Source: an uncultured archaeon (GTDB lineage Archaea > Thermoproteota > Nitrososphaeria > Nitrososphaerales > Gagatemarchaeaceae). From it: DNA of 64,000 nt. Made by a program: the position numbers and the translations under genes. Below are positions 1-64,000 of this stretch, piece by piece (the stretch's first letter is position 1; every line of letters begins with the position of its first letter). Where the stretch lies: contig CAWCYD010000002.1 in assembly GCA_963799775.1 (NCBI GenBank), forward strand, positions 160,001 to 224,000, given 5' to 3'. Below the pieces are notes generated by a model that had not been told where the DNA came from, ran no database searches, and saw only the letters and a program-made list of their open reading frames with translations.

Positions 1-1176
1 TCCTCGACGCTCTTGATGGTCTGTTCGAGAAGCTCCGCAAGCGACGTATACCGACGCTGCGTTAGCAACCTGAGTCTCCCGTCGTCGCCCACCCAGATCA
101 TCTCTGCCCTCGGCCTGTTCTTTTCCACGAACCGCTTCGAGGCCTCGAGCAGCTCCACTCCCGGACCCACCTTCTCTTCAAGCGGGGGCAGCGACTCCAC
201 TATGGGCAGGAAGATGATCGCGCTCGACCTGACCTTGTCACTCGCCGCTTCGACTCGAGCCAGTGCGAACCCCTCCTCTCGGACGTGCTTTGCGAACTTT
301 CGTGCGCTCCTCCTCAACTCTCCCCAGAGCGTATCCTCGCTGAGCTCGGCGTGCTCAAAGAGCATGACGTAGGCCTGCCTCCGCAGTCGGGGCCTCCCCT
401 TCCCTCGTATGCCGGCGAAGTGCTTCATCGAAGGGGTCGCGAGAAAGCCCCGTGAGGCCAAGACCATCCTCGCGACCGTCTCTCTGGACATGGCCTTCCC
501 CAGGTCCCTCTTCTCGTCTATCGGGTCGAAGAGGCTGAAGTATTCGTCCTTCGAGGAAGGGACGAACGCCGCGAACCACCGCAAGACCGACTCGAAGCTC
601 TTGTGCCTGTGGACCAGCACCTCCGTCGCGTACCCGCTGAAGCCCTCTGTCTCTATCTCGGCCCCGTACACCCCGACCCCCTTCATGAACTTCTTAAGCA
701 GACGGACCTCCAGCCTCGCTGCGTTGTCGAGGTTGTCCCTGACGAACGTCACGTGGTGGACGGACCTGTCTGCCGCGCTCCTCCATTCGCCCGGTTTGAC
801 GTCGTAGCAGGGGACGACGTTCACCTTGAAACCGTCCACCGTCGCCTCCGTGTAGGGGTGCTGGGCGTACTTCTTGCCGGGCTCGAACCCGCGCAGGGAC
901 TCCTTTCCAACCCCTAGGCCGATCTCCTCGAATCTCTTCTCGTCGACGCCGGTCGAGACCTTCACGAACACGTCGATGTCGACGTCTCCAGGCAGCCACG
1001 TGTCCTTGGCGAATGAACCCTCCAAGGAAGACGCCTGCGACCTCTGGATAGCGGATCGCCGCCCTCTTGACGAGCGAGACGACCTTCTCCGCCACCCGGA
1101 CCGTCTTCCTCCGGTCGCTCTCCTTCGGGGTGACGACCGACCTGGCCTTGCGCAGAACTTCCTCCATCGCAGTCAC
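1..1176 (-). CDS. cca: Archaeal CCA-adding enzyme, runs off left edge; frameshift near 1020
   Basis: N-terminus KARSVVTPKESD..LGG, continuing after the shift as GSFAKDTWLPGDVDIDVFVK (class I NTase motif) and YAQHPY; frame continues to base 1. Confidence 0.9.
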
Positions 1177-1725
1177 GCTAGCGCATACTCCCTTACATCG
1201 GCATAGGTCGGCCCGCTGGGCGATAGGCTGCTCGATTTCAGCTTCAAGGAGGTGATGGCGGTCCTCCCAAACACAGTTTCCGAATGCTCGCGAATCTTGG
1301 CCGAGAGGACTTCGAGGTTCCGAGGTGAACGCACCCGGGCCAGGGTGATGTGAGGATGGAACCCGCGCTCGTCCTTCTGCCCGACTCCCTCCAACGCGTG
1401 AAAGACCTCTTCTCCAGTCCTTCCCAGGGCTCCCGCGTCTTTCGGGTCGACCCCGGCCCAGACGACCCTTGGGCGCCCGACGTCGGGGAAGGCCCCTAGC
1501 CCGGCGACGCTCACGTCTACCTTCTTCAGCGTGAGCGCGTTGATCCTCTTGTCGATCTCGACCACGAGGCCCTCTGGGATCTCCCCGAGGAACTTGACCG
1601 TGAAATGGAGGTTCTCCTCCTCGACGAGCTTGATGTCCGCACGCGTGGACCGGAGGTCTTCCTCGGCCTTCACGAGACCCTGCCTGACCTCGGGTGAAAC
1701 TTCGAACGCCAGGAAGGCTCGCAGC
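1173..1725 (-). CDS. thpR: RNA 2',3'-cyclic phosphodiesterase (2H family); start approximate
   Basis: LRAFLAFEV N-terminus, two HxT motifs (HFTVKF, HITLAR), GPTY end; adjacent to cca. Confidence 0.9.
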
Positions 1726-1831
1726 TTCTCTTTCTCCTGCCTCGGCTGTCCGACTCTACTATTTTACGATGAAGAGACGGGCGATAGGTTGATGTTATAT
1801 TTGCGCCCGCCGGAGAGACGGCCAGTCGAAG

Positions 1832-2383
1832 ATGATGATCGTCGCGATCACTGGGATGCCGGGGGCAGGCAAGTCCACGGCGGCCAAGGCTCTCGAGGGT
1901 CACGGCTTCAAGCGGATGGTGATGGGCGACGTCATCAGAGAGGAGACTCGGCGCAGGGGATTGGAGGCCGACGAGGCCAACACCGGAAAGGTGATGGTCG
2001 AGCTCAGGGAGAAGTACGGGCCCGGGGCTGTAGCCGAGGTCTGCGTCAAGTCGATGAGGGCCACGAAGGAAGAGGTGATCATAGTCGACGGCATCAGGTC
2101 TTTCGTGGAGGTCGAGGTCTTCGCGAGGGAGGGAAAGGTCAAGCTCCTGGCGATCACCGCCTCCCGGGACAGGAGGTTCAAGCTGCTCACGGAGAGGGCG
2201 AGGAGCGACGCCCCGGCCAGCAGGGCTAGCTTCGACCAGCGCGACCAAAGAGAGCTCCTGATCGGGGTCGGAAACGCGATAGCGCTGGCGGACGAGAGCC
2301 TGTCCAACGAGCGAACAACGATGGAAGAACTCGGGAACAGGGCCATCGAGCTGGTCGAGTGGTGGGTGAGCACGACTGTCTGA
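1832..2383 (+). CDS. P-loop nucleotide kinase (UPF0200/dephospho-CoA kinase-like)
   Basis: ITGMPGAGKST, MGDVIRE, IVDGIRS. Confidence 0.85.
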   Translation: MMIVAITGMPGAGKSTAAKALEGHGFKRMVMGDVIREETRRRGLEADEANTGKVMVELREKYGPGAVAEVCVKSMRATKEEVIIVDGIRSFVEVEVFAREGKVKLLAITASRDRRFKLLTERARSDAPASRASFDQRDQRELLIGVGNAIALADESLSNERTTMEELGNRAIELVEWWVSTTV

Positions 2384-2385
2384 GG

Positions 2386-2781
2386 GTGCCCCGGCCACAA
2401 GAAGGGTAGAGCTTCGCGCCACCGTCTCGCCGTCCGAGGGACCGGCAGAAGGCCCTCCAAGCGATGCGCCAGGTCTTCGGCGACCGCCATTACACGGTCG
2501 ATGAGGGTTCGGCCACAATCCGGCTGTCCTCGACCTCTTCGCGCTGCCTCTACAGGCTCCACGATCAGCTGAGGGACAGACACGTGAGGGACACGGCGAG
2601 GCGACTCATGCTTGCGAGCCTTGAGGGGGATCTCCTCCCTCTGAAGATCAACAGACAGGCAGCCGCCGCGGGCGTCCTCGCCTTGTGCTCGAGCGCCATC
2701 GAGTCGCCTCTCGGACCTCTCAATCTCTCGATAGAGACGGACGCCCCCCAACAACTGATAGATTGGCTGACAGCTCACTGA
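2386..2781 (+). CDS. UPF0201-like RNA-binding protein (frameshifted near the start)
   Basis: INRQAAAAG..ESPLGPL..IDWL motifs; usual partner of the UPF0200 kinase. Confidence 0.75.
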
Positions 2782-3696
2782 GCCTTGTCTGGCACGTCGA
2801 CGCGCATGCCGTCGCTTGCCGCGAAGGTCTCGGGAAAGATTTGCTTCGCCTGCTTGACAAGCGGGGACACGTTCCTGTATCTCGCGCTGAAGTGTGTGAG
2901 GGCGAGCCTCTTCACATGAGCCTCCTTCGCAAGCATGGCCGCCTCCGCCGAGGTGGAGTGCTTCCTCTCGACGGCCTTGTCGGAGTCTTTGCTAGCGAAA
3001 GTCGAGTCGAAAATGAGGAGGTCAACGCCTGAGAAGAACCTGACCAGGCGCGCGGAAGGCCTCGTGTCTCCGGAGTACCCTATGCTCCTACCTCCCCTCT
3101 TGGGCCCAAGCACCTTACTAGGGTGGACCTTCTTGCCGCCTACCACGACGCTCCTTCCGTGCTGCAGGGCGGACCACTTCTTCCCTTCAGGGACGCCCAG
3201 ATGGAGGGCCTTTCTCGAGTCAAACACCCCCGGGCGGGGCGTCTCCTCGAAGATGTAAGACCACGCCTCTGTCGAGTGGCTCGCGCGCGCGCACCTGATG
3301 CGATAGGCGCTGCTCCTCAAGACGACACCCGGCTTGGCTGCGAAGAACTGGAGGTCGAAAGAGAGGCCGATGTTCAGCATCTCCATGCTCATCTTGACCC
3401 AGTCGAAGAGGCCCGCGGGCACCTACGAGGGTGAGCCTCTTGCCTCTCTGTGACATGCTCATCGTCTGCAACAGGCCCAGGAGCCCGTTGACGTGGTCGC
3501 CGTGCATGTGTGTGATCAGCACGACCATCTCCTTGTTTATCCCGAGGCCGTACTCCACGAAGCTCTTCTGCGTCCCTTCCCCGCAGTCGAGGAGGACGAC
3601 CTCTCCCTCCCTCCTTACGGCGATGGCCGGCAGGTTCCTCCCTTTCGTAGGGGTGGCGGAGCTCGTCCCCAGGAAGACGACCTCGAGCTTGGTCAT
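2775..3696 (-). CDS. rnz: Ribonuclease Z (frameshift near 3425)
   Basis: FLGTSSATPT, DCGEGTQ, THMHGDH, YSGDTRP, HST, LTHFSARY. Confidence 0.93.
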
Positions 3697-4670
3697 CGGC
3701 TCTTCCTCATCACGGTGATCGTCCTTGTAAGGTGCCCTGTGGATGTAGATGTCAAGCTCGCTCTCGACGTCGAACCCAGCGGCATCGACCCCCAGGCTCT
3801 TCGGGTGCATGACCACTAGCTTCCTCCCCTTCGGGATGATGGCTCGCGCGCCCTCGACCAAAGAGCTGAGGATCTGGCTCGACTCGACCCCGCCCGAGCT
3901 CGCCGCCCGCCCATAGGGTATGTCGGTCGCTATCCCGTCGACCTGCCGGACCGGCAGCTCCCTCGAATCGCCGCGCACGATCCCCAACCAGGGCTGGGAG
4001 TATTTCATCGAGTTCCTCCGCGCCCCCCTGACCATCTTCTTCGCGAAATCTATCCCGGCGGCCTCAACTCCAATCAGGCTCGCTTCGATGAGAAGGCTCC
4101 CGGTGCCGCAGAACGGGTCGAGGAAGACCTCTCCTGGCTGGACCCCCGAGAAGTTGACGAGGGCGCGAGAGAGCTTCGGGAATATCGCAGACGGATGGAA
4201 GAACGCCCTGCTCCTTGGCCTCCGCGTAGACCACCCCTGCCGCATCATGCTTGGCCTCGTCAACGCGAAGTAGCGTTCGTCCGATCTGTGAGAGACGTAT
4301 GCAGATACCTCGTAGTCGGGGCTCTCCAGGGAGACCTTCCCCTTGACTTGGTCCGCTATCGCCGAGACTATCGCCCGGTCTCGATCCGTGTCCGCGTTGT
4401 CGCCGAAGACTCTGACCCTGTCAGGCCCCTTCCGCAGCAGCTCGAGGGCCTCCGAGTCCAGCTCGCCGTCTGGGACCGAAACTCCGACTCGCCTGGCGAA
4501 GGCGATGCGCGAGCCGATCAATTCTGGGTCCGCGCATGTCTCTGCGACGAGCAACCCCTCCTCTAGGCGGTCGAAGCTTGCCTCGCGGTCCAGGTCGCTG
4601 ACGAGGCTCCTTGCCTCGGCCTCCGGGATGGGAGTCGGTTCTCGCGACAGCACGAAGAGGATGCGACGCG
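3693..4670 (-). CDS. tRNA guanine-10 N2-methyltransferase (Trm11/TrmG10-like); start approximate
   Basis: RAFFHPSA, LDPFCGTGSLLIEA, TDIPYG. Confidence 0.85.
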
Positions 4671-4672
4671 GC

Positions 4673-5571
4673 CTACTTCTTCTCAGCGATGATCGTCCTG
4701 AGGTATGCTGCCATAGGCTCTGTTGCGTCAACCTTGCTTACTCGGCTGGGCACCGTGTTCGTCCCTATTATTTCATCGACCCCTGCCTTCACGAGCTTCT
4801 CGTATGTCTCCCCGAGGAGCACGGCGTGGACGCACGCGCTCACGACCTTCCTCGCCCCGACGCTCTTCAGTAGCTCGGTGGAGGCCGCCACGGTCCCGCC
4901 TGTGGTTATGACGTCGTCGACGATGACGCAGTCCCTCCCTTTCACCGAGAGCTTCTCCGTCTCCATCTTTATCCTGCCCGTCACCCTGTCGCGCGTCTTC
5001 CGGAACTGGACGAACTTGGCGCCGTACAGCGCGGCGAAGGCCTCCGTCCTCTTGAGCGACCCGGCGTCGGGGGCCACGATTAACGGGCCTCGAGCTTGAC
5101 GTGGGTCTTCACGTACTGGGCCAGGCCCGGGATGGCCGAGACGCTGTATACCGGCATCGAGAAGAGAGCCAGCCCCACTGCCGAGTGCATGTCGACCGTG
5201 GCCACCCTCCTGACCCCGACCGACCTCAGCAGGTGGGCGATGATCCCCAAGCTCACGATCTCCCCCGGGAGGAACGCCTTGCCCTGCCTCGCGTAGCCCA
5301 GATACGGGATGACGGCGTGGACCTTCGCCCCCTCCTGGCTCAGGTGGTGCGAGGCGAGGAACAGCTGCATGTAGTGCCGGTCGGCAGGTGGGTAGGTCGA
5401 CTGGACGAGAAGAACTTCGAGTCCGCTGAGGTTCTCGTCGAACTTGTACTTTATCTCGCCATCAGGGAACTCCGTCGTGGTCACTGCGAGCAGCGGGAGT
5501 CCCAGCCTCTTGGCGAGCTTAGTCCCGAACTCCTGCGAGGCGGGACCAACCATAACTCGCCAATCGGTCAC
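4673..5571 (-). CDS. prs: Ribose-phosphate pyrophosphokinase (frameshift near 5080)
   Basis: FPDGE, PYLGYARQ, DMH, APDAG, VDDVITTGGT. Confidence 0.93.
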
Positions 5572-5682
5572 AGAAAGTCGGGCGGGCACCAGCGTTTGGC
5601 TATATAACGGATTTTTGCCGAATGGAAAAAGAACCGCACCAAAACCTTAAGGAATAGCTGGCTTTGGAGTTAATTTGACCAA

Positions 5683-5904
5683 ATGGTAGACCAGTTCTGT
5701 CCCGAATGTGGTGGGGCGCTCGTTTTCGACGCGGTCAACAAAAGATTCTCTTGCAAGAGCTGCGGACTGTTTCTGACAAGAGACCAGCTATCCGACATGA
5801 GATACAAGGCCAAGACGTTGCCTGACGACGAGAGAAGGAAGAGGCAACGCCAGCAAGCTGACTACCTCGACTGGTGGCTCAGCGGCAACAAGACCAAGCA
5901 ATAG
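5683..5904 (+). CDS. Small zinc-ribbon protein
   Basis: CPECGG..CKSCG and YLDWWL. Confidence 0.75.
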   Translation: MVDQFCPECGGALVFDAVNKRFSCKSCGLFLTRDQLSDMRYKAKTLPDDERRKRQRQQADYLDWWLSGNKTKQ

Positions 5905-5934
5905 AAGTAGAACAGAGACACGAGAAGCGCAGGC

Positions 5935-6384
5935 TTAGTGTGGAGTCTGGCGTGCCAGAAACTTCCTGAATATCAGCCTCGTGTTCTCGGTCACATCCAT
6001 CGCCTCGACCTCGCGAGGCTGGAACCATGCGAAACTCTCGGACTCCTCGTTCAGGGTGATCTTAGCGCGGCTGCCGTCGAACTTGGCAAGGTAATCCACC
6101 AGCACAAAGTGGAACCTCGTCTTCCCCTTCCCGTCGCGGATGATCTCCTCTGACACCTGAAGCAGCTCTTCGATCTTGACTTTCACCCCTAACTCTTCCC
6201 GGACCTCACGCCTCACTGCCTCTTCGAGTGTCTCCCCGGTCTCCAAGAGGCCTCCGGGGAGGGACCATCTCCCTCTGTTGGGCTCGAACTTCCGCTTGAT
6301 CATGAGGGCGCGGCCCTCTCTGTCGACAATGAGAGCCCCTACGCCGACCAGCGGGTGCGCCGGATACTTTCTCGTGCTCCGCAA
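5935..6384 (-). CDS. NUDIX hydrolase
   Basis: GGLLETGETLEEAVRREVREELG Nudix box. Confidence 0.9.
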   Translation of the reverse strand: MRSTRKYPAHPLVGVGALIVDREGRALMIKRKFEPNRGRWSLPGGLLETGETLEEAVRREVREELGVKVKIEELLQVSEEIIRDGKGKTRFHFVLVDYLAKFDGSRAKITLNEESESFAWFQPREVEAMDVTENTRLIFRKFLARQTPH

Positions 6385-6688
6385 AGCGGATATCCCTGTG
6401 GCTCTCGTAGTATTTGCCCTTACGCACAGCCGGTTCTGGCGTGCCCTATAGGGCCACGGGCGTTCTGGGACTTGTCGTGGTGCAACTCTGGCCATCCGTT
6501 CAGCGCTGGCCGGCGTAGCTCCTGTCTCCTCAGGCCCGTAGAAGTGATCCACCAAGGGAGAGAACAAGTGGCTGACCATTTGGACAGGCCTTCACATCAC
6601 CCGGCCATTGGACAGGCCAGTCGAATGATACGGAAGAGTGATACGGAAGATTGAAGTATCGCCTACCGTCCTAACGGAAAATAATCGT

Positions 6689-7318
6689 ATGTCTCAATTA
6701 CAAAGCACGCGATTAGGACGGAATGTGAACAAGAAGCATCTGACTATTGTTATCGGTGCAATAGCCATGGGAGTATTGCTGTCATTTGGTGTCTTTGTGT
6801 ATCCTTCGATGCTTTCACCAAGGGGACATGCCGACAATCTTAACTTTGTTGACAATGTTACGATAAAGGTCTTCAACCCAGATGGCACTGTCGCTCGGGT
6901 CTGGCAGGGCCACAACAGTCTGCAGGGTGGGGCTATCAATGGCATCGTGGGATGCATCACGGGAGCGTCAACCACTCCCGCCCCCTACGGGTCATGTACG
7001 TCGTGGATTTCAGGCATTGACATTGAGATCAGCGGCTCCACTACTCCCATATACGCTGCCGGGACAAGCACACCCTTCGCGGGCTCACCCGGAACGGCTT
7101 GCAGTCCTTCAACAGGTAGTCCCTACTGTACCGGATGGACTACTACGGCCTTCTTCGGCGAACTCACTTTCACTTCTACGAATTGCCCCACTACCTGCAC
7201 GGTCAACTACGCTCAGGCTGGTAACAGCGGAGGCACACTTTTTGACAACATCTTTACTAGCATCGCAGTTGCGAAAGGCGATAGTCTCTCGGTGACCATT
7301 GATTTCACAATCGCATGA
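6689..7318 (+). CDS. Membrane-anchored or secreted Cys-containing beta protein
   Basis: N-terminal hydrophobic helix; lower GC than flanks; C-terminus GGTLFDNIFTSIAVAKGDSLSVTIDFT. Confidence 0.7.
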   Translation: MSQLQSTRLGRNVNKKHLTIVIGAIAMGVLLSFGVFVYPSMLSPRGHADNLNFVDNVTIKVFNPDGTVARVWQGHNSLQGGAINGIVGCITGASTTPAPYGSCTSWISGIDIEISGSTTPIYAAGTSTPFAGSPGTACSPSTGSPYCTGWTTTAFFGELTFTSTNCPTTCTVNYAQAGNSGGTLFDNIFTSIAVAKGDSLSVTIDFTIA

Positions 7319-7360
7319 GCTTAGGGCGAAATGACAAGGTGAATCCTCTTTCCTTCGTCT

Positions 7361-8380
7361 TTGCGCCACGTGCCGACTAGTCCTCGCAGCAAGAAGCTCA
7401 TCGTTGCAATATTGCTGATTCTTTTTGCGACGACTTTTTTGTTGAGCATACATTCCATAAGCGGTTTGGTGGCACCGGCGTTGACCGATGCCGCGACATT
7501 TTCTGAGAAGCTTTCGTATTCTGTCAGCCAGCTAATCCAGAGTACACTTACCGACGGCGCTACCTTCTCTGACAAGCTTTCGTATTCTGTCAGCCAGCTA
7601 ATCCAGAGTACACTTACCGACGGCGCTACCTTCTCTGACAACATTTCGTACACAGTAAGCCAGCCAATCCAAGATACTCTGACTGACGGTGCCGCCCTTT
7701 CTGATCAGATTTCATATTCGGTTAGCCAGCCAATCCAGAGTTCGCCGACCGACAACGCGACTGTTTCTGACAAGATTTCATTTTCAGTAGGGAGCAGCCA
7801 AAACGGTTCTGCCCTTGTTTCTTCTGGCTCAGTTTCTACCCGGACTTTTCCGATTACTGGCATTAGCGTGAGCATCTCTGGCACAGCCGGCACTACGGCC
7901 AGCATTGACACAATGCAACTGACTGCCCAACCTGCCAACACTGGATCGGTGCCTTTGGGCTCAACTGGAGGAGCGGGATTGGGCTTTTACGATCTCAGCC
8001 TTTCAGGGATTACGGGTGGAACGGCGCATGCTTGCATATCCAGTGCACTTGTGGATTCGAAAACTGTCCTCGATTTCTACTCCGCTGGCGCCTGGAGTGA
8101 AGCCGCAACAATATCTGACACCCCAGCTACGGATACCGCTCCAGGGGTGGTCTGCGGCAACATCGCCGTCTCGGCCCTCACTGGAACTCCATTGGTGATT
8201 GGTGACCCCCAATCGGGCACTGCTATCTCCACCCCAAGCCTCTCGGGCGCATCGTCAACAACTTCTGGCTCCGCGACCACTAAAGGCCCAAGTTCGCCAG
8301 GCTATTTGATCTACATCGGAGTCGGTGTAGTCATATTGATTATTTCAATAGCGGCTGTTTTGGTTCTAAAGAAAAGATAG
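7361..8380 (+). CDS. Surface protein with 22-aa tandem repeats and C-terminal TM anchor
   Basis: Signal-like N-terminus, LTDGATFSDKLSYSVSQLIQST repeats, S/T linker, TM followed by KKR. Confidence 0.8.
   Translation: MRHVPTSPRSKKLIVAILLILFATTFLLSIHSISGLVAPALTDAATFSEKLSYSVSQLIQSTLTDGATFSDKLSYSVSQLIQSTLTDGATFSDNISYTVSQPIQDTLTDGAALSDQISYSVSQPIQSSPTDNATVSDKISFSVGSSQNGSALVSSGSVSTRTFPITGISVSISGTAGTTASIDTMQLTAQPANTGSVPLGSTGGAGLGFYDLSLSGITGGTAHACISSALVDSKTVLDFYSAGAWSEAATISDTPATDTAPGVVCGNIAVSALTGTPLVIGDPQSGTAISTPSLSGASSTTSGSATTKGPSSPGYLIYIGVGVVILIISIAAVLVLKKR
7481..7790 (+). repeat. Intragenic 66-bp tandem repeat, about 4.5 copies
   Basis: AAGCTTTCGTATTCTGTCAGCCAGC at 7508 and 7574, followed by degenerate copies. 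Confidence 0.9.
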
Positions 8381-8608
8381 GCATTTGAGAGGTTCTTGGT
8401 CTTTGAAATCATGATTGAGAAGTTGGAAAAGACCGCGCCGATAGGGCGAGGTCAATACAGGCGACAGGCGAACCCATGACGAGGTACGTTCTCAGTCCGA
8501 CGAAACTTTGGAGGGATTGGGAAGATGACATTCCAACGGAGAGTTGAGAGCGCCAACCTCAGCGCACAGCCAAGGCTTTGAATACTGGAATCGAGCGGTT
8601 CCACCCAG

Positions 8609-9423
8609 TTGGTCTCGGTAGTCAACTTTGCGGTTGGCAAGGAGCTCCTTATCGGCAGGACCATGAACTCGAACGCCTACTGGATCGGAGGGAGGCTCTA
8701 CAGGATGGGCTCGATGCTCGAGAGGTCATTACCGTGACAGACTCGCTGGAGGAAATCTCGACCGGCATCAAGGAGCTGCTCACCGGCCATCCTGATTTCA
8801 TCATAGTCGTCGGCGGCCTCGGCCCAACCCCTGACGACATGACCCTGAAGGGGATAGCGCTGGGCCTCGGACTGAAGCTCAGGCTGGACAAAGACGCTAT
8901 CGACCTGATCAAGCAGCACATGACGAAGACGGGCAGAGAGTTCGAGATGACTCCTGCTAGGCGCAAGATGGCAATGATCCCCGAAGGAGGGAAGCCGTTG
9001 AGGAACGACCTGGGAACGGCACCCGGGGTGCGGCTCACGGCGGGCAAGGGGACCGTCATCTACTGCCTGCCCGGCGTGCCCCGGGAGATGAGGAACATCT
9101 TCGTCCACTTCGCTGAGAAGGAGATAAGGGCCAATCTTGGGGAGATGCACATCGCCAAGGTCATGATGAAGCTGAGCGGCGTCTACGAGGCCGTCCTCGC
9201 CCCCGCGATAGGCGAGGCGCTGAGATTGCATCCAGAGGCATACATCAAGTCTCACCCGAAGCGCCTGAAGGAAGGAGTCCCGAAGCTCGAGCTCGACGTC
9301 ACAGTGACCTCTCGCGACCTGAAGACAGCGCGCGCGACCTACTCGGAGCTGCTCGCCCTCTTGACGAGGAAGATAGGCGAGCTGGGCGGGACGATAACCG
9401 CGCAGCGAGAGACGGTCAGATAG
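8609..9423 (+). CDS. CinA-like molybdopterin-binding domain protein (frameshift near 8720)
   Basis: VGKELLIGRTMNSNAYW in an upstream frame, then GGLGPTPDDMT, GTAPG, LPGVPREM. Confidence 0.85.
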
Positions 9424-9474
9424 GGCTACGGGAAGCGCTAGGTTTATTCTCGCTCGGGCCGTCAAGAGAACAGT

Positions 9475-10235
9475 TTGAACCTCATCTTTCTCACAGGGAC
9501 AGCTGGGGCTGGCAAGTCCCTGCTCACGGCCTCGTTGTTGAGCTGGTATCACGAAAAGTCCCAGAGCGCGATAAGCGTGAACCTCGACCCGGGCGTCCTG
9601 GCTCTGCCCTACGAACCCGACGTCGACGTCAGGACCATGATCGACATCCAGGAGATCATGAGCAAGTATTCCCTTGGCCCCAACGGGGCCCTCGTGTTCG
9701 CGAGCGACCTCATAGCGAGCAAGCTGCCCGAGATACAGGACCAAATCGACGAGTCGAACGCGGACTTTGCCGTCGTTGACACGCCGGGGCAGGTCGAGCT
9801 CTTCGCGTTCAGGGAGAGCGGGCGTACGTCGCGAGGGGGCTCAACGCCGACTCGAAGGCACTCCTGTTCCTCATCGACTCGATGGTGGCCTCGACCGCGA
9901 CGAACCTCCTCTCCCTGCTCCTACTGGCGACCTCGGTGCAGTTGAGGATGAAGCTCCCCCTTCTCCGCGTCCTCTCGAAGACGGACCTGGCGCGAAACCC
10001 CAAGGAGATAGTGAAGTGGGGGAGAGAGGCCGCGGCGTTCGAACAGGCCCTCGCGGACGACAAGGCCGGCGGGGACTCGTACACGTTCTACACCCAGCTC
10101 TTCAGAGCCCTGAGGCACGCCTCGATCACTCCGGACCTATACCCCGTCTCGGGTTACACGAGGGATGGCTTCATCGCGCTGGTCGGAGAGCTCTCTAGGA
10201 TATCGAGTGGCGGAGAGGAGCTCGAGGAGTCCTGA
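9475..10235 (+). CDS. GPN-loop GTPase (frameshift near 9825)
   Basis: GTAGAGKS, NLDPG, LGPNG, DTPGQVE, SKTD. Confidence 0.9.
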
Positions 10236-10555
10236 AGGCTACGAAATTAGACAGCCGCTGAAATCCTACATGAAACTAAGAGAAGGCTCGTTCTTTTCAC
10301 CTCGGGAACTTTGTCGTGGCGTGAGTCGACGAATGGGGAGATGCGGTCCTGCTTCACTTCCTCTAACCTGCCGATTTGGGACGGTCAGTTTCTTGAGCGG
10401 CGGCGCTGATCCGTATTCTTGGCTTCGGCATATTTCGAAACGAGTCTAGAACCGGAAAGGGGCAACGAAGGAATATGTGCAATAGCCCGGCCAGGGACCA
10501 CACCGATAGGGAGGCTCCCGTGAACTCGCGGCATAACGGGCCCGACCAGATGCGT

Positions 10556-10843
10556 CTAATCGCCTGCCATGGCGAATATGCTTATCAGGGCGACGACGAG
10601 GAACGCGATTCCGGCATAGAAGAAACTGCCCGTAACGAACCAGACGAGAACCGCGACGAGAATGGCCGGTAATAGGACTATGGCGGCAGCCACAATAAAT
10701 ACGATAATCAGCACGCCTATTACCAGAAGGAGAACGCCGCCGAACAGGTCGGCTATCCCATTCAGGATTCTTTCTCCTACGTACAGGGGTGCGTTCGATA
10801 ACGCTTGAATCAAGCCGAGCAGGAAAGCGTCTAGAACCATCAT
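10556..10843 (-). CDS. Small hydrophobic membrane protein
   Basis: 95 aa, almost entirely hydrophobic. Confidence 0.6.
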   Translation of the reverse strand: MMVLDAFLLGLIQALSNAPLYVGERILNGIADLFGGVLLLVIGVLIIVFIVAAAIVLLPAILVAVLVWFVTGSFFYAGIAFLVVALISIFAMAGD

Positions 10844-11038
10844 GAAAGCAGAACTCTATTCCCGGAATGCGAAGTGAGCCTCGATTATAAAAGCGAGAGG
10901 GCTGCCCGCCAGAGAGGCTGCGTCAATCGACTCAAAGACCAAGTTCTCCAAGGACGAAAGAGGAGCAAGATGAAGGAATTCTATCTCCATGTAATGGAAC
11001 GCGGTTATGAACCCCGTAAACGGGGACTGGCGCAGGCC

Positions 11039-11584
11039 TTACTTCATCCTGCTTCTAAGCACGAATCCCAGGCCTCCAAGAACGACGCCGAGAGCTGCCA
11101 GGAGAACTAACGCGCCAATTGGGTCAACAAGCGGACCGAGATACTGCACGTGGATTTGCTCGCCCGTTAGACCTAGGCCTCCCTGCGCGGTCGAGGCAGC
11201 TGCATAGCCTCCCTCCCAACCCCCATAAATCATCAGGAGCATGGAGAGAGCTACTCCCACGTTCATGAGGAAGTAGTGCCCCCAGGCGAGGTAATTCGTC
11301 GGACCGTGGTATACCTTGCCTCTGACATCTTCGATGTAAAAGTAGAAAACCGCGGTGACCGCGACCGCGACCACGCCGACGACCAGATAAAGGAGGTAGC
11401 CTACGATCATCCACGTTCCTCCTCCACCTCCCGCAACTACCATGGCTGGGCTGAAGTACGATTTGATGTTGAAGTAGGTCCATGGCTCCACGATGAGCAC
11501 TGTGATCATGGTTACGATTGCGCCTTGGACAATGGCTGCCCCGATGAATCTTCCAGCCCACCTTCCTTGCATCTGTAGCATCAT
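11039..11584 (-). CDS. Four-TM membrane protein
   Basis: Four hydrophobic segments; LAWGHYFLMNVG. Confidence 0.7.
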   Translation of the reverse strand: MMLQMQGRWAGRFIGAAIVQGAIVTMITVLIVEPWTYFNIKSYFSPAMVVAGGGGGTWMIVGYLLYLVVGVVAVAVTAVFYFYIEDVRGKVYHGPTNYLAWGHYFLMNVGVALSMLLMIYGGWEGGYAAASTAQGGLGLTGEQIHVQYLGPLVDPIGALVLLAALGVVLGGLGFVLRSRMK

Positions 11585-12025
11585 ATCTTGTGCCCTCTTT
11601 TCATTCGGTGTGATACTTTACAATGATGCAGAGAGGCTCGACCGTCACTCGACTCTCGTTGCTCTGTAGTCGACGTCATTTTCTCTCTGAACTTCGCTGA
11701 GTTAAGGACAGTTGAGAAACTTATAAGGCCTGGACACAATTCTCAGGTTCGAGAACAGGAAGTAACAATCCCTCGCTTTTCTTAGAGAAGCTACGCAATT
11801 GGGAAGCTGCATTCAACCGAATCAAAGAGCAATTCGTCGGGTGCGAAGAAACGGGTTTCCACCTAGGCTGGCTTTGCCACCATGAATTAGCTGGTCACGA
11901 TGGACCCACGCTTGGTCCTCGTCCCCTCTGAATCCGACGCCGGCGGCTGCTTCGCTCTGCCTCGCCCAACCCGTGTACGCCACGAATAATACGCCGATTG
12001 GGCATACCCTGAGGGCAGAGAATCC

Positions 12026-12214
12026 ATGTCCGAACACGAGTCCTATGAGGAGGACTGGGATGAAATGGAGAAAGAGGAGAAGGAGACTGAAAAAGAGGAG
12101 GCCGAGTCAGACGCGGAGGAGCCGGGAAAGTATGAGCCCGAAGCTGTCGTTGACAAGGAGCCCCATCCGTTGAGGCGAGAGAGAAAGCAAACGAAGCGTC
12201 CTCGCAGGAAATAG
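12026..12214 (+). CDS. Small charged protein (acidic N-half, basic tail)
   Basis: 62-aa ORF with biased composition. Confidence 0.45.
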   Translation: MSEHESYEEDWDEMEKEEKETEKEEAESDAEEPGKYEPEAVVDKEPHPLRRERKQTKRPRRK

Positions 12215-12355
12215 CCCGTAAAGGCCAGCCCCAGACTCGAGCGGAAAGGGCTTGCGGTCTTTTCACCGTGCATAGGGGTTCATTGCGCCTCCGCCGGGGA
12301 TTCCTAGTCTATTGCCCTAGCCCGAAAGGCTGACTACGGTTGCCTCCTTTGCCTA

Positions 12356-13138
12356 TCATCCGACCTGGAAATAGGCGTAGTCCGTCTGGTTCAGAAAGTC
12401 TTCAGCTAACAGCGTGTATTGACCTGCTGGCAGAGGATGGAAGTGGCTCGAGCTCGTCGGCGCATTGTCGAATTCCAAGTTCGTCGCGTCCCAATATCCA
12501 AAGAGACCGCCATCCGGACCGCATGATCCGCTCCCTAGCCCAGGTGAAGATTGGCACGATGCATTGTTCACAATAAGGTAGATAGGAACGGGCGGACCTA
12601 AAGGTGCAGGCGGACCTAAGAGCGCCTGGTCGCTTCCGTCTAGGAAGGTCAACGAGTACGACCCGGGAACGTTGACTGATGTGCAAGGCAATCCCACAGA
12701 GGGCACTAGTTGAAGGGGTGTCGCTGCAGAAGAATTCTGGCTTGTGTAATGACCGGTGAACAGAGCAAAGCCAATGATCTTCGAGATAGATGTCGAGCCG
12801 CAGAGGAAGTCATCGTACCCCCATTGCGTGAGCAAAGGGTTCGACGAGTTGTCCAAGATGGTGTAATTGGCCATTGTGAGGCTGGATAGAGAGACGCGGA
12901 CCCCGAGGGCACCTCCAACCGGAATCCTAGTGGTGTTCAGCCAGACTTGTATCTGAAGCTCGGGCGAACCTGGAAGGGGAGGTATTGACGAGTAGGTTCC
13001 TGGCGGCGGCTGAATGAAAGTCGAGGTCGAAGTCGGGGAGATTTGGGAGCTTTCGAACAAGGGGAGAGCAATCAAGGCGAGGACTCCAACCGTGATTGCC
13101 GCTTGCGCGGCGACGAACGCGCCCTCCTTCCTTCTCAT
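12356..13138 (-). CDS. Membrane-anchored extracellular protein
   Basis: N-terminal TM, S/T/P linker, Cys-containing beta domain ending GQYTLLAEDFLNQTDYAYFQV; ATGA overlap with upstream ORF. Confidence 0.7.
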   Translation of the reverse strand: MRRKEGAFVAAQAAITVGVLALIALPLFESSQISPTSTSTFIQPPPGTYSSIPPLPGSPELQIQVWLNTTRIPVGGALGVRVSLSSLTMANYTILDNSSNPLLTQWGYDDFLCGSTSISKIIGFALFTGHYTSQNSSAATPLQLVPSVGLPCTSVNVPGSYSLTFLDGSDQALLGPPAPLGPPVPIYLIVNNASCQSSPGLGSGSCGPDGGLFGYWDATNLEFDNAPTSSSHFHPLPAGQYTLLAEDFLNQTDYAYFQVG

Positions 13139-13446
13139 CGAACCCTCCGAACCAGCGAGGAGGTGTAAGCCTCTTGGTGCTCGCTTGGGCGACGTCCTTC
13201 GACAACTGCCCATCCTATCAGGACCAGGCCAACCACCAACACGAACGCCGAAGCACCGGCGACTTGAGTCTGCCAGAAACCTAGCTCCGCAGGGCAGTTG
13301 CACGTCAGCGTCTGGCCTGGAGGAGCCGTGTGGGTGTCACAGTAGCAGGACGACGAGCCAGAGGAGAGAAGGACCAGCCCCAGGAAGATCAGGAAGGCGC
13401 CCAGACCTCCGAGCACCAGAACCTTCGGAAGTTGTCCTTCGTCCAT
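13135..13446 (-). CDS. Small two-TM protein with CxC motifs in the loop
   Basis: CYC..CNC between two hydrophobic helices. Confidence 0.6.
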   Translation of the reverse strand: MDEGQLPKVLVLGGLGAFLIFLGLVLLSSGSSSCYCDTHTAPPGQTLTCNCPAELGFWQTQVAGASAFVLVVGLVLIGWAVVEGRRPSEHQEAYTSSLVRRVR

Positions 13447-13691
13447 AGTGTCATTGAGCGAGGACGCGATATTTACGGGACGTGTCTATCCTAGCGTCCA
13501 AGATTTTGAAGTCAGACTTAAATGGATTTATTGCAAGAATCCGCGCAGATTAGTCGACACTCCGCCGGGGCATTTCATCCGCACGTTGAGCCATAGGTAG
13601 TGGACGGGCTGAACTGGTCGCCGAAGCTTCCAGCGTACAGCCTCACCATCATGAAGGTGCGCATTAGGCCGGCGCACTTTATGGGCTCTGC

Positions 13692-14021
13692 TTGCGCGAC
13701 CATAGCAAGTTCAAGATAACGGTGAAGGGCGAGCCGAAGTTCGCAGCGTTCTTCTTGAATCTGAGGGATGCGCAACTGAAGAAGCGGATCGGTGACGTGT
13801 TGGACACGATAAAGGAGCATCCGGACACAGGTGACCTGGTCGAGCACGCGCTATGGCCTGACGAGTACGAGAGCTTGGCGCTGGATAACCTCCTCCGAAT
13901 CGAGGTGGGGAGAGGGAGGCGCATGACCTACATGATAAGGATCGAAGGAGAGAATCTCGACGTGGACGTGATCGAGTTCTTCGCTACCCACAAGGAATAC
14001 GAAAAGCGGTTCCACTATTAG
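13692..14021 (+). CDS. RelE-like small protein (putative toxin)
   Basis: RIEVGRGRRMTY..IEFFATHKEYEKRFHY; homologous to 61300-61650. Confidence 0.65.
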   Translation: MRDHSKFKITVKGEPKFAAFFLNLRDAQLKKRIGDVLDTIKEHPDTGDLVEHALWPDEYESLALDNLLRIEVGRGRRMTYMIRIEGENLDVDVIEFFATHKEYEKRFHY

Positions 14022-14293
14022 CGGAGCCTGACGCTTCTCTCGAAGAGCAGCTTGAGCTTCGGGTTGTCAGCGGCGACCCAGACGATCCTGTCTTCCTTGT
14101 AGATTATCTTGTTCGACGCTTCGAGGTAGTCCAAGATCTGCTTGAAAGTTTGGTACTCCATGCCCTTGGGAAGCGACTTCCAGAGCTCGGTCCTCGTGGG
14201 GTAGTCCGCCTTTTTGATCAGGTCGACTATCTGCTTCTCCACCATGAGCATGGTGTCGAGCTTCGGCGAGTGAGTCACACTGCAGACTGACAC
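14018..14293 (-). CDS. Small winged-helix-like protein
   Basis: HSPKLDTMLMVE..LWKSLP..YQTFKQILDYLEASNK; homologous to 61663-61962. Confidence 0.7.
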   Translation of the reverse strand: MSVCSVTHSPKLDTMLMVEKQIVDLIKKADYPTRTELWKSLPKGMEYQTFKQILDYLEASNKIIYKEDRIVWVAADNPKLKLLFERSVRLR

Positions 14294-14398
14294 ATTTGCG
14301 AAGCCTAATCATATAAACTTATGTAATTCGAGATGTGATCGGGAACAAAGAGTTCATTTGCGCCTCCGCCGCATTACCCAAATGGCCTTACCTCAAAG

Positions 14399-14785
14399 GT
14401 GGCGGATACCAAAACTTCGGAACGGTCGACGTCACCTATCCTTAGTTATCCAAGACTTGAAATGGGAATTCTGTTTCGCAGATTGGCTTCGGAAGAACTG
14501 AAGCGAAATTCATGTACCGTCAATCAGGTTAGGTTTCCGGCGGGACAACAAAGCGAGCGTCCCGAGAAGGTGGTCCTTCCAGATGGCTCGGTCAAGGAGA
14601 TGCTAGAAGGGTTCGCTCTTACCGACATGGTTAGAAACGCGGATGGAAAGCTAAAAGAGGTTCCAATGCTCGCATCTTCCAAGACCGAGACGAGGGTTTC
14701 GCGAGACGCTTGGGATCGTGAATGGGAGGGAATTGTGAGGGAATATGGGAAGAGACTGGCAGTCGGCGTTGATTGCCACTTGTGA
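14399..14785 (+). CDS. Hypothetical protein
   Basis: 128-aa ORF with no recognised motif. Confidence 0.4.
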   Translation: MADTKTSERSTSPILSYPRLEMGILFRRLASEELKRNSCTVNQVRFPAGQQSERPEKVVLPDGSVKEMLEGFALTDMVRNADGKLKEVPMLASSKTETRVSRDAWDREWEGIVREYGKRLAVGVDCHL

Positions 14786-14943
14786 TCCTCTTCAGACAAC
14801 AACATTCGATGCGCGGCTGGGGACGAGCGAAAACGGGCTTGGCCAAGGGAATCCGCAGCGAGAAGGCCATTTGTGTTCGAAACAAGGCGTCTCCTTGCGA
14901 ATCCAGCAGCTTTAAGAGCCGCTCACCATAAGGTTCGGAAGTA

Positions 14944-15997
14944 ATGGCTTTCCGCTTCCGAGGATGCTACACGGCTATGACGACCCCCTTCGACTCGAAG
15001 AGGAGGGTGAACTTTCCGAAGCTAAAGGCCCTGACGGAATTCCAGAAGGAGCAAGGGATCCGAGGAGTGGTCCCCGCCGGCACCACCGGAGAGAGCCCCA
15101 CGCTCAGCTGGAAAGAGCACTACAAGGTAATCGAGACGTGCTTCGAGGCCGCGGGCTCGACGGCGGAGACAATCGCCGGGACGGGCTCCAACAGCACCGA
15201 AGAATCGATCGAGGCGACCCGACACATCTACGACGTCGGGATGCGCGCGGCCCTTCTCGTCGACCCCTACTACAACGGCCCGAGTTCGTTGGAGATCAGG
15301 AAGGAGTACTACGAGCCCATCGCGAGAGCCTTCCCCGAGGTCCAGATGGTCCCTTACGTCATACCCGGGAGGACAGGCACACAGCTCCTTCCCCAGGCAC
15401 CTTGCCATCCTCGCGCGCGAGAACCCCAACCTCCAGGCGGTCAAGGAGGCCACCGGGAGCGTAGAGAACGCGCGCATGACCAGGAAGCTCTGCGGGCCAG
15501 AGTTCTCAATAATGTCCGGCGACGACGACCTGACCCTGACCTTCATGGAGGACGACGCGATAAACTGCTCCGGGGCCATATCAGTCGTCTCCAACATCGC
15601 CCCCCGCGCCTGCGAGGACCTCACCGAGGCCGCTCTCGCCGGCAACCGCGAGGAGGCGGACCGCATCGGCGCTCTCCTTCAGCCGCTGTTCGCGATGGTG
15701 ACTGTCAAGACCCAGGAGAACACCCCGTTCGGCCTGGTCACCGTCAAGACAAGGAACCCCCTCCCGGTCAAGACGATGATGAACATCCTTGGGATGGACG
15801 TCGGGCCGTGCAGAAGGCCCCTGGGGAAGGTGACCTCGCAGGCGGTAAAGCACATGGCCGAGGGGCTCAAGAAGGTCTGGATGCGGAATCCCGAGATACT
15901 GGAGCCCATAGAGAAAGGGTTCGACGTCTCGCTGGAGAAGAGGCTCAACGACGCGCGAAGCTTGGAAGGGTTGACCTACGATGCCATCTACGAGTGA
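14944..15997 (+). CDS. dapA: 4-hydroxy-tetrahydrodipicolinate synthase (frameshift near 15398)
   Basis: GTTGESPTL, PYYNGPS, YVIPGRTG, VKEATG, MSGDDD; followed by dapB. Confidence 0.9.
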
Positions 15998-16802
15998 GCG
16001 CCTCCTTCGCGTCTGCTTGATCGGCGCCACCGGCCGCATGGGCACGCTCATCGCGAGAGAGGCGAAGAAGGAGAGATTCGAGATATCCGGAGCGGTCGCA
16101 GCGCCAGACGACCCGAACCTCGCGAGGACGCTACGCGAGATGGGGGTTCGGGACAGCGACACGCGGGTCTCGCCGCCCTCTGCCCTCGCGGGCCTGCTTC
16201 GCGAGAGCGACGTCTGCATCTCCTTCGCCAGCGCCCAGGCCGAGATGAGCAACCTACCCGCAATCGCTGCCGCAGGGGTCCCGTACGTCTCCGGGACGAC
16301 GGGCCTTACTCCGCAGCAACGGAAGGAAGTGGAGGCCGCGCTGCGGGGCCGGCTCCCGGCTGTCATAGCATCGAACTTCTCGGTGGGGGCGAACTTCCTC
16401 ATCGCGATCTCCGCCGCGCTCAAAGGCCTCCCCCAGGGGTTCGACGTGAGCATAGTCGAGTCGCACCACTCCGGAAAGGTCGACGCCCCGAGCGGCACGG
16501 CGCTCAGTATCGCCCAAGAGGTCTCGAAAGCCCGAGGCTACACGAAGACTGTCAGCGGCCGGAGCGGAGCCTCCAAGAGGGCGCCCGACGAGCTCGAGGT
16601 GATGTCGCTCAGAGGGGGTGGGACGCCAGGGATCCACACGGTCTATGCGTTCGGGCCGCAGGAGATGATAACGCTGGAGCACGTCGCCTTCTCGCGGTCC
16701 GCCTTCGCGCTCGGCGCCCTCCACGCAGCCGAGTGGGTCACCGCCAAGGGGCGCGAGCCGAGGGTCTACGGGATGGCAGAAGTCCTGGGCCTCAAGCTCT
16801 GA
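15981..16802 (+). CDS. dapB: 4-hydroxy-tetrahydrodipicolinate reductase
   Basis: GATGRMG, GTTG, ESHHSGKVDAPSGTA. Confidence 0.93.
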   Translation: MPSTSERLLRVCLIGATGRMGTLIAREAKKERFEISGAVAAPDDPNLARTLREMGVRDSDTRVSPPSALAGLLRESDVCISFASAQAEMSNLPAIAAAGVPYVSGTTGLTPQQRKEVEAALRGRLPAVIASNFSVGANFLIAISAALKGLPQGFDVSIVESHHSGKVDAPSGTALSIAQEVSKARGYTKTVSGRSGASKRAPDELEVMSLRGGGTPGIHTVYAFGPQEMITLEHVAFSRSAFALGALHAAEWVTAKGREPRVYGMAEVLGLKL

Positions 16803-16812
16803 GCCCCGGGCC

Positions 16813-17991
16813 TCAGTTCTCGTAGAGGATCTCGTGCGTCTCGGGGAGCCCGTCGGTCAGGGGCTCGTAGCCGTTCTCGGTGACCAGGATCGTCTCGCCT
16901 ATCCTGCACCCTCCAACCTCGAGGTTGTCGTCGAGTGTGATGCAGGGCTCGATCGCTATCACGTGCCCGGGCCTCAGCTTTGCGTTCGGCTCGTCCATCC
17001 CGGGCTCGGGCGCCCAGGGGGGCTCGTAGACGTTGAGCCCTACCCCGTGGAGGATTGGCTGTATCCTGCTGAAGGAGTACCTCGAGTATCCGTACTCGTC
17101 CACGACCTTCTCCGCCGCGTCCCTGAGGTGGCGCGTCGTCGCCCCGGGGCGGGTCGCCTTTAGGGCTGCCGAGTAGGCATCGTAGGTTGCCGTGTAAACC
17201 CGCTTCTGGGCGGCCGTCGGGGTGCCGACTATCGTGGTCGTCGTGATGTCGGTGTTGTATCCCTTCCACAACGTCGCGTAGCCGAGGATCAGGAACTCCC
17301 CGCTCCTCACGACCCTGTCGGAGTCGTGCCTTGTCATGAGCCCCGTGTTGGGGCCGGCAAAAGTGGCGAGCGACCACGACATGCCCTCGGCGCCCATCTT
17401 CCTGGCCGCGTACTCCCCCTCCGCCGCGATCTCGTACTCCCGCATCCCGGGCCTGGCGTGCTCCAGAGCCGCCTCGATCGAGGCCTCGGTGGCCTTTGAC
17501 GCCTCCCGCATCAACGCAATCTCGCCGTCGAGCTTCACCGCCCTCCCCTCGGCGACCTCGGACCCCACATCCACGAGCTGTACCCCCTTCGAGACCTTCC
17601 GTAGCGCATGGAACCCTTCCAGGCCGAGTTGGTCGTATCCGACCCTCCCCTTCTTCACGTAGTCCCTGAAGACCTTCGATATCTCCTCCGCTCGGCCCAG
17701 CGAGTGCATCACCCTCATGTCGTCGACCCAGGGCATGAAGTGCTTGGCCCGGGTGTAGTCACCGGCCACGGTGAGGACGACGACCTCACCGCTCGACGTG
17801 ATGAAAGACGAGTAGCTGTTCTGGAACCACATGCTCACTACCGGACGGAAGTCGGTCGAGTATCTCACGTTCTCGATCTTGTTGAGCAGAAGACCGTCGA
17901 GCCCTTCCTTTTTCATGAACGAGGTCAGCTTCGCGATCTTCTTCTTTCTCAGGACCGCGGCGTCGGCCTTCTCCCGGCTCCTCTCCGTCAA
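16813..17991 (-). CDS. Xaa-Pro peptidase (M24 family)
   Basis: Creatinase-like N-domain; TDIT, HGVGLNVYE, AIEP, RIGETILVT. Confidence 0.85.
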   Translation of the reverse strand: MTERSREKADAAVLRKKKIAKLTSFMKKEGLDGLLLNKIENVRYSTDFRPVVSMWFQNSYSSFITSSGEVVVLTVAGDYTRAKHFMPWVDDMRVMHSLGRAEEISKVFRDYVKKGRVGYDQLGLEGFHALRKVSKGVQLVDVGSEVAEGRAVKLDGEIALMREASKATEASIEAALEHARPGMREYEIAAEGEYAARKMGAEGMSWSLATFAGPNTGLMTRHDSDRVVRSGEFLILGYATLWKGYNTDITTTTIVGTPTAAQKRVYTATYDAYSAALKATRPGATTRHLRDAAEKVVDEYGYSRYSFSRIQPILHGVGLNVYEPPWAPEPGMDEPNAKLRPGHVIAIEPCITLDDNLEVGGCRIGETILVTENGYEPLTDGLPETHEILYEN

Positions 17992-18084
17992 GGTGTCTTC
18001 CGATTTCTTCCCCTCGCTGTCGTCTATAAAATGATGCTCGCCACGAGAGAACCTAAATCATCGAAGACCTGGAGCGGGAGCAAG

Positions 18085-18993
18085 ATGCCCGCGGACAAGC
18101 GAGGAGCCGGAGGCCTTCCCTCGGAGAGGCTGAGGAAACTCCTTGGTGGTAGGAAGGTCGTGGCGACCCCCGGCGTCTTCAACTCCGCCGTGGCCCTCCT
18201 CGCGGAAGACGCAGGCTTCGAGTGCCTCTACCTGTCCGGCGCGGCCTTCTCGAGCTCGATGGGCCTGCCCGACCTCGGAGTGACGACACTCTCGGAACTC
18301 GCGCAGCGGACGAGCGAGATTTCCTCTGCCGTCCCTTCGCTCCCGCTCATCGTGGACGTCGACACGGGGTTCGGCGAGGCAGTCAACGTCGCCCGGACCG
18401 TCCGCGAGATGGAGAGGGCAGGGGCCGCCGCCATCCAGATCGAGGACCAGGTCATGCCGAAGCGATGCGGACATCTGCGCGGGAAGCAGGTCGTCGAGCC
18501 CGAGGAGATGGCGAAGAAGCTCATCGCAGCCAGGGAAGCTGCAAAGACGGGGTTGGTGCTCATAGCAAGGACGGACGCTCGAGAGACCGAGGGGCTCGAA
18601 GGCGCTATCTCGAGGGCCCGGGTCTATCAAAAGGCAGGCGCAGACGTCATCTTCCCAGAGGCCCTTCGGTCGAAGGGGGAGTTCGCGGAGTTCGCCAAGA
18701 AGGTGGAAGGCCCTCTCCTCGCGAACATGACGGAGTTCGGCGTCACGCCCTACATCTCGGTGTCCGAGTTCTCGCGCCTCGGGGAAGGGTACAAGATTGT
18801 CATCTTCCCGGTGACTACCTTCCGGGTGGCGATGAAGGCGATGAGGGACGCCCTCAAGGACCTCGCGAGCTCGGGCACTCAGCGCGGTTTCCTTGGAAAG
18901 ATGATGACAAGGGAGGAGTTCTACGACCTCATAGACTACCGCTCTCTGGAAGCCTCGGACCGAGCCGTCGCTCGAAAGTCCAAGCGTCTCTGA
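18085..18993 (+). CDS. prpB: 2-methylisocitrate lyase
   Basis: DVDTGFG, IEDQVMPKRCGH, ARTDA, ANMTEFG. Confidence 0.92.
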   Translation: MPADKRGAGGLPSERLRKLLGGRKVVATPGVFNSAVALLAEDAGFECLYLSGAAFSSSMGLPDLGVTTLSELAQRTSEISSAVPSLPLIVDVDTGFGEAVNVARTVREMERAGAAAIQIEDQVMPKRCGHLRGKQVVEPEEMAKKLIAAREAAKTGLVLIARTDARETEGLEGAISRARVYQKAGADVIFPEALRSKGEFAEFAKKVEGPLLANMTEFGVTPYISVSEFSRLGEGYKIVIFPVTTFRVAMKAMRDALKDLASSGTQRGFLGKMMTREEFYDLIDYRSLEASDRAVARKSKRL

Positions 18994-19032
18994 TAACGAT
19001 TTAATATCTGGCAATTCCTTCCAGACCATCGA

Positions 19033-20157
19033 ATGGCAGAGATGCTCCGGGTCACGAAAGGCCTCGACGGGGTCGCGGTAGCGGACACTAACATCGCGAA
19101 GAGCGACGCCGACGGGACGCTCACTTACCGGGGCTACGCAATCAAGGACCTCTTCGAAAAGTCGACCTTCGAAGAGTCGACCTACCTGATACTCTACGGC
19201 AAGCTCCCGACGAAGAGGGAGCTGGACGACTTCACGGCGATGCTCCAGAGATACTCTCTCGTCCCCCACAACGTCTACGAGCTGGTGAAGGCGATCCCCC
19301 ACGAGGCGCACCAGATGGACGTCCTCAGGACCGCAGTCTCCGGGCTGGGCGCGACCGAGGGAGGGATCTCCTCGGAGGAGCAGAAGCTCTCGATAATCGC
19401 GCAGATGCCGACGCTCGTCGCCAACTGCTACAGGCTGAACCAGGGGATGGAGCCCGCCGAGCCGGACGCCTCGCTGAGCCTCTCGGCGAACTACCTCTAC
19501 ATGCTCACGGGGAAGAAGCCCACGCCGTTCGAGGCCTGGTGCTTGGAGAGGATGCTCATCCTCTACCTCGAGCACGACCTCAACGCCTCGGCCTTCACGG
19601 TCAGGGTCGTCGCCTCGACGCTCGCCGACATCTACTCCGCCTGCACCGCCGGCCTGGCCGCGTTGAAGGGGCCCCTCCACGGAGGTGCCAACGAGGCCGC
19701 GATGCAGATGCTGCTCAAGATAGGCACGGCCGACAACGCGAGGGCCTACGTCCAGGGAGCCCTCGCAAGGGGCGAGAAGATAATGGGGTTCGGACACAGG
19801 ATATACAAGACGGTCGACCCCCGGTCCCAGCTCGCGAAGAAGCTCCTCAGGGACCTGCTCGAGAAGCAGGGCAAGGGGCTCGAGACCTACAAGCTGTGCG
19901 AGGCGGTGGAGACCGCGGTCTGGGAGTTCAAGAAGCTCCCATCGAACGTGGACTTCTACGCGGCGCCGCTCTTCAGGAGCCTGGGGATCCCCATCCCGAC
20001 GTTCACCCCTATCTTCGCATCCAGCAGGACCGTGGGGTGGGTCGCACACTACAACGAGCAGCTGATGGACAACAGGATATACAGGCCCGACGCGATCTAC
20101 AAGGGAGAGAAGGGCCTCAACTACACGCCGATAGAGAGCAGGCGCGAGCTCGCCTAG
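19033..20157 (+). CDS. prpC: 2-methylcitrate/citrate synthase
   Basis: EHDLNAS, GPLHGGAN, MGFGHRIYK, NVDFY; between prpB and prpD. Confidence 0.85.
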   Translation: MAEMLRVTKGLDGVAVADTNIAKSDADGTLTYRGYAIKDLFEKSTFEESTYLILYGKLPTKRELDDFTAMLQRYSLVPHNVYELVKAIPHEAHQMDVLRTAVSGLGATEGGISSEEQKLSIIAQMPTLVANCYRLNQGMEPAEPDASLSLSANYLYMLTGKKPTPFEAWCLERMLILYLEHDLNASAFTVRVVASTLADIYSACTAGLAALKGPLHGGANEAAMQMLLKIGTADNARAYVQGALARGEKIMGFGHRIYKTVDPRSQLAKKLLRDLLEKQGKGLETYKLCEAVETAVWEFKKLPSNVDFYAAPLFRSLGIPIPTFTPIFASSRTVGWVAHYNEQLMDNRIYRPDAIYKGEKGLNYTPIESRRELA

Positions 20158-21528
20158 GGCTTCACGACCAACGCCGCGACCAGAGGCCCCACGTCCTCCC
20201 GCTTCTCGATGGTCCGCACGAAGCCCAGGACATTCCTGATCTGAGCCTCGGTCAGCTTGCCCTTCACCAGCTGCCTGAACTTTTTCTCGATCTCCTCATC
20301 GGTCATGGGGTTGCTAGGATGCCCTCTTGGCTCGTCGAACTGCTTGACGAGGAACCTCCCGTCCACCAACTTCACCTTAAGCCGGTTCGAGACCATCCCG
20401 GGGTAGTTCTTCGTGAGCTCCCTGTCTTCGTTCACGATTATCCTCTTCATGAACTCCCTGATGGCCGGGTCCCTGAGCTTCCCAGGCGCGTAGCTCCCGT
20501 TGTCGACCTTCCCTTCGATGAGCGCCATGGCGACGATGTATGGGAGACTGTGGTCGGCCGTCTCCCTGGTCTCGGGCGACCACTTCTCCGCGTCTTTCCC
20601 TAGGATGGAGTACGCGGCCTCGTGGGTCTCCACCGCGACGTGCGCGACCTTCTCCATCGGGTCGCCTTCGACCTGCTTCCTCAGGTCGAGCGCGGCCCAG
20701 ATCGCGGTCTGGGCGTGGTACTCCGCGGGGTAGAACTTGACGAAAGTGTCCTCGAGCTTGAACCTCTTCCCCTTCCCGCCGAACGAGGCTATGTCGAGGT
20801 AGAACCTCCCGGAGACCTGGTTGAAGAAACCCATGTCTCCTTCGAATACTGGAGAAGGCCCAGTGATGCCCTCGCGCGCGAGCAGTGCGGAGAAGACCGC
20901 ATTCCGTGAGGCGTTCGCGAAGGAGAAGCCCTTCCACATAGAGAGCTCCCCCGACCTGACCTGCCTCATGGCGAGGTGCGAGTTGAGGGAGATGTTGACC
21001 GCTTGGGCGAGCTCTTCCTTGGACAGGCCCAGGAGCTTCCCAGAAGCAAGGGCTACGGACACGAGGCCGTAGCAGACGTGGTCCCACCCCCGATGCCGGA
21101 TGTCTGCGGCGTCGCACAGCCTGCACTGGATCTCGTAGGCGAGGACCATTGCGAGGACCATCTCCTTGCCCGACCTGCCCTCCATCTCGGCCGCGGCGAT
21201 GCACGCGGGGATGTTGTCGCTTGGGTGCCCCGGCTCCTTGGAGAGGTAGGTGTCGTTGAAATCAAAATACCTCACCATCACCCCGTTGACGAAGGAGGCG
21301 ACATCGGGCGCCGTCTTCTTCCTGGTCCCGAGGATGGTAGCCGCTCTGCCGGGATACCCTCTCTCCGCGAACCGCCTGGCCGCCTTCACAGGCTTTTCGT
21401 CGAAAGCGCCGACCGCGCATCCCAGCGAGTCCAGGATCCTCTTCTTCGCCTCGGTAATCACGTTCTCGCTCAGGTTCCTCGTACCTCGTAGTCGCCACGT
21501 AGTCGGCGAGTCGTTCCGCGAGGTTCAC
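20154..21528 (-). CDS. prpD: 2-methylcitrate dehydratase (frameshift near 21475)
   Basis: RYFDFNDTYLSKEPGHPSDN, GWDH, KFYPAEYHAQ, ADHS. Confidence 0.92.
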
Positions 21529-22509
21529 CGCTTTCCCCTCCTTCCCCCGGCTTCCCTGCGCGAGCGACCGTGTCTCCTGTCGCCTCCGAGCAGTGCCAGG
21601 GCGGCATCGTTCGCGCTCAGCCTGTGGCTCGCCACACCGGCGGCAAGCCCGTCGACCCTCGAGGCCGCCCTTGCCTCGAGGTCCGTCAGGGCACTTCTTC
21701 CGCGCGAGCTCCGTTATCATCCCTCTGATGCTCCTGAGCCTGATGGCATCCCCTTCCTTCGAAGGGGAGGAGAGGAACGTAGTCCTGATCCTCTCGAGCC
21801 TCTCAACGACGTTCTCGATCCCCTCTCTCTTGGCCGCCGAGACCTTCAGGACCGAGGGGTTGCGCCCCTTCGCGTCCCTGGCCATCGCAAGCAGGTCGAC
21901 GACCATGTCGTCCGCCCCGGCGAGGTCCGCCTTGTTCACCACGTAGATGTCTCCTATCTCCATCAGCCCAGCCTTCGAGGCCTGGACGTCGTCTCCGATC
22001 CCGGGCATCAGGACCACCACCACGGCATGAGCGACCCTGACCACGTCCGTGTCAGACTGCCCTATGCCCACCGTCTCGACCATCACGACGTCCATGCCCG
22101 CCGCGTCGAGGACCTGGATGACATCGGCCACGGCCCCCGAGAGCCCCCCAGCCCAGCCTCGCGACGCCATGCTCCTGATGAACACCCCCTGGTCCATCGT
22201 GTGGTCGACCATCCTGATCCTGTCGCCCAGGAGCGCGCCTCCCGTCAAGGGGCTCGAGGGGTCGATGGCGACCACCCCGACCTTGAGGCCCTTCTTCCTA
22301 TAGATCTCTATGAACCTGTCCACGAGGCTGCTCTTCCCTGTCCCCGGAGGGCCCGTCACCCCGATGACGAAGGCGTGCCCGAGCTTTGGGCCTATCGCAC
22401 GGAGGAGGCCAGCCGCCCCTGCGCCGTCGTTCTCGGCCAGGGTGATCGCCTTCGCAACGGCCCTCCTGTCCCCCTTCTCCAGCTGGGCCGCGAGCTCCTT
22501 GGCGTCCAA
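21525..22509 (-). CDS. meaB: Methylmalonyl-CoA mutase-associated GTPase (frameshift near 21698)
   Basis: GPPGTGKSS, DPSSPLTGGALLGDRIRM, ETVGIGQS, NKAD. Confidence 0.92.
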
Positions 22510-22552
22510 GTCGTGATACGCTTTGCCGTGCCGCCGCTCTCTCGAAATAAAC

Positions 22553-22970
22553 CTACGCATGCTGCGGCGCTTCTTCGTCGACCTTGTAGACATCGAGCCA
22601 GATGCCCTCGCACCCCTTGACGAAGGCGATGTGCCACTTGCCTTCGTGGAACGGGCCTATCGCCACGGGATACCCTGCGTCGGTGAGCCGCTTCAGCGTG
22701 CCGTCGAAGTCCTTGACCCGCAACCCCAAGTGGTCGAGCTGGTCCCCCTCTACGAACTTGGTCGCGTGAGGAGAGCCTGGGGCGTACCAGTTCAGCTCCA
22801 GATAGTGGTCTTCTCCCTCGTACCCGAGATTCGCGAACACCCCCTTGTTCCACTCCGCCTCGACCCTTGACTTGAGCGTCATCCCCAAGACCTCTGTGAA
22901 GAACTCGATCGCCTTATCGAGGTGCCCGCACCCGAAGACCCGTGTACCCGAACTTTATCCCGGAGTCCAT
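22553..22970 (-). CDS. VOC/glyoxalase family protein (frameshift near 22925)
   Basis: YTGLRV..AIEFFTEVLGM, LELNWY, LDHLGLRV. Confidence 0.8.
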
Positions 22971-23062
22971 TGGCTTCTGCCTTTCTCGAGGCCGAGACTC
23001 GTTTAGGCTTTTCCACGCGCCGCGAAGAGATATGACCGGGCTGGGACGAACTCCCACCCTAC

Positions 23063-23746
23063 TTGGCAGGGTTTGCATGGCGGCTGGTTAACGGCTCCGC
23101 TGTCACGGACTTCTCTGACGGGCTCGTCGTGCAGGGCGGGCGTCCGGGGCTCCTCCGCCTCCTGGTGTGCCGAGCCGTAAGGCGAGCCGTCTCTCCCGGC
23201 GCCTTTGGCCTCCTTGGGCCGCTCGCGGCCGCCTGCACTTCCGAAGCGATCAGGAGGGACACGGGGATCATAAGCTGGCTTTACTGGCCGAACCTCGTCA
23301 CGATCGAGGGTCGTGCGGTCGCGAGGGCCTCGCTCTCCCACAAGGTGAGAGGCGTCCAGACGATATTCGACATCTCGGTTGACTGCTTCGCGGGCGAGGC
23401 GCCTGACTTCTCGCGCGGGCTCCGAGGCACCTCAATACGAGACGCCCTCGGGGTCGAGATAGACGTGGCCCTCCTCCGGGACAGGATACTCCACTCCCTG
23501 GACTGGTACTTCGCCGAATGGGAGAGGGGGATGCAGAGGAAGCTGGTCGACAGGATCCAGCCTACCATCTCCTGGCTGGGGGGCCAGGTGGAAGTGCTGA
23601 TGCTGGATGGCCGCCTCCTGCGGGGAACGGCAAAGGGGCTTGACGACGACGGGTCGCTTATGCTGGAGGAGCGCGACGGGAGAGGAGTACAGCACGCCCG
23701 CACCATCCACCCGATAGGCGTGGAGTTCGTCAGGCCGGTCAAATGA
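23063..23746 (+). CDS. Degenerate biotin-protein-ligase-like protein
   Basis: YWPNLV where KWPND is expected; C-terminal [12 protein letters not shown] domain. Confidence 0.65.
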
Positions 23747-23777
23747 CGAAGCCCTCGTCGCAAGAACGCACACTTTT

Positions 23778-25569
23778 ATGAGGAACCTAGGTGGTGCCAT
23801 CTCCGTCAAGATGCTCTCTGGAGCCAGGGACCAGTACTGGGGAAAGAAGGCGAAAGAGGTCTCAGCGAGGCGGAGGAAGACCGCGTCGCTCTTCGACCGC
23901 ACGGCCCTACGGGACATGAAGGCGGGTTACGAGCGCTGGATGAAGGAGGTCTACTCCCCCTGGGTCGAGCAGTCTCCGCCGCTGAAGGAACGCTATGAGA
24001 CGGCATCCGGCATCCCCCTCAAGCCCATCTACACGCCGGACGACATCGCCTCGCTCCCGCAGTCTGAGCTCGCCATGCCGGGCGTCTTCCCATACACTCG
24101 GGGCGTCTACCCGTCCATGTACCGGGGAAGGCAGTGGACGATGAGGATGTTCTCTGGCTTCGGAACGCCGGAGGACACCAACAAGAGGCTCAAGCTCCTC
24201 CTTGCTCACGGAGAGACCGGACTCAGCGTCGCGTTCGACATGCCGACGCTCTACGGCGTTGACTGCGACTCGCAAAAGGCCCACGGCGAGGTCGGCAGGT
24301 GCGGGGTCAACGTCTCCTCACTGCGCGACATGGAGGCGATATTCGACGGCATCCCTCTGGACAAGGTCAGCACCTCGATGACAATCAACGCGCCCGCCGC
24401 CATCCTCACCGCGATGTACGCGGGAGTGGCGAAGGAGAGGGGGATTCCCCTCCAGTCCCTCAAGGGCACGGTGCAGGCAGACATGCTGAAGGAGTTTATC
24501 GCTCAGAAGGAGTGGGTCTACCCGCCCGAGGCGCACCTGAGGATAGTCAGGGACATGATGCTCTACTGCACGAAGCACATGCCGCAGTGGAACTACGTCA
24601 GCATCAGCGGATACCACATCCGGGAGGCAGGCTCCAGCGCCGTCCAGGAGCTGGCGTTCACCCTCGCGGACGGCTTCGGCCACGTGGAGCTAGGCATCGA
24701 GGCTGGGCTCAAGGTCGACGACTTCGCCCCTCGCCTGAGCTTCTTCTTCAACTCCACCATGGACTTCTTCGAGGAGATCGCAAAGTTCCGAGCCGCTAGG
24801 CGGATCTGGGCGACAGTCCTCCGCGAGAAGTACGGCGCGACGAAGGCTCGCAGCCTCCTGATGAGGTTCCACACCCAGACCTCGGGCGCCTCCCTCACGT
24901 GGCAGCAGCCCTACAACAACATCGTTCGGACGGCCCTCGAGGCGCTCGCCGCAGTCCTCGGCGGGGCCCAGTCCCTCCACACGAACTCCTACGACGAGGC
25001 CATGGCCCTCCCCACCGAGCACGCGGTGCAGGTAGCGCTCAGGATCCAGCAGATAATCGCCGAGGAGACGGGAGTGACTAGCGTGATGGACCCCCTCGGT
25101 GGCGCCTATTACGTCGAGTACCTGACCGAGAGGCTTGAGGAGGAGGCCTACCGCTACTTCGACAGGATAGAGCGCGCCGGCGGGATACTCGGAGCGATAA
25201 AGTCCGGATACCTCCAGCGCGAGATTGCTGAGAACTCTTACCGGCTCTCGAAGAGGGTCGAGACCGGGGAGGACGCGGTCGTCGGGGTCAACAAGTACAC
25301 ATCGAAAGACGAGGCGCAGATCACCACGCTGAAGATAGACTTCAAGGCCCAGCGCAAGCAGATTGAGCGGATCCGGCGGGTCAAGACCCAGCGCGACAAC
25401 CGCAAAGTGGGGGGCCCTGCTCGAGAAACTGCAAAGGGCCTACGAAGACCCCAACGCGAACTCCATGTATCCTCTGATTGATGCTGTCTCGGCATACGCG
25501 ACCCTCGGCGAGATCATCAACGTGGGGAAGGTCGTTTTTGGCTCGTGGAAAGAGCCAGTCCTGGTCTAG
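23778..25569 (+). CDS. Methylmalonyl-CoA mutase family, large subunit (frameshift near 25410)
   Basis: [47 protein letters not shown]. Confidence 0.93.
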
Positions 25570-25574
25570 GCGAG

Positions 25575-26162
25575 TCAGAACCCAAAGTCCGCAAAAAGCT
25601 TGCGGTGGTAGTTGTACAAGACCAGCTCGGGCCTCTCCTTGATCTTGACGATGGAGAGCGCCGCAGAATCCGGATGGATGACGTAGTATCTCTCGGTCTT
25701 GACTCTTCTCTCGACCACTCCCTCGAGCATGGCCGTTATCACGTCGCCGTGAGAGACCAGTATCACGTTCCCCCCGGCCTCCTTCCTGATGATCTCGACG
25801 GCCCTCGCGGTCCGGTCGAGGAGGTCTTCATTCGTCTCCGAGAAGGCCGCCGGGGTGGTCAGTATGTGGTGTCGCCCCTTCTTGCCAATGAATCTTGGCT
25901 TCAGTTTAGCCTCGGTCAACTCCTCTAGAATCCTCACCTTCAGCTTGTGCGGCTTGGCCAGAATCTTTGCCGTCTCGACCGCGCGAAACACAGGGCTGCT
26001 GTAGACCGCGTCGACCTTTGGCTTCGAGAGGGTCTTCGCTATGAATGCTGCGTCTTTCAGGCCTTTCTTGTTGAGTGGAAAGGCAAGCGGACCGGCGTCT
26101 ATCCCTTTCTCGTTGGCCTTGGTGTCCCCGTGCCTGACTATGAAGAGGTAGTCTACGGCCAT
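25575..26162 (-). CDS. Histidine phosphatase family protein
   Basis: VRHGDT, SSPVFRA, VSHGD. Confidence 0.88.
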   Translation of the reverse strand: MAVDYLFIVRHGDTKANEKGIDAGPLAFPLNKKGLKDAAFIAKTLSKPKVDAVYSSPVFRAVETAKILAKPHKLKVRILEELTEAKLKPRFIGKKGRHHILTTPAAFSETNEDLLDRTARAVEIIRKEAGGNVILVSHGDVITAMLEGVVERRVKTERYYVIHPDSAALSIVKIKERPELVLYNYHRKLFADFGF

Positions 26163-26457
26163 CGGCCCCCGTCACGTTGTCTTGTTATTTGAATTGAGCA
26201 TCGTCAGAGCAGCGCGTGCTCGTTCGTCATGTCAAGGTGCGCGTGCGAGCAATGCCTCTCCAGCTCCTCGTAAGAATCGAAAGCTTCGGGGCATGACATA
26301 CAGCCATATTCTTGTGCTGCCATTGTATTTGCGCCGATTCGACCTCGTGACGGATTAAGTCCGTGACGCTAAACTCCCAAGTAACTTTCTTCCAGACCGT
26401 TCGCCCCCGCGATATGGAAACAAGTTTTTCTAATGGGCACCGTTGCTTCATCCAGCG

Positions 26458-26931
26458 ATGAACCAGCATGCCACCAACGAGAAGAGGAAGATACGGATAC
26501 TAGTGGCAAAGCCGGGCCTGGACGGTCACGACAGGGGCGTCCTCGTGCTCGCGAGGGCCTTCAGGGACGCTGGGATGGAAGTGATCTACATCGGGCTGCT
26601 ACCGAGCCCTGAGGAGGTCGCGAGGATGGCCGTCGACGAGGACGTCGACGTGGTCGCCCTCTCGCTCTTGAACGGCGCTCACATGACGGCCTTCCCCCAG
26701 GTGAAGAGGCTCCTCGACAAGTACGGAGGCAAGGACATCATCGTCACAGGGGGCGGCATCATTCCCGACGAGGACAAGCCGAGGCTCCTCAAGATGGGGA
26801 TCTCGGGCCTCTACGGCCCAGGCACCTCCCTCGAGGAGATAATCTCGCACATCAAGGAGCGGGTTAGGAAAGAACGCTGGGGCCCGCAGCAAGTCTCCGT
26901 CCAACCCTCTAGGACACGGTCCAAGAGCTAG
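26458..26931 (+). CDS. Methylmalonyl-CoA mutase B12-binding small subunit
   Basis: KPGLDGHDRG, SLLNGAH, GGGIIP. Confidence 0.93.
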   Translation: MNQHATNEKRKIRILVAKPGLDGHDRGVLVLARAFRDAGMEVIYIGLLPSPEEVARMAVDEDVDVVALSLLNGAHMTAFPQVKRLLDKYGGKDIIVTGGGIIPDEDKPRLLKMGISGLYGPGTSLEEIISHIKERVRKERWGPQQVSVQPSRTRSKS

Positions 26932-26964
26932 GCGGCCAGAGTCCTTCGGGAAGGCTGTCACCAA

Positions 26965-28471
26965 GTGTCAAGAAATTCTAGAAAGCGGAGAATCCGCATG
27001 CTCGGAGTCCTGCTCGTCGTCATCCTCGCCTCGGTCACCGTCGTCTACGTCTACCAGCAGCAGAACCCCCCGCCCAACTGCACCTCCCCTCTCGGTAACT
27101 CAAAGATACTCAGGACGACCCTCCCGGCGCCCACCGTCATAGGCGGGATCACGGAGTTCTCCCTCCCCGGTCCGCTTAGGAACCCGAACGCACCCGTGGT
27201 CGCCCCCGACGGCTCGGTGTGGTTCGGCGAGCAGGCCGTGGCAGGCATCGCGCACTTCTACCCGGGCAACATGGACCTTGGTGGAATACGCCTGGCCGTT
27301 CGACTACGCTACTCCGCCAAACACCGGCGGGGTCTGCGGTAACAAGAGCGACATCTGGGGGATAGCTCTCTGGGACGGCAAGGTCTGGGCGAGCGACACG
27401 ACAGGCAACCAGCTGGTGGGGCTGGACCCTTCGACGGGCCAGTTCTCCACGCTGAAGCTCGCGACGAGCAGCTCTTACCCCTACACGATGACGCCCGGCC
27501 CCAACAACACGCTCTGGTTCCCAGAACTCTTCAGCTCGAAGCTCGGGGAAGTGAGCTCTAACGGGACGCTCCACGAGTACTCCCTACCCGGAGGCCTAAA
27601 CGCCGCCCCGACGCAGGTCGTCTTCGCCAACTCCACGACAGGCTTCTATGACGACGTGGGGGAAGCCGGAGCGGCAAACGGCGGGATATACGAGTTCAAC
27701 GTAGACCACTTCGCCCCCGTCCTAGTGGGCGGCAAGGTCCTCAACGAGCCCTCCAGCATCACGCTGACGGGAGACTCGATGTGGGTCGCGCTCCACGGGT
27801 CATCCAGCGTGGGCAGCTACAACTTCACGACCAAGAGCTGGTCTTTCTACCCTACATCGTATGTCACATGGGACGGGAGCGCCGTGACCACGCTGCCCTA
27901 CTTCGTGAAGGCCAACGGCTCCGACATCTGGGTCAACGAGCACTACGGGAACAGAATGGCGCTGATCGACCCCTCGACTGGGTCTCTGGTCGAGTACTCG
28001 GAATCTAGTCACCCCGTGACGGGGAGCACGATCGTGAGCGCCCTGACCTTCGCCTTGGGCGACGGCAAGGCCTGGTTCACGATGTGGGCAGCCAACGGGC
28101 TCGGCTACGCGGACCCTACGTACTCCCCTGGCTTTTACACGTCCATCTCAGGGAACAACGCGGTGACGGTCATCCCCGGCTCTACCACGTCGACGACGCT
28201 CGTGGTCCACGACACCACCCACCAGGGAGCCCTGAACCTCACCTTCTCTGATTCGGAGGCGCTCGACTCCAAGCCTTCCAACCTCACGTTCAGCGTCCCG
28301 TCGGCCTCCGTGTCCCCACCGGCGGGAGGGCAATCCACGGTCAGCGTCTCCGTGACCGCCTCCGCCTCGCTGCAGCCAGGGACATACTGGGCGATCCTGA
28401 CGGCGACCGACGGCCTCACCTACGAGTCCTCTTTCCTCGAAATCGTCGTGACCTTGCCCACGGGCCCATGA
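26965..28471 (+). CDS. Membrane-anchored Vgb-lyase-like beta-propeller with C-terminal Ig-like domain (frameshift near 27275)
   Basis: N-terminal TM; repeats APDGSVWF, GPNNTLWF, EYSLP. Confidence 0.8.
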
Positions 28472-28539
28472 GGTGACGCCTCCCCATTACGTGCAGAACC
28501 CGAAGGTGTATAACCCCGCACTTTTTCCGAGTTCTCGTT

Positions 28540-31439
28540 TTGCAAGAAGGCCCCCCAGTGGTGGGCGAAGACGAGCCCAGGTATCCGGTCTCATTCGGCC
28601 CCAGGGTTGTCTGGCTCCTCATCGCGCTGCTTGTGATAGTCGTGGGGCTCTTCGCAGCATGGACATACCTCACCTGGTCTATAGCCCAGCACGTCTACTC
28701 GACAAAGGCAGACCTGAGCTGGTTCGGCATCACGTTCTACCACGGCTACACGTTCCTCGTGGGCGGGCTCCTAGCGCTGCTCGTCGTGAACCCCAAGGTG
28801 GGGAAGAGCGACGTGGCCTCGCTGGTCACGCTGATGTCGCGGATGAACCTCCCAATACGGGGACGAGTTCCAGCGCCCCATCGCCCAGCTCAAGCCGGGG
28901 GTCTGGGTCTGGGGCCTCTGGCAGTTCGTGAAGTGGGCCCTGCTCTTCGGCTTCTTCGTGGTCAACGGGAGCTTCCCGACGCTCGGCCCTGTGATGAATT
29001 CCGTCGCGATGCTCACCCAGGGGATAGGCAGCTGGGCCCAGGTGCCCGCTGCTCCTTCTCCCTCTGCTTCCGGCGTCAGGCAACGAGCTGATCCAGCTGA
29101 TGCCCACAATGGAGGTGCAGTACTTCGTCTTCTACTACGTTGTCTCGGCGATCCTGACCGTCTTCGTCCTGAGGATGGTCCTGCGGCTCCTCAAGAACCT
29201 GACGACGCGGGGCAGCAACATCTGGACTAGGAACATCCTCGCGGTAGTGGCTGCGGTCTCGCTCGCGGTATTGCTCGGAGGGCCGTACTGGTACATGACC
29301 GCAGCGACCCCCTACGTCTACGGACTAGGGCTGGTCGTCCTCGCCTCGGTCCTGTTCGGCTACTCCTACTTCGGGAAGAGGAGAGAGTCGCTCTTCCCAA
29401 ACCGCGGCCTCTACAGGCTGGGGGCGATAGCCCTCGTGGTCCTCCTCGTGATTCAAGCCGGGTCGCTGGCCTTTCTCTACCTGAACTGGAACAACAACTA
29501 CGTTCCGTACCAGTTCGACCCCGGAGTTCAGAAGCAGATCACGGTGACCAGGTGGTCCGCAGGGATCGGGAACATCACGCAGGGGAGCGTCACGAACCTC
29601 CCGACGAGCAACTCCACCACCATCCTCAACGTCGTCAGGCAGTGGGACCAGACGGCCGCCAACGTCACCAACACCAAGGCGATAGGGGCCTACAACTGGA
29701 TGGCCCTCGGGAGTTCCGAGATAGTCTACCTCAACAACACAGAGTACTGGGTCTCCCCGACCACGGTCAAGTACCCGGCAAGCGACTGGATCAGCGAGCA
29801 CCTGATCTACACCCACGCCTCCAAGATCCTCCTGATCAACACCTTCAACGGCTCCGAGATCCCTGTGACCAAGGCCTACGGGGTCCCCTCGGAGCCTCCG
29901 ATCTACTATGGCGAGGGTTCCGGGTTTCTGAACGACGTGTACGTCCGCGTTCCCGGATACAGTGAGATAGGCAACGCCAACTACACGGGCGCTCCGGACT
30001 ACCAGTTGTCGGGCTGGCAGAAGGCCATGTGGATGACGTTCTCCGAGGGACAGATCGGTTTCGCCTTCAACGGGAACAACATGCAGATGCTCTGGAACAG
30101 GAACATCTTCAACAGGGTCCAGTCTGTCTTGATCCCGGGCCTCGTCGACGGCCCCGCGGCCTACCTCGCCTCGGACGGAAAGAACGTCTACTACGTCGTC
30201 CAGGTATACATCGAGTACCCGCTCCAATCAGGGTTCTCCGCGAGCCCCTACCTCCGGTTCTTCGGGGTTGCGCTTGTCAACGTGGCGGACGGGAGCATGA
30301 ACTTTTACAACGTCTCGAACCTCGTGGGCACGCAGCCCTCGGACTTTATCACCCAGTTCTACTCCACGTATTACAGCGCCTGGCAGAGCCCGCCCTCTTG
30401 GCTGATACCCCAGCTCAGATACCCAGAGCAGCTTCTCGGCACGCAGACCAACCCCGGGCAGCTCGACGTCGACTTCCAGTTCCACGTGAGCGACCCCTTC
30501 ATCTGGCGCTCAGGCTCCCAGTTCTACCAGAGGCCGACGACGAACTCCTCGAGCGGAGAGATCCAATCGGTCGGTGTCCAGTACATCCCGTGGGCCGTGG
30601 GCAACAAGACATACTTCGCCGCCACCCAGCTGGTCCACTACCTCAACGCCCCCAGCCAGAACCTGGCCGGGATGTATATCGCATACGGGGGAGACAGGCT
30701 CGGACAGATCTACGTCTACCAAAACCCGTCGAGCTCGACCACGATCATCGGCCCTTCGGCCGCCCAGAACGCGCTCACGACGAACCAGCAGGTAAGGACC
30801 GAGCTCACCCTCCTGCCCAACTATCGGTTCGGCTCATACCTCCTCTACTCTGTGGGAGGAGTGCTCACGTATTTCGTGGCCGTCTACACCAACCCCGGGA
30901 GCTCCGGAGTGGTCACCCAGCTTCCGTTCATGACCGCTGTCAACCCAATCACCGACCAGGTCGCCGTGGGCGCCAACGCGACGGCGGCCTACAAGAACCT
31001 GCTAGCGCTCGAGGGTGGCGCGCCGCCTCCCAACAGCGGAGCGGGGACGATCGGCACAACCGGGTCCACCTCGACGACCACGAGCACCACTAACTCGGTG
31101 ACCACCGGGACGTCGATCACTCTGAGCGGTTCACCTCTAAGCGGAAACCAGGCGCTCATATCCGGAATTGCCAGCCTCGCGGCTGCGGCGAATCTAAGCG
31201 TCGTGAACGCGACCACGGTCAGTCCAAACGTCTTCCTCAGGACGGCGACTGTGTCGGTTGCCAGCTCGGGCGTGAACGGAGCCCTCTCGCAGGTTAACAG
31301 CCTGATCCAGAGTCACGGGCCGGGGAGCGCCGGGGCCTCGCTCTACGTGTGGACGGACAGCGCAGGAGCCTTGAACGTGGGGATATTCCAGTTGAAGGGC
31401 GGCGTGACCGACCTCTACTACGTCAGCATAACGCAATAG
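28540..31439 (+). CDS. UPF0182-family membrane protein (frameshifts near 28860 and 29050)
   Basis: Multi-TM N-terminus; RQWD, HLIYTH, PIYYGE, LRYPEQL, IGPS. Confidence 0.8.
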
Positions 31440-31479
31440 ACTCCGGATCTTCTGAGTTTGCCCCGACGGCCCTCGGTGT

Positions 31480-31794
31480 TCACCGGCTTGCTATGACGAG
31501 GACCGCTGTCGCAAGTATCACGAGGACCGCTAGGACGACGAACCTCAGTATCCCGTTCCTCTCCCAGATCACAATAGTGGCGTTCAACTGAGAGAAAGCA
31601 TTTGGTGAGTTGAGCATCATAGCCAGTTGTAGGGCCTCCTCGTAGACGAACTTCCCGCCGTCGACCTTGACCATCCCGTCCGGAGAGAGAGCGAACTTGT
31701 GACCCTTTATCGCAAGCGGGAACCGCGACCCCGTCCTGAACCACATCTGGAACTGCTCTTTTGCGCTCACGAGACGAGGCTCATCGCCCCTCAT
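31480..31794 (-). CDS. Hypothetical protein with C-terminal TM
   Basis: ORF ending in a hydrophobic helix. Confidence 0.6.
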   Translation of the reverse strand: MRGDEPRLVSAKEQFQMWFRTGSRFPLAIKGHKFALSPDGMVKVDGGKFVYEEALQLAMMLNSPNAFSQLNATIVIWERNGILRFVVLAVLVILATAVLVIASR

Positions 31795-32211
31795 CAAATA
31801 CTTTTTTGCAGAGTCTTCCTGCCCGGATCTCGGCTCAAAACCCGGCGTTCTGCGGGCTGAGCTGATTGCGGTTCTTTCTGGCGGCGATTCTCTAGAGATT
31901 TGGGAATAATCTCGGAAATCCACTATATAGTCAAACAGCCTCAATGAGATTCCAGGTCAGAAAGAGATGTCACGCGTCAATACGGCGGTGCGCCTGGACG
32001 GGAATGCGCCGGAGAACCTTTCGACCAGGCTTTTCGAATCGGTGCAGAGTTTGGCTGGCTTCTTCCAGGTCGCCCTGGAGAGCCTCGGAGGGGTCTCAGC
32101 GCTGCTGGCGGCATCCAGCGTCGTAGCGAGCCTGGCAGTCTCCTTCTTCTCGGGTCGGATCGTGTCCGAGAGCCTCCCGGCAAGGAAAGTCTCGAAGGAG
32201 GCAAGGTCTGC

Positions 32212-32412
32212 TTGAGCCACCACCGACAGCGCCAACAGACGCAGCAGAGATGCACCATATGCACGCTGTTCCAGAGCATGGCCCGAGGCCAGTATCGTTC
32301 TTCCTATGACAGGGAGATGTATCTCCACCACCTCCAGATTGTCCACGGCGTCCGAATCACCGAGGAGCAAGGAAGGGAGGCCCCGCTCAAAGGAGGCCTC
32401 CTCCGAGAATGA
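32212..32412 (+). CDS. Small C2H2-type zinc-binding protein
   Basis: CTIC..DREMYLHHLQIVHG; stop overlaps the next ATG. Confidence 0.6.
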   Translation: MSHHRQRQQTQQRCTICTLFQSMARGQYRSSYDREMYLHHLQIVHGVRITEEQGREAPLKGGLLRE

Positions 32413-33140
32413 GCGCCAGGCTCGACGCCCTGCCCTGGGAGATGCCGGGCCGGTCGTTCGACGGCCGCGGGAGCCTTGACCTGGGATGGCGCGAGGCCTT
32501 CATCGGCAACGCCACCAAGCACGACCGGAAGCTCGCAGCAGGGCCGAAGTCGGGCCTGACACGCAGGGGTGTCATCTACGAGTACATCAGGGGCCATCCG
32601 GGCGCCCACGTGAGGGGTCTCGCAAAAGACCTGCACCTGGCGACGGGGGACCTGCAATACCACCTCCTCTGGCTGGAGAGGCACGGCTTCGTCAAGACGC
32701 GGAAGAGCGGCTTCTACAGGTTCGTCTTCCCGACGATGCTCTTCAAGGATGAAGAGGAGCTGGTCCTCGGAGTCCTCGGCCAGGAGACCCCTCGGGAGAT
32801 ACTCCTCTGCCTCATCGCCGACGATGGGATGACACAGGGAGAGCTCGCCAAGACCCTTGGACACTCGCAGCCGACCATCGCCTGGCACCTGGACAGGCTG
32901 TCCAAGCTGGGGGTGGTGGCGAAGAGGCGGGAGCGCATGGGACTTGCCTACAGCGTCGCCGCCGACAAGGATGTCGCTCCTCAAGTTCGTGAAGAGCTAC
33001 CACCAGGACGTGTGGAGGCGATGGTCCGGCAGGCTCTCAAAGATGGTCGTGAGCGTAGAGGTGAACGCGGCCGAAAAGATGAAGGGTGGCTCGCGCGGTC
33101 TCGCGGGTTGATATCCTCTCCGGAATTGGTAGGATCTTGA
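32409..33140 (+). CDS. Tandem winged-helix regulator (frameshift near 32978)
   Basis: IYEYIRGHPG..LQYHL and TQGELAKTLGHSQPTIAWHL. Confidence 0.85.
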   Translation: MSARLDALPWEMPGRSFDGRGSLDLGWREAFIGNATKHDRKLAAGPKSGLTRRGVIYEYIRGHPGAHVRGLAKDLHLATGDLQYHLLWLERHGFVKTRKSGFYRFVFPTMLFKDEEELVLGVLGQETPREILLCLIADDGMTQGELAKTLGHSQPTIAWHLDRLSKLGVVAKRRERMGLAYSVAADKDVAPQVREELPPGRVEAMVRQALKDGRERRGERGRKDEGWLARSRGLISSPELVGS

Positions 33141-33160
33141 TTGCGAAGCTCTAGCAGAAG

Positions 33161-33523
33161 TTGCCCCTTTCTCCTCCCAAGCAAGAAATAATATCGCTCT
33201 CGGCGAGGGACGCGTTCGTAGCCACGTTGGACTCCTTCGAGCGGCTTCTCTGGTGGCTCTTTGCTGGGAGCGCAGGCGCGCGTACCCGCGCGCTCGTCCT
33301 CTTCAGCATAAGGGACCAGCCGAAGAACGCGCAGCAACTCTCGCAGTCGCTGCACCTGGACTACACCACTGTGAGGCACCACCTGAGGGTCCTCGAGATG
33401 AACAAGGTGATCCTAGCCGAGGGCGACAAGTACGGCAGGGTCTACTTCGTCTCTGAGGTCATGGAGTCTCACTGGGGGACGCTCGAAGGGATCCTGAAAC
33501 GGGCTCACGTAAAGAAGGGATGA
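33161..33523 (+). CDS. ArsR-like winged-helix regulator
   Basis: LWWLFAGSAG, NAQQLS..LDYTTVRHHL. Confidence 0.85.
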   Translation: MPLSPPKQEIISLSARDAFVATLDSFERLLWWLFAGSAGARTRALVLFSIRDQPKNAQQLSQSLHLDYTTVRHHLRVLEMNKVILAEGDKYGRVYFVSEVMESHWGTLEGILKRAHVKKG

Positions 33524-33529
33524 CACAAA

Positions 33530-33994
33530 TTGGAAACAAACAACAATAGCGGATACAATCAACCTGCCACCGGACCCAAGTCCGTGGTAGGAAAGCTCTG
33601 GGTAGTGGTGGTGCTGCTGGTGGGTCTGATCGCGGGGATCCTCATCTCGGACCTGGCGACCCTCCCCGAAATAGAGAGGCCTCGATTCTTCCAGCCCGTC
33701 CCCGTCTTCAACCCCGACCCGAGCATCAGGCTCCACATTGTCGTGACGACCATCGAGGTCGCCCTCCTCGTCTCGCTCGTCCTCGTCTACATCAAGGTCT
33801 ACTCCGAGACGCGGGCAAACTTCGCGCTGGGGCTCGTGGTGGTCTTGAGCGCGCTCTTCCTCCAGACCCTCTTCTCCTATCCGCTCCTGTTGGGGACGAG
33901 GGGGGTTATCTTCGTCCCTGGGACGCTGACACTCCTCGCGGACTTCCTCACCTTGGGTGCGTATGCCGTCTTCCTCTACCTGAGCTTGGAGTAG
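33530..33994 (+). CDS. Four-TM membrane protein
   Basis: Hydrophobic helices; downstream of the regulator. Confidence 0.75.
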   Translation: METNNNSGYNQPATGPKSVVGKLWVVVVLLVGLIAGILISDLATLPEIERPRFFQPVPVFNPDPSIRLHIVVTTIEVALLVSLVLVYIKVYSETRANFALGLVVVLSALFLQTLFSYPLLLGTRGVIFVPGTLTLLADFLTLGAYAVFLYLSLE

Positions 33995-34131
33995 GGATCG
34001 CCTCATCTGGACCAACCCCACAGACCGAGGAGGTCACGGACTCTCGGTCGCCTTGCATTCTGGCGGCGGTTGCTGACCTTGCCTGATTCGGGCTAGAGCG
34101 GGGGAACCGCGCACAATCTGAGGAGTGTAGG

Positions 34132-34239
34132 CGCCCTGGGCGGGATATTCGTCGAGATTATCGATTTCGAACCCGCGTCACCGCCGTGACAGGGCGGCAT
34201 ACTGGGCCATTGTACGGATAGCCTCTATACGACCAGGGC
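34132..34239 (-). tRNA. tRNA-Asp(GUC) with two non-canonical introns (15/16 at 34210-34224; 59/60 at 34146-34165)
   Basis: Removing both introns gives a 73-nt cloverleaf: GCCCTGG/CCAGGGC-G acceptor, CCGCC-CTGTCAC-GGCGG anticodon arm, GCGGG-TTCGAAT-CCCGC T arm; both introns fold as BHB motifs. Confidence 0.95.
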
Positions 34240-34265
34240 AGCCGAAGCCCCCACAATCTGAGTCG

Positions 34266-34273
34266 ATATTAAA
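34266..34273 (-). promoter_or_regulatory. TATA box of tRNA-Asp
   Basis: TTTAATAT on the minus strand, 27 nt upstream of the tRNA 5' end. Confidence 0.6.
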
Positions 34274-34501
34274 CCTACACGCGAATTTCGATGGTCCCTT
34301 TCTTGGCGCCGCGATAGCTGGTGTTACGTCTTTCAAGTGAGAGGTGTTATCCAAGTGCGGCCTTCTTTCCACTTCGCACTCACCCTTACCTTCGACGCAG
34401 TTTGTTATGGGTCTTCCTAAGACGATCCTATCATGGCTCTACTTCCATCCAGCTCCCGAATTTGAAATTCTGATGTTGGACTCCGAGTTCATAAGCAATA
34501 A

Positions 34502-35426
34502 ATGCAAAAACTGCCCCGCGGAGGCCGCGAACAAAAGAAATGCCGTCGGCCGTCGGCCGTTGGAGCGCCTCTCGTGATCGCGGTCGTAGTGGCAATCCTG
34601 GCAATTACATTCTCCGGCAACGACTCGGTAACTTCTTCCTCTTCATCGACGGGATTGGGCTCCTTGAATTATTCTTCTTGCCTGATAGTCATCTACAACG
34701 GAACGATTACGGGTGACTCCACTAACGTCGCATTTCCTAATGGGACTCAGAATGAACCTGCCCATCACATCTTGTCAACGGTTCGTCCATCCGAGCGAGT
34801 ACGCGATGGTCATGACCATCGCACAGAATCCCGCGTTCGTCACCGCGGAAGACGGCTCGCTGTACGCATACGTCGGGACAGGCGGTTTCGGTTACAGCGA
34901 AGTCAACGGAACGGTGACCTGCTCTAGCGTGCTCCCAGATCCATCGGGCAGGGGCTACGTGACACAGGGTTGCTTCGTGACCACCGATGCCTTGTTCGAC
35001 CTGTTCAGCCCCACGGAGACCGTTTCGGGCTGCGGCATCACAGAGCCAAAGAACCTGGGAGAAATAGACGTGGCAATCCCTGTCAATGCGACAGGCGGCC
35101 TCAATCTGTCAAATCTCAGCGTCAGCAAGGTGCCCAGCGACGAACTGAATATCTTCACCTGCACGGTCCAGTCCACCTTCAGCCCCACCGTCTCCCTCAC
35201 CAACTCAACCACCACAATCACGACTGCGCTTAACGTCACCTCAGTCCTCAGCTCAACCAGTCTCCAGGCCGGCCAAGCTAGCGCTCAACCGCAAACCGAT
35301 GGCAGGTCGAACCCAGGGTTTCTTCCGGCTCTGGGGACCATCGTTGTAGCAGCAAGTGTAGTGGCGCTGGCCGTGATCTACTCGTTGCGTTCCCGAAAGC
35401 TTCACAGCTGGCTATTGAGGAGATAG
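34502..35426 (+). CDS. Cys-containing surface protein with N- and C-terminal TM (frameshift near 34740)
   Basis: Basic + hydrophobic leader, S/T-rich linker, C-terminal anchor; its TAG is the first 3 nt of repeat site 1. Confidence 0.7.
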
Positions 35427-35481
35427 CCCGTCCAGGGGCTGCACCTGTTTAGGGGCTTTTAGGGGGGAATTTGGCGCCCCT

Positions 35482-35904
35482 TCAGGCCAGCTTGACTGGG
35501 TCGATGGATTCGAGCCAATCGACCTTCTTCAGCGCTTCGTCGTGAGTCATTATCCTCTTCTCGCCAGCGTCGTCCATCATGGCCAAGAGCGTTGCGTCCC
35601 TGCCCCCAATGCCCAAGTGTGAGTACTTCTTCAGCATCTCTATTGCGCCGAGAGCGTGCCCGTAATCAAAGTCCGTTATGACCAGCGGGAATCGAAGGAA
35701 CTCGTCCAACTTCTCTCCGCCTATCGGAGCTCCTAGGCTCTTGACGAGGAAGTGGGCTAATTCCATCACGATTATTGTGTTTATCGCTATCTGCTCTGAC
35801 TTTAGGGCCTTCTCCACAGGCCCGACGACCGATTGATGCTCCGAACAGTCACTGTCAAAGTAGTAGGCCCAGATGTTCGTGTCAATGGTGATTATGGCCG
35901 ACAC
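35482..35904 (-). CDS. vapC: VapC PIN-domain toxin
   Basis: IDTNIW, E, RDATL, THD acidic residues. Confidence 0.9.
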   Translation of the reverse strand: MSAIITIDTNIWAYYFDSDCSEHQSVVGPVEKALKSEQIAINTIIVMELAHFLVKSLGAPIGGEKLDEFLRFPLVITDFDYGHALGAIEMLKKYSHLGIGGRDATLLAMMDDAGEKRIMTHDEALKKVDWLESIDPVKLA

Positions 35905-36133
35905 CCCAGATGTTCTTGAGGTCGACAGGCTTGATCTTCGAGCCGTGCACGCAGCCTCTCAGCTCTGAAATGAATTCGTCCGCACTTACCTCCGGCGAAA
36001 GCAGCAGATCCTTCCCTTTCTTGGATATTCTGAGTTTCTGTTCCGGTCTTAGTTTGAGTTCTGACCTTATCTCGTTCGGAATCACTATCCTTCCTCGCTC
36101 GTCTATGACTGCCTCGCCCATGAAAATTCCCAT
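35882..36133 (-). CDS. AbrB/MazE-type antitoxin
   Basis: IDERGRIVIPNEIRSEL. Confidence 0.9.
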   Translation of the reverse strand: MGIFMGEAVIDERGRIVIPNEIRSELKLRPEQKLRISKKGKDLLLSPEVSADEFISELRGCVHGSKIKPVDLKNIWGVGHNHH

Positions 36134-36382
36134 CCCATTTATTTTCCCGCTAGTACATAAACCTGTAGCCCGTTTCGGGGCTGCACCTGTTTAGGGGCTT
36201 TTACGCGGGAATCTTGCAGTCTTCGGCCGATGGCGTGCCCGGCAGGACTCGGGCTACGGTATTTTGAAATAACTAGTTCCAAAATGGAAATAACTAGTTC
36301 ACAAATTCCTTTGACAGCGGACTCCGTGCCCGAATATCATACTAAACAGTTAATAATCATGCAAAGCAACCCTAACCTCGCA

Positions 36383-37141
36383 ATGACAACTCACATGGAA
36401 CGGTACCAAGGCAAGAAAGTGGTGATCACCGGCGGCACCAGCGGCAGCGGGCTCGCCACGGCAAAGATGCTCCTCGACGAGGGTGCGCGTGTTCTGGTGA
36501 CGGGGCGGTCGCACGCTGGCCTGGAATCGGCGCAGAAAGAGATTGGAAAGGACGCCCTCGTGGTTTCTAGCGACGCGCGCTCATTGACGGACATCGACGC
36601 CCTCGCTTCTCGGGTGAAGGCCGAGTTCGGCACCTTCGACCTGCTCTTCGCCAACGCCGGATTTGCCCTCTTTGCCCCTCTCGAAAACACGACCGAGGCC
36701 ATGTACGACGAGATGTTCGATCTGAACGCCAAAGGACCGTTTTTCGCGGTGCAGAAGCTCGCGCCGCTAATCAACCGGGGGGGCGCTGTCGTCCTCACGA
36801 CCTCCGTCGCAAACGTCAAGGGAAGTCCCAACCAAGCGCCCTACGCAGCGTCCAAGGCCGCGCTGCGCTCATTTGCTCGCGTGCTCGCCGCTGAGCTTCT
36901 GCCCCGGGAGATTCGCGTCAATGCGGTAACGCCCGGTCCCATCGACACGCCGATCATCGGCAAAGTGTTTCCCGAGAAAGGCGCGGCCGCCCATGTCAGG
37001 GAGCGGACGATCAGTACTAATCCGATGAAGCGCTTTGGGATGCCGGAGGAAATTGCGAAGGCCGTCCTCTTCCTCGCATTCGACGCGACCTTCACCACCG
37101 GTGCCGAACTTCCGGTCGATGGCGGTTGGTCGCAACTCTGA
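36383..37141 (+). CDS. Short-chain dehydrogenase/reductase
   Basis: TGGTSGSG, NAG, YAASK, PGPIDT. Confidence 0.93.
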   Translation: MTTHMERYQGKKVVITGGTSGSGLATAKMLLDEGARVLVTGRSHAGLESAQKEIGKDALVVSSDARSLTDIDALASRVKAEFGTFDLLFANAGFALFAPLENTTEAMYDEMFDLNAKGPFFAVQKLAPLINRGGAVVLTTSVANVKGSPNQAPYAASKAALRSFARVLAAELLPREIRVNAVTPGPIDTPIIGKVFPEKGAAAHVRERTISTNPMKRFGMPEEIAKAVLFLAFDATFTTGAELPVDGGWSQL

Positions 37142-37415
37142 AAGCAGTACGCGAAATGCATCGAAACTTAATGTAATGAGCCAAGTGCGTTGACGGGCAC
37201 CGGTGAGTCACCCCTCAACGAACTCGGCAATCTTGTAGGTCTTCGGGCGCTTTGCGCCGTCCGATGACGGGTGCGATCGAATGTTCCATGGAGTCTCCGT
37301 GGCGAACAGTGAAGGTCGAGTCGTGAGGCCCCGCGAGGCCAGGGTCGGCTTGCTAATTACGGACCATTCGGTTATATATTGGTGCGATGGCAATTGTCCA
37401 AGAGTTTTAAATTAA

Positions 37416-38048
37416 ATGTCTCAAAATGACGCCAGGCCGCGTGGGCGGCCGCGCAGCTTCGACGAGAGGTTCGCGCTGGAAAAGGCGACCCAGGTATTCT
37501 GGTCGAAGGGCTACGATGGAGTGACGATCGACGATCTCGTCGCCGGGATGGGCGTGGGACGGCCGAGCCTGTATTCCGTCTTCGGAGACAAGCGGACGTT
37601 GTTCTTGCGCGTCCTTCGGGCGTACGCAGAGACGAAAGGCGCCCTCGCTGCGAAGGCACTGCTCTCGCCGCGCACTCTTCGCGACTCGCTCGCCGCCTTC
37701 CTGAGGCAGGCTGTAGAATATGCGACCCAGGAAGGATCCGCTCGGGGATGTCTTCTAGAGTGCGTCGCGCCGCTTGTGAACGATGCTGAGGTCCGGCAGT
37801 TCCTACAGAACGCGGCCGCTCACGCCGTAGGACTAGTGGAAGGTCGTTTCCGGGACGCGGTCAGCGCGGGCGAAATCCCGTCCGACTTTCCGGTGGCCAT
37901 CCGCGCAACCCAGCTCGTTGATTTTGCTCGTGGCCTTACCATGCGTGCGCTGATAGGCACGCCGCGCAAGACGCTTCTCAGGGATGCCGAGGAAGCGGCC
38001 GACTTGGTGCTCCTGCCGCGGCGGGGAAATGCGGCGCCAGAACGTTGA
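37416..38048 (+). CDS. TetR/AcrR regulator
   Basis: RGRPRSFD..FWSKGY..SLYSVFGDK, GCL. Confidence 0.92.
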   Translation: MSQNDARPRGRPRSFDERFALEKATQVFWSKGYDGVTIDDLVAGMGVGRPSLYSVFGDKRTLFLRVLRAYAETKGALAAKALLSPRTLRDSLAAFLRQAVEYATQEGSARGCLLECVAPLVNDAEVRQFLQNAAAHAVGLVEGRFRDAVSAGEIPSDFPVAIRATQLVDFARGLTMRALIGTPRKTLLRDAEEAADLVLLPRRGNAAPER

Positions 38049-38427
38049 TGCCGGCTGGGTGGCTATCGCTCGCAGGGTGGGAGGCCCCTTCAGCCGCAAC
38101 GTATTATTATGCAGACACTACGCGGGCACCAACCGCCGCCGCGGACGGCCCACCTCTTTCGCAGTGCAGGTCCACCCGGACGGACGTGGTGGCGGCGCAA
38201 GTTTGTGATCCAGGTCCGCGGAACAACGCCCAGTAGCTGGCTCGCGGGGTCCGCCCTCGACGGCGCTGCGTGCGCGTCGTCCAAACAGCCGAATCGTGAT
38301 GTGGTCGGAATTAAAGCTTTTTACGAAGCATTAGCTTAAATCGTGGCGTATTAGGCAAACAGAGGCTAAAATAGGTAGCCCGTCCAGGATTCCAAGCCTG
38401 TAGTTCGATTTGTCCCGGGTCTGTTTG

Positions 38428-38886
38428 CTAGCCGTCGCCGATTAAGCGGGAAACCTCCTTCTGAAATCTTTCGAGGAGGCTGTTCAGAGTCAGTAGTTCG
38501 TCCCTTGTAAACGTCACAAAAGCTTTCCCAACCATGTCTGCTTTCTTTATCGCGACCCTCTGGTACAGGGCCCTGCCCTCGGAGGTGATTTCGATGATGG
38601 TCGCTCTTCTGTCTCCCATGCCGGGCATCCTCCTGACCAGGCTCTTCTCCTCGAGCCTGTCCATTATGCCCGTGACATTGGCAGGAGTGACCAGCATCTC
38701 ATCGCTCATCTTCCTCATTAGCATGGGTCCGTTCCTTACGAGCAGGGAGAGCGCCAGGAACTGAGAATCCGATATCCCTTCGTGGGCGAACAATTTCAGG
38801 CCAGCGTGCCTCATCGCCTTGGATGTCGCTATGATGGCGTTGTAAGCCTCCTGATCTACTTCGGCTGTTCTCGCTCGCGCCGGCAT
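38428..38886 (-). CDS. MarR regulator (copy 1)
   Basis: VTGIMDRLEEKSLVRR..DRR. Confidence 0.9.
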   Translation of the reverse strand: MPARARTAEVDQEAYNAIIATSKAMRHAGLKLFAHEGISDSQFLALSLLVRNGPMLMRKMSDEMLVTPANVTGIMDRLEEKSLVRRMPGMGDRRATIIEITSEGRALYQRVAIKKADMVGKAFVTFTRDELLTLNSLLERFQKEVSRLIGDG

Positions 38887-39001
38887 GGTCTGCCCGGCGC
38901 TTGTTTTAGATATAAATAGTTAGGCTATCGCTGGTTAAGACATATACGGTTGTAGTACCGATAGTCAAGACATAAATAGTTAAGGCCTTAACGGTTCTGC
39001 C

Positions 39002-39987
39002 ATGGAGAACCAGCACAAAGACGAGATGCGTGCCGTAGCGATAGACAGTTTCGGCGGTCCTGAGGCTCTTTCGGTTAGAAACGTCCCCGTGCCGGAAGTC
39101 GGGCCAAATCAAATCCTTGTCCAGGTCGAATCCGCAGGAATAGGTGTGTGGGATGTTGCAGAACGAGAGGGAATGCTTGTGAGAATGCTCGGAATCCAGC
39201 CCAAGTTCCCATGGGTGCTTGGCTCGGAGGGTGCGGGCAAGGTCGTAGCGGTCGGGGAGAAGGTCACCGGGTTCAGGAAGGGAGACCTGGTTTACGGCCA
39301 TGTGTGGGGGACAAATCCAAAGGCAGGATTCTACGCTGAATATACGGCCCTAAACGCGGACCAGGCGTGTCCGATTCCTTCCACGATACCAATCGAACAG
39401 GCAGGGGCCCTGCTCATCGATGGAGGAACCGCGCTGCGAGGGCTTGGTGACAATCTGGCCCTGAAGCAAGACGAAAAGCTGATGGTCTTTGGTGCGAGCG
39501 GAGGAATGGGGCATTTGGCAATCCAACTTGGCAAGCGACTCGGGGCTCGAGTGTTTGCCATAGCCTCGGGTGAAGACGGTGTAGCTCTCGCCCGACGGTT
39601 GGGAGCTGATGTTGCAGTAGACGGGCATAATGGGAAAACATAGAGGCTTCAGCCCGCGAGTTTGCCCCGAATGGTTTCGATGCGGCCTTGGTTACAGTTG
39701 GTGGCGAAGCCCCTGAAAAGGCGCTCACCGCTATGCGTGAAGGAGGACGGGTCGCATATCCCTGGGTCAATCAGCGTCCTGCTCCAAAGGCGCCGTCGAC
39801 CGTTCGCCTATTTGGCTACAATGGGAACCCAGATCGAGCGTTGGTGATCAAGCTCAACAAACTAATCGAGTCCGGCGCGTTCGAGGTGCATCTTGGCGGG
39901 ACCTTCACGCTTGATCAGGCAGTCGATGCCTACCATGCAGTAGGCTCACACCATCTGGGCAGGTTAGCTCTGCTCCCAACAAGATAG
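39002..39987 (+). CDS. NADPH:quinone reductase-like MDR oxidoreductase (copy 1; frameshift near 39635)
   Basis: FGGPE, LGSEGAG, GASGGMG. Confidence 0.9.
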
Positions 39988-40287
39988 TCAAGCGACAATC
40001 AATCATATCAGGATTCTCGGGCTGAGCATTCAGGGCTATTGAATTGGAATAGCCCGTCCAGGATTCGTACCTAGAAACTCTCGGGGAGTGCTGCTTCGAC
40101 GCTGCGAGAAACTGGTCACTCTACGACCAAGGCTACCGAACCACCACAATCTTGGTCGATGTTGAAAGCTAAACGGCACATTGCGACCCGAATCCTCCTT
40201 AGGATGGAATCGGATAGAACATTCTCTCCAACCTGTTAAGAGCATCCGGGCGCAGCATTTCCTTGCCAAAGGGGAGAATGAGGGAGA

Positions 40288-40434
40288 ATGCGAATCCAGC
40301 AGTCGGTCACAACTCCTTGCGCCATGTGCTTGCTCATATCGCAGTTGAATGAGGTCTCCGAGAGTGACAAACAGGTTTACCAGCGTCACCTTTGGAGAGA
40401 GCACGGGATCCAGCCGTATTTCATTCCGAGGTAG
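40288..40434 (+). CDS. 48-aa C2H2-type zinc-binding protein (below the ORF-track length cutoff)
   Basis: Hand translation MRIQQSVTTPCAMCLLISQLNEVSESDKQVYQRHLWREHGIQPYFIPR; resembles 32212-32412. Confidence 0.6.
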   Translation: MRIQQSVTTPCAMCLLISQLNEVSESDKQVYQRHLWREHGIQPYFIPR

Positions 40435-40528
40435 CCGACCAAGACTCGGCCGGCAAAGGCTGGCACAGGTGCCTACGACAGGCCAGGCTTGCTACTAGTC
40501 GTGGAGGCTTTGCCCCGATGAGTCGTTC

Positions 40529-40972
40529 CTACTTGGGGATAGCCATCGACTGCCAGACGCGATACACCTTGTCCGCTACGTCCACGTTGGGCGTGACTCG
40601 GACCTTTAGATTCTCGGACTCGAGGTCAATCCTGACTTCGCTGAAAGCGCCCCTGTAGATCGAGTACCTCTTTCCGATCGGAGTCAGCACTATCCTCTCC
40701 ACCACGACGACCCCTTGGTCGACGAGCTCGTGGACCCTCCTGTAGGCGGTGCTTATTGGGATGTGGTTCTCTGAGCTTATCGCCTCTATGGTCTTCCCCT
40801 CCAGTATTGTCGAGGTCATGATCTTCCGGGAGAACTTGTCGGACATCGCCTCTAGGATGGCTTGAGCCACCTCGGGAATCGCTACGTCTCGGCACTCCAG
40901 AATGTGTTGCTGCCGTTGCTCCAGCGCGTACCTTCGCATCGCTGTCGGCTCCGCCACCGTTGCTGCTTGCAT
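40529..40972 (-). CDS. ArsR-like HTH protein
   Basis: SDKFSRKI, IPISTAYRRVHEL. Confidence 0.85.
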   Translation of the reverse strand: MQAATVAEPTAMRRYALEQRQQHILECRDVAIPEVAQAILEAMSDKFSRKIMTSTILEGKTIEAISSENHIPISTAYRRVHELVDQGVVVVERIVLTPIGKRYSIYRGAFSEVRIDLESENLKVRVTPNVDVADKVYRVWQSMAIPK

Positions 40973-41076
40973 GGCAATGCATGGGTTGCGAGAGGGTATC
41001 TCGATTAGCCCTAGCCGGCTAGGGATGGGCGACGCAGACGGACATATCGCCCCTCATAGGTCTCCACAGGCGGAGC

Positions 41077-41739
41077 CTACGAGCCGCTTCCTGCCTGGGA
41101 AGCGGCCTGGGATTCGAGGAAGCTTCCGAGGATCTTCTTCTCCGCCCTCCTGAGGATCTCGTTCAAGGTGCTCGACCTTATGCCGAGCTTTGCGGCGAGC
41201 TCATCCTGAGTGATGCGCCTGGGGAAGTCGTAGAGGCCCAGCTCCATCGCGGACTTTAGCACACTGAACTGCCGGGTCGTCAGGTTGATGTCTTCGGTGA
41301 CTTGGGATATCTCGGTCACCTTGTAGCCGATCCCGCCGCTCGAGAGCCTGTTGAGCAGGGCGGGGACTCCATCGATGTTCAGGAACAGCTTGTAGCCAAC
41401 CAAGCAATCCTCCGAGGTCGCCGCGGAGGAGATGAAGGACGCGAGGTTCGACTCTATCAGGGACTTGCACACCCTGCATCCGCTGCTCATCACGACGCCC
41501 ATGAGATGCCCCCTCGCCAGCTCGGTCAACTCCACGCTCTTTACGTCGCTAGAGTTGCTCAGCCATTTCCTGGCCTGCTCGACGGAGTCCTCGTTCTTTA
41601 TGGAGATGTCAACGAAGTGGGCGATTTGATGGCCCCTGTCCAGCGATTTCAATCCAAGGATCTTGACATGGGCTGAGAACTCCTCGCACAGCCCCGTGGT
41701 CCACCGGTCCGAGCCGGCGACGAAGCGGAGCTGCATCAT
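41077..41739 (-). CDS. Bacterio-opsin-activator-type HTH regulator
   Basis: LTTRQ..AMELGLYDFPRRIT..LRRAEKK. Confidence 0.88.
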   Translation of the reverse strand: MMQLRFVAGSDRWTTGLCEEFSAHVKILGLKSLDRGHQIAHFVDISIKNEDSVEQARKWLSNSSDVKSVELTELARGHLMGVVMSSGCRVCKSLIESNLASFISSAATSEDCLVGYKLFLNIDGVPALLNRLSSGGIGYKVTEISQVTEDINLTTRQFSVLKSAMELGLYDFPRRITQDELAAKLGIRSSTLNEILRRAEKKILGSFLESQAASQAGSGS

Positions 41740-41851
41740 CCAACCCCTTCGCCGCGATTCGGAATATATTAGGAATTCTCACGACTTTCGGGGTTCGTTC
41801 GTGTAATCCCAAACAAGGCATAACTACCTCCGGTGGTCTACTCATGTTCGG

Positions 41852-42706
41852 TTGAAGATCAGGGACGCGCTTCCCCGCATATTTCAAAAGGCCTACCCTG
41901 CGATAGACCCCAAGACAGAGATCCTTCCAGCGATGTCGCTCTTGCGGTTCCACGAGATCGACGCTCTCCCTCTCGCCTTCGAGCCGGGTTCGAGCCGGAC
42001 GAAGGACAGGCAGAAGGCCGTCTACGGCTTCTCGAGCCTGGCCAGGCTGATGCTGCTGAAACCCAAAGACATCGCGTCCTTCCTAAAGAAGCCCTGCGAG
42101 GTCGCCTCGGAACCGATCGCCTCTGTTAGCGCCGACCGCGACATGTCGAGCCTCTTGGACACCTACGCCAGGACTCGATTCGGCTTCGCTCGGGTAGAGG
42201 ACAAGAAGAAGGTCGGAGCGCTGGCTGGCCTGACGGACCTTCTCGAGCTGTATGAGACGGGCGGGCTCGCAACGGAGCTCAACGCCGTCGATGTCGGGAC
42301 GCCCATCGTGTCAGTGAAGGCCGACACCCCTCTCAGGAACGCTCTCCAGATGATGTTCGAGAAAAGACACAGGAGGATCTTCATCTCGGGCGGCAGAGAA
42401 TTCGTCTCGGACCGGACGATAATCGATCACATATTCAGTCCAGGCATCCTGAGCGCGATGGCGAACAGGGGGGACGACGTCCTGAATATCCCGGTGTCCT
42501 CGGTCGGGATGCTATCCGCTAAAGAGGTCGAAGAAGACACGCCTCTCGCAGACGCGGCCAAGGAACTGAGGGCGCAGCACGCCGGACAGTGCCTCGTGTT
42601 CGATGGCCACGTTGTGACGCCTTGGGACATCGTCATGAAGCCCTGGAATCAGGGTGCGCTGAAGCTCGCAAGCGCATCCGACTCGCGACGATCCAAGCGG
42701 AATTAG
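41852..42706 (+). CDS. CBS-domain protein
   Basis: Repeated CBS-like segments (DTPLRNALQMMFEKRHRRI). Confidence 0.8.
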   Translation: MKIRDALPRIFQKAYPAIDPKTEILPAMSLLRFHEIDALPLAFEPGSSRTKDRQKAVYGFSSLARLMLLKPKDIASFLKKPCEVASEPIASVSADRDMSSLLDTYARTRFGFARVEDKKKVGALAGLTDLLELYETGGLATELNAVDVGTPIVSVKADTPLRNALQMMFEKRHRRIFISGGREFVSDRTIIDHIFSPGILSAMANRGDDVLNIPVSSVGMLSAKEVEEDTPLADAAKELRAQHAGQCLVFDGHVVTPWDIVMKPWNQGALKLASASDSRRSKRN

Positions 42707-43022
42707 TGCACGAGCCGGTCCTCTGAGGAGAGATTCTTTCGCCAAGGGCGAATCTAATCGAGCATCACAACAAAAGGCCGAGAAGGAAGAAGCACAACGC
42801 CTGCCAGGGCTGACCACACGAAGCTCTGCTTGTCGAGCTTGTTCCATCCGAATACGACCGGTTTGAGTCTGGAGAAGACCATCCATTCTGCGAACGCCGA
42901 GACCCCGAAGATCAAGAGCATGGTGTGCGAATGCGCGATGCCAACTTCAGAAGGGTCAGCCTCCGCGCGAGGGTGCTCGAATGTATATATCGCATCTTGC
43001 AAACCATTAGGGCCAACTAGTT

Positions 43023-43946
43023 TTGATTGAGACCGAGAACCTCACGAGGAAGTTCGGTGACCTGACAGCGGTCGATGCTGTGACCTTCCGCGTGGAGGAA
43101 GGAGAGGTCTTCGGCTTCCTCGGACCGAACGGAGCAGGGAAGACGACCACGATCCGGATGCTCTGCTGCCTGATATCGAAGACCAGCGGGAAAGCCAGCA
43201 TCGGGGACTACGATGTAGGCAAAGATTCGGACGCGCTAAAGATAAGGAAGCTCATCGGACTGGTCCCTGACAACGTAGGACTCTACGACGATCTGAGCGC
43301 CTACGACAACCTGGATTTCTACGGGAAGCTCTACGATTGCACGGAAGCGCAGAGGAAGGAGAACATCCAACGCTTCCTCACCATGCTGGGGCTCTGGGAG
43401 AAGAAGGACGTCGCGGTAGGAACCTTCTCGAAAGGCATGAAGCAGAAGCTCGGGATCGCGTGCGCTCTCGTGCACGACCCAAAAGTGCTCTTCATGGACG
43501 AGCCCACCGCGAACCTCGACCCCGAGTCGGCGAAGACCGTCAGGGACTTCATCCTGGACTTGAAGAAGGAGAAAAGGACCATCTTCCTGAACACCCATAA
43601 CCTCGACGAAGCGCAGAAGATTTGCGACAAGATCGCGATCCTAAACACGAAGCTGATGGCGATCGGCACCCCAGAGGAGTTAGAGCGCTCGGCAAGCGGG
43701 AGGACGACCGTCGTCCAGCTGGTGCAGGTGAGCGACGCGATCCTTGCCGCTCTCAGGAAGCTGCCGGTCAGAAACATGGTGGTCGAAGGCAACAAACTGA
43801 CGTTCGACGTCATGGACCCGGAAAAGGAGAACGTCGCCATCGTGGACGCGATATACGGCGCCGGCGGCCACGTCCAAACGGTCACGGTCGTGGGCTCGAC
43901 CTTGGAGGAGGCCTACCTCAAGCTAGTGAGGCTCGACGAAAAATGA
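43023..43946 (+). CDS. ABC transporter ATP-binding subunit
   Basis: GPNGAGKTT, FSKGMKQK, DEPT. Confidence 0.93.
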   Translation: MIETENLTRKFGDLTAVDAVTFRVEEGEVFGFLGPNGAGKTTTIRMLCCLISKTSGKASIGDYDVGKDSDALKIRKLIGLVPDNVGLYDDLSAYDNLDFYGKLYDCTEAQRKENIQRFLTMLGLWEKKDVAVGTFSKGMKQKLGIACALVHDPKVLFMDEPTANLDPESAKTVRDFILDLKKEKRTIFLNTHNLDEAQKICDKIAILNTKLMAIGTPEELERSASGRTTVVQLVQVSDAILAALRKLPVRNMVVEGNKLTFDVMDPEKENVAIVDAIYGAGGHVQTVTVVGSTLEEAYLKLVRLDEK

Positions 43947-44688
43947 GACTCTCGAAATCGTGGATTATCGCGTCGAAGGATTTCAGGGTGTTCACGAAGA
44001 AGAAGAACATACTCTACTCGATCATCGTCCTCCCTCTCATGGTCTCGTGCCTTCTTCCGGGTGTGGTGGCGTACGCAGGGCACAAGAATGGCGCGAGCGG
44101 AATCTCAGCGGCGGAACTCACTGTCCTCCTCCCCTCATTCACTTTCTTGTACCTCGTCATCGCTGGCGTTATCCCAAGCACCATCGCCTCCTACACCATA
44201 GTGGGCGAGAAGGTCGAGAAGAGCCTCGAGCGTCTCCTTGCCACGCCTACTACCGATGGCGAGATCTTGCTCGGGAAGGGGATTGCGGCCTTCCTGCCGC
44301 CGATTGCGTCCATCTTGGGGGAGCTACGATCTTCATGGTCCTCATGGACCTGGTGACACGTGGAACGCTCGGGTACGACTTCTTCCCCAACTGGAACGCG
44401 GCCATCGTCCTCTTCGTTATGGTCCCGTTCGCGGTGATCATGAGCGTGGAATGGAACGTCGTCGTCTCTTCGAGGGTGAGCGATGTGCGGGCCGCACAAC
44501 AAATCGGAGCGCTCATTGTGCTCCCCCTCGGGGGCATCTACCTCACGGGCGAGCTCAACTTGGTCTCGCTCGGCAACACCAGCAACCTCCTCATCATCGC
44601 CGGCGTCCTTCTGGCCCTTGACTTGATTCTCCTCTACGTCGCCAAGGCCACGTTCCGCAGGGAGGAGATACTGACAAAATGGAAGTAG
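43943..44688 (+). CDS. ABC-2 permease (frameshift near 44320)
   Basis: IVGEKVEKSLERLLATP..ILLGK; multiple TM. Confidence 0.88.
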
Positions 44689-44701
44689 TGGGCCAAAGGG
44701 T

Positions 44702-44899
44702 GTGGAAAACACGAATGGTATGAGACTAAGATTGCTGCTAATGGGTTGCATCATCTCGGCCATAGGCGCAATCCTGCTCGCTTCGGGGGGCTTCGCGACA
44801 GATTTCATCGGGTTCCTCGCGGTCGGGACAGTGTTGCTTGTGCTTGGGATACTCTGGAGGTCGCAGAAGCCAGATGGCGTCCGAAGCACGCCGGCATGA
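44702..44899 (+). CDS. Small two-TM protein
   Basis: 65 aa, hydrophobic. Confidence 0.5.
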   Translation: MENTNGMRLRLLLMGCIISAIGAILLASGGFATDFIGFLAVGTVLLVLGILWRSQKPDGVRSTPA

Positions 44900-45159
44900 T
44901 GGGACTCACCCGCAAGTCTCTTGGCGGTTGATTCGGTCGCGCGGTTCCCGCTTGGGGTCGAGTTGGTAGGCTTCTACTCGGGCCGGAACCAGGTTCGAAC
45001 CCAATCTCCACGAGTCTGCGGCTAGATGTGCCTCGCGGCAAGTATCTCATTTCAGTAATGTTTAGAGCCCATTTACCATCTGAAAGCGTGAATCATGCTA
45101 ATTTTGCTAGACAGAGGCTGAAATAGGTAGCCCGTCCAGGGGCTGCACCTGACTAGGTG

Positions 45160-45310
45160 CGAATCCGTTCTACGTCGGCCGTAGGCCTTCCTCCTGTATC
45201 TGATTCTCATGACAAGCACGTCCCCGGCAGCCAGGGCGTAGGTAATCCGGTAGCCGCCGATCTTAATCTTGTAGACGCTTACGCAGGACAACGGGTTCTG
45301 GTAGTCGTGG
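45160..45310 (-). pseudogene. RelE toxin C-terminal remnant
   Basis: YKIKIGGYRITY..IRYRRKAY; no N-terminus and no antitoxin. Confidence 0.7.
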
Positions 45311-45311
45311 G

Positions 45312-46890
45312 CTAGGCCCCGTTGACTGTGTCCGAAGCAGCGCTAGAGGTCGCGCCGTTGTCGGCGTCACCAGCGAACGAAGCTAGGATGTCCACGCTAC
45401 CCTCGGCCCTTCCCCTCACTGTGACGGCGCAGGTCGGACCTGATGGGCCGCAGGTAGATGATGAGAAGGCGCTCCCGGTGCCTCCGAACTGCGGCCATGT
45501 CATCATCTCGCCCGATATCGAACCGCAGCTGTCCGATACGGCCGCGGTGAAGGTCGTGCCGCCTGCGGCACGGGGGAAGAGGTGCCGCCCTGCGTGGTCG
45601 TTGTGGTAGTGGTAGGCGGAGTTATCGCCAGGCCCTTGGTGACGTTGCTCGAGGAGAAGTCCGACGTGTCCGGGCCGTAGGTCGCCGTGACAGCGGCACT
45701 GCCAGACGTAACCCCAATCACTGTAACAGAGCATGAACCATTCAAGAGGGTGCAGGTGCTGGGGGAGAAAGCGACTCTGCCCGTGTCAGCGGAGACAGCG
45801 GACCAGGTCACAGAACCGCTTGGCGTCTGGCCCCCGTCTGCGACAGTCGCGGTGCAGGTCATGCTACCTCCCATTGTGATGGCGTAGGTTGGACAGCTGA
45901 ACGAGGTCGTGGTGGGAATCGAAGTCACTGTGAGCGTGAGCGTCCCTGAGCTGCCATCATTGCTAGAATCCGCCGGATAGGACGCTTGGATGACGGGGTT
46001 GCCCACGCCCGTACCGGCCACTGTGACGGAGCAGCTCATGCCTGAAAGGTTGCAAGTGGAGGAAGAGAATGAGGCGCTCCCGTTTCCTCCGGACTGGGAC
46101 CATGTTATCGTCTCGCCCGATATCGAGCCATAACTTCCCGAGACGGTCCCCGTACACGATGTTGTGGCGTAGGCTTTGACCGAGTCAGCTGTGCACGATA
46201 CCGTTGTCGTGGTGGAGGCAGGGGATATCGAGAGCGACTCGGTGCCGTAGCTGGAGGACGAGTCAGACGTTGCAGGTCCATAGGTGGCCATCATGGTAGC
46301 GTTCCCGCTGCCGACGGCGAGGCCCATCACCGTCACCGAGCAGGAACCGGCAGAAAGAGTGCAGTTGCTCGGCGAGAAGGACACCATGCCTGTCCCTGGG
46401 GGAACCGCGGACCACGTCACGGAACCGGCAGGCGTCTGGCCCCCGTCCGCCACTGTTGCAGAGCAAGTGGCGGTCGAACCCACGGCGACCTTGTCGGGAC
46501 TGCAGCTCACAGTCGTGGTGGTCGCGGCTGCCGTCGTTGTGGTGCTGCTCGAAGACGATGTGCTGGTACTAGTCGTGGTCGAGCCGGTAGCTGTGGTGGT
46601 TCCCGCTGAGGTGGCAGTCGACGTCGTCGATGGGATTGTGGAGCTGGTCGAGGTCGTCGATGCGGCCGTCGAGCTCGTCGACGTGGTAGTTGAGCTGGTG
46701 GCTGAGCTCAATATTGTGGAGCTGGGGGACGTCGTCGTAGTCGAGGTGAAGGAGGATGTCGCAGTCGATGTCACGGTCGTAGTGCTGGGAGGCCCGGAGA
46801 TGAGTGATGCGACGCCTACTCCTACCGTCACCAATACTACGATCATCACGGAGATGACGGGAACGGTTGTGATGGCTGCCGACCGGCGGC
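45312..46890 (-). CDS. Ser/Thr-rich surface protein with four Cys-containing Ig-like repeats (frameshift near 45570)
   Basis: TTTVSC..C.ATV..G.VTWS..FS.S.C.L..CSVTV repeats in an A-B-A-B pattern after a TM and S/T linker. Confidence 0.82.
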
Positions 46891-47375
46891 TATTTCTTAC
46901 GTTTCTCGAGTCTCTCGGATACTCCTGAATAGACCAGCAGCATTACGAACAATACCCCCAGAATCGCCGCGGCTAACAGATCTGAACCAGCGGCAGAATT
47001 GTTGTCGAACGAGTAGATCACATAGGCGGCGAAACAAGCCAGGGCGGTGAGCCCGGTGAAGTAGATGTTCTCACGGTCCATCGATCCATAGAGTTCCACG
47101 GACTCTGGTAATCGGAGCTTGTTCTTCGTCAAGAGGATGTAGTAAAGCACCTGCATTACCGTCAGGAAGAGCAAGATTGTCGCCCCGGTCTCAGTTTCAT
47201 CGATCATCTCCGAGCCTGCGTTGGAGAGGATGGAGCCGAGTAGAACGACCAAGGTGGCGCAAAATGAGAATATTGCGACCAGCGCGTTATCGTGAGCCAG
47301 ATTCTTCCTGAATTTCCCCTCTATCCTAACGATAGACTGCTCGTTTTCAGCCTGCATCTCATCTGCGGGCTTCAT
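46890..47375 (-). CDS. Four-TM membrane protein
   Basis: Hydrophobic helices; may be the frameshifted N-terminus of the adjacent surface protein. Confidence 0.65.
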   Translation of the reverse strand: MKPADEMQAENEQSIVRIEGKFRKNLAHDNALVAIFSFCATLVVLLGSILSNAGSEMIDETETGATILLFLTVMQVLYYILLTKNKLRLPESVELYGSMDRENIYFTGLTALACFAAYVIYSFDNNSAAGSDLLAAAILGVLFVMLLVYSGVSERLEKRKK

Positions 47376-47589
47376 CAGGGCGACACATGGCGGACTTTTG
47401 ATTTATGAGATTTAAGGGATATGTTTTGGATTTTGGTTCCAGGTGACGTAGAATTCGTCGATGATGTAATCGAGGAGGTAGCCCGTCCAGGATTCGAGGC
47501 GCCTGGTTCGATTTGTCCCAGACCGACCGCCCATTCTTCTGCTTTCTTGCCTGAGCTTGGGAGAGTGCAGCGTCGGCATCGCCTGGTCG

Positions 47590-48057
47590 TTAGCTTTCGC
47601 CACTCGAGCGAGACGTTTCCCCTTGGAATCTTTCAAGCAGGCTGTGCAGGGTCATCAATTCGTCCTTTGTAAACGTCGCAAGTGCCTTTTGAAGCATCTC
47701 GGCCTTCTTTATGGCTACTCTCTCGTACAGGGACTTCCCGTCGGGGGTAATCTCAATGACCGTCGCTCTCCTGTCTCCTTTCCCCGGTGTTCTCCTGACT
47801 AGTCTCTTCTCTTCCAGTCGGTCCATTATGCCTGTGACATTGGCAGGAGTGACGAGCATCTCATCGCTCATCTTCCTCATTAGCATCGGTCCATTGTTCG
47901 CAAGAAGGACGAGCGCCAGAAACTGAGAGTCAGTTATTCCCTCGTCCGCGAACAGTTTCAGCCCGGCATGTCTTACCACCTTCGATGTCGCGATAATCGA
48001 GTTGTACGCCTTTTGCTCCACCTCGGCCCTTTCCATTCTTGTGGGCACAGGCAGCAT
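47590..48057 (-). CDS. MarR regulator (copy 2)
   Basis: Shares GPMLMRKMSDEMLVTPANVTGIMDRLEEK with 38428-38886. Confidence 0.92.
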   Translation of the reverse strand: MLPVPTRMERAEVEQKAYNSIIATSKVVRHAGLKLFADEGITDSQFLALVLLANNGPMLMRKMSDEMLVTPANVTGIMDRLEEKRLVRRTPGKGDRRATVIEITPDGKSLYERVAIKKAEMLQKALATFTKDELMTLHSLLERFQGETSRSSGES

Positions 48058-48162
48058 GGGCTATTTTAGATATAAATAGTTAAGCCCTCTGTAGTCTGGA
48101 CATACACAGGCTAACTATTAATAGTCAAGCCTTAAATAGTTAAGGTGTTAATCATCACACCC

Positions 48163-49182
48163 ATGTCCGAGCAGCAAAAGCTGAAGCCAAAAGACGAGAT
48201 GCGTGCCGTAACGATAGACCGCTTCGGCGGTCCGGAGACGCTTTCGGTCAGAACCCTCCCTATGCCGAAACCTGGGCCGAATCAGGTCCTGATCCAGGTC
48301 GAATCAGCCGGCATCGGGATATGGGATCTCGCTGAATTGGGAGGAATGCTTGCTCAAAGAGCTGGAATCAAGCCCAGCTTCCCCTGGACGCTCGGCTCGG
48401 AAGGTGCGGGCAAGATCGTGGCAGTCGGACAGAAGGTCACGGGGTTTAGCAAGGGAGACCTAGTTTACGGCATTGTGTGGGGGACAAATCCAAAGGCGGG
48501 ATTCTACGCTGAATATACGGCCGTGAACGCGGACCAGGCGTGGCCGATTCCCTCGACAATAACGGCCCAAGAGGCGGGGGCGCTGCTCATTGCTGGAGGT
48601 ACCGTCCTGCGAGGGCTGGACGACAATCTGAATCTGAAGAAGGGCGAAACACTGTTGGTCTTCGGCGCGAGCGGCGGTTTGGGGCACTTGGCCATCCAAC
48701 TTGGCAAGCGCCTCGGGGCCAGGGTGTTCGCTATAGCCTCGGGGGAGGACGGCGTGGCTCTTGCCCGAAGGTTAGGAGCTGAGGCTGCTGTGGATGGACA
48801 TGGAGGAGACATTCGCGCTCCGGCCCGAGAGTTCGCCCCGGATGGTTTCGATGCGGCCTTGATAACGGTTCGAGGGCAGGCTGAAGGGGCGGTCGAGGCC
48901 GCTGAAAGCGCTCTCACCACATTGCGCGAAGGTGGACGTGTGGCATATCCCTGGACAGACAATTTCAGACCGCCCCCGAGAGTCCCCTCAAGCGTTCGTC
49001 TGCATGGCTACATGTTAGGGAACACCGATCGGGGTCTGGTCATCAAACTCAACAAACTGATCGAAGCCGGCGCGTTCGAGGTGCATCTTGGCAGGACGTT
49101 CACCCTCGAACGGGCAACTGATGCCTACCAAGCTCTAGGCTCACACCATCTGGGCAGGTTAGCTCTGGTCCCAACAAGATAG
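48163..49182 (+). CDS. NADPH:quinone reductase-like MDR oxidoreductase (copy 2)
   Basis: Close paralog of 39002-39987. Confidence 0.92.
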   Translation: MSEQQKLKPKDEMRAVTIDRFGGPETLSVRTLPMPKPGPNQVLIQVESAGIGIWDLAELGGMLAQRAGIKPSFPWTLGSEGAGKIVAVGQKVTGFSKGDLVYGIVWGTNPKAGFYAEYTAVNADQAWPIPSTITAQEAGALLIAGGTVLRGLDDNLNLKKGETLLVFGASGGLGHLAIQLGKRLGARVFAIASGEDGVALARRLGAEAAVDGHGGDIRAPAREFAPDGFDAALITVRGQAEGAVEAAESALTTLREGGRVAYPWTDNFRPPPRVPSSVRLHGYMLGNTDRGLVIKLNKLIEAGAFEVHLGRTFTLERATDAYQALGSHHLGRLALVPTR

Positions 49183-49364
49183 CCAGGCGACAACCAATCA
49201 CATCAGGATTCTCGGGCTAAGCATTACGAGGGCTATTGAATTGGAATAGCCCGTCCAGGTATATAACGCAACGGTTTGAATCCGGATTCGGTTCGATTCG
49301 TCCCTTCGACCGTGGGGCTCACGGAGAAGCCGCGACAAGCTTTAGGAATGCGTTGACAATTTGT

Positions 49365-49664
49365 TCATAGAGGTTCATTTTTCATGCGGCCGATACTCAT
49401 TCTGACCAAGCCTTGGCTGACGCTGAAGACGCGGTCCACTTTCGCCTTGCTGTCAACAATCAGTTTGCCCGTCTCCAACCCTTCGTTGGTGACCAACACG
49501 GCGTATTCTCGGTATCTCAGGTTAGAAGTCAAAGGAACAGCCACGAAGTCTTCCGAGCGGCGATTGTAGCTGTCGTTTGACAGGACTACAGCAGGTCGTA
49601 CCTTCGATGTCCGGAGATCGGAAAATGGAAACGAGAGAAGTACTATCTCGCGTTGTGTTACCAA
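49365..49664 (-). CDS. mazF: MazF/PemK toxin
   Basis: FPFSD..KVRPAVVLSND, VPLTS; C-terminus may be shortened. Confidence 0.88.
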   Translation of the reverse strand: MVTQREIVLLSFPFSDLRTSKVRPAVVLSNDSYNRRSEDFVAVPLTSNLRYREYAVLVTNEGLETGKLIVDSKAKVDRVFSVSQGLVRMSIGRMKNEPL

Positions 49665-49665
49665 C

Positions 49666-49950
49666 TCAACGACGTCCCTTCAGATACTCGTCCCACACGT
49701 CCTCCCCTTTTTTGAGCCAAATCTTCTTCAGCGACTCTTCACCAAGGCCCTGTAGGTCCGCGAACTCACCTTCCAGGATTTCGTTGATTTTCTCGGGCTT
49801 CTCAAGGACTATCTTACGACCCTTTCTAATCAAGAGAAGTTCGTCGCCTCTTGATATGCCGATTTCCCTCTGGATATCAATCGGTATCGAGATTTGCCCC
49901 TTGTCGGAAACCTTGACCTTCTTGAAAGTCAATTCGTCGGCCTGGGTCAT
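49666..49950 (-). CDS. AbrB/MazE antitoxin
   Basis: KVSDKGQISIP; C-terminal EDVWDEYL. Confidence 0.88.
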   Translation of the reverse strand: MTQADELTFKKVKVSDKGQISIPIDIQREIGISRGDELLLIRKGRKIVLEKPEKINEILEGEFADLQGLGEESLKKIWLKKGEDVWDEYLKGRR

Positions 49951-50639
49951 GCTGTATTGAAGTAAGGAAATCCTTACATAAATAGCTTTGGAACATTCGC
50001 TCGCAAACGCCGACGGGGCGGGCTGAAAGTGTGTGATAGCCCGTCCAGGATTCGAACATGAATGGGTTCTTGGTTGCTGAAGGAGAATTACGCCGATATG
50101 GACCGGCGAGGACTTCGAAGTCAGAAGAACCTCAAGTCCTAGCGCCCTTCAATACACGAACCCCGACTACTACGATTACAGTAATGACGACAACTAAGAG
50201 TTAGTCCGAAAAACCAAGAGGAAAGAAGAGATTCTCCAAAGTCAGGTCGGCAAACCGAAAGTGTTGTGCATGCCCGCCGCCAAGCTCGTAGAGGCTGTTC
50301 AGACTAGGGTCAGGAATCTGGTTTTGGATGGCTGAGATTCGACCACGGTCTGCCCGTCAAGACGCGTGCTGCGATTACTACGGCCATTATGATTACTGTG
50401 ATTACAACGATTAAGACTACTGTTGAGGAAGCAACCAACCCGCAATCAACGCAAGGGCCCTGACCGCACGAATATATCTTTGCTTTCGGTCAGGAATGCG
50501 ACTTTGAAGCGTTTTGAATCAGTTGCCCTACTCCCCCGCGATTCTCTCATGACTCCGTAATTCCCTCCCGATTGCCGTGCCCCACCACAACAGGTAGTGG
50601 TCAAGTGTGGCTACTTAGAACCAGTCCGGAAAATATCAC

Positions 50640-50830
50640 CTCCAGAAGAGTCCGGCCGCTCGCCAGGTTTCCACGCGCACGCGAAGTGTATCATCGCGAC
50701 GTAGTTCTTTTTCTTCTCCTCTCACCGGATCAGGAGCCTCCTGAACCTGTTGAGCAACGAGTGGGTCCTCTCGACGACCCATCTCCTCGCTCGGTATCCG
50801 GGCCCTCTCCCTCGTCGACTGGTCGACGCC
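50640..50830 (-). pseudogene. IS5-family transposase C-terminal remnant
   Basis: RRWVVERTHSLLNRFRRLLIR*EEKKKNYVAMIHFACA with an in-frame stop. Confidence 0.8.
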
Positions 50831-51266
50831 CCTCCTGGCATGTGGCCCATGTATCCCCACGCCTCGACGAGCTCGTCTATCTCTGGCTCGTGGAAAGCAC
50901 GCTAGGCACTGTGATGACCGTCTCCACCGTCGCGATCCTCATGATGGTCTATCGTTTCCCGGCAAGATTCTTCGTGGTCGTAACGTTGGCGTGGGACTTT
51001 TCCTATCGGCATCGTTCGCTCTTGGGTTTCCGGTCAGCGTCCTCTCAAAGCTGCCGAACTTCCAGGTCACACCTTCGGTCTACAACACTGTGCTCTGGGT
51101 GAACCAAATCGAGTTCTTGGGCTGGCTTTACTTTGCGTCCGTCCTCCCTGATCTGTCTGCAATATTTCAGAGTGAAAGAGTCTGGCAAGAGTAACATCCA
51201 GGTGGACTATAGTCGCTAACTCTCACTGCAGGTGCTTTTAATGGACCTATTTTTAGCGGGCCCGGC

Positions 51267-52439
51267 TTGAACCGGAAGGGCGTCTGCTACGACGTCGGGC
51301 GTGTCCTTATGGATGGCAACTGGCGCCCCAAGTTCGACCCCAGGACCGTCCACCGGGAGCTGGGCATCATAAAGCACGACCTCCACTGCAACGCCGTCAG
51401 AATCCAGGGGCTCGACATCGATAGGCTCATGACCGCGAGTGAGGACGCCCTGTCACAAGGGCTGGAGGTCTGGCTATCTCCCGAGATGTGGGACAAAAGC
51501 CAGGATGAGACCTGCGAATACATCGCGAGGGCGGCGGAGCGGGCGGAGGGGCTCCGTCAACGGTGGCCCGGAAAGCTGGTCTTCAGTGTGGGCTCCGAGC
51601 TGAGCCTCTTCTCTCAGGGGATGATCGAGGGCAAAAACGTCTTTGACCGGATATCCCGTTCCTCGTTCTTTAGCGATATATCGGCCGGGACGTACAACGG
51701 CCCGCTCAATCTGTACCTGTCGAATCTGAGCGAGGCCGCGAAGAAGTCGTTCCGTGGGCCGCTCACCTACTTCTCCTTGCCGTTCGAAGCTGTCGACTGG
51801 AAACCGTTCGATTTCGTCGGGGTAGACCATTACAGGGACGCGCAGAACAAAGTCGCCTATGGTCGGATGATAAGCAAGTACAACGCATTCGGCAAGCCTG
51901 TGATTGTAGGGGAGTTCGGGTGCTGCACTTTCCGGGGCGCGGAGCTGCTCGGAGGAAACGGCTTCATGATAACCTTCGGGATGATTGAAGGCCTCCTCGG
52001 GCCAAACCAGAAGCTTCCCAAGATGTTCTTGGACATGGCGCATGTCCCGCCCCGAGCCGACGGGCACTACATCCGTGACGAGGAGCTCCAGGCACGCGAG
52101 CTGGTCGATCAGCTGGGGGTGCTCGACGCAGCGGGGGTTGAGGGCGCGTTCGTGCAAACCTTCGTGGTTCCTAACTCCCCGTACCGCTCGGACCCCAGGT
52201 ACGACACCGACATGGCGAACTTTAGCCTGGTGAAGAGCTTCCAGGAGGCAGAAACGGCGGAAGAGTTCAGGAGACAGACCATCCGTGGGGCCAGGGAAGT
52301 GATTGGGGTGGACCTCGACCCCCGCGTTCTGGATGGTTTTTCAGGTCGAATGGGCGAGCATGGAGTGACATATCCGGATCTGCCGTGGGAGCCGAAGGAG
52401 TCGTTCAGGGCGGTCGCAAGATACTACGCTGAGCACTAG
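51267..52439 (+). CDS. Glycoside-hydrolase-like TIM-barrel protein
   Basis: KGVCYD, DLHCNAVRI, SVGSEL, VGEFGC, WEPK. Confidence 0.75.
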   Translation: MNRKGVCYDVGRVLMDGNWRPKFDPRTVHRELGIIKHDLHCNAVRIQGLDIDRLMTASEDALSQGLEVWLSPEMWDKSQDETCEYIARAAERAEGLRQRWPGKLVFSVGSELSLFSQGMIEGKNVFDRISRSSFFSDISAGTYNGPLNLYLSNLSEAAKKSFRGPLTYFSLPFEAVDWKPFDFVGVDHYRDAQNKVAYGRMISKYNAFGKPVIVGEFGCCTFRGAELLGGNGFMITFGMIEGLLGPNQKLPKMFLDMAHVPPRADGHYIRDEELQARELVDQLGVLDAAGVEGAFVQTFVVPNSPYRSDPRYDTDMANFSLVKSFQEAETAEEFRRQTIRGAREVIGVDLDPRVLDGFSGRMGEHGVTYPDLPWEPKESFRAVARYYAEH

Positions 52440-52486
52440 AATCAGCCTCCGAACCTTACTGGGCTTGCCGTCTTACGCCTCGGGAC

Positions 52487-53318
52487 TCAGGAACCGCTTG
52501 CTTTCAAGAAGGCGAGCAGCTCTGTGTTGACGGTATCCTTGAGGGTCGAGCACATGCCGTGAGGCGCGCCGGGGATCACCTTCAACGTGGCGCCCTTCAC
52601 TATCTTGGATGAGAGCATTGCCGAATCAGCTATGGGCACTATCTGGTCGTCGTCGCCATGAAGAACTAGCGTAGGCACGTCAAATTTTTTGAGATCCTCC
52701 GTGAAGTCCGTCTCGGAGAACTGTTTGATGCAGTCGTAGACCGCCTTATGTCCGGCCCACATCCCTTGAAGCCAGAAGGAATCGCGCAAGCCCTGGGAGA
52801 CCTTGGCGCCGGGCCTGTTGAAGCCGTAGAAGGGCATGCTGAGGTCCATTCCAGAACTGCGAGCGGTCTGCCAAGACGCCCGCGCGAATCTGATTGAATG
52901 CCTCGATGGGCAAGCCGCCAGGGTTGGAAGGGGTCTTCACCATGATCGGTGGCACCGCACCGATGAGGACCGCCTTGGCGACGCGCTTCGTCCCGTGTCG
53001 ACCTATGTAGCGGGCAACCTCACCGCCTCCAGTCGAGTGACCGACATGAACGGCGTCCTTCAGCTCGAGATGCTTGACGAGCTCCGCAAGGTCGTCAGCG
53101 TAGGTGTCCATGTCGTTGCCGTTCCAGGGTTGATCCGAGCGTCCGTGGCCCCGGCGGTCGTGCGCTATGCAACGATATCCTTGCGAGGCCAGGAACAGCA
53201 TCTGGTCTTCCCACGCATCGGCGCTGAGAGGCCAGCCGTGGCTGAAGACGACAGGCTGTCCCTTTCCCCAATCCTTGTAGTAAATCTGAGTCCCATCTTT
53301 CGTCTTAATCGTGGGCAA
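52487..53318 (-). CDS. Non-heme haloperoxidase/arylesterase (frameshift near 52848)
   Basis: [35 protein letters not shown]. Confidence 0.92.
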
Positions 53319-53484
53319 GGCATCTCTAACTGGTGGGGTCTGCGTATTAACCGTGATGGGAGCAGGCCCATCGGGGCCCTTCCCTGAACGGGTTCTAAAA
53401 GTGGACTCCCAGAAAGCCTGAGTAGATAATAGGAACTTTTAGAAAATAGGAATTCCTTTATAGTAGGAGTGTGTTATTGCTCCT

Positions 53485-53709
53485 ATGGCTCAAGAGGTTG
53501 TTGTCACAAGAAGAGGCCAGACGACCATACCGATGCCCATAAGGAAGAAGCTCGGAATACAGGAGGGCACAAGGCTGATGGCCGACACAGACGGGGATAA
53601 GGTGATATTCACAAAGATCCCATCCATCTTCGACCTATCTGGGAAGAGCAAGCTGACGACCGAGGAGGCCTTCAGACTCCTTGACGAGATGCGCGCATCG
53701 GAGGGTTAA
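53485..53709 (+). CDS. AbrB/MazE antitoxin
   Basis: VTRRGQTTIPMPIRKKLGI. Confidence 0.9.
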   Translation: MAQEVVVTRRGQTTIPMPIRKKLGIQEGTRLMADTDGDKVIFTKIPSIFDLSGKSKLTTEEAFRLLDEMRASEG

Positions 53710-54084
53710 CGGACGCTCTTCGAGACTAGGTATTTTTGGGCTGTCCTTACGTCGAAGGATGCAGAGACCACGAAGAAACTCAAGGCAATCTTCGAAAAGG
53801 CCAAAACTCCCTTCGCGTCATCGGTCAGCATCTACGAGATATACAAACAGACGCTCGAACATGATGACAAGGCAGTGGCAGATCTCCGCACTCGTACAAT
53901 CACAAATGAATACACCATCGTCGACGTAAGTGCCGAGATAGCGGAAGAAGGAGCAAGGATAAGCCACAGACTGAGAATTCCCATGGCAGATTCGCTCATC
54001 ATGGCCACTTCCAAGAGTCTGCGCGTTTCCTGTGTTACAGATGATCCGCATTTTACTGAAGTAAAGCGCGTGTGGATAAGTTGA
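53710..54084 (+). CDS. VapC PIN-domain protein with no clear start codon
   Basis: LFETRYF..SIYEIY..PMADSLIMAT..VTDDPHF, in frame directly after the antitoxin stop. Confidence 0.75.
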   Translation, partial: RTLFETRYFWAVLTSKDAETTKKLKAIFEKAKTPFASSVSIYEIYKQTLEHDDKAVADLRTRTITNEYTIVDVSAEIAEEGARISHRLRIPMADSLIMATSKSLRVSCVTDDPHFTEVKRVWIS

Positions 54085-54195
54085 GCGGGCCCGACGAGTC
54101 CGCCCCTGAACCGGTTCTCAAAGTGGATTCAGAGTGAGACTGCGCCGTCCCTAGGGGCCGGCCTCTGGCCTTCGCATTCCTCACCAGATTGCCAG

Positions 54196-54585
54196 TTATG
54201 GATTGAGTAGGGCGACTGCACCTTCTATCTCTCCTACCTTTCGGATATCAAAGTCTGGGCGTGCCCCGACAAACGCGCATCTTCCGCCGGAAGCATTGAT
54301 ACTCAATAATGTGATCTTGTCGCGAAGGATTATTGCGGTGCGTGACGGTCCCAACAACTTGTCCGCCGTGTCGTCAATCCCCCGGACGACGGCCCAGCGC
54401 CTGGCCAGCAGTTCGACATCGCTCTTGTTCCGGAGCAGGCTCTCGCTTCCCGGCCGCGACCTTGTCGCTCGGATGTCTCCCTGGGAGCTGATAATCACGC
54501 AGAACATTATCGCGTCGTCCATCGAGCATATTCGCTCAGCAAGCTCAGACTCACCGACTTTCCCTGGTTCTGGTCTTGGATTCAT
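54196..54585 (-). CDS. Small roadblock/profilin-like protein
   Basis: ICSMDDAIMFCVIISSQG..R.G pattern typical of thaumarchaeal small proteins. Confidence 0.6.
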   Translation of the reverse strand: MNPRPEPGKVGESELAERICSMDDAIMFCVIISSQGDIRATRSRPGSESLLRNKSDVELLARRWAVVRGIDDTADKLLGPSRTAIILRDKITLLSINASGGRCAFVGARPDFDIRKVGEIEGAVALLNP

Positions 54586-54867
54586 TTTCCGAGCACTCTC
54601 TGCTTGCTAACCTTGACAGAGGCTCCAGAGTTCGTCAATTGGTTGGACTCCAGATTGCAACCTGCTCGTTGGCTAAAGCTGCGTTCTTGTCGGTCAACTC
54701 ATCAGGCGGAAATAGCAGGTCGTGATATTTACGTAGTCCGATTCAGTGCGACATGCTCGTCATGGTCCAACAGAGTTCAGATTGAGCTATTATTAGCGGG
54801 CCCGACGGTACGCCTGCCCGCACGAGTCGAAGCCCCGCCGTTATTAGGAGAAATCCCCCGGAATGGC

Positions 54868-56200
54868 GTGACCTCCAAGCCGCAGCTGTTCCCGAACAGC
54901 AAGTACAGACACCTGCTGGAAGACGAAGCCTTCGCCTCGTGGATAGAGAACATCGCAAGAGGAAGCAAGGTGAACGCCGAGGTCACACTGCGCAGAATCG
55001 GGAGGATCTGCATGCTCCTTCAGACGACGCAGAAGGACCTGGCCGTCATGTCCAAGGGAGAGGCTGGGGCCTTCCTGTTCAGGGTGGTCTCCCGCATGGA
55101 GAGCGACGGGAACAGGAGCTCGACCATCGCCGGGTGCGTCAAGCAGCTGAAGGGGTGGTGGCGCTTCAACGACCTCGAGGTGACGAGGCAGGTGAGGCTC
55201 GCCAGGGACGTGGGGGTGTACGACAACGAGCGCGTCCCCTCCCACCAGGAGCTTCACTCGATCTTCGAGCACGCTGACCTCCAGAAGAGGGTCGCCTGCG
55301 CCCTGATGGCGTTCTCCGGCGTCAGGCCGGGGGTGCTGGGGAACAGGGACGCGAACGACGGCCTGATGGTGTCAGACCTGCCTGAGATGGTGATAAGGAA
55401 AGGCGACGCGGGACAGGACAGCGTCGAGTTCCTGAAGGTGCCTGCCATGGTGATCGTCCGGAGGACGATCTCCAAGACGGGAAGGCAGTACATCTCCTTC
55501 CTGCCCGAGCAGGGGTGCGGCTACGTGCGGCAGTACCTGGAGTGGAGGATGCACGTCCTGAAGGAGAAGATCGAGGGTGCCTCCCCGTTGCTCACCGCCA
55601 ACCAGTTCAACCCCCGCTACATCGGCAGGTTCGTCAGGGTGTGCAACGTGAGCGACGCGGTAAGGCACGCGATCAGGGCCGCGGGGTTCGGCTGGAGGCC
55701 TTACGTCCTGCGGAGGTACTTCGACACGAGGATGATGGGCGCGGAGCAGGAGGGGAAGGTCATCAAGGACTACCGCGTGTTCTGGATGGGGCACACCGGG
55801 GACATCGAGCACGTCTACACGCTCAACAAGGGAAACCTCCCCGACGGACCTGCTCGAGGGGATGAGGCAGGCCTACGCGAAGGCCTCCGAGAAGCACCTG
55901 GCGACCCTGGTCCAGGCGAGCATAAGCAGGGACGAGGTCGTGAACACTGCGCGGGCCGAGGCGCTCAAGATGTTCGGCTACACGGACGAGGAGCTCCTGG
56001 GGGTCGGCGACATCACCCGGATCACGATGGAGCAGCTCCAGCAGCTCATCCACGATAGGTCGAAGCAGATGCTCGGGCTGAAGGAGGGGACGCAGAAGGT
56101 CGTGCCCGTCGCGGACCTCGAGCGCTGGATAGAGCAGGGGTGGGACTACAAGCGGGACCTGCCCGACGGGAGGGCCGTGATAGGGCTGAGGACTGCCTAG
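54868..56200 (+). CDS. Tyrosine recombinase/integrase (frameshift near 55845)
   Basis: SGVRPG (R), ISKTG (K), YVLRRYF (H/Y-xx-R), MGH, HVY (Y). Confidence 0.92.
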
Positions 56201-56205
56201 GTGAC

Positions 56206-56425
56206 TCACGCGCGCCTGAGCAGCGGTCCTCTCGACGCTCCCTTCCTCTCGAGTTCTCTTTCCAGCCGCTGCAGATAGTGCGGGATCATGAGCCTCGGCC
56301 TTCCTGAAGGGCAGCGAGTCGGGTTCAGCGAGCAGGTCGGACAACACTGGGCTGTCAGGGGACAGCTTCTCCCTCAAGCGCTCCTTGAAGGCGCGCATGT
56401 CCACCGCATTATTCTCGAGCGTCAT
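56206..56425 (-). CDS. Small integrase-convergent protein, copy 1 (frameshifted)
   Basis: MTLENNAVDMRAFKERLREKLSPDSPVLSDLLAEPDSLP, identical to the start of 60193-60414. Confidence 0.65.
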
Positions 56426-56759
56426 CTTCAGATTCATGAAAATGTGCGGCAGACGCTTTTAACGGGAGATTGGGGCCGATGCGCAGCCCTCTACTTTAGG
56501 CTCGTCAGTGCATGCGATTTTCAGCTTGATTGATACGACCGTTCGGCTCTTCTTGCATCAAAGGCCACGCTGAGGTTTCGATTTTCAACGCGCTTAAAAA
56601 TGACAATCATGACGATAATGACATGGGTTGCAAGACCCACTTCGCGCGAATAGCTGCTCAGTTCCAGCTCGACGTCGAAGAGGAGCTTCCACAATCTTGC
56701 CAGCCAAGACCGAACAGTAGCCTACGCAGACAGTTTGTCTTGGCAGCGTGGAATCCAAT

Positions 56760-57626
56760 TTATTGTGTCCTGGCTTTCCTGCCCTTAGTATTGATGCCTC
56801 GTGTGGGTTGTGGCGTAATCTTTCCGCCGCTCGTCATCCGTATCTTCTGCTTCCGCAATAGAGCCTTTAGGCCGAACCGTACATCGCTGGGTCTTAGTTC
56901 ACCTTTGGAAGCTGTGATCAGTGCACTCTCACTATGGTGCCCTTCTCCTATGAGCCTGGTCAGTACACGCATCATGAGCTTCTCTTCTGCCACCCTTCTC
57001 AGCTTTCTCATGAACGGCACCTTCAGTCCATAGCGTTCATCCAGCTCCTTGCACCTGTCGTAGAGTCCGCTCTCCCACACGCTGTCCGTCAACTCGGATT
57101 GGACGATGCATTCTTCGAAGATTGCGTCGTAGTCAAGTCCAGACCGGGCAAGCAGGTACATGTCTTCCAGGTCACGGTCCCTGTCCGTCACTGATTTCAT
57201 GAGGAAGATGTCTTCCTTCGACAGTAGAAACAATGTTAGCTTGTTCTTCCTATAGGACGGCGTTGCGCGCGGTTTCATGGTTTCTGTAAGAGCGAGCTTG
57301 CCCGCCACCACCTTCTCGAAGACGTCCCACCTGAACCCGTCGCTGTTCTCAAGAACGGCGGAAGCAGAGAGATTGAGATACGCCGATGGCAACATGTTTA
57401 CAGCAAGTTCGCGGTACTGAACATCCAGGAGGGCTTTCATGAGAATCCTGAACCGTGATTTATCTTCAAGAATCACATCAATATCTTTCGTCCCAGGCTT
57501 CAAACCATAATGAGCCATGACAAAACCTCCAGCTACGTAGACGTTCAGAGGGCTTGCGAGCGCTGAATCCAAGCGGTCAAGCTCTTTTCCAATATAGTGT
57601 AGGTTGAACTCCTTTCTCTGCGTCAT
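56760..57626 (-). CDS. Nucleotidyltransferase-like protein with C-terminal winged helix
   Basis: VAGG..GTKDIDV, LMKS..RDRDLED. Confidence 0.8.
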   Translation of the reverse strand: MTQRKEFNLHYIGKELDRLDSALASPLNVYVAGGFVMAHYGLKPGTKDIDVILEDKSRFRILMKALLDVQYRELAVNMLPSAYLNLSASAVLENSDGFRWDVFEKVVAGKLALTETMKPRATPSYRKNKLTLFLLSKEDIFLMKSVTDRDRDLEDMYLLARSGLDYDAIFEECIVQSELTDSVWESGLYDRCKELDERYGLKVPFMRKLRRVAEEKLMMRVLTRLIGEGHHSESALITASKGELRPSDVRFGLKALLRKQKIRMTSGGKITPQPTRGINTKGRKARTQ

Positions 57627-58561
57627 AGACTAACACCATACAACTTGGCTTGCTCCTTAAGCTCACCCCAGCGCGGCAGGGGCCTGGCCTGAACCTCGCC
57701 TCTTGAATCGACATATCGCTTGATTGATTCGACGTACTGTTTCATTCCATACTTTTCGGCCTTTTGGATGAGCGACTCGAAGTCTATCTTATTGGAGTTC
57801 TTGAATAAGGCGAGCAGTGCGTACGTCGCGTAGGACTGACTCGTCGGGTCAATAAGGAGAGTGTGGATCACGATATCGTCGAGTGCGAGGTGATTGACTC
57901 CCGGGGCATAGAAGTAGTATTCATCGTTGGTAACGAGCTGGATTCCGTACGAGGATAAGGCCGACAAGGCTGTCTTGATGAAATTCCCTTTCAGGTCAGT
58001 TCCCGTCCTGATTCGAAAGAGGTATCTGTATCCGGCGCTCCATATGATCACAGCACCTGAAGGCAAAACCTGCGAAGCGAATACCCTGCTGACGTAATCC
58101 TCGTACGCGTCGAGAAATCGCCTCACCCTCGCGTTCGAAGCAACTTGAGAGGGGTCGGAGGTCAGTCCGTGCATCGCCAGATTTCGCATCGCCCTCCATT
58201 TTGTCGATCTTGAGACATCATTAGGATTCAGGCTTTCGAATTTGCTCAGGAGTAACCTCATCGTCGAGTACGATAGGAGTTCTTCCCAAGGAACCCTTGG
58301 TTCGTTCTTGATCAAGTCTGAAAGTAACTGCGCGTGGCTGTTCTGGGCCACGGAGGCTACCGTGTGAATACCGGTCTTCTGGGTTTGCGCAAGTCCTTTT
58401 CTCTGTAGCGCTTTGACGACGTGGCTGGCCGAGGCTTGCGATTTTCCCAAAGTCACTGCGAGTTCGGAGATAGATAGCGACCGCTTGGAAAGCTCTCTAA
58501 ATGCGGACACCTCTGACTTGGTGAACGTGAACTGGTCAAACGGCTGTCTCACATGTTTCAT
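57623..58561 (-). CDS. HTH-containing partner of the nucleotidyltransferase
   Basis: N-terminal HTH (SISELAVTLGKSQ); ATGA overlap with the next gene. Confidence 0.75.
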   Translation of the reverse strand: MKHVRQPFDQFTFTKSEVSAFRELSKRSLSISELAVTLGKSQASASHVVKALQRKGLAQTQKTGIHTVASVAQNSHAQLLSDLIKNEPRVPWEELLSYSTMRLLLSKFESLNPNDVSRSTKWRAMRNLAMHGLTSDPSQVASNARVRRFLDAYEDYVSRVFASQVLPSGAVIIWSAGYRYLFRIRTGTDLKGNFIKTALSALSSYGIQLVTNDEYYFYAPGVNHLALDDIVIHTLLIDPTSQSYATYALLALFKNSNKIDFESLIQKAEKYGMKQYVESIKRYVDSRGEVQARPLPRWGELKEQAKLYGVSL

Positions 58562-58584
58562 AAAACTAAAATACTATTTAAGTA

Positions 58585-58731
58585 TTATATTTTTATGCAA
58601 CATAGAAGCTCCAGATTCCACCTGAACAGTTCGGCGACCTGGGGTTGCGTAAAGCCGGCTGTCCTGGACAGCTCGAGCAGTTCTTCCCTCGAAAGCAGGC
58701 CGTATGTGAGAAGACCCTCCAACTCGGCCAT
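58585..58731 (-). pseudogene. Truncated N-terminus of a probable AbiEii-type toxin
   Basis: MAELEGLLTYGLLSREELLELSRTAGFTQPQVAEL.. directly after the AbiEi-like gene, then AT-rich sequence. Confidence 0.45.
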
Positions 58732-58735
58732 ACGC

Positions 58736-59525
58736 TCATCTCGCCGCATCGGCTAGGACGGCTTTGACGTGCTGATTGAAAACAGTCTTGCCTCTTCCAG
58801 GGGGAACGTCGGCTTCGGTCTTGAGAATCGCACGAATCTCCTCTGCGATGCCCCGCCTCGAAGCGAGTTTGGTCAGCCGCGAGACGTCCAGACCTCCGAA
58901 CTTCATGGCATCCCGCATGATTCTCCCGACCTCGACCTCCGGGAATGGAATTCGCCTGCGTGTGCTTTCGAAGTAAAGGTCGATCAGACCCCTCTCTACC
59001 GAAGCCACTCCTCCTTTGGTGTTACCAGACAGCTCTCTCCGTTCCCGGATGACAAACAGGTCCCTCCTTGGTCAAGCCGAGCGCAAGGTTCACCTCCCTT
59101 CCGCTTTTCGGGTTGAGCAGGGTCGTGAATCCACCTTTCTCCAGCGCCTCGGCCGCACTCTCGCCTGCGCCCAGCCCTACATAGACCAGGTGCACGGCTC
59201 TCCTGGGGAAGAGGTGAATGAATGGACCCAACACGGAATACCCAGTCACCATGAAGTCGATGCCGGCGTCCGATAGCAGCTTCCTCCCTCTCTCAAGGTC
59301 CGGGGAGATGTTTCTTTTGGTTGCGATACCTTCGCTCTTGGGTTCTGCTCTGAACACGCCGTATCTCACTTTGGTCATCTTACCCTCCCGCGCCAGGTCG
59401 TTGAGAAGTCGGTAGATCGTACCACGGCTGTAGCTTGTCAGCACTTTGGCGGCTTCGCTAGCCGTGAAGCTCCTGTGTGCGAGGTTGTTCCGGAGTTCGA
59501 CTAGCGCCTTTTCCTCCCAGTTCAT
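58736..59525 (-). CDS. AbiEi-like (type IV TA) antitoxin/regulator (frameshift near 59055)
   Basis: wHTH LAREGKMTKVRYGVF; ASVERGLIDLY. Confidence 0.7.
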
Positions 59526-59680
59526 TACTCGCAGTAAGACTGGTCAAGTTTTAAAGCTTTTGCCTAGTCTTACTGTTGGTCGGATGTTGCGGTTCCATTT
59601 GTCAGGCACGTTGCGATTTTGCTCGGCAGGTCTTGCGCCACCGACCAGCCACCCATCAGGCGGTATGTGCCGCGCGGCCT

Positions 59681-60118
59681 CTAGTTCCATTTCAGTTGCT
59701 GGGGGAGCCTCAGCATGGCGTCTTTTGATATCTTTACGGCTCTCTCCGCGTTCTCGACCGCCGCGCGCTTGGCGTCACCGTCGGCGGCGATCCAGCGCAT
59801 CGTCTCGGCCTTGTCGTGGAACAGCCTGTCGAGGTCCTTCCGGAACCCGTCAAGCGCCTGGTACTCGCTCTCGCTGATTAGCCCCTGGCGCCTGAGATAC
59901 CGCATCTTGTATTTCATCGACTTGCGGTTCAGACCGTAGTGCTCCTCGTCGTCCTTGTTCATGGCCACGAGCTGCAGGAACATCATGTCGATGTGAAAGT
60001 CTGACAGTATCATCCATGATGCAAGCTTGCTCAGGTGGAGGTCCACTATGGCGCGCGGAACGCCGGGTCTTTCCCCGCCTCCTTCGAAGTCGGGGTCGGT
60101 AGAGCCCCTCCCTTCCAT
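59681..60118 (-). CDS. Hypothetical helical protein (HEPN/MtlR-like pattern)
   Basis: KMRYLRRQGLISESEY..FRKDLDRLFH. Confidence 0.5.
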   Translation of the reverse strand: MEGRGSTDPDFEGGGERPGVPRAIVDLHLSKLASWMILSDFHIDMMFLQLVAMNKDDEEHYGLNRKSMKYKMRYLRRQGLISESEYQALDGFRKDLDRLFHDKAETMRWIAADGDAKRAAVENAERAVKISKDAMLRLPQQLKWN

Positions 60119-60192
60119 GTCAGTATCCCATTCACTACTTTGTAAAAACGATTGCTGATTGTGTCGATTTCTCGGCAGCGAGCCGGTGCCGT

Positions 60193-60414
60193 TCACACAC
60201 GCATGAGGCGCGGTCCTCTTCCTCTCGCTTCGTGTCTTTCGAGCTCCCTTTCGAGTCTCTGGAGGTAGTGAGGGATCAGGACTTCGGCCTTCCCCACAGG
60301 CAACGAGTCGGGTTCAGCGAGCAGGTCGGACAACACTGGGCTGTCAGGGGACAGCTTCTCCCTCAAGCGCTCCTTGAAGGCGCGCATATCGACCGCGTTA
60401 TTTTCGAGCGTCAT
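60193..60414 (-). CDS. Small protein, copy 2
   Basis: Intact 73-aa duplicate of 56206-56425. Confidence 0.7.
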   Translation of the reverse strand: MTLENNAVDMRAFKERLREKLSPDSPVLSDLLAEPDSLPVGKAEVLIPHYLQRLERELERHEARGRGPRLMRV

Positions 60415-60567
60415 CTTCCAATTCGTCAGAGTGTGCGACGAGAAGCTCTTAACGCGAGCCTGAGGGGTTCAATCGACCGAGAGAAGCCTATCCTGAGGAA
60501 ATGTTCCCTCTTAGCTGCCGAGACAACCGGTCAACGTATATATGCGGACAGAACCAATTAGGCGATA

Positions 60568-60839
60568 TGTTGAAGGACGAAGTGATGTCAGAGGTGGATT
60601 ACAAGCTTCTGGAAAATCCACGCATGGCGAAGCAGGCATTGCAGACAATCATCCAGACGAAGCAGGGGCTTGATGACTTTGTAGACACGCTTCAATTTCT
60701 GTCCGACCCGAAGGCTCGAAAGAATCTTGAGAAAGGCTTGAAAGAGGCTGGCCAAGGCCACGCGGTCAAGCTCACAGTCAAAGAACTCAGAAAGAGACCG
60801 GAACGAGCTATGAGTCCGAGTTCACGCCGACCTTCCTGA
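60568..60839 (+). CDS. Antitoxin (RelB/Phd-like C-terminus), stop codon lost
   Basis: DTLQFLSDPKARKNLEKGLKEAGQG. Confidence 0.7.
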
Positions 60840-61069
60840 AGTTACTTAAGAGACTAGATAGCCAAATCAAGGAACGCGTCCTAAAGGAAATCGGGCAGGC
60901 ACTCAAGGATCCGAGAAACGGTTCCCAACTCGTGTTCGCCAGTTAGGTCTGCTTCAAGTGGAGAGTCGGAGATTACCGGATGATTTACACTATAGACGAG
61001 AAAAGGAATGTTCTCACCTTCATCGTCGTCGACCATCGCAGCAAGGTCTACAAGCGCTACAGGCTGTGA
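60803..61069 (+). pseudogene. RelE toxin pseudogene
   Basis: SYESEFTPTFLKLLKRLD..*..KWRVGDYRMIY..DHRSKVYK; start is ACG and there is an in-frame TAG at 60944. Confidence 0.85.
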
Positions 61070-61299
61070 TCATTTTCCGAACTGATTCTGAATAGCGCGC
61101 GGAGGAAGGGAGAATTCACCCTGGCCGAACCCGTCTAGGTCGTGATAGAGCTGTTCTGCCTGGGAGGGTCCGGCAGGGACGGCGCGATGAAGCTCTACGG
61201 GAAGATGAGGCAAAAAATTGAGCGGAACAGGGGTGTCTAACTCGAACGATCCACTCCATCGTGGGCAGGCGTGAATAAGGCCTCGAGCGTGGCTGCGAA

Positions 61300-61650
61300 A
61301 TGAGTCGGAAGTCTCCGAAAGAGAAGGGCTTCGAGGTCACGGTGCCCGCTGAGTTCCGGGAATACTATCGGTCGGTGAATGAAGGCGAGGAAATGAAGAA
61401 GTCGATTGATTCGCTGGTTGAAAGCCTGGAGAGGGCCCCGCTCAAAGCAGGCGCCTTCGTCCCGAAGGACAGGTGGCCAGAGGAATACAAGCGGATGGGG
61501 TTGGGGAACTTCTACAAGGCCAACCTCACGAAAGGCGCGAGGATCTCATACACTGTGATTCTGAATCGTGACGGGAGCGGAACAGTGAGAGTGATTGATT
61601 TCTTCCAGACCCACAAGGACTACGCTAAGAAGTTCGGGTACGACGTCTGA
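61300..61650 (+). CDS. RelE-like small protein (putative toxin)
   Basis: WPEEY..GARISY..IDFFQTHKDYAKKFGY; homologous to 13692-14021. Confidence 0.7.
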   Translation: MSRKSPKEKGFEVTVPAEFREYYRSVNEGEEMKKSIDSLVESLERAPLKAGAFVPKDRWPEEYKRMGLGNFYKANLTKGARISYTVILNRDGSGTVRVIDFFQTHKDYAKKFGYDV

Positions 61651-61662
61651 AGTGTTTCTCGT

Positions 61663-61962
61663 CTAGCCTCGGAGGCGCACGCCGGTCCTGATTAGCGCCT
61701 CTAGCTTGGGATTGTCGACGGCAACCCAGACTATCCTCCTCCTTCCATCGAATATGACCTTATTCGATGCCTCCAGGTACTGCAGGATGCTCTGGAACGT
61801 CTGGTACATCATCCTCCTGGGGAGGGAACGCCAGAGCTGAACCTTCGAAGGCGGGGTATTGCTCTGCTTTATGGCTGCTTCAACCATCAGAATACTATCG
61901 AGCGTAGGTGAATGCGAGGCACTATCCGATCTACGTCCCCGCACAGAGTCGCTCTTCAGCAA
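61663..61962 (-). CDS. Small winged-helix-like protein
   Basis: HSPTLDSILMVE..LWRSLP..YLEASNK; homologous to 14018-14293. Confidence 0.72.
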   Translation of the reverse strand: MLKSDSVRGRRSDSASHSPTLDSILMVEAAIKQSNTPPSKVQLWRSLPRRMMYQTFQSILQYLEASNKVIFDGRRRIVWVAVDNPKLEALIRTGVRLRG

Positions 61963-62141
61963 GGCGCTCGTGTGAGTTATATAACTATATATAAATATTC
62001 TATCCTGAGCGCTGTGATGCCGTCCCTCTCTTCATCCCTAGTCTTCTCGAACGCGGCGGTTTACCGGGGATTCGCGCCCGGGGGCTGGACCGTATCGGGC
62101 CAGTACTCTCTGTTATCAACATCGGGGGCCTGGCCCTTCTT

Positions 62142-62453
62142 TCAGAGCGCTCCTATCCGCCTGAGGAACTCGCTTCCAAGCTCCGTAAGCCGGTAGAATG
62201 AGTAATCCTCGCTACCCTCGACCTTCCTGTAGTGGTTCTCCACCAGGCCAGCCTTCATCAGGGCCTTGAGGTGGTGGTTGAGGGTGCTTGGGTTCATCGG
62301 GAGGACGAGCTGCGTGAGTTCCCTGAACGAGAGTTCGCTCTTCTCGGCCAGCATCATGGTCAAAGCCTGCCTCGTGGGCTCCGCCAGCGCATCCAGCATG
62401 ACCCGGGTCTCGCTCGGGATCTTCTCCTTGTACCTCAGAATCGTCGACGGCAT
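62142..62453 (-). CDS. ArsR-family regulator
   Basis: ALAEPTR, STLNHHLKALMKAGLV, YRLTELG. Confidence 0.88.
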   Translation of the reverse strand: MPSTILRYKEKIPSETRVMLDALAEPTRQALTMMLAEKSELSFRELTQLVLPMNPSTLNHHLKALMKAGLVENHYRKVEGSEDYSFYRLTELGSEFLRRIGAL

Positions 62454-62667
62454 GCGCAGCTCCCTCGGTAAGTCCGGGCGCGTATAAACTTGACGACCAT
62501 CAATTTAGATTGACCTCTGTGTGCAGTCAAGAAACGGGGGCAACTTTTTCTTGCACCGCGCAACGCTTAGCGGCCCCTCTCAATAGCGGAGAGATTTCCA
62601 ATAACAGTGGAATTTAGGCAAATCTTAAATATGTGCGGCTCTCAATATCGCCTGCAGAGGTAGAAAG

Positions 62668-62964
62668 ATGTCAAAGTACGAGTCATCAGGACCGTTCTCT
62701 TCGATATTTGGGAGCGCGGAAGCCAGAGTCCTGGATCAGAGCCTGCTGGTCGGCAACATGGAGCAGACGATATCCATGCTCGGAGAATCGACCGGCATGA
62801 GCTTCAAGACCGTCCAGAAGGTCGTGGACAAGTTCGTCGAGAGGAAGGTCATGGAACCGACGCGCAAGATAGGGAACGCGCAGGCATACAAGTTCAAAGT
62901 GGAAAACGACTTGCACGAGCTCGTAGACTGGGCGTCGAAGTACCAGTCATCCAGGACCGACTAA
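62668..62964 (+). CDS. Winged-helix protein
   Basis: FGSAEARVLD..TGMSFKTV..TRKIGNAQAY. Confidence 0.8.
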   Translation: MSKYESSGPFSSIFGSAEARVLDQSLLVGNMEQTISMLGESTGMSFKTVQKVVDKFVERKVMEPTRKIGNAQAYKFKVENDLHELVDWASKYQSSRTD

Positions 62965-63156
62965 CCTGGAACGGGATACCAGATATTGAAATAAATAGCT
63001 CGCCACCGCCGTTCGAGTGCGGTTCGATGACAGCCCAACGGGTCACGGGACCTCCAGAGGAGGTAACGTCCGCGATTGAACGGCGAGAACCGCTAAAAAG
63101 GATCTTTAGCGCCTGATTGCGTCTCTGACCTGGGTATCACGGTCTCCCGGACTGGT

Positions 63157-63249
63157 TAATGCACAAGGGTTGTGCATTAGCCCAAAAGCCACAATGCACA
63201 GGGGTTGTGCATTATTCCAAGTGCAATAATGCTCCAGGGTGGAGCATTA
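63157..63249. repeat. Three 23-bp palindromes at an exact 35-bp period
   Basis: TAATGCACAA-GGG-TTGTGCATTA (63157), CAATGCACAG-GGG-TTGTGCATTA (63192), TAATGCTCCA-GGG-TGGAGCATTA (63227). Confidence 0.92.
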
Positions 63250-63341
63250 GCATCGATCCGAATGTCCGGTGCTCCTAGGGCCCACGTACTCTTCGAAACT
63301 CGACACGCCAGGGGCTCCTCTGGGGTCAAGGTGGACCTGCG

Positions 63342-63447
63342 ATGTCACCCTTCGAACCAGAAATGTCACCCTTCGCCCCTTTTCGATGTCACTATTCAGC
63401 CTCAGAATCCTTCTGGATGTCCACTTTCGACCCGAATGTCCACTTTG
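63342..63447 (+). repeat. Five iteron-like direct repeats
   Basis: ATGTCACCCTTCG (63342, 63363), ATGTCACTATTC (63386), ATGTCCACTTT (63417, 63436). Confidence 0.75.
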
Positions 63448-63909
63448 CCATCGGTATGCGCGCCTTTTCGTCATGGCTCGGCCCTGACCGGCTCGCGACA
63501 CCGGGTGTGTTGGGCTCGACTGTGTCCGAGGTCATGGAAAGGGCGACAGGAACGGCCGCGCTCTGCCCGCGTTAAATATCCCTGCCTACTCCACCGCTAT
63601 TCAAAGCAACCCCCCCAAAACAAAAACAGAGGCCCGCTCCAGTAGGAGTGTGCCGTCCGAGAAGCAGGGTAGCTTCGGCTATGCCCGAGCGGTAGAGCTG
63701 CGCGATTGCTACTTCGTCCTAGAGGCAATGATTCTGAGCCGCAACCACCCCGAACATTTAGCTCACCACTCACCCTTACGTTAGGAGATCCGTAGACACG
63801 CCAATATCAAAAAGCCCCGGGAGGTTGGAGGGCGCTGCATGTGCGTCCTGGACAGGACGAAGAATGGATGCGAAGCTCCTCTTCAGGAAGCGACGGCCGG
63901 GTTCCTCCA

Positions 63910-64000
63910 ATGCAGACCTTTGACACCGCCGTCCTAATCGCCCACATGGACAGCAAAGACCCCCGATACGAAAAAGCGAACGAGTGCGTCTTCGACATCG
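63910..64000 (+). CDS. VapC PIN-domain protein, N-terminus (runs off right edge)
   Basis: MQTFDTAVLIAHMDSKDPRYEKA. Confidence 0.65.
   Translation, partial: MQTFDTAVLIAHMDSKDPRYEKANECVFDI

Follow-up and report, generated by a model that had tools for sequence, protein, structure and literature searches.

A tandem array of probably mobile gene cassettes joined by tRNA-Gln-derived sites in a Nitrososphaeria archaeon

Introduction

Three kinds of described systems come close to the locus reported here. Integrons and CALINs are made of small discrete cassettes that lack a recombinase gene and meet at one site per junction, with toxin-antitoxin cassettes interspersed among others and with content and order that vary between relatives; many arrays of the CALIN kind have no adjacent integrase, and canonical integrons have been reported in Archaea (bioRxiv 10.1101/2022.02.06.479319). 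The locus resembles them in each of these traits of its cassettes. Elements that target tRNA genes accrete at one tRNA, and 3' fragments of the tRNA mark the successive insertions, as they do here (PMC6563490, PMC8371274 and bioRxiv 10.1101/2020.12.28.424599); the att cores of Thaumarchaeota are typically short, with a median of 17 bp given in one of these surveys (PMC6563490). Finally, the CIMEs of streptococci, IMEX and the pdif modules of Acinetobacter are described as site-bounded modules whose recombinase is encoded elsewhere, which carry toxin-antitoxin and accessory cargo and are shuffled as modules, again in likeness to the present array. In the literature that we searched, no description of arrays such as the one presented below was found.

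The window analyzed is a stretch of 64,000 nucleotides from an uncultured soil archaeon of the Gagatemarchaeaceae. We consider it probable that positions 35424-50049 hold a tandem array of seven cassettes, recombinase-less units that would recombine at a tRNA-Gln core through an enzyme encoded elsewhere.

Results and Discussion

The core repeat and its tRNA of origin

The 13-nt sequence TAGCCCGTCCAGG has seven exact copies on the plus strand of the window, at 35424, 38376, 40050, 45128, 47479, 49247 and 50037. An additional copy at 36166 (TAGCCCGTTTCGG) is degenerate, with three mismatches, and still has the conserved right arm described below. These eight co-oriented copies split the region into units of 742, 2210, 1674, 5078, 2351, 1768 and 790 bp, as a preceding sequence-only reading of this DNA had proposed. 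When up to two mismatches were allowed, 12 matches were obtained against 2.07 expected (sd 1.30), a number reached in 0 of 100 shuffles.

The sites had also been proposed to be of the tRNA-Gln 3'-end type, and comparison with the tRNA set of the genome matched them to a real tRNA. Read as its reverse complement, the 13-mer gives the 3' end of tRNA-Gln(CTG), an intron-containing gene located on another contig (C3:783577-783674); it corresponds to the T-stem and acceptor 3' strand together with the discriminator. Its genome-wide count is eight, namely the seven exact copies of the array and the tRNA-Gln(CTG) 3' end itself. No recognizable tRNA was detected in the window; that this array is not located at a tRNA counts against the mobile-cassette reading.

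Architecture of the junctions

A junction site measures about 80 nt and consists of a left arm of loose conservation (...AGAAATGAGGAGA), the core, and one of a few recurring types of right arm (X1, X2 and Y). The X1 and X2 right arms begin with GGGCT, giving AGCCC-GTCCAG-GGGCT, and a further short inverted repeat comes after it. The two inverted repeats are of 5-6 bp each, and their covariation support is weak, with one covarying pair. All eight sites of the window lie on the plus strand. Site 1 (35424..35436) has an exact core, a left arm starting at ~35414 and an X1-type right arm reaching ~35484, and site 2 (36166..36178) combines its degenerate core with an X1 right arm. The cores of the other six are exact: site 3 (38376..38388, Y-type right arm), site 4 (40050..40062), site 5 (45128..45140, X2-type), site 6 (47479..47491, Y-type), site 7 (49247..49259) and site 8 (50037..50049). 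The right flank of site 8 is similar to the body of tRNA-Gln over only ~21 nt and resembles another right-arm type, found at L062:3183.

attC sites are imperfect palindromes with R and L boxes. By comparison with the attC box consensus, the junctions do not have this structure, and what they share is TAGCCCGTCCAGG and the arms. The initial statement that attC hairpins are missing was right for attC but too strong for hairpins, as AGCCC-N6-GGGCT and the second inverted repeat are present.

The two adjacent short hairpins beside a tRNA-like 3' end could suggest that the sites act as RNA or in regulation, for instance as tRNA-like signals for processing or as terminators between operons, rather than in recombination. 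This is highly improbable, as the orientation of the sites is constant while the cargo ORFs of the arrays lie on both strands (109 plus, 88 minus), no Rfam match was found in 30000-60000 at E values up to 1, and homology breakpoints between genomes fall at the sites.

The sites collected with nhmmer are all on one strand. The exact core is kept in 102 of 138 sites, and conservation of both arms extends to nearly every junction. That the core stays strictly the same while the arms drift points to selection acting on it. This conservation also bears on the possibility that the ~80-nt sites are old att scars at which ordinary homologous recombination, among themselves and with incoming DNA, shuffles and exchanges the units without any dedicated recombinase. 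The direct repetition of an exact 13-nt core with similar arms would fit such exchange, as would our failure to find a recombinase. A patch of 13 nt is, however, very short for homologous exchange, the breakpoints fall at the core and not throughout the arms, and the arms travel with their own cassette. Together with the strictness of the core, these observations make shuffling by homologous exchange quite unlikely.

Cassettes of the window array

Pfam searches confirmed the gene content first proposed for the units, and no integrase was found in any of them, as had been claimed. Cassette 1 (cargo at 35482..36133, minus strand) encodes a VapC toxin of the PIN family (35482-35904) and an AbrB/MazE-type antitoxin (35882-36133), and cassette 2 (36230..38048, plus strand) an SDR protein (36230-37141) and a TetR regulator (37416-38048). 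In cassette 3 (38428..39987) a MarR gene on the minus strand (38428-38886) is accompanied by a Zn-ADH gene on the plus strand that is broken into two ORFs (39002-39643 and 39688-39987). Cassette 4 (40529..44688) carries two HTH regulators on the minus strand and a CBS protein, an ABC ATPase and a permease on the plus strand, with Pfam matches to HTH, HTH_10, CBS and ABC. The cargo of cassette 5 (45181..47375, minus strand) comprises a ParE/RelE-like C-terminal remnant, a 448-aa protein with Ig-like repeats and a 161-aa ORF without a family match. Cassette 6 (47590..49182) repeats the arrangement of cassette 3, with MarR on the minus strand and an intact 345-aa Zn-ADH on the plus strand; the two cassettes are paralogs, ~77-83% identical, and their homology ends at the cores. 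Cassette 7 (49365..49950, minus strand) holds MazF (49365-49664) and MazE (49666-49950). With regulators of their own and divergent promoter regions, the cassettes have no promoter in common.

Arrays in related genomes and metagenomes

The exact core is found 2-8 times in six of the 22 other genomes of the genus (G017, G008, G018, G020, G022 and G013). In at least G017, G008 and G018 the array terminates in an intact tRNA-Gln(CTG) gene, predicted by ARAGORN, and in G020 and G022 the last site runs on into tRNA-body sequence. The genomes of the genus are all metagenome bins of 54-96% completeness, which makes absences from them weak evidence. Similar arrays lie on many soil and peat contigs, and a scan of metagenomes yielded 51 loci, of which many are arrays and several end at tRNA-Gln. 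Most arrays with a recovered end run up to the intact gene. Relatives and metagenome contigs show the signature of tRNA-targeting islands, in which directly repeated 3' fragments of a tRNA lead up to the intact gene; the window has the repeats but no such gene. Arrays usually reside at the intact tRNA-Gln gene, whereas the one in the window occupies a secondary place within a tRNA-Lys island. In this genome, the tRNA-Gln gene on contig C3 holds one ABC-transporter cassette.

Among 27 arrays we counted 76 cassettes with a median size of 1.5 kb (range 0.4-7 kb, maximum 6.8 kb), mostly of one or two ORFs, encoding toxin-antitoxin pairs, regulators, transporters and enzymes. Diverged ABC cassettes are present in other arrays besides cassette 4 of the window.

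Cassettes shared between species

Related genomes had been suggested as a test of the platform. Compared with one another, they have gained, lost and reordered units at the sites, as expected of discrete cassettes that differ in presence and order from relative to relative. One and the same cassette recurs in different species at different positions of the array. The 742-bp vapBC cassette is found in seven further contexts with different neighbors and sharp boundaries on both sides: at core 1, identity to the window rises from ~0.1-0.4 to ~0.9-1.0, and it drops back after core 2. Cassette 2 is 93% identical to a cassette of G017, and the alignment begins at the core. Between species, the vapBC cassette is 86-96% identical and the SDR and TetR cassette 93%, as opposed to 73-82% for the flanking core DNA. 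The ABC cassette at the tRNA-Gln gene of G000 aligns with G022 through the final base of the core, after which G022 has one more cassette. Cassette order also differs between genomes; in G017, vapBC precedes cassette K in the main array and follows it at a second locus. Logan contigs from other studies break at the cores as well (35433-36172, a start at 38376 and an end at 40062). Joints at which Logan contigs appear to go back were seen, with short sides, and may derive from repeated sites in other organisms. Neither a circular cassette nor an empty site was seen directly.

The units could instead be the remains of full elements that once carried their own integrase at tRNA-Gln and decayed by internal deletion under vertical inheritance. 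Archaeal elements are known to reuse tRNA att sites in tandem and to lose the integrase after integration, as described in PMC6563490 and PMC8371274; Prochlorococcus islands with scattered partial tRNAs and fragmented integrases offer a parallel (bioRxiv 10.1101/2020.12.28.424599), and the adjoining tRNA-Lys island does hold a decaying integrase. However, an integrase fragment was found in none of the 76 cassettes, and both arms are kept at nearly every junction. The identical two-sided boundaries of the 742-bp cassette in eight contexts, the permuted order and an identity far above that of the flanks also make such decay unlikely, and units that were the ragged ends of larger elements would not show the conserved boundaries found on both sides. 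Recurrence of the cassettes, identity above the flanks and homology stopping at the cores thus favor mobile cassettes.

A proposed mechanism and its comparison with known systems

In a mobile-cassette model, a circular cassette with one ~80-nt site would recombine through its 13-nt core either at the 3' end of tRNA-Gln or at any site already in an array. The catalyst would be a tyrosine recombinase encoded elsewhere, and the outcome would be co-oriented arrays able to gain and lose units and to be reshuffled. The tRNA-Lys(UUU) island has a site family of its own and one full-size element that bears an integrase. More tentatively, and at somewhat less than even chances, the system may be an independently evolved archaeal counterpart of integrons, with a recombinase supplied from elsewhere in the genome or by a transient element, the tRNA-Gln 3' end as landing pad, circular cassettes of 0.4-7 kb, with a structured ~80-nt site on each, circulating among soil and peat Nitrososphaerota species and building shuffling arrays of toxin-antitoxin, regulator, transporter and enzyme genes, and sister tRNA-Lys and tRNA-Arg families working alike. 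Gln-type sites in L036 and L098 and an Arg-type site in this genome have cargo in common, which a strict one-core model does not predict.

The array system is integron-like in its working, yet it is not an integron. No intI gene is adjacent to the array of the window and no recombinase lies near those of relatives, attC is lacking, and the core of the junction is a tRNA 3' end. Insertion is at a tRNA gene and not at attI. Integron cassettes are mostly promoterless, co-oriented and served by a common Pc promoter, whereas the cargo here is on both strands, with divergent regulator-enzyme pairs, and the cassettes are larger. Unlike tRNA-targeting elements, the units keep the same ends in the several species where they recur, and neither integrase nor replication genes, whole or in pieces, are present in any of the 76. 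As in CIMEs, att sites lie on both sides of units without recombination genes; a related autonomous element that shares this att site and encodes the cognate integrase was not found in these incomplete genomes and may exist. The sites differ from those of CIMEs, IMEX and pdif modules in being tRNA-derived and not dif-like and directly repeated in one orientation, and the host is an archaeon.

If the cassettes are mobile, a group of soil and peat archaea has a modular gene-capture system, integron-like, with tRNA-derived sites and an unlinked recombinase, which would account for the spread of small accessory genes between species whose core genomes differ by ~20-25%. The arrays would then point to a recombinase whose target is compact and defined. 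Co-oriented tRNA 3' ends in an array, with conserved arms, would provide a simple sequence signature with which similar systems can be searched for elsewhere.

The neighboring integrase and the tRNA-Lys island

The sequence-only reading had named as the enzyme of the array a tyrosine recombinase gene that lies beyond a second family of sites. These sites exist, at 51255, 54084 and 54795 on the plus strand, as AGCGGGCCCG(G/A)C, but they are the reverse complement of a tRNA-Lys(UUU)/Arg(TCG)-type 3' end and not of tRNA-Gln. The first (51255..51266, Lys/Arg-type) reads AGCGGGCCCGGC with CTATTTTT as left flank, the second (54084..54097, Lys-type) has one mismatch and is followed by the arm CTGAACCGGTTCTCAAAGTGGA, and the third (54795..54808) is a Lys-type att core, the distal direct repeat of an integrase-bearing element whose partner repeat lies outside the window at the equivalent of position 75270. 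The integrase gene is at the end of this separate element of ~20.5 kb, which has 13-bp repeats of the tRNA-Lys(UUU) 3' end on either side, and the whole region sits within an island of ~43 kb downstream of, and anchored at, tRNA-Lys(UUU). The same chromosomal interval measures ~8 kb in G011.

A +1 frameshift near 55841 makes the ORF at 54868..56200 (plus strand) a pseudogene. It gave no direct match to Pfam or PDB sequences and none to the integron-integrase families of Pfam and NCBIfam. It did match the PHROGs integrase phrog_1 (E=4e-4) and has 565 homologs, some named site-specific integrase and some with PF00589; an RRY..GH..Y motif was read by eye, and its paralogs lie ~50 bp from tRNA 3' ends. 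By this homology to catalytic domains of the Phage_integrase type, it is a tyrosine recombinase gene.

Could this integrase, or its family with a relaxed core specificity, serve the array as IntI does beside attI? Its family targets tRNA 3' ends, Lys-type and Gln-type sites are co-oriented in one island, and some cargo is common to arrays of different tRNA types. The core that flanks it is nevertheless that of tRNA-Lys(UUU), matching the repeat 20.5 kb away, and between it and the last Gln site lie 4.8 kb and three other sites. The G017 ortholog is also frameshifted, at a different place, and no homolog was found near the Gln arrays of relatives or metagenome contigs. The window integrase belongs to the tRNA-Lys(UUU) element and not to the Gln array; a part in the array is very unlikely. 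The integron-like platform on tRNA-derived att sites is thus partly supported, for its variable cassettes and its sites, and the neighboring enzyme has to be dropped from it. More generally, the nearest integrase should not be assigned to an array of att-like repeats.

Search for the recombinase

We searched the 27 arrays and their 76 cassettes by tBLASTn with nine queries (four integrases of the window family and the five PF00589 recombinases of this genome), and none matched except for the window's own integrase; no array thus has an integrase of its own as an island would. Pfam detected no recombinase among 20 of the largest foreign cassette ORFs, and nine of those that had no Pfam match gave nothing with PHROGs. 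A cognate recombinase or an autonomous parent element with the Gln core was not found in the 23 genomes of the genus, the 51 metagenome loci or two scans of viral contigs, and none of three candidate recombinases tracks the presence of the array across the genus. To our knowledge no dif site has been described for this lineage. A XerA-like gene is located at C3:9007-10008.

Gln-type cores in the window and their tRNA counterpart

The 13-nt core TAGCCCGTCCAGG occurs in seven exact copies on the + strand of the window (35424, 38376, 40050, 45128, 47479, 49247 and 50037). Allowing up to two mismatches gave 12 matches against 2.07 expected, a count reached in 0 of 100 shuffles. At 36166 there is an eighth, more degenerate copy (three mismatches) that has its flanking arm in common with the other sites. 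The lengths assigned to the units between these sites in the sequence-only reading were correct, and the cargo it named was recovered by Pfam: PIN and antitoxin; SDR and TetR; MarR and Zn-ADH twice, with the first ADH split; HTH regulators with CBS and an ABC transporter; a ParE-like remnant with an Ig-like protein; and MazEF. The gene encoding the Ig-like protein (45467-46470) contains internal direct repeats of ~605 bp that are 73-79% identical.

The same reading had derived the sites from a tRNA 3' end, and they do match a tRNA of this genome. In the whole assembly (2.47 Mb in 3 contigs, of which C2 carries the window), the core occurs one more time only, as the reverse-complemented 3' end of tRNA-Gln(CTG), an intron-containing gene located on contig C3 (C3:783577-783674). 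No recognisable tRNA lies within the 64-kb window, and Rfam returned 0 matches for positions 30000-60000 at E values up to 1. The intron of tRNA-Gln(CTG) is 23 nt long here and 26-27 nt long in two metagenome contigs (loci compared: L006, L009, L011, L073 and L077), and the gene is intronless in the relatives G017, G008 and G018.

Arrays in relatives and metagenomes

The Gln array is a real and recurrent feature. The exact core was present in 9 of the 60 relatives searched, eight of the nine belonging to the genus's 22 other genomes, and multi-copy co-oriented arrays were found in G017, G008, G020, G018, G022 and G013. The array of G017 has 8 exact cores and 12 profile sites across ~20 kb. An intact tRNA-Gln(CTG) forms the terminal site in G017, G008 and G018, with the arginyl-tRNA synthetase gene and then tRNA-Arg(CCG) next to it; the terminal site of G020 and G022 runs on into tRNA-body sequence. 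Scanning metagenomes with the core plus GGCTG gave 51 loci, many of them arrays and several terminating at tRNA-Gln; the site-richest were L101 (up to 10 sites) and L089 (8 sites). The usual position of the Gln arrays is at tRNA-Gln. In this genome the tRNA-Gln locus (on C3) has a single cassette, encoding an ABC transporter and delimited by a degenerate site at a distance of 1.9 kb.

Structure of the junction site

Alignment of junctions from this genome, its relatives and metagenome contigs revealed a site of ~80 nt, larger than the core and composed of a left arm, the core and a right arm of recurring types. The left arm is loosely conserved, with a consensus of about GGTAAACAGAG..AGAAATGAGGAGA. 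Among 131 sites with full flanks, the right arm was of type X1 (GGCTGCACCTGTTTAGGGGCTTTTAGGCGGGAATTTGGCGC) in 52, X2 (GGCTGCACCTGATTAGGTGCGAATCC) in 30 and Y (ATTC..GGTTCGATTTGTCCC) in 6; in 11 it was the tRNA body itself, and the arms of the other 32 were unclassified, some of these sites probably being unrelated chance matches of the 18-mer. The X1 arm, searched with up to 2 mismatches, was confined to array-bearing genomes (4 of 23). The exact core was kept in 102 of 138 profile matches, and the profile-matched sites were all on one strand.

Where the right arm is X1 or X2, its first bases combine with the core into AGCCC-GTCCAG-GGGCT, an inverted repeat with arms of 5 bp and a spacer of 6 nt. 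It was paired in 93.8% of cells but is invariant, so its pairing is uninformative. A second inverted repeat, GCNCCT-N4-AGGNGC, was paired in 79.4% of cells over 65 distinct sites, and covariation is clear at one of its positions (C-G in 22 of these sites, A-T in 21). The layout fits that of a tyrosine-recombinase core region, with modest structural support.

Evidence for movement as units

Cassettes 3 and 6 of the window, both MarR and Zn-ADH units, are ~77-83% paralogs whose similarity begins and ends at the cores. The 742-bp vapBC cassette was found at 96.0% identity in G018, 94.8% in L101, 94.2% at a second locus of G017 and 93.5% in its main array, 89.5% in G008, 85.9% in G013 and 84.2% in L092. 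Measured over 30 nt at a time, the identity of these contexts to the window was 0.10-0.43 in the 150 nt that precede core 1 on its left, 0.63-1.00 (mostly >0.85) from core 1 to core 2, and back at background past core 2. The ABC cassette at the tRNA-Gln locus of this genome aligns with one in G022 at 90.6% identity, beginning two bases ahead of one core and stopping at the final base of the following core; past that shared base, our genome continues into the tRNA and G022 into another cassette. Flanking chromosomal DNA of the same genomes is 73-82% identical, far below the cassettes. Order differs as well, since one unit comes after vapBC in the main array of G017 and before it at the second locus.

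In Logan contigs from other soil/peat studies, cassette coverage was uneven, and individual pieces had a start or an end at a core (35433-36172, a start at 38376, an end at 40062). Segments of 35300-45200 were present in nine soil/peat sequencing runs, the highest share in a run being 0.29. The contigs were short, and the uncovered parts are uninformative; joints with sides shorter than ~55 nt at 90% likeness were excluded as evidence of circles. What the sequence-only reading had named in its favour, units that vary across genomes and keep conserved ends at the sites, was found; nothing that it had named against itself (sites matching no tRNA, a fixed order in related genomes, units that are ragged ends of larger elements) was seen.

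A 390-aa ORF at 51267-52439, with no family match, is probably also mobile cargo, because its DNA, 84-90% identical in 5 of 5 relatives searched and located there in unlinked places, exceeds core DNA in identity. In one Logan contig, this ORF and the end of a vapBC cassette are directly joined.

Cassette cargo

The 27 arrays with at least two sites contain 76 cassettes of 442-6752 bp (median 1518 bp), mostly with 1 or 2 ORFs each when ORFs of at least 60 aa are called by a crude longest-ORF rule. The 197 cassette ORFs are divided between the strands (109 on +, 88 on -), and the proteins are mostly singletons. Pfam analysis of 20 of the largest ORFs from foreign cassettes identified families including P-type ATPase, ABC transporters, Zn-ADH, amidohydrolase, AlkZ-like glycosylase, aminotransferase and MOFRL glycerate kinase, and no recombinase; one of the 20 was the flanking arginyl-tRNA synthetase (ArgRS), included through a weak site call. 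PHROGs gave no match for 9 Pfam-negative ORFs among those tested, and a protein-cluster look-up of ArgRS and VapC returned no names.

The adjoining integrase and the tRNA-Lys island

By its motif RPYVLRRYF...MGHTGDIEHVY and its match to phrog_1 integrase (E=4e-4), the ORF at 54868-56200 reads as a tyrosine recombinase; of its 565 database homologs, several are named site-specific integrase (Nitrososphaerales/Nitrososphaerota) and several carry PF00589. There was no direct Pfam match, a PDB sequence search gave 0 matches, and NCBIfam gave chance-level matches only. The genome has three paralogs of it, all located ~50 bp downstream of a tRNA-Met or tRNA-Ile 3' end or fragment, and comparison with them places a +1 frameshift near 55841, with the C-terminal ~100 residues carrying on in ORF 55862-56200. 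The syntenic gene of G017, 93% identical, is broken elsewhere. One paralogous integrase adjoins an isolated tRNA-Ile 3' fragment (C3:47860-47925) instead of the intact gene; its 90% identity to the copy at the real tRNA-Ile points to either a second integration or a rearrangement.

Upstream of the integrase, at 54795, lies the site AGCGGGCCCGACGG, which corresponds in reverse complement to the tRNA-Lys(UUU) 3' end, as it does in the closest relatives of the integrase. These 13 bases are repeated at C2:235270 (window-equivalent 75270), and the tRNA-Lys(UUU) gene lies at C2:237724-238043. The integrase is therefore part of a ~20.5-kb tRNA-Lys element and does not serve the Gln array. Of what the sequence-only reading had proposed, the cassette platform on tRNA-derived att sites is favoured, its units being recurrent and reordered; the adjacent integrase as its enzyme, frameshifted and flanked by tRNA-Lys(UUU) repeats, has to be given up.

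The conserved left flank ends near 34290, and from there to tRNA-Lys(UUU) the distance is ~8 kb in G011 and ~43 kb here, which places the Gln array inside a tRNA-Lys island. This variable island downstream of tRNA-Lys(UUU) extends from 34290 to window-equivalent 77724 (C2:194290-237724) and has different content in G017, whose syntenic island contains no Gln-type site. The ~4.6 kb just past the integrase (56470-61050) are absent from the G017 element, which is otherwise 92-97% identical, and are therefore an indel within the tRNA-Lys element. At the left edge, a - strand stretch conserved in relatives (34126-34273), with GCGGGTTCGAAATC and a CTGTCAC loop, resembles by eye an intron-interrupted tRNA, possibly Asp-GTC; neither ARAGORN nor Rfam called a tRNA there.

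Sites of Lys/Arg type have the core AGCGGGCCCGRC, in part with the arm CTGAACNGGTTCTNAAAGTGGA. Further sites lie at 51255, 54084 and, in degenerate form, near 53362, the arm following the last two. A short GC hairpin and then CTGAACNGGTTCTNAAAGTGGA stand beside Lys/Arg-type cores at 53362-53405, 54084-54127, C3:1229280-1229322 and on contig C7 of G017, and probably form the right arm of a second family of cassette sites. Two small Lys/Arg-type units are in reversed order in G017, a hint that the Lys family behaves like the Gln family.

Search for the acting recombinase

No recombinase was found in or beside any Gln array of the relatives or the 51 metagenome loci. When four family integrases and five PF00589 recombinases of this genome were searched by tBLASTn against all array loci, only the window's own gene was recovered, and a PF00589 search of five array-bearing genomes gave nothing close to the arrays. 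In the regions upstream of 31 integrase loci, the 3' ends were those of tRNA-Met, -Ile, -Lys and others, and none was of tRNA-Gln. Among 16 near-core matches obtained when 65 recombinase loci were scanned, only L036:611, 0.9 kb from a partial integrase, looked site-like; at no integrase locus examined did the Gln core occupy the family's usual att position. Three candidate recombinases showed no co-occurrence pattern with arrays across 23 genomes, no conserved protein was found at distal array ends, and two scans of viral contigs (core plus right arm; tRNA-Gln 3' end) gave 0 matches each. These absences are weak signals, because all the genomes compared are metagenome bins, 54-96% complete.

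The gene adjoining tRNA-Gln was considered as the recombinase and ruled out, as it encodes arginyl-tRNA synthetase. Outside the window, a 421-aa integrase-like gene (C2:20272-21534) directly follows a gene whose product ends in ...PYEFYLYFDI, by eye a putative glutamine synthetase; this integrase-like gene is 86-97% identical across five of the genus's genomes, and the spacer is conserved too. Further candidate recombinases of this genome are two Zn-ribbon recombinases (C3:120901 and C3:1384682), one at C3:490327 and a XerA-like gene (C3:9007).

Comparison with known systems

The Gln arrays work in the manner of integrons and CALINs, with a single site at each junction, cassettes of small size, toxin-antitoxin genes among the cargo and shuffling of units, but they lack the features that define integrons: IntI, attC, and a common orientation or common promoter. 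The archaeal integrons described in 2022 are canonical attC/IntI systems, and tRNA goes unmentioned in that text (bioRxiv 10.1101/2022.02.06.479319). Repeats of tRNA fragments are known from tandemly integrated islands in archaea and in the tycheposon islands of Prochlorococcus (PMC6563490, PMC8371274, bioRxiv 10.1101/2020.12.28.424599). The Gln arrays resemble such islands in these repeats; however, their units lack the integrase that defines each island in those accounts. In mechanism, the arrays are probably closest to modules that lack a recombinase and are moved in trans, such as CIMEs, IMEX elements and pdif modules. The Gln array represents site-specific gene capture and is not an integron; we favour, with moderate confidence, an array of trans-mobilised cassettes that uses the tRNA-Gln 3' end as recombination core.

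One cargo is common to L036:187-556 and L098:799-1167, which have Gln-type sites, and to C3:1228882-1229229 of this genome, which has an Arg(TCG)-type site. This suggests that arrays of different tRNA types may exchange cargo.
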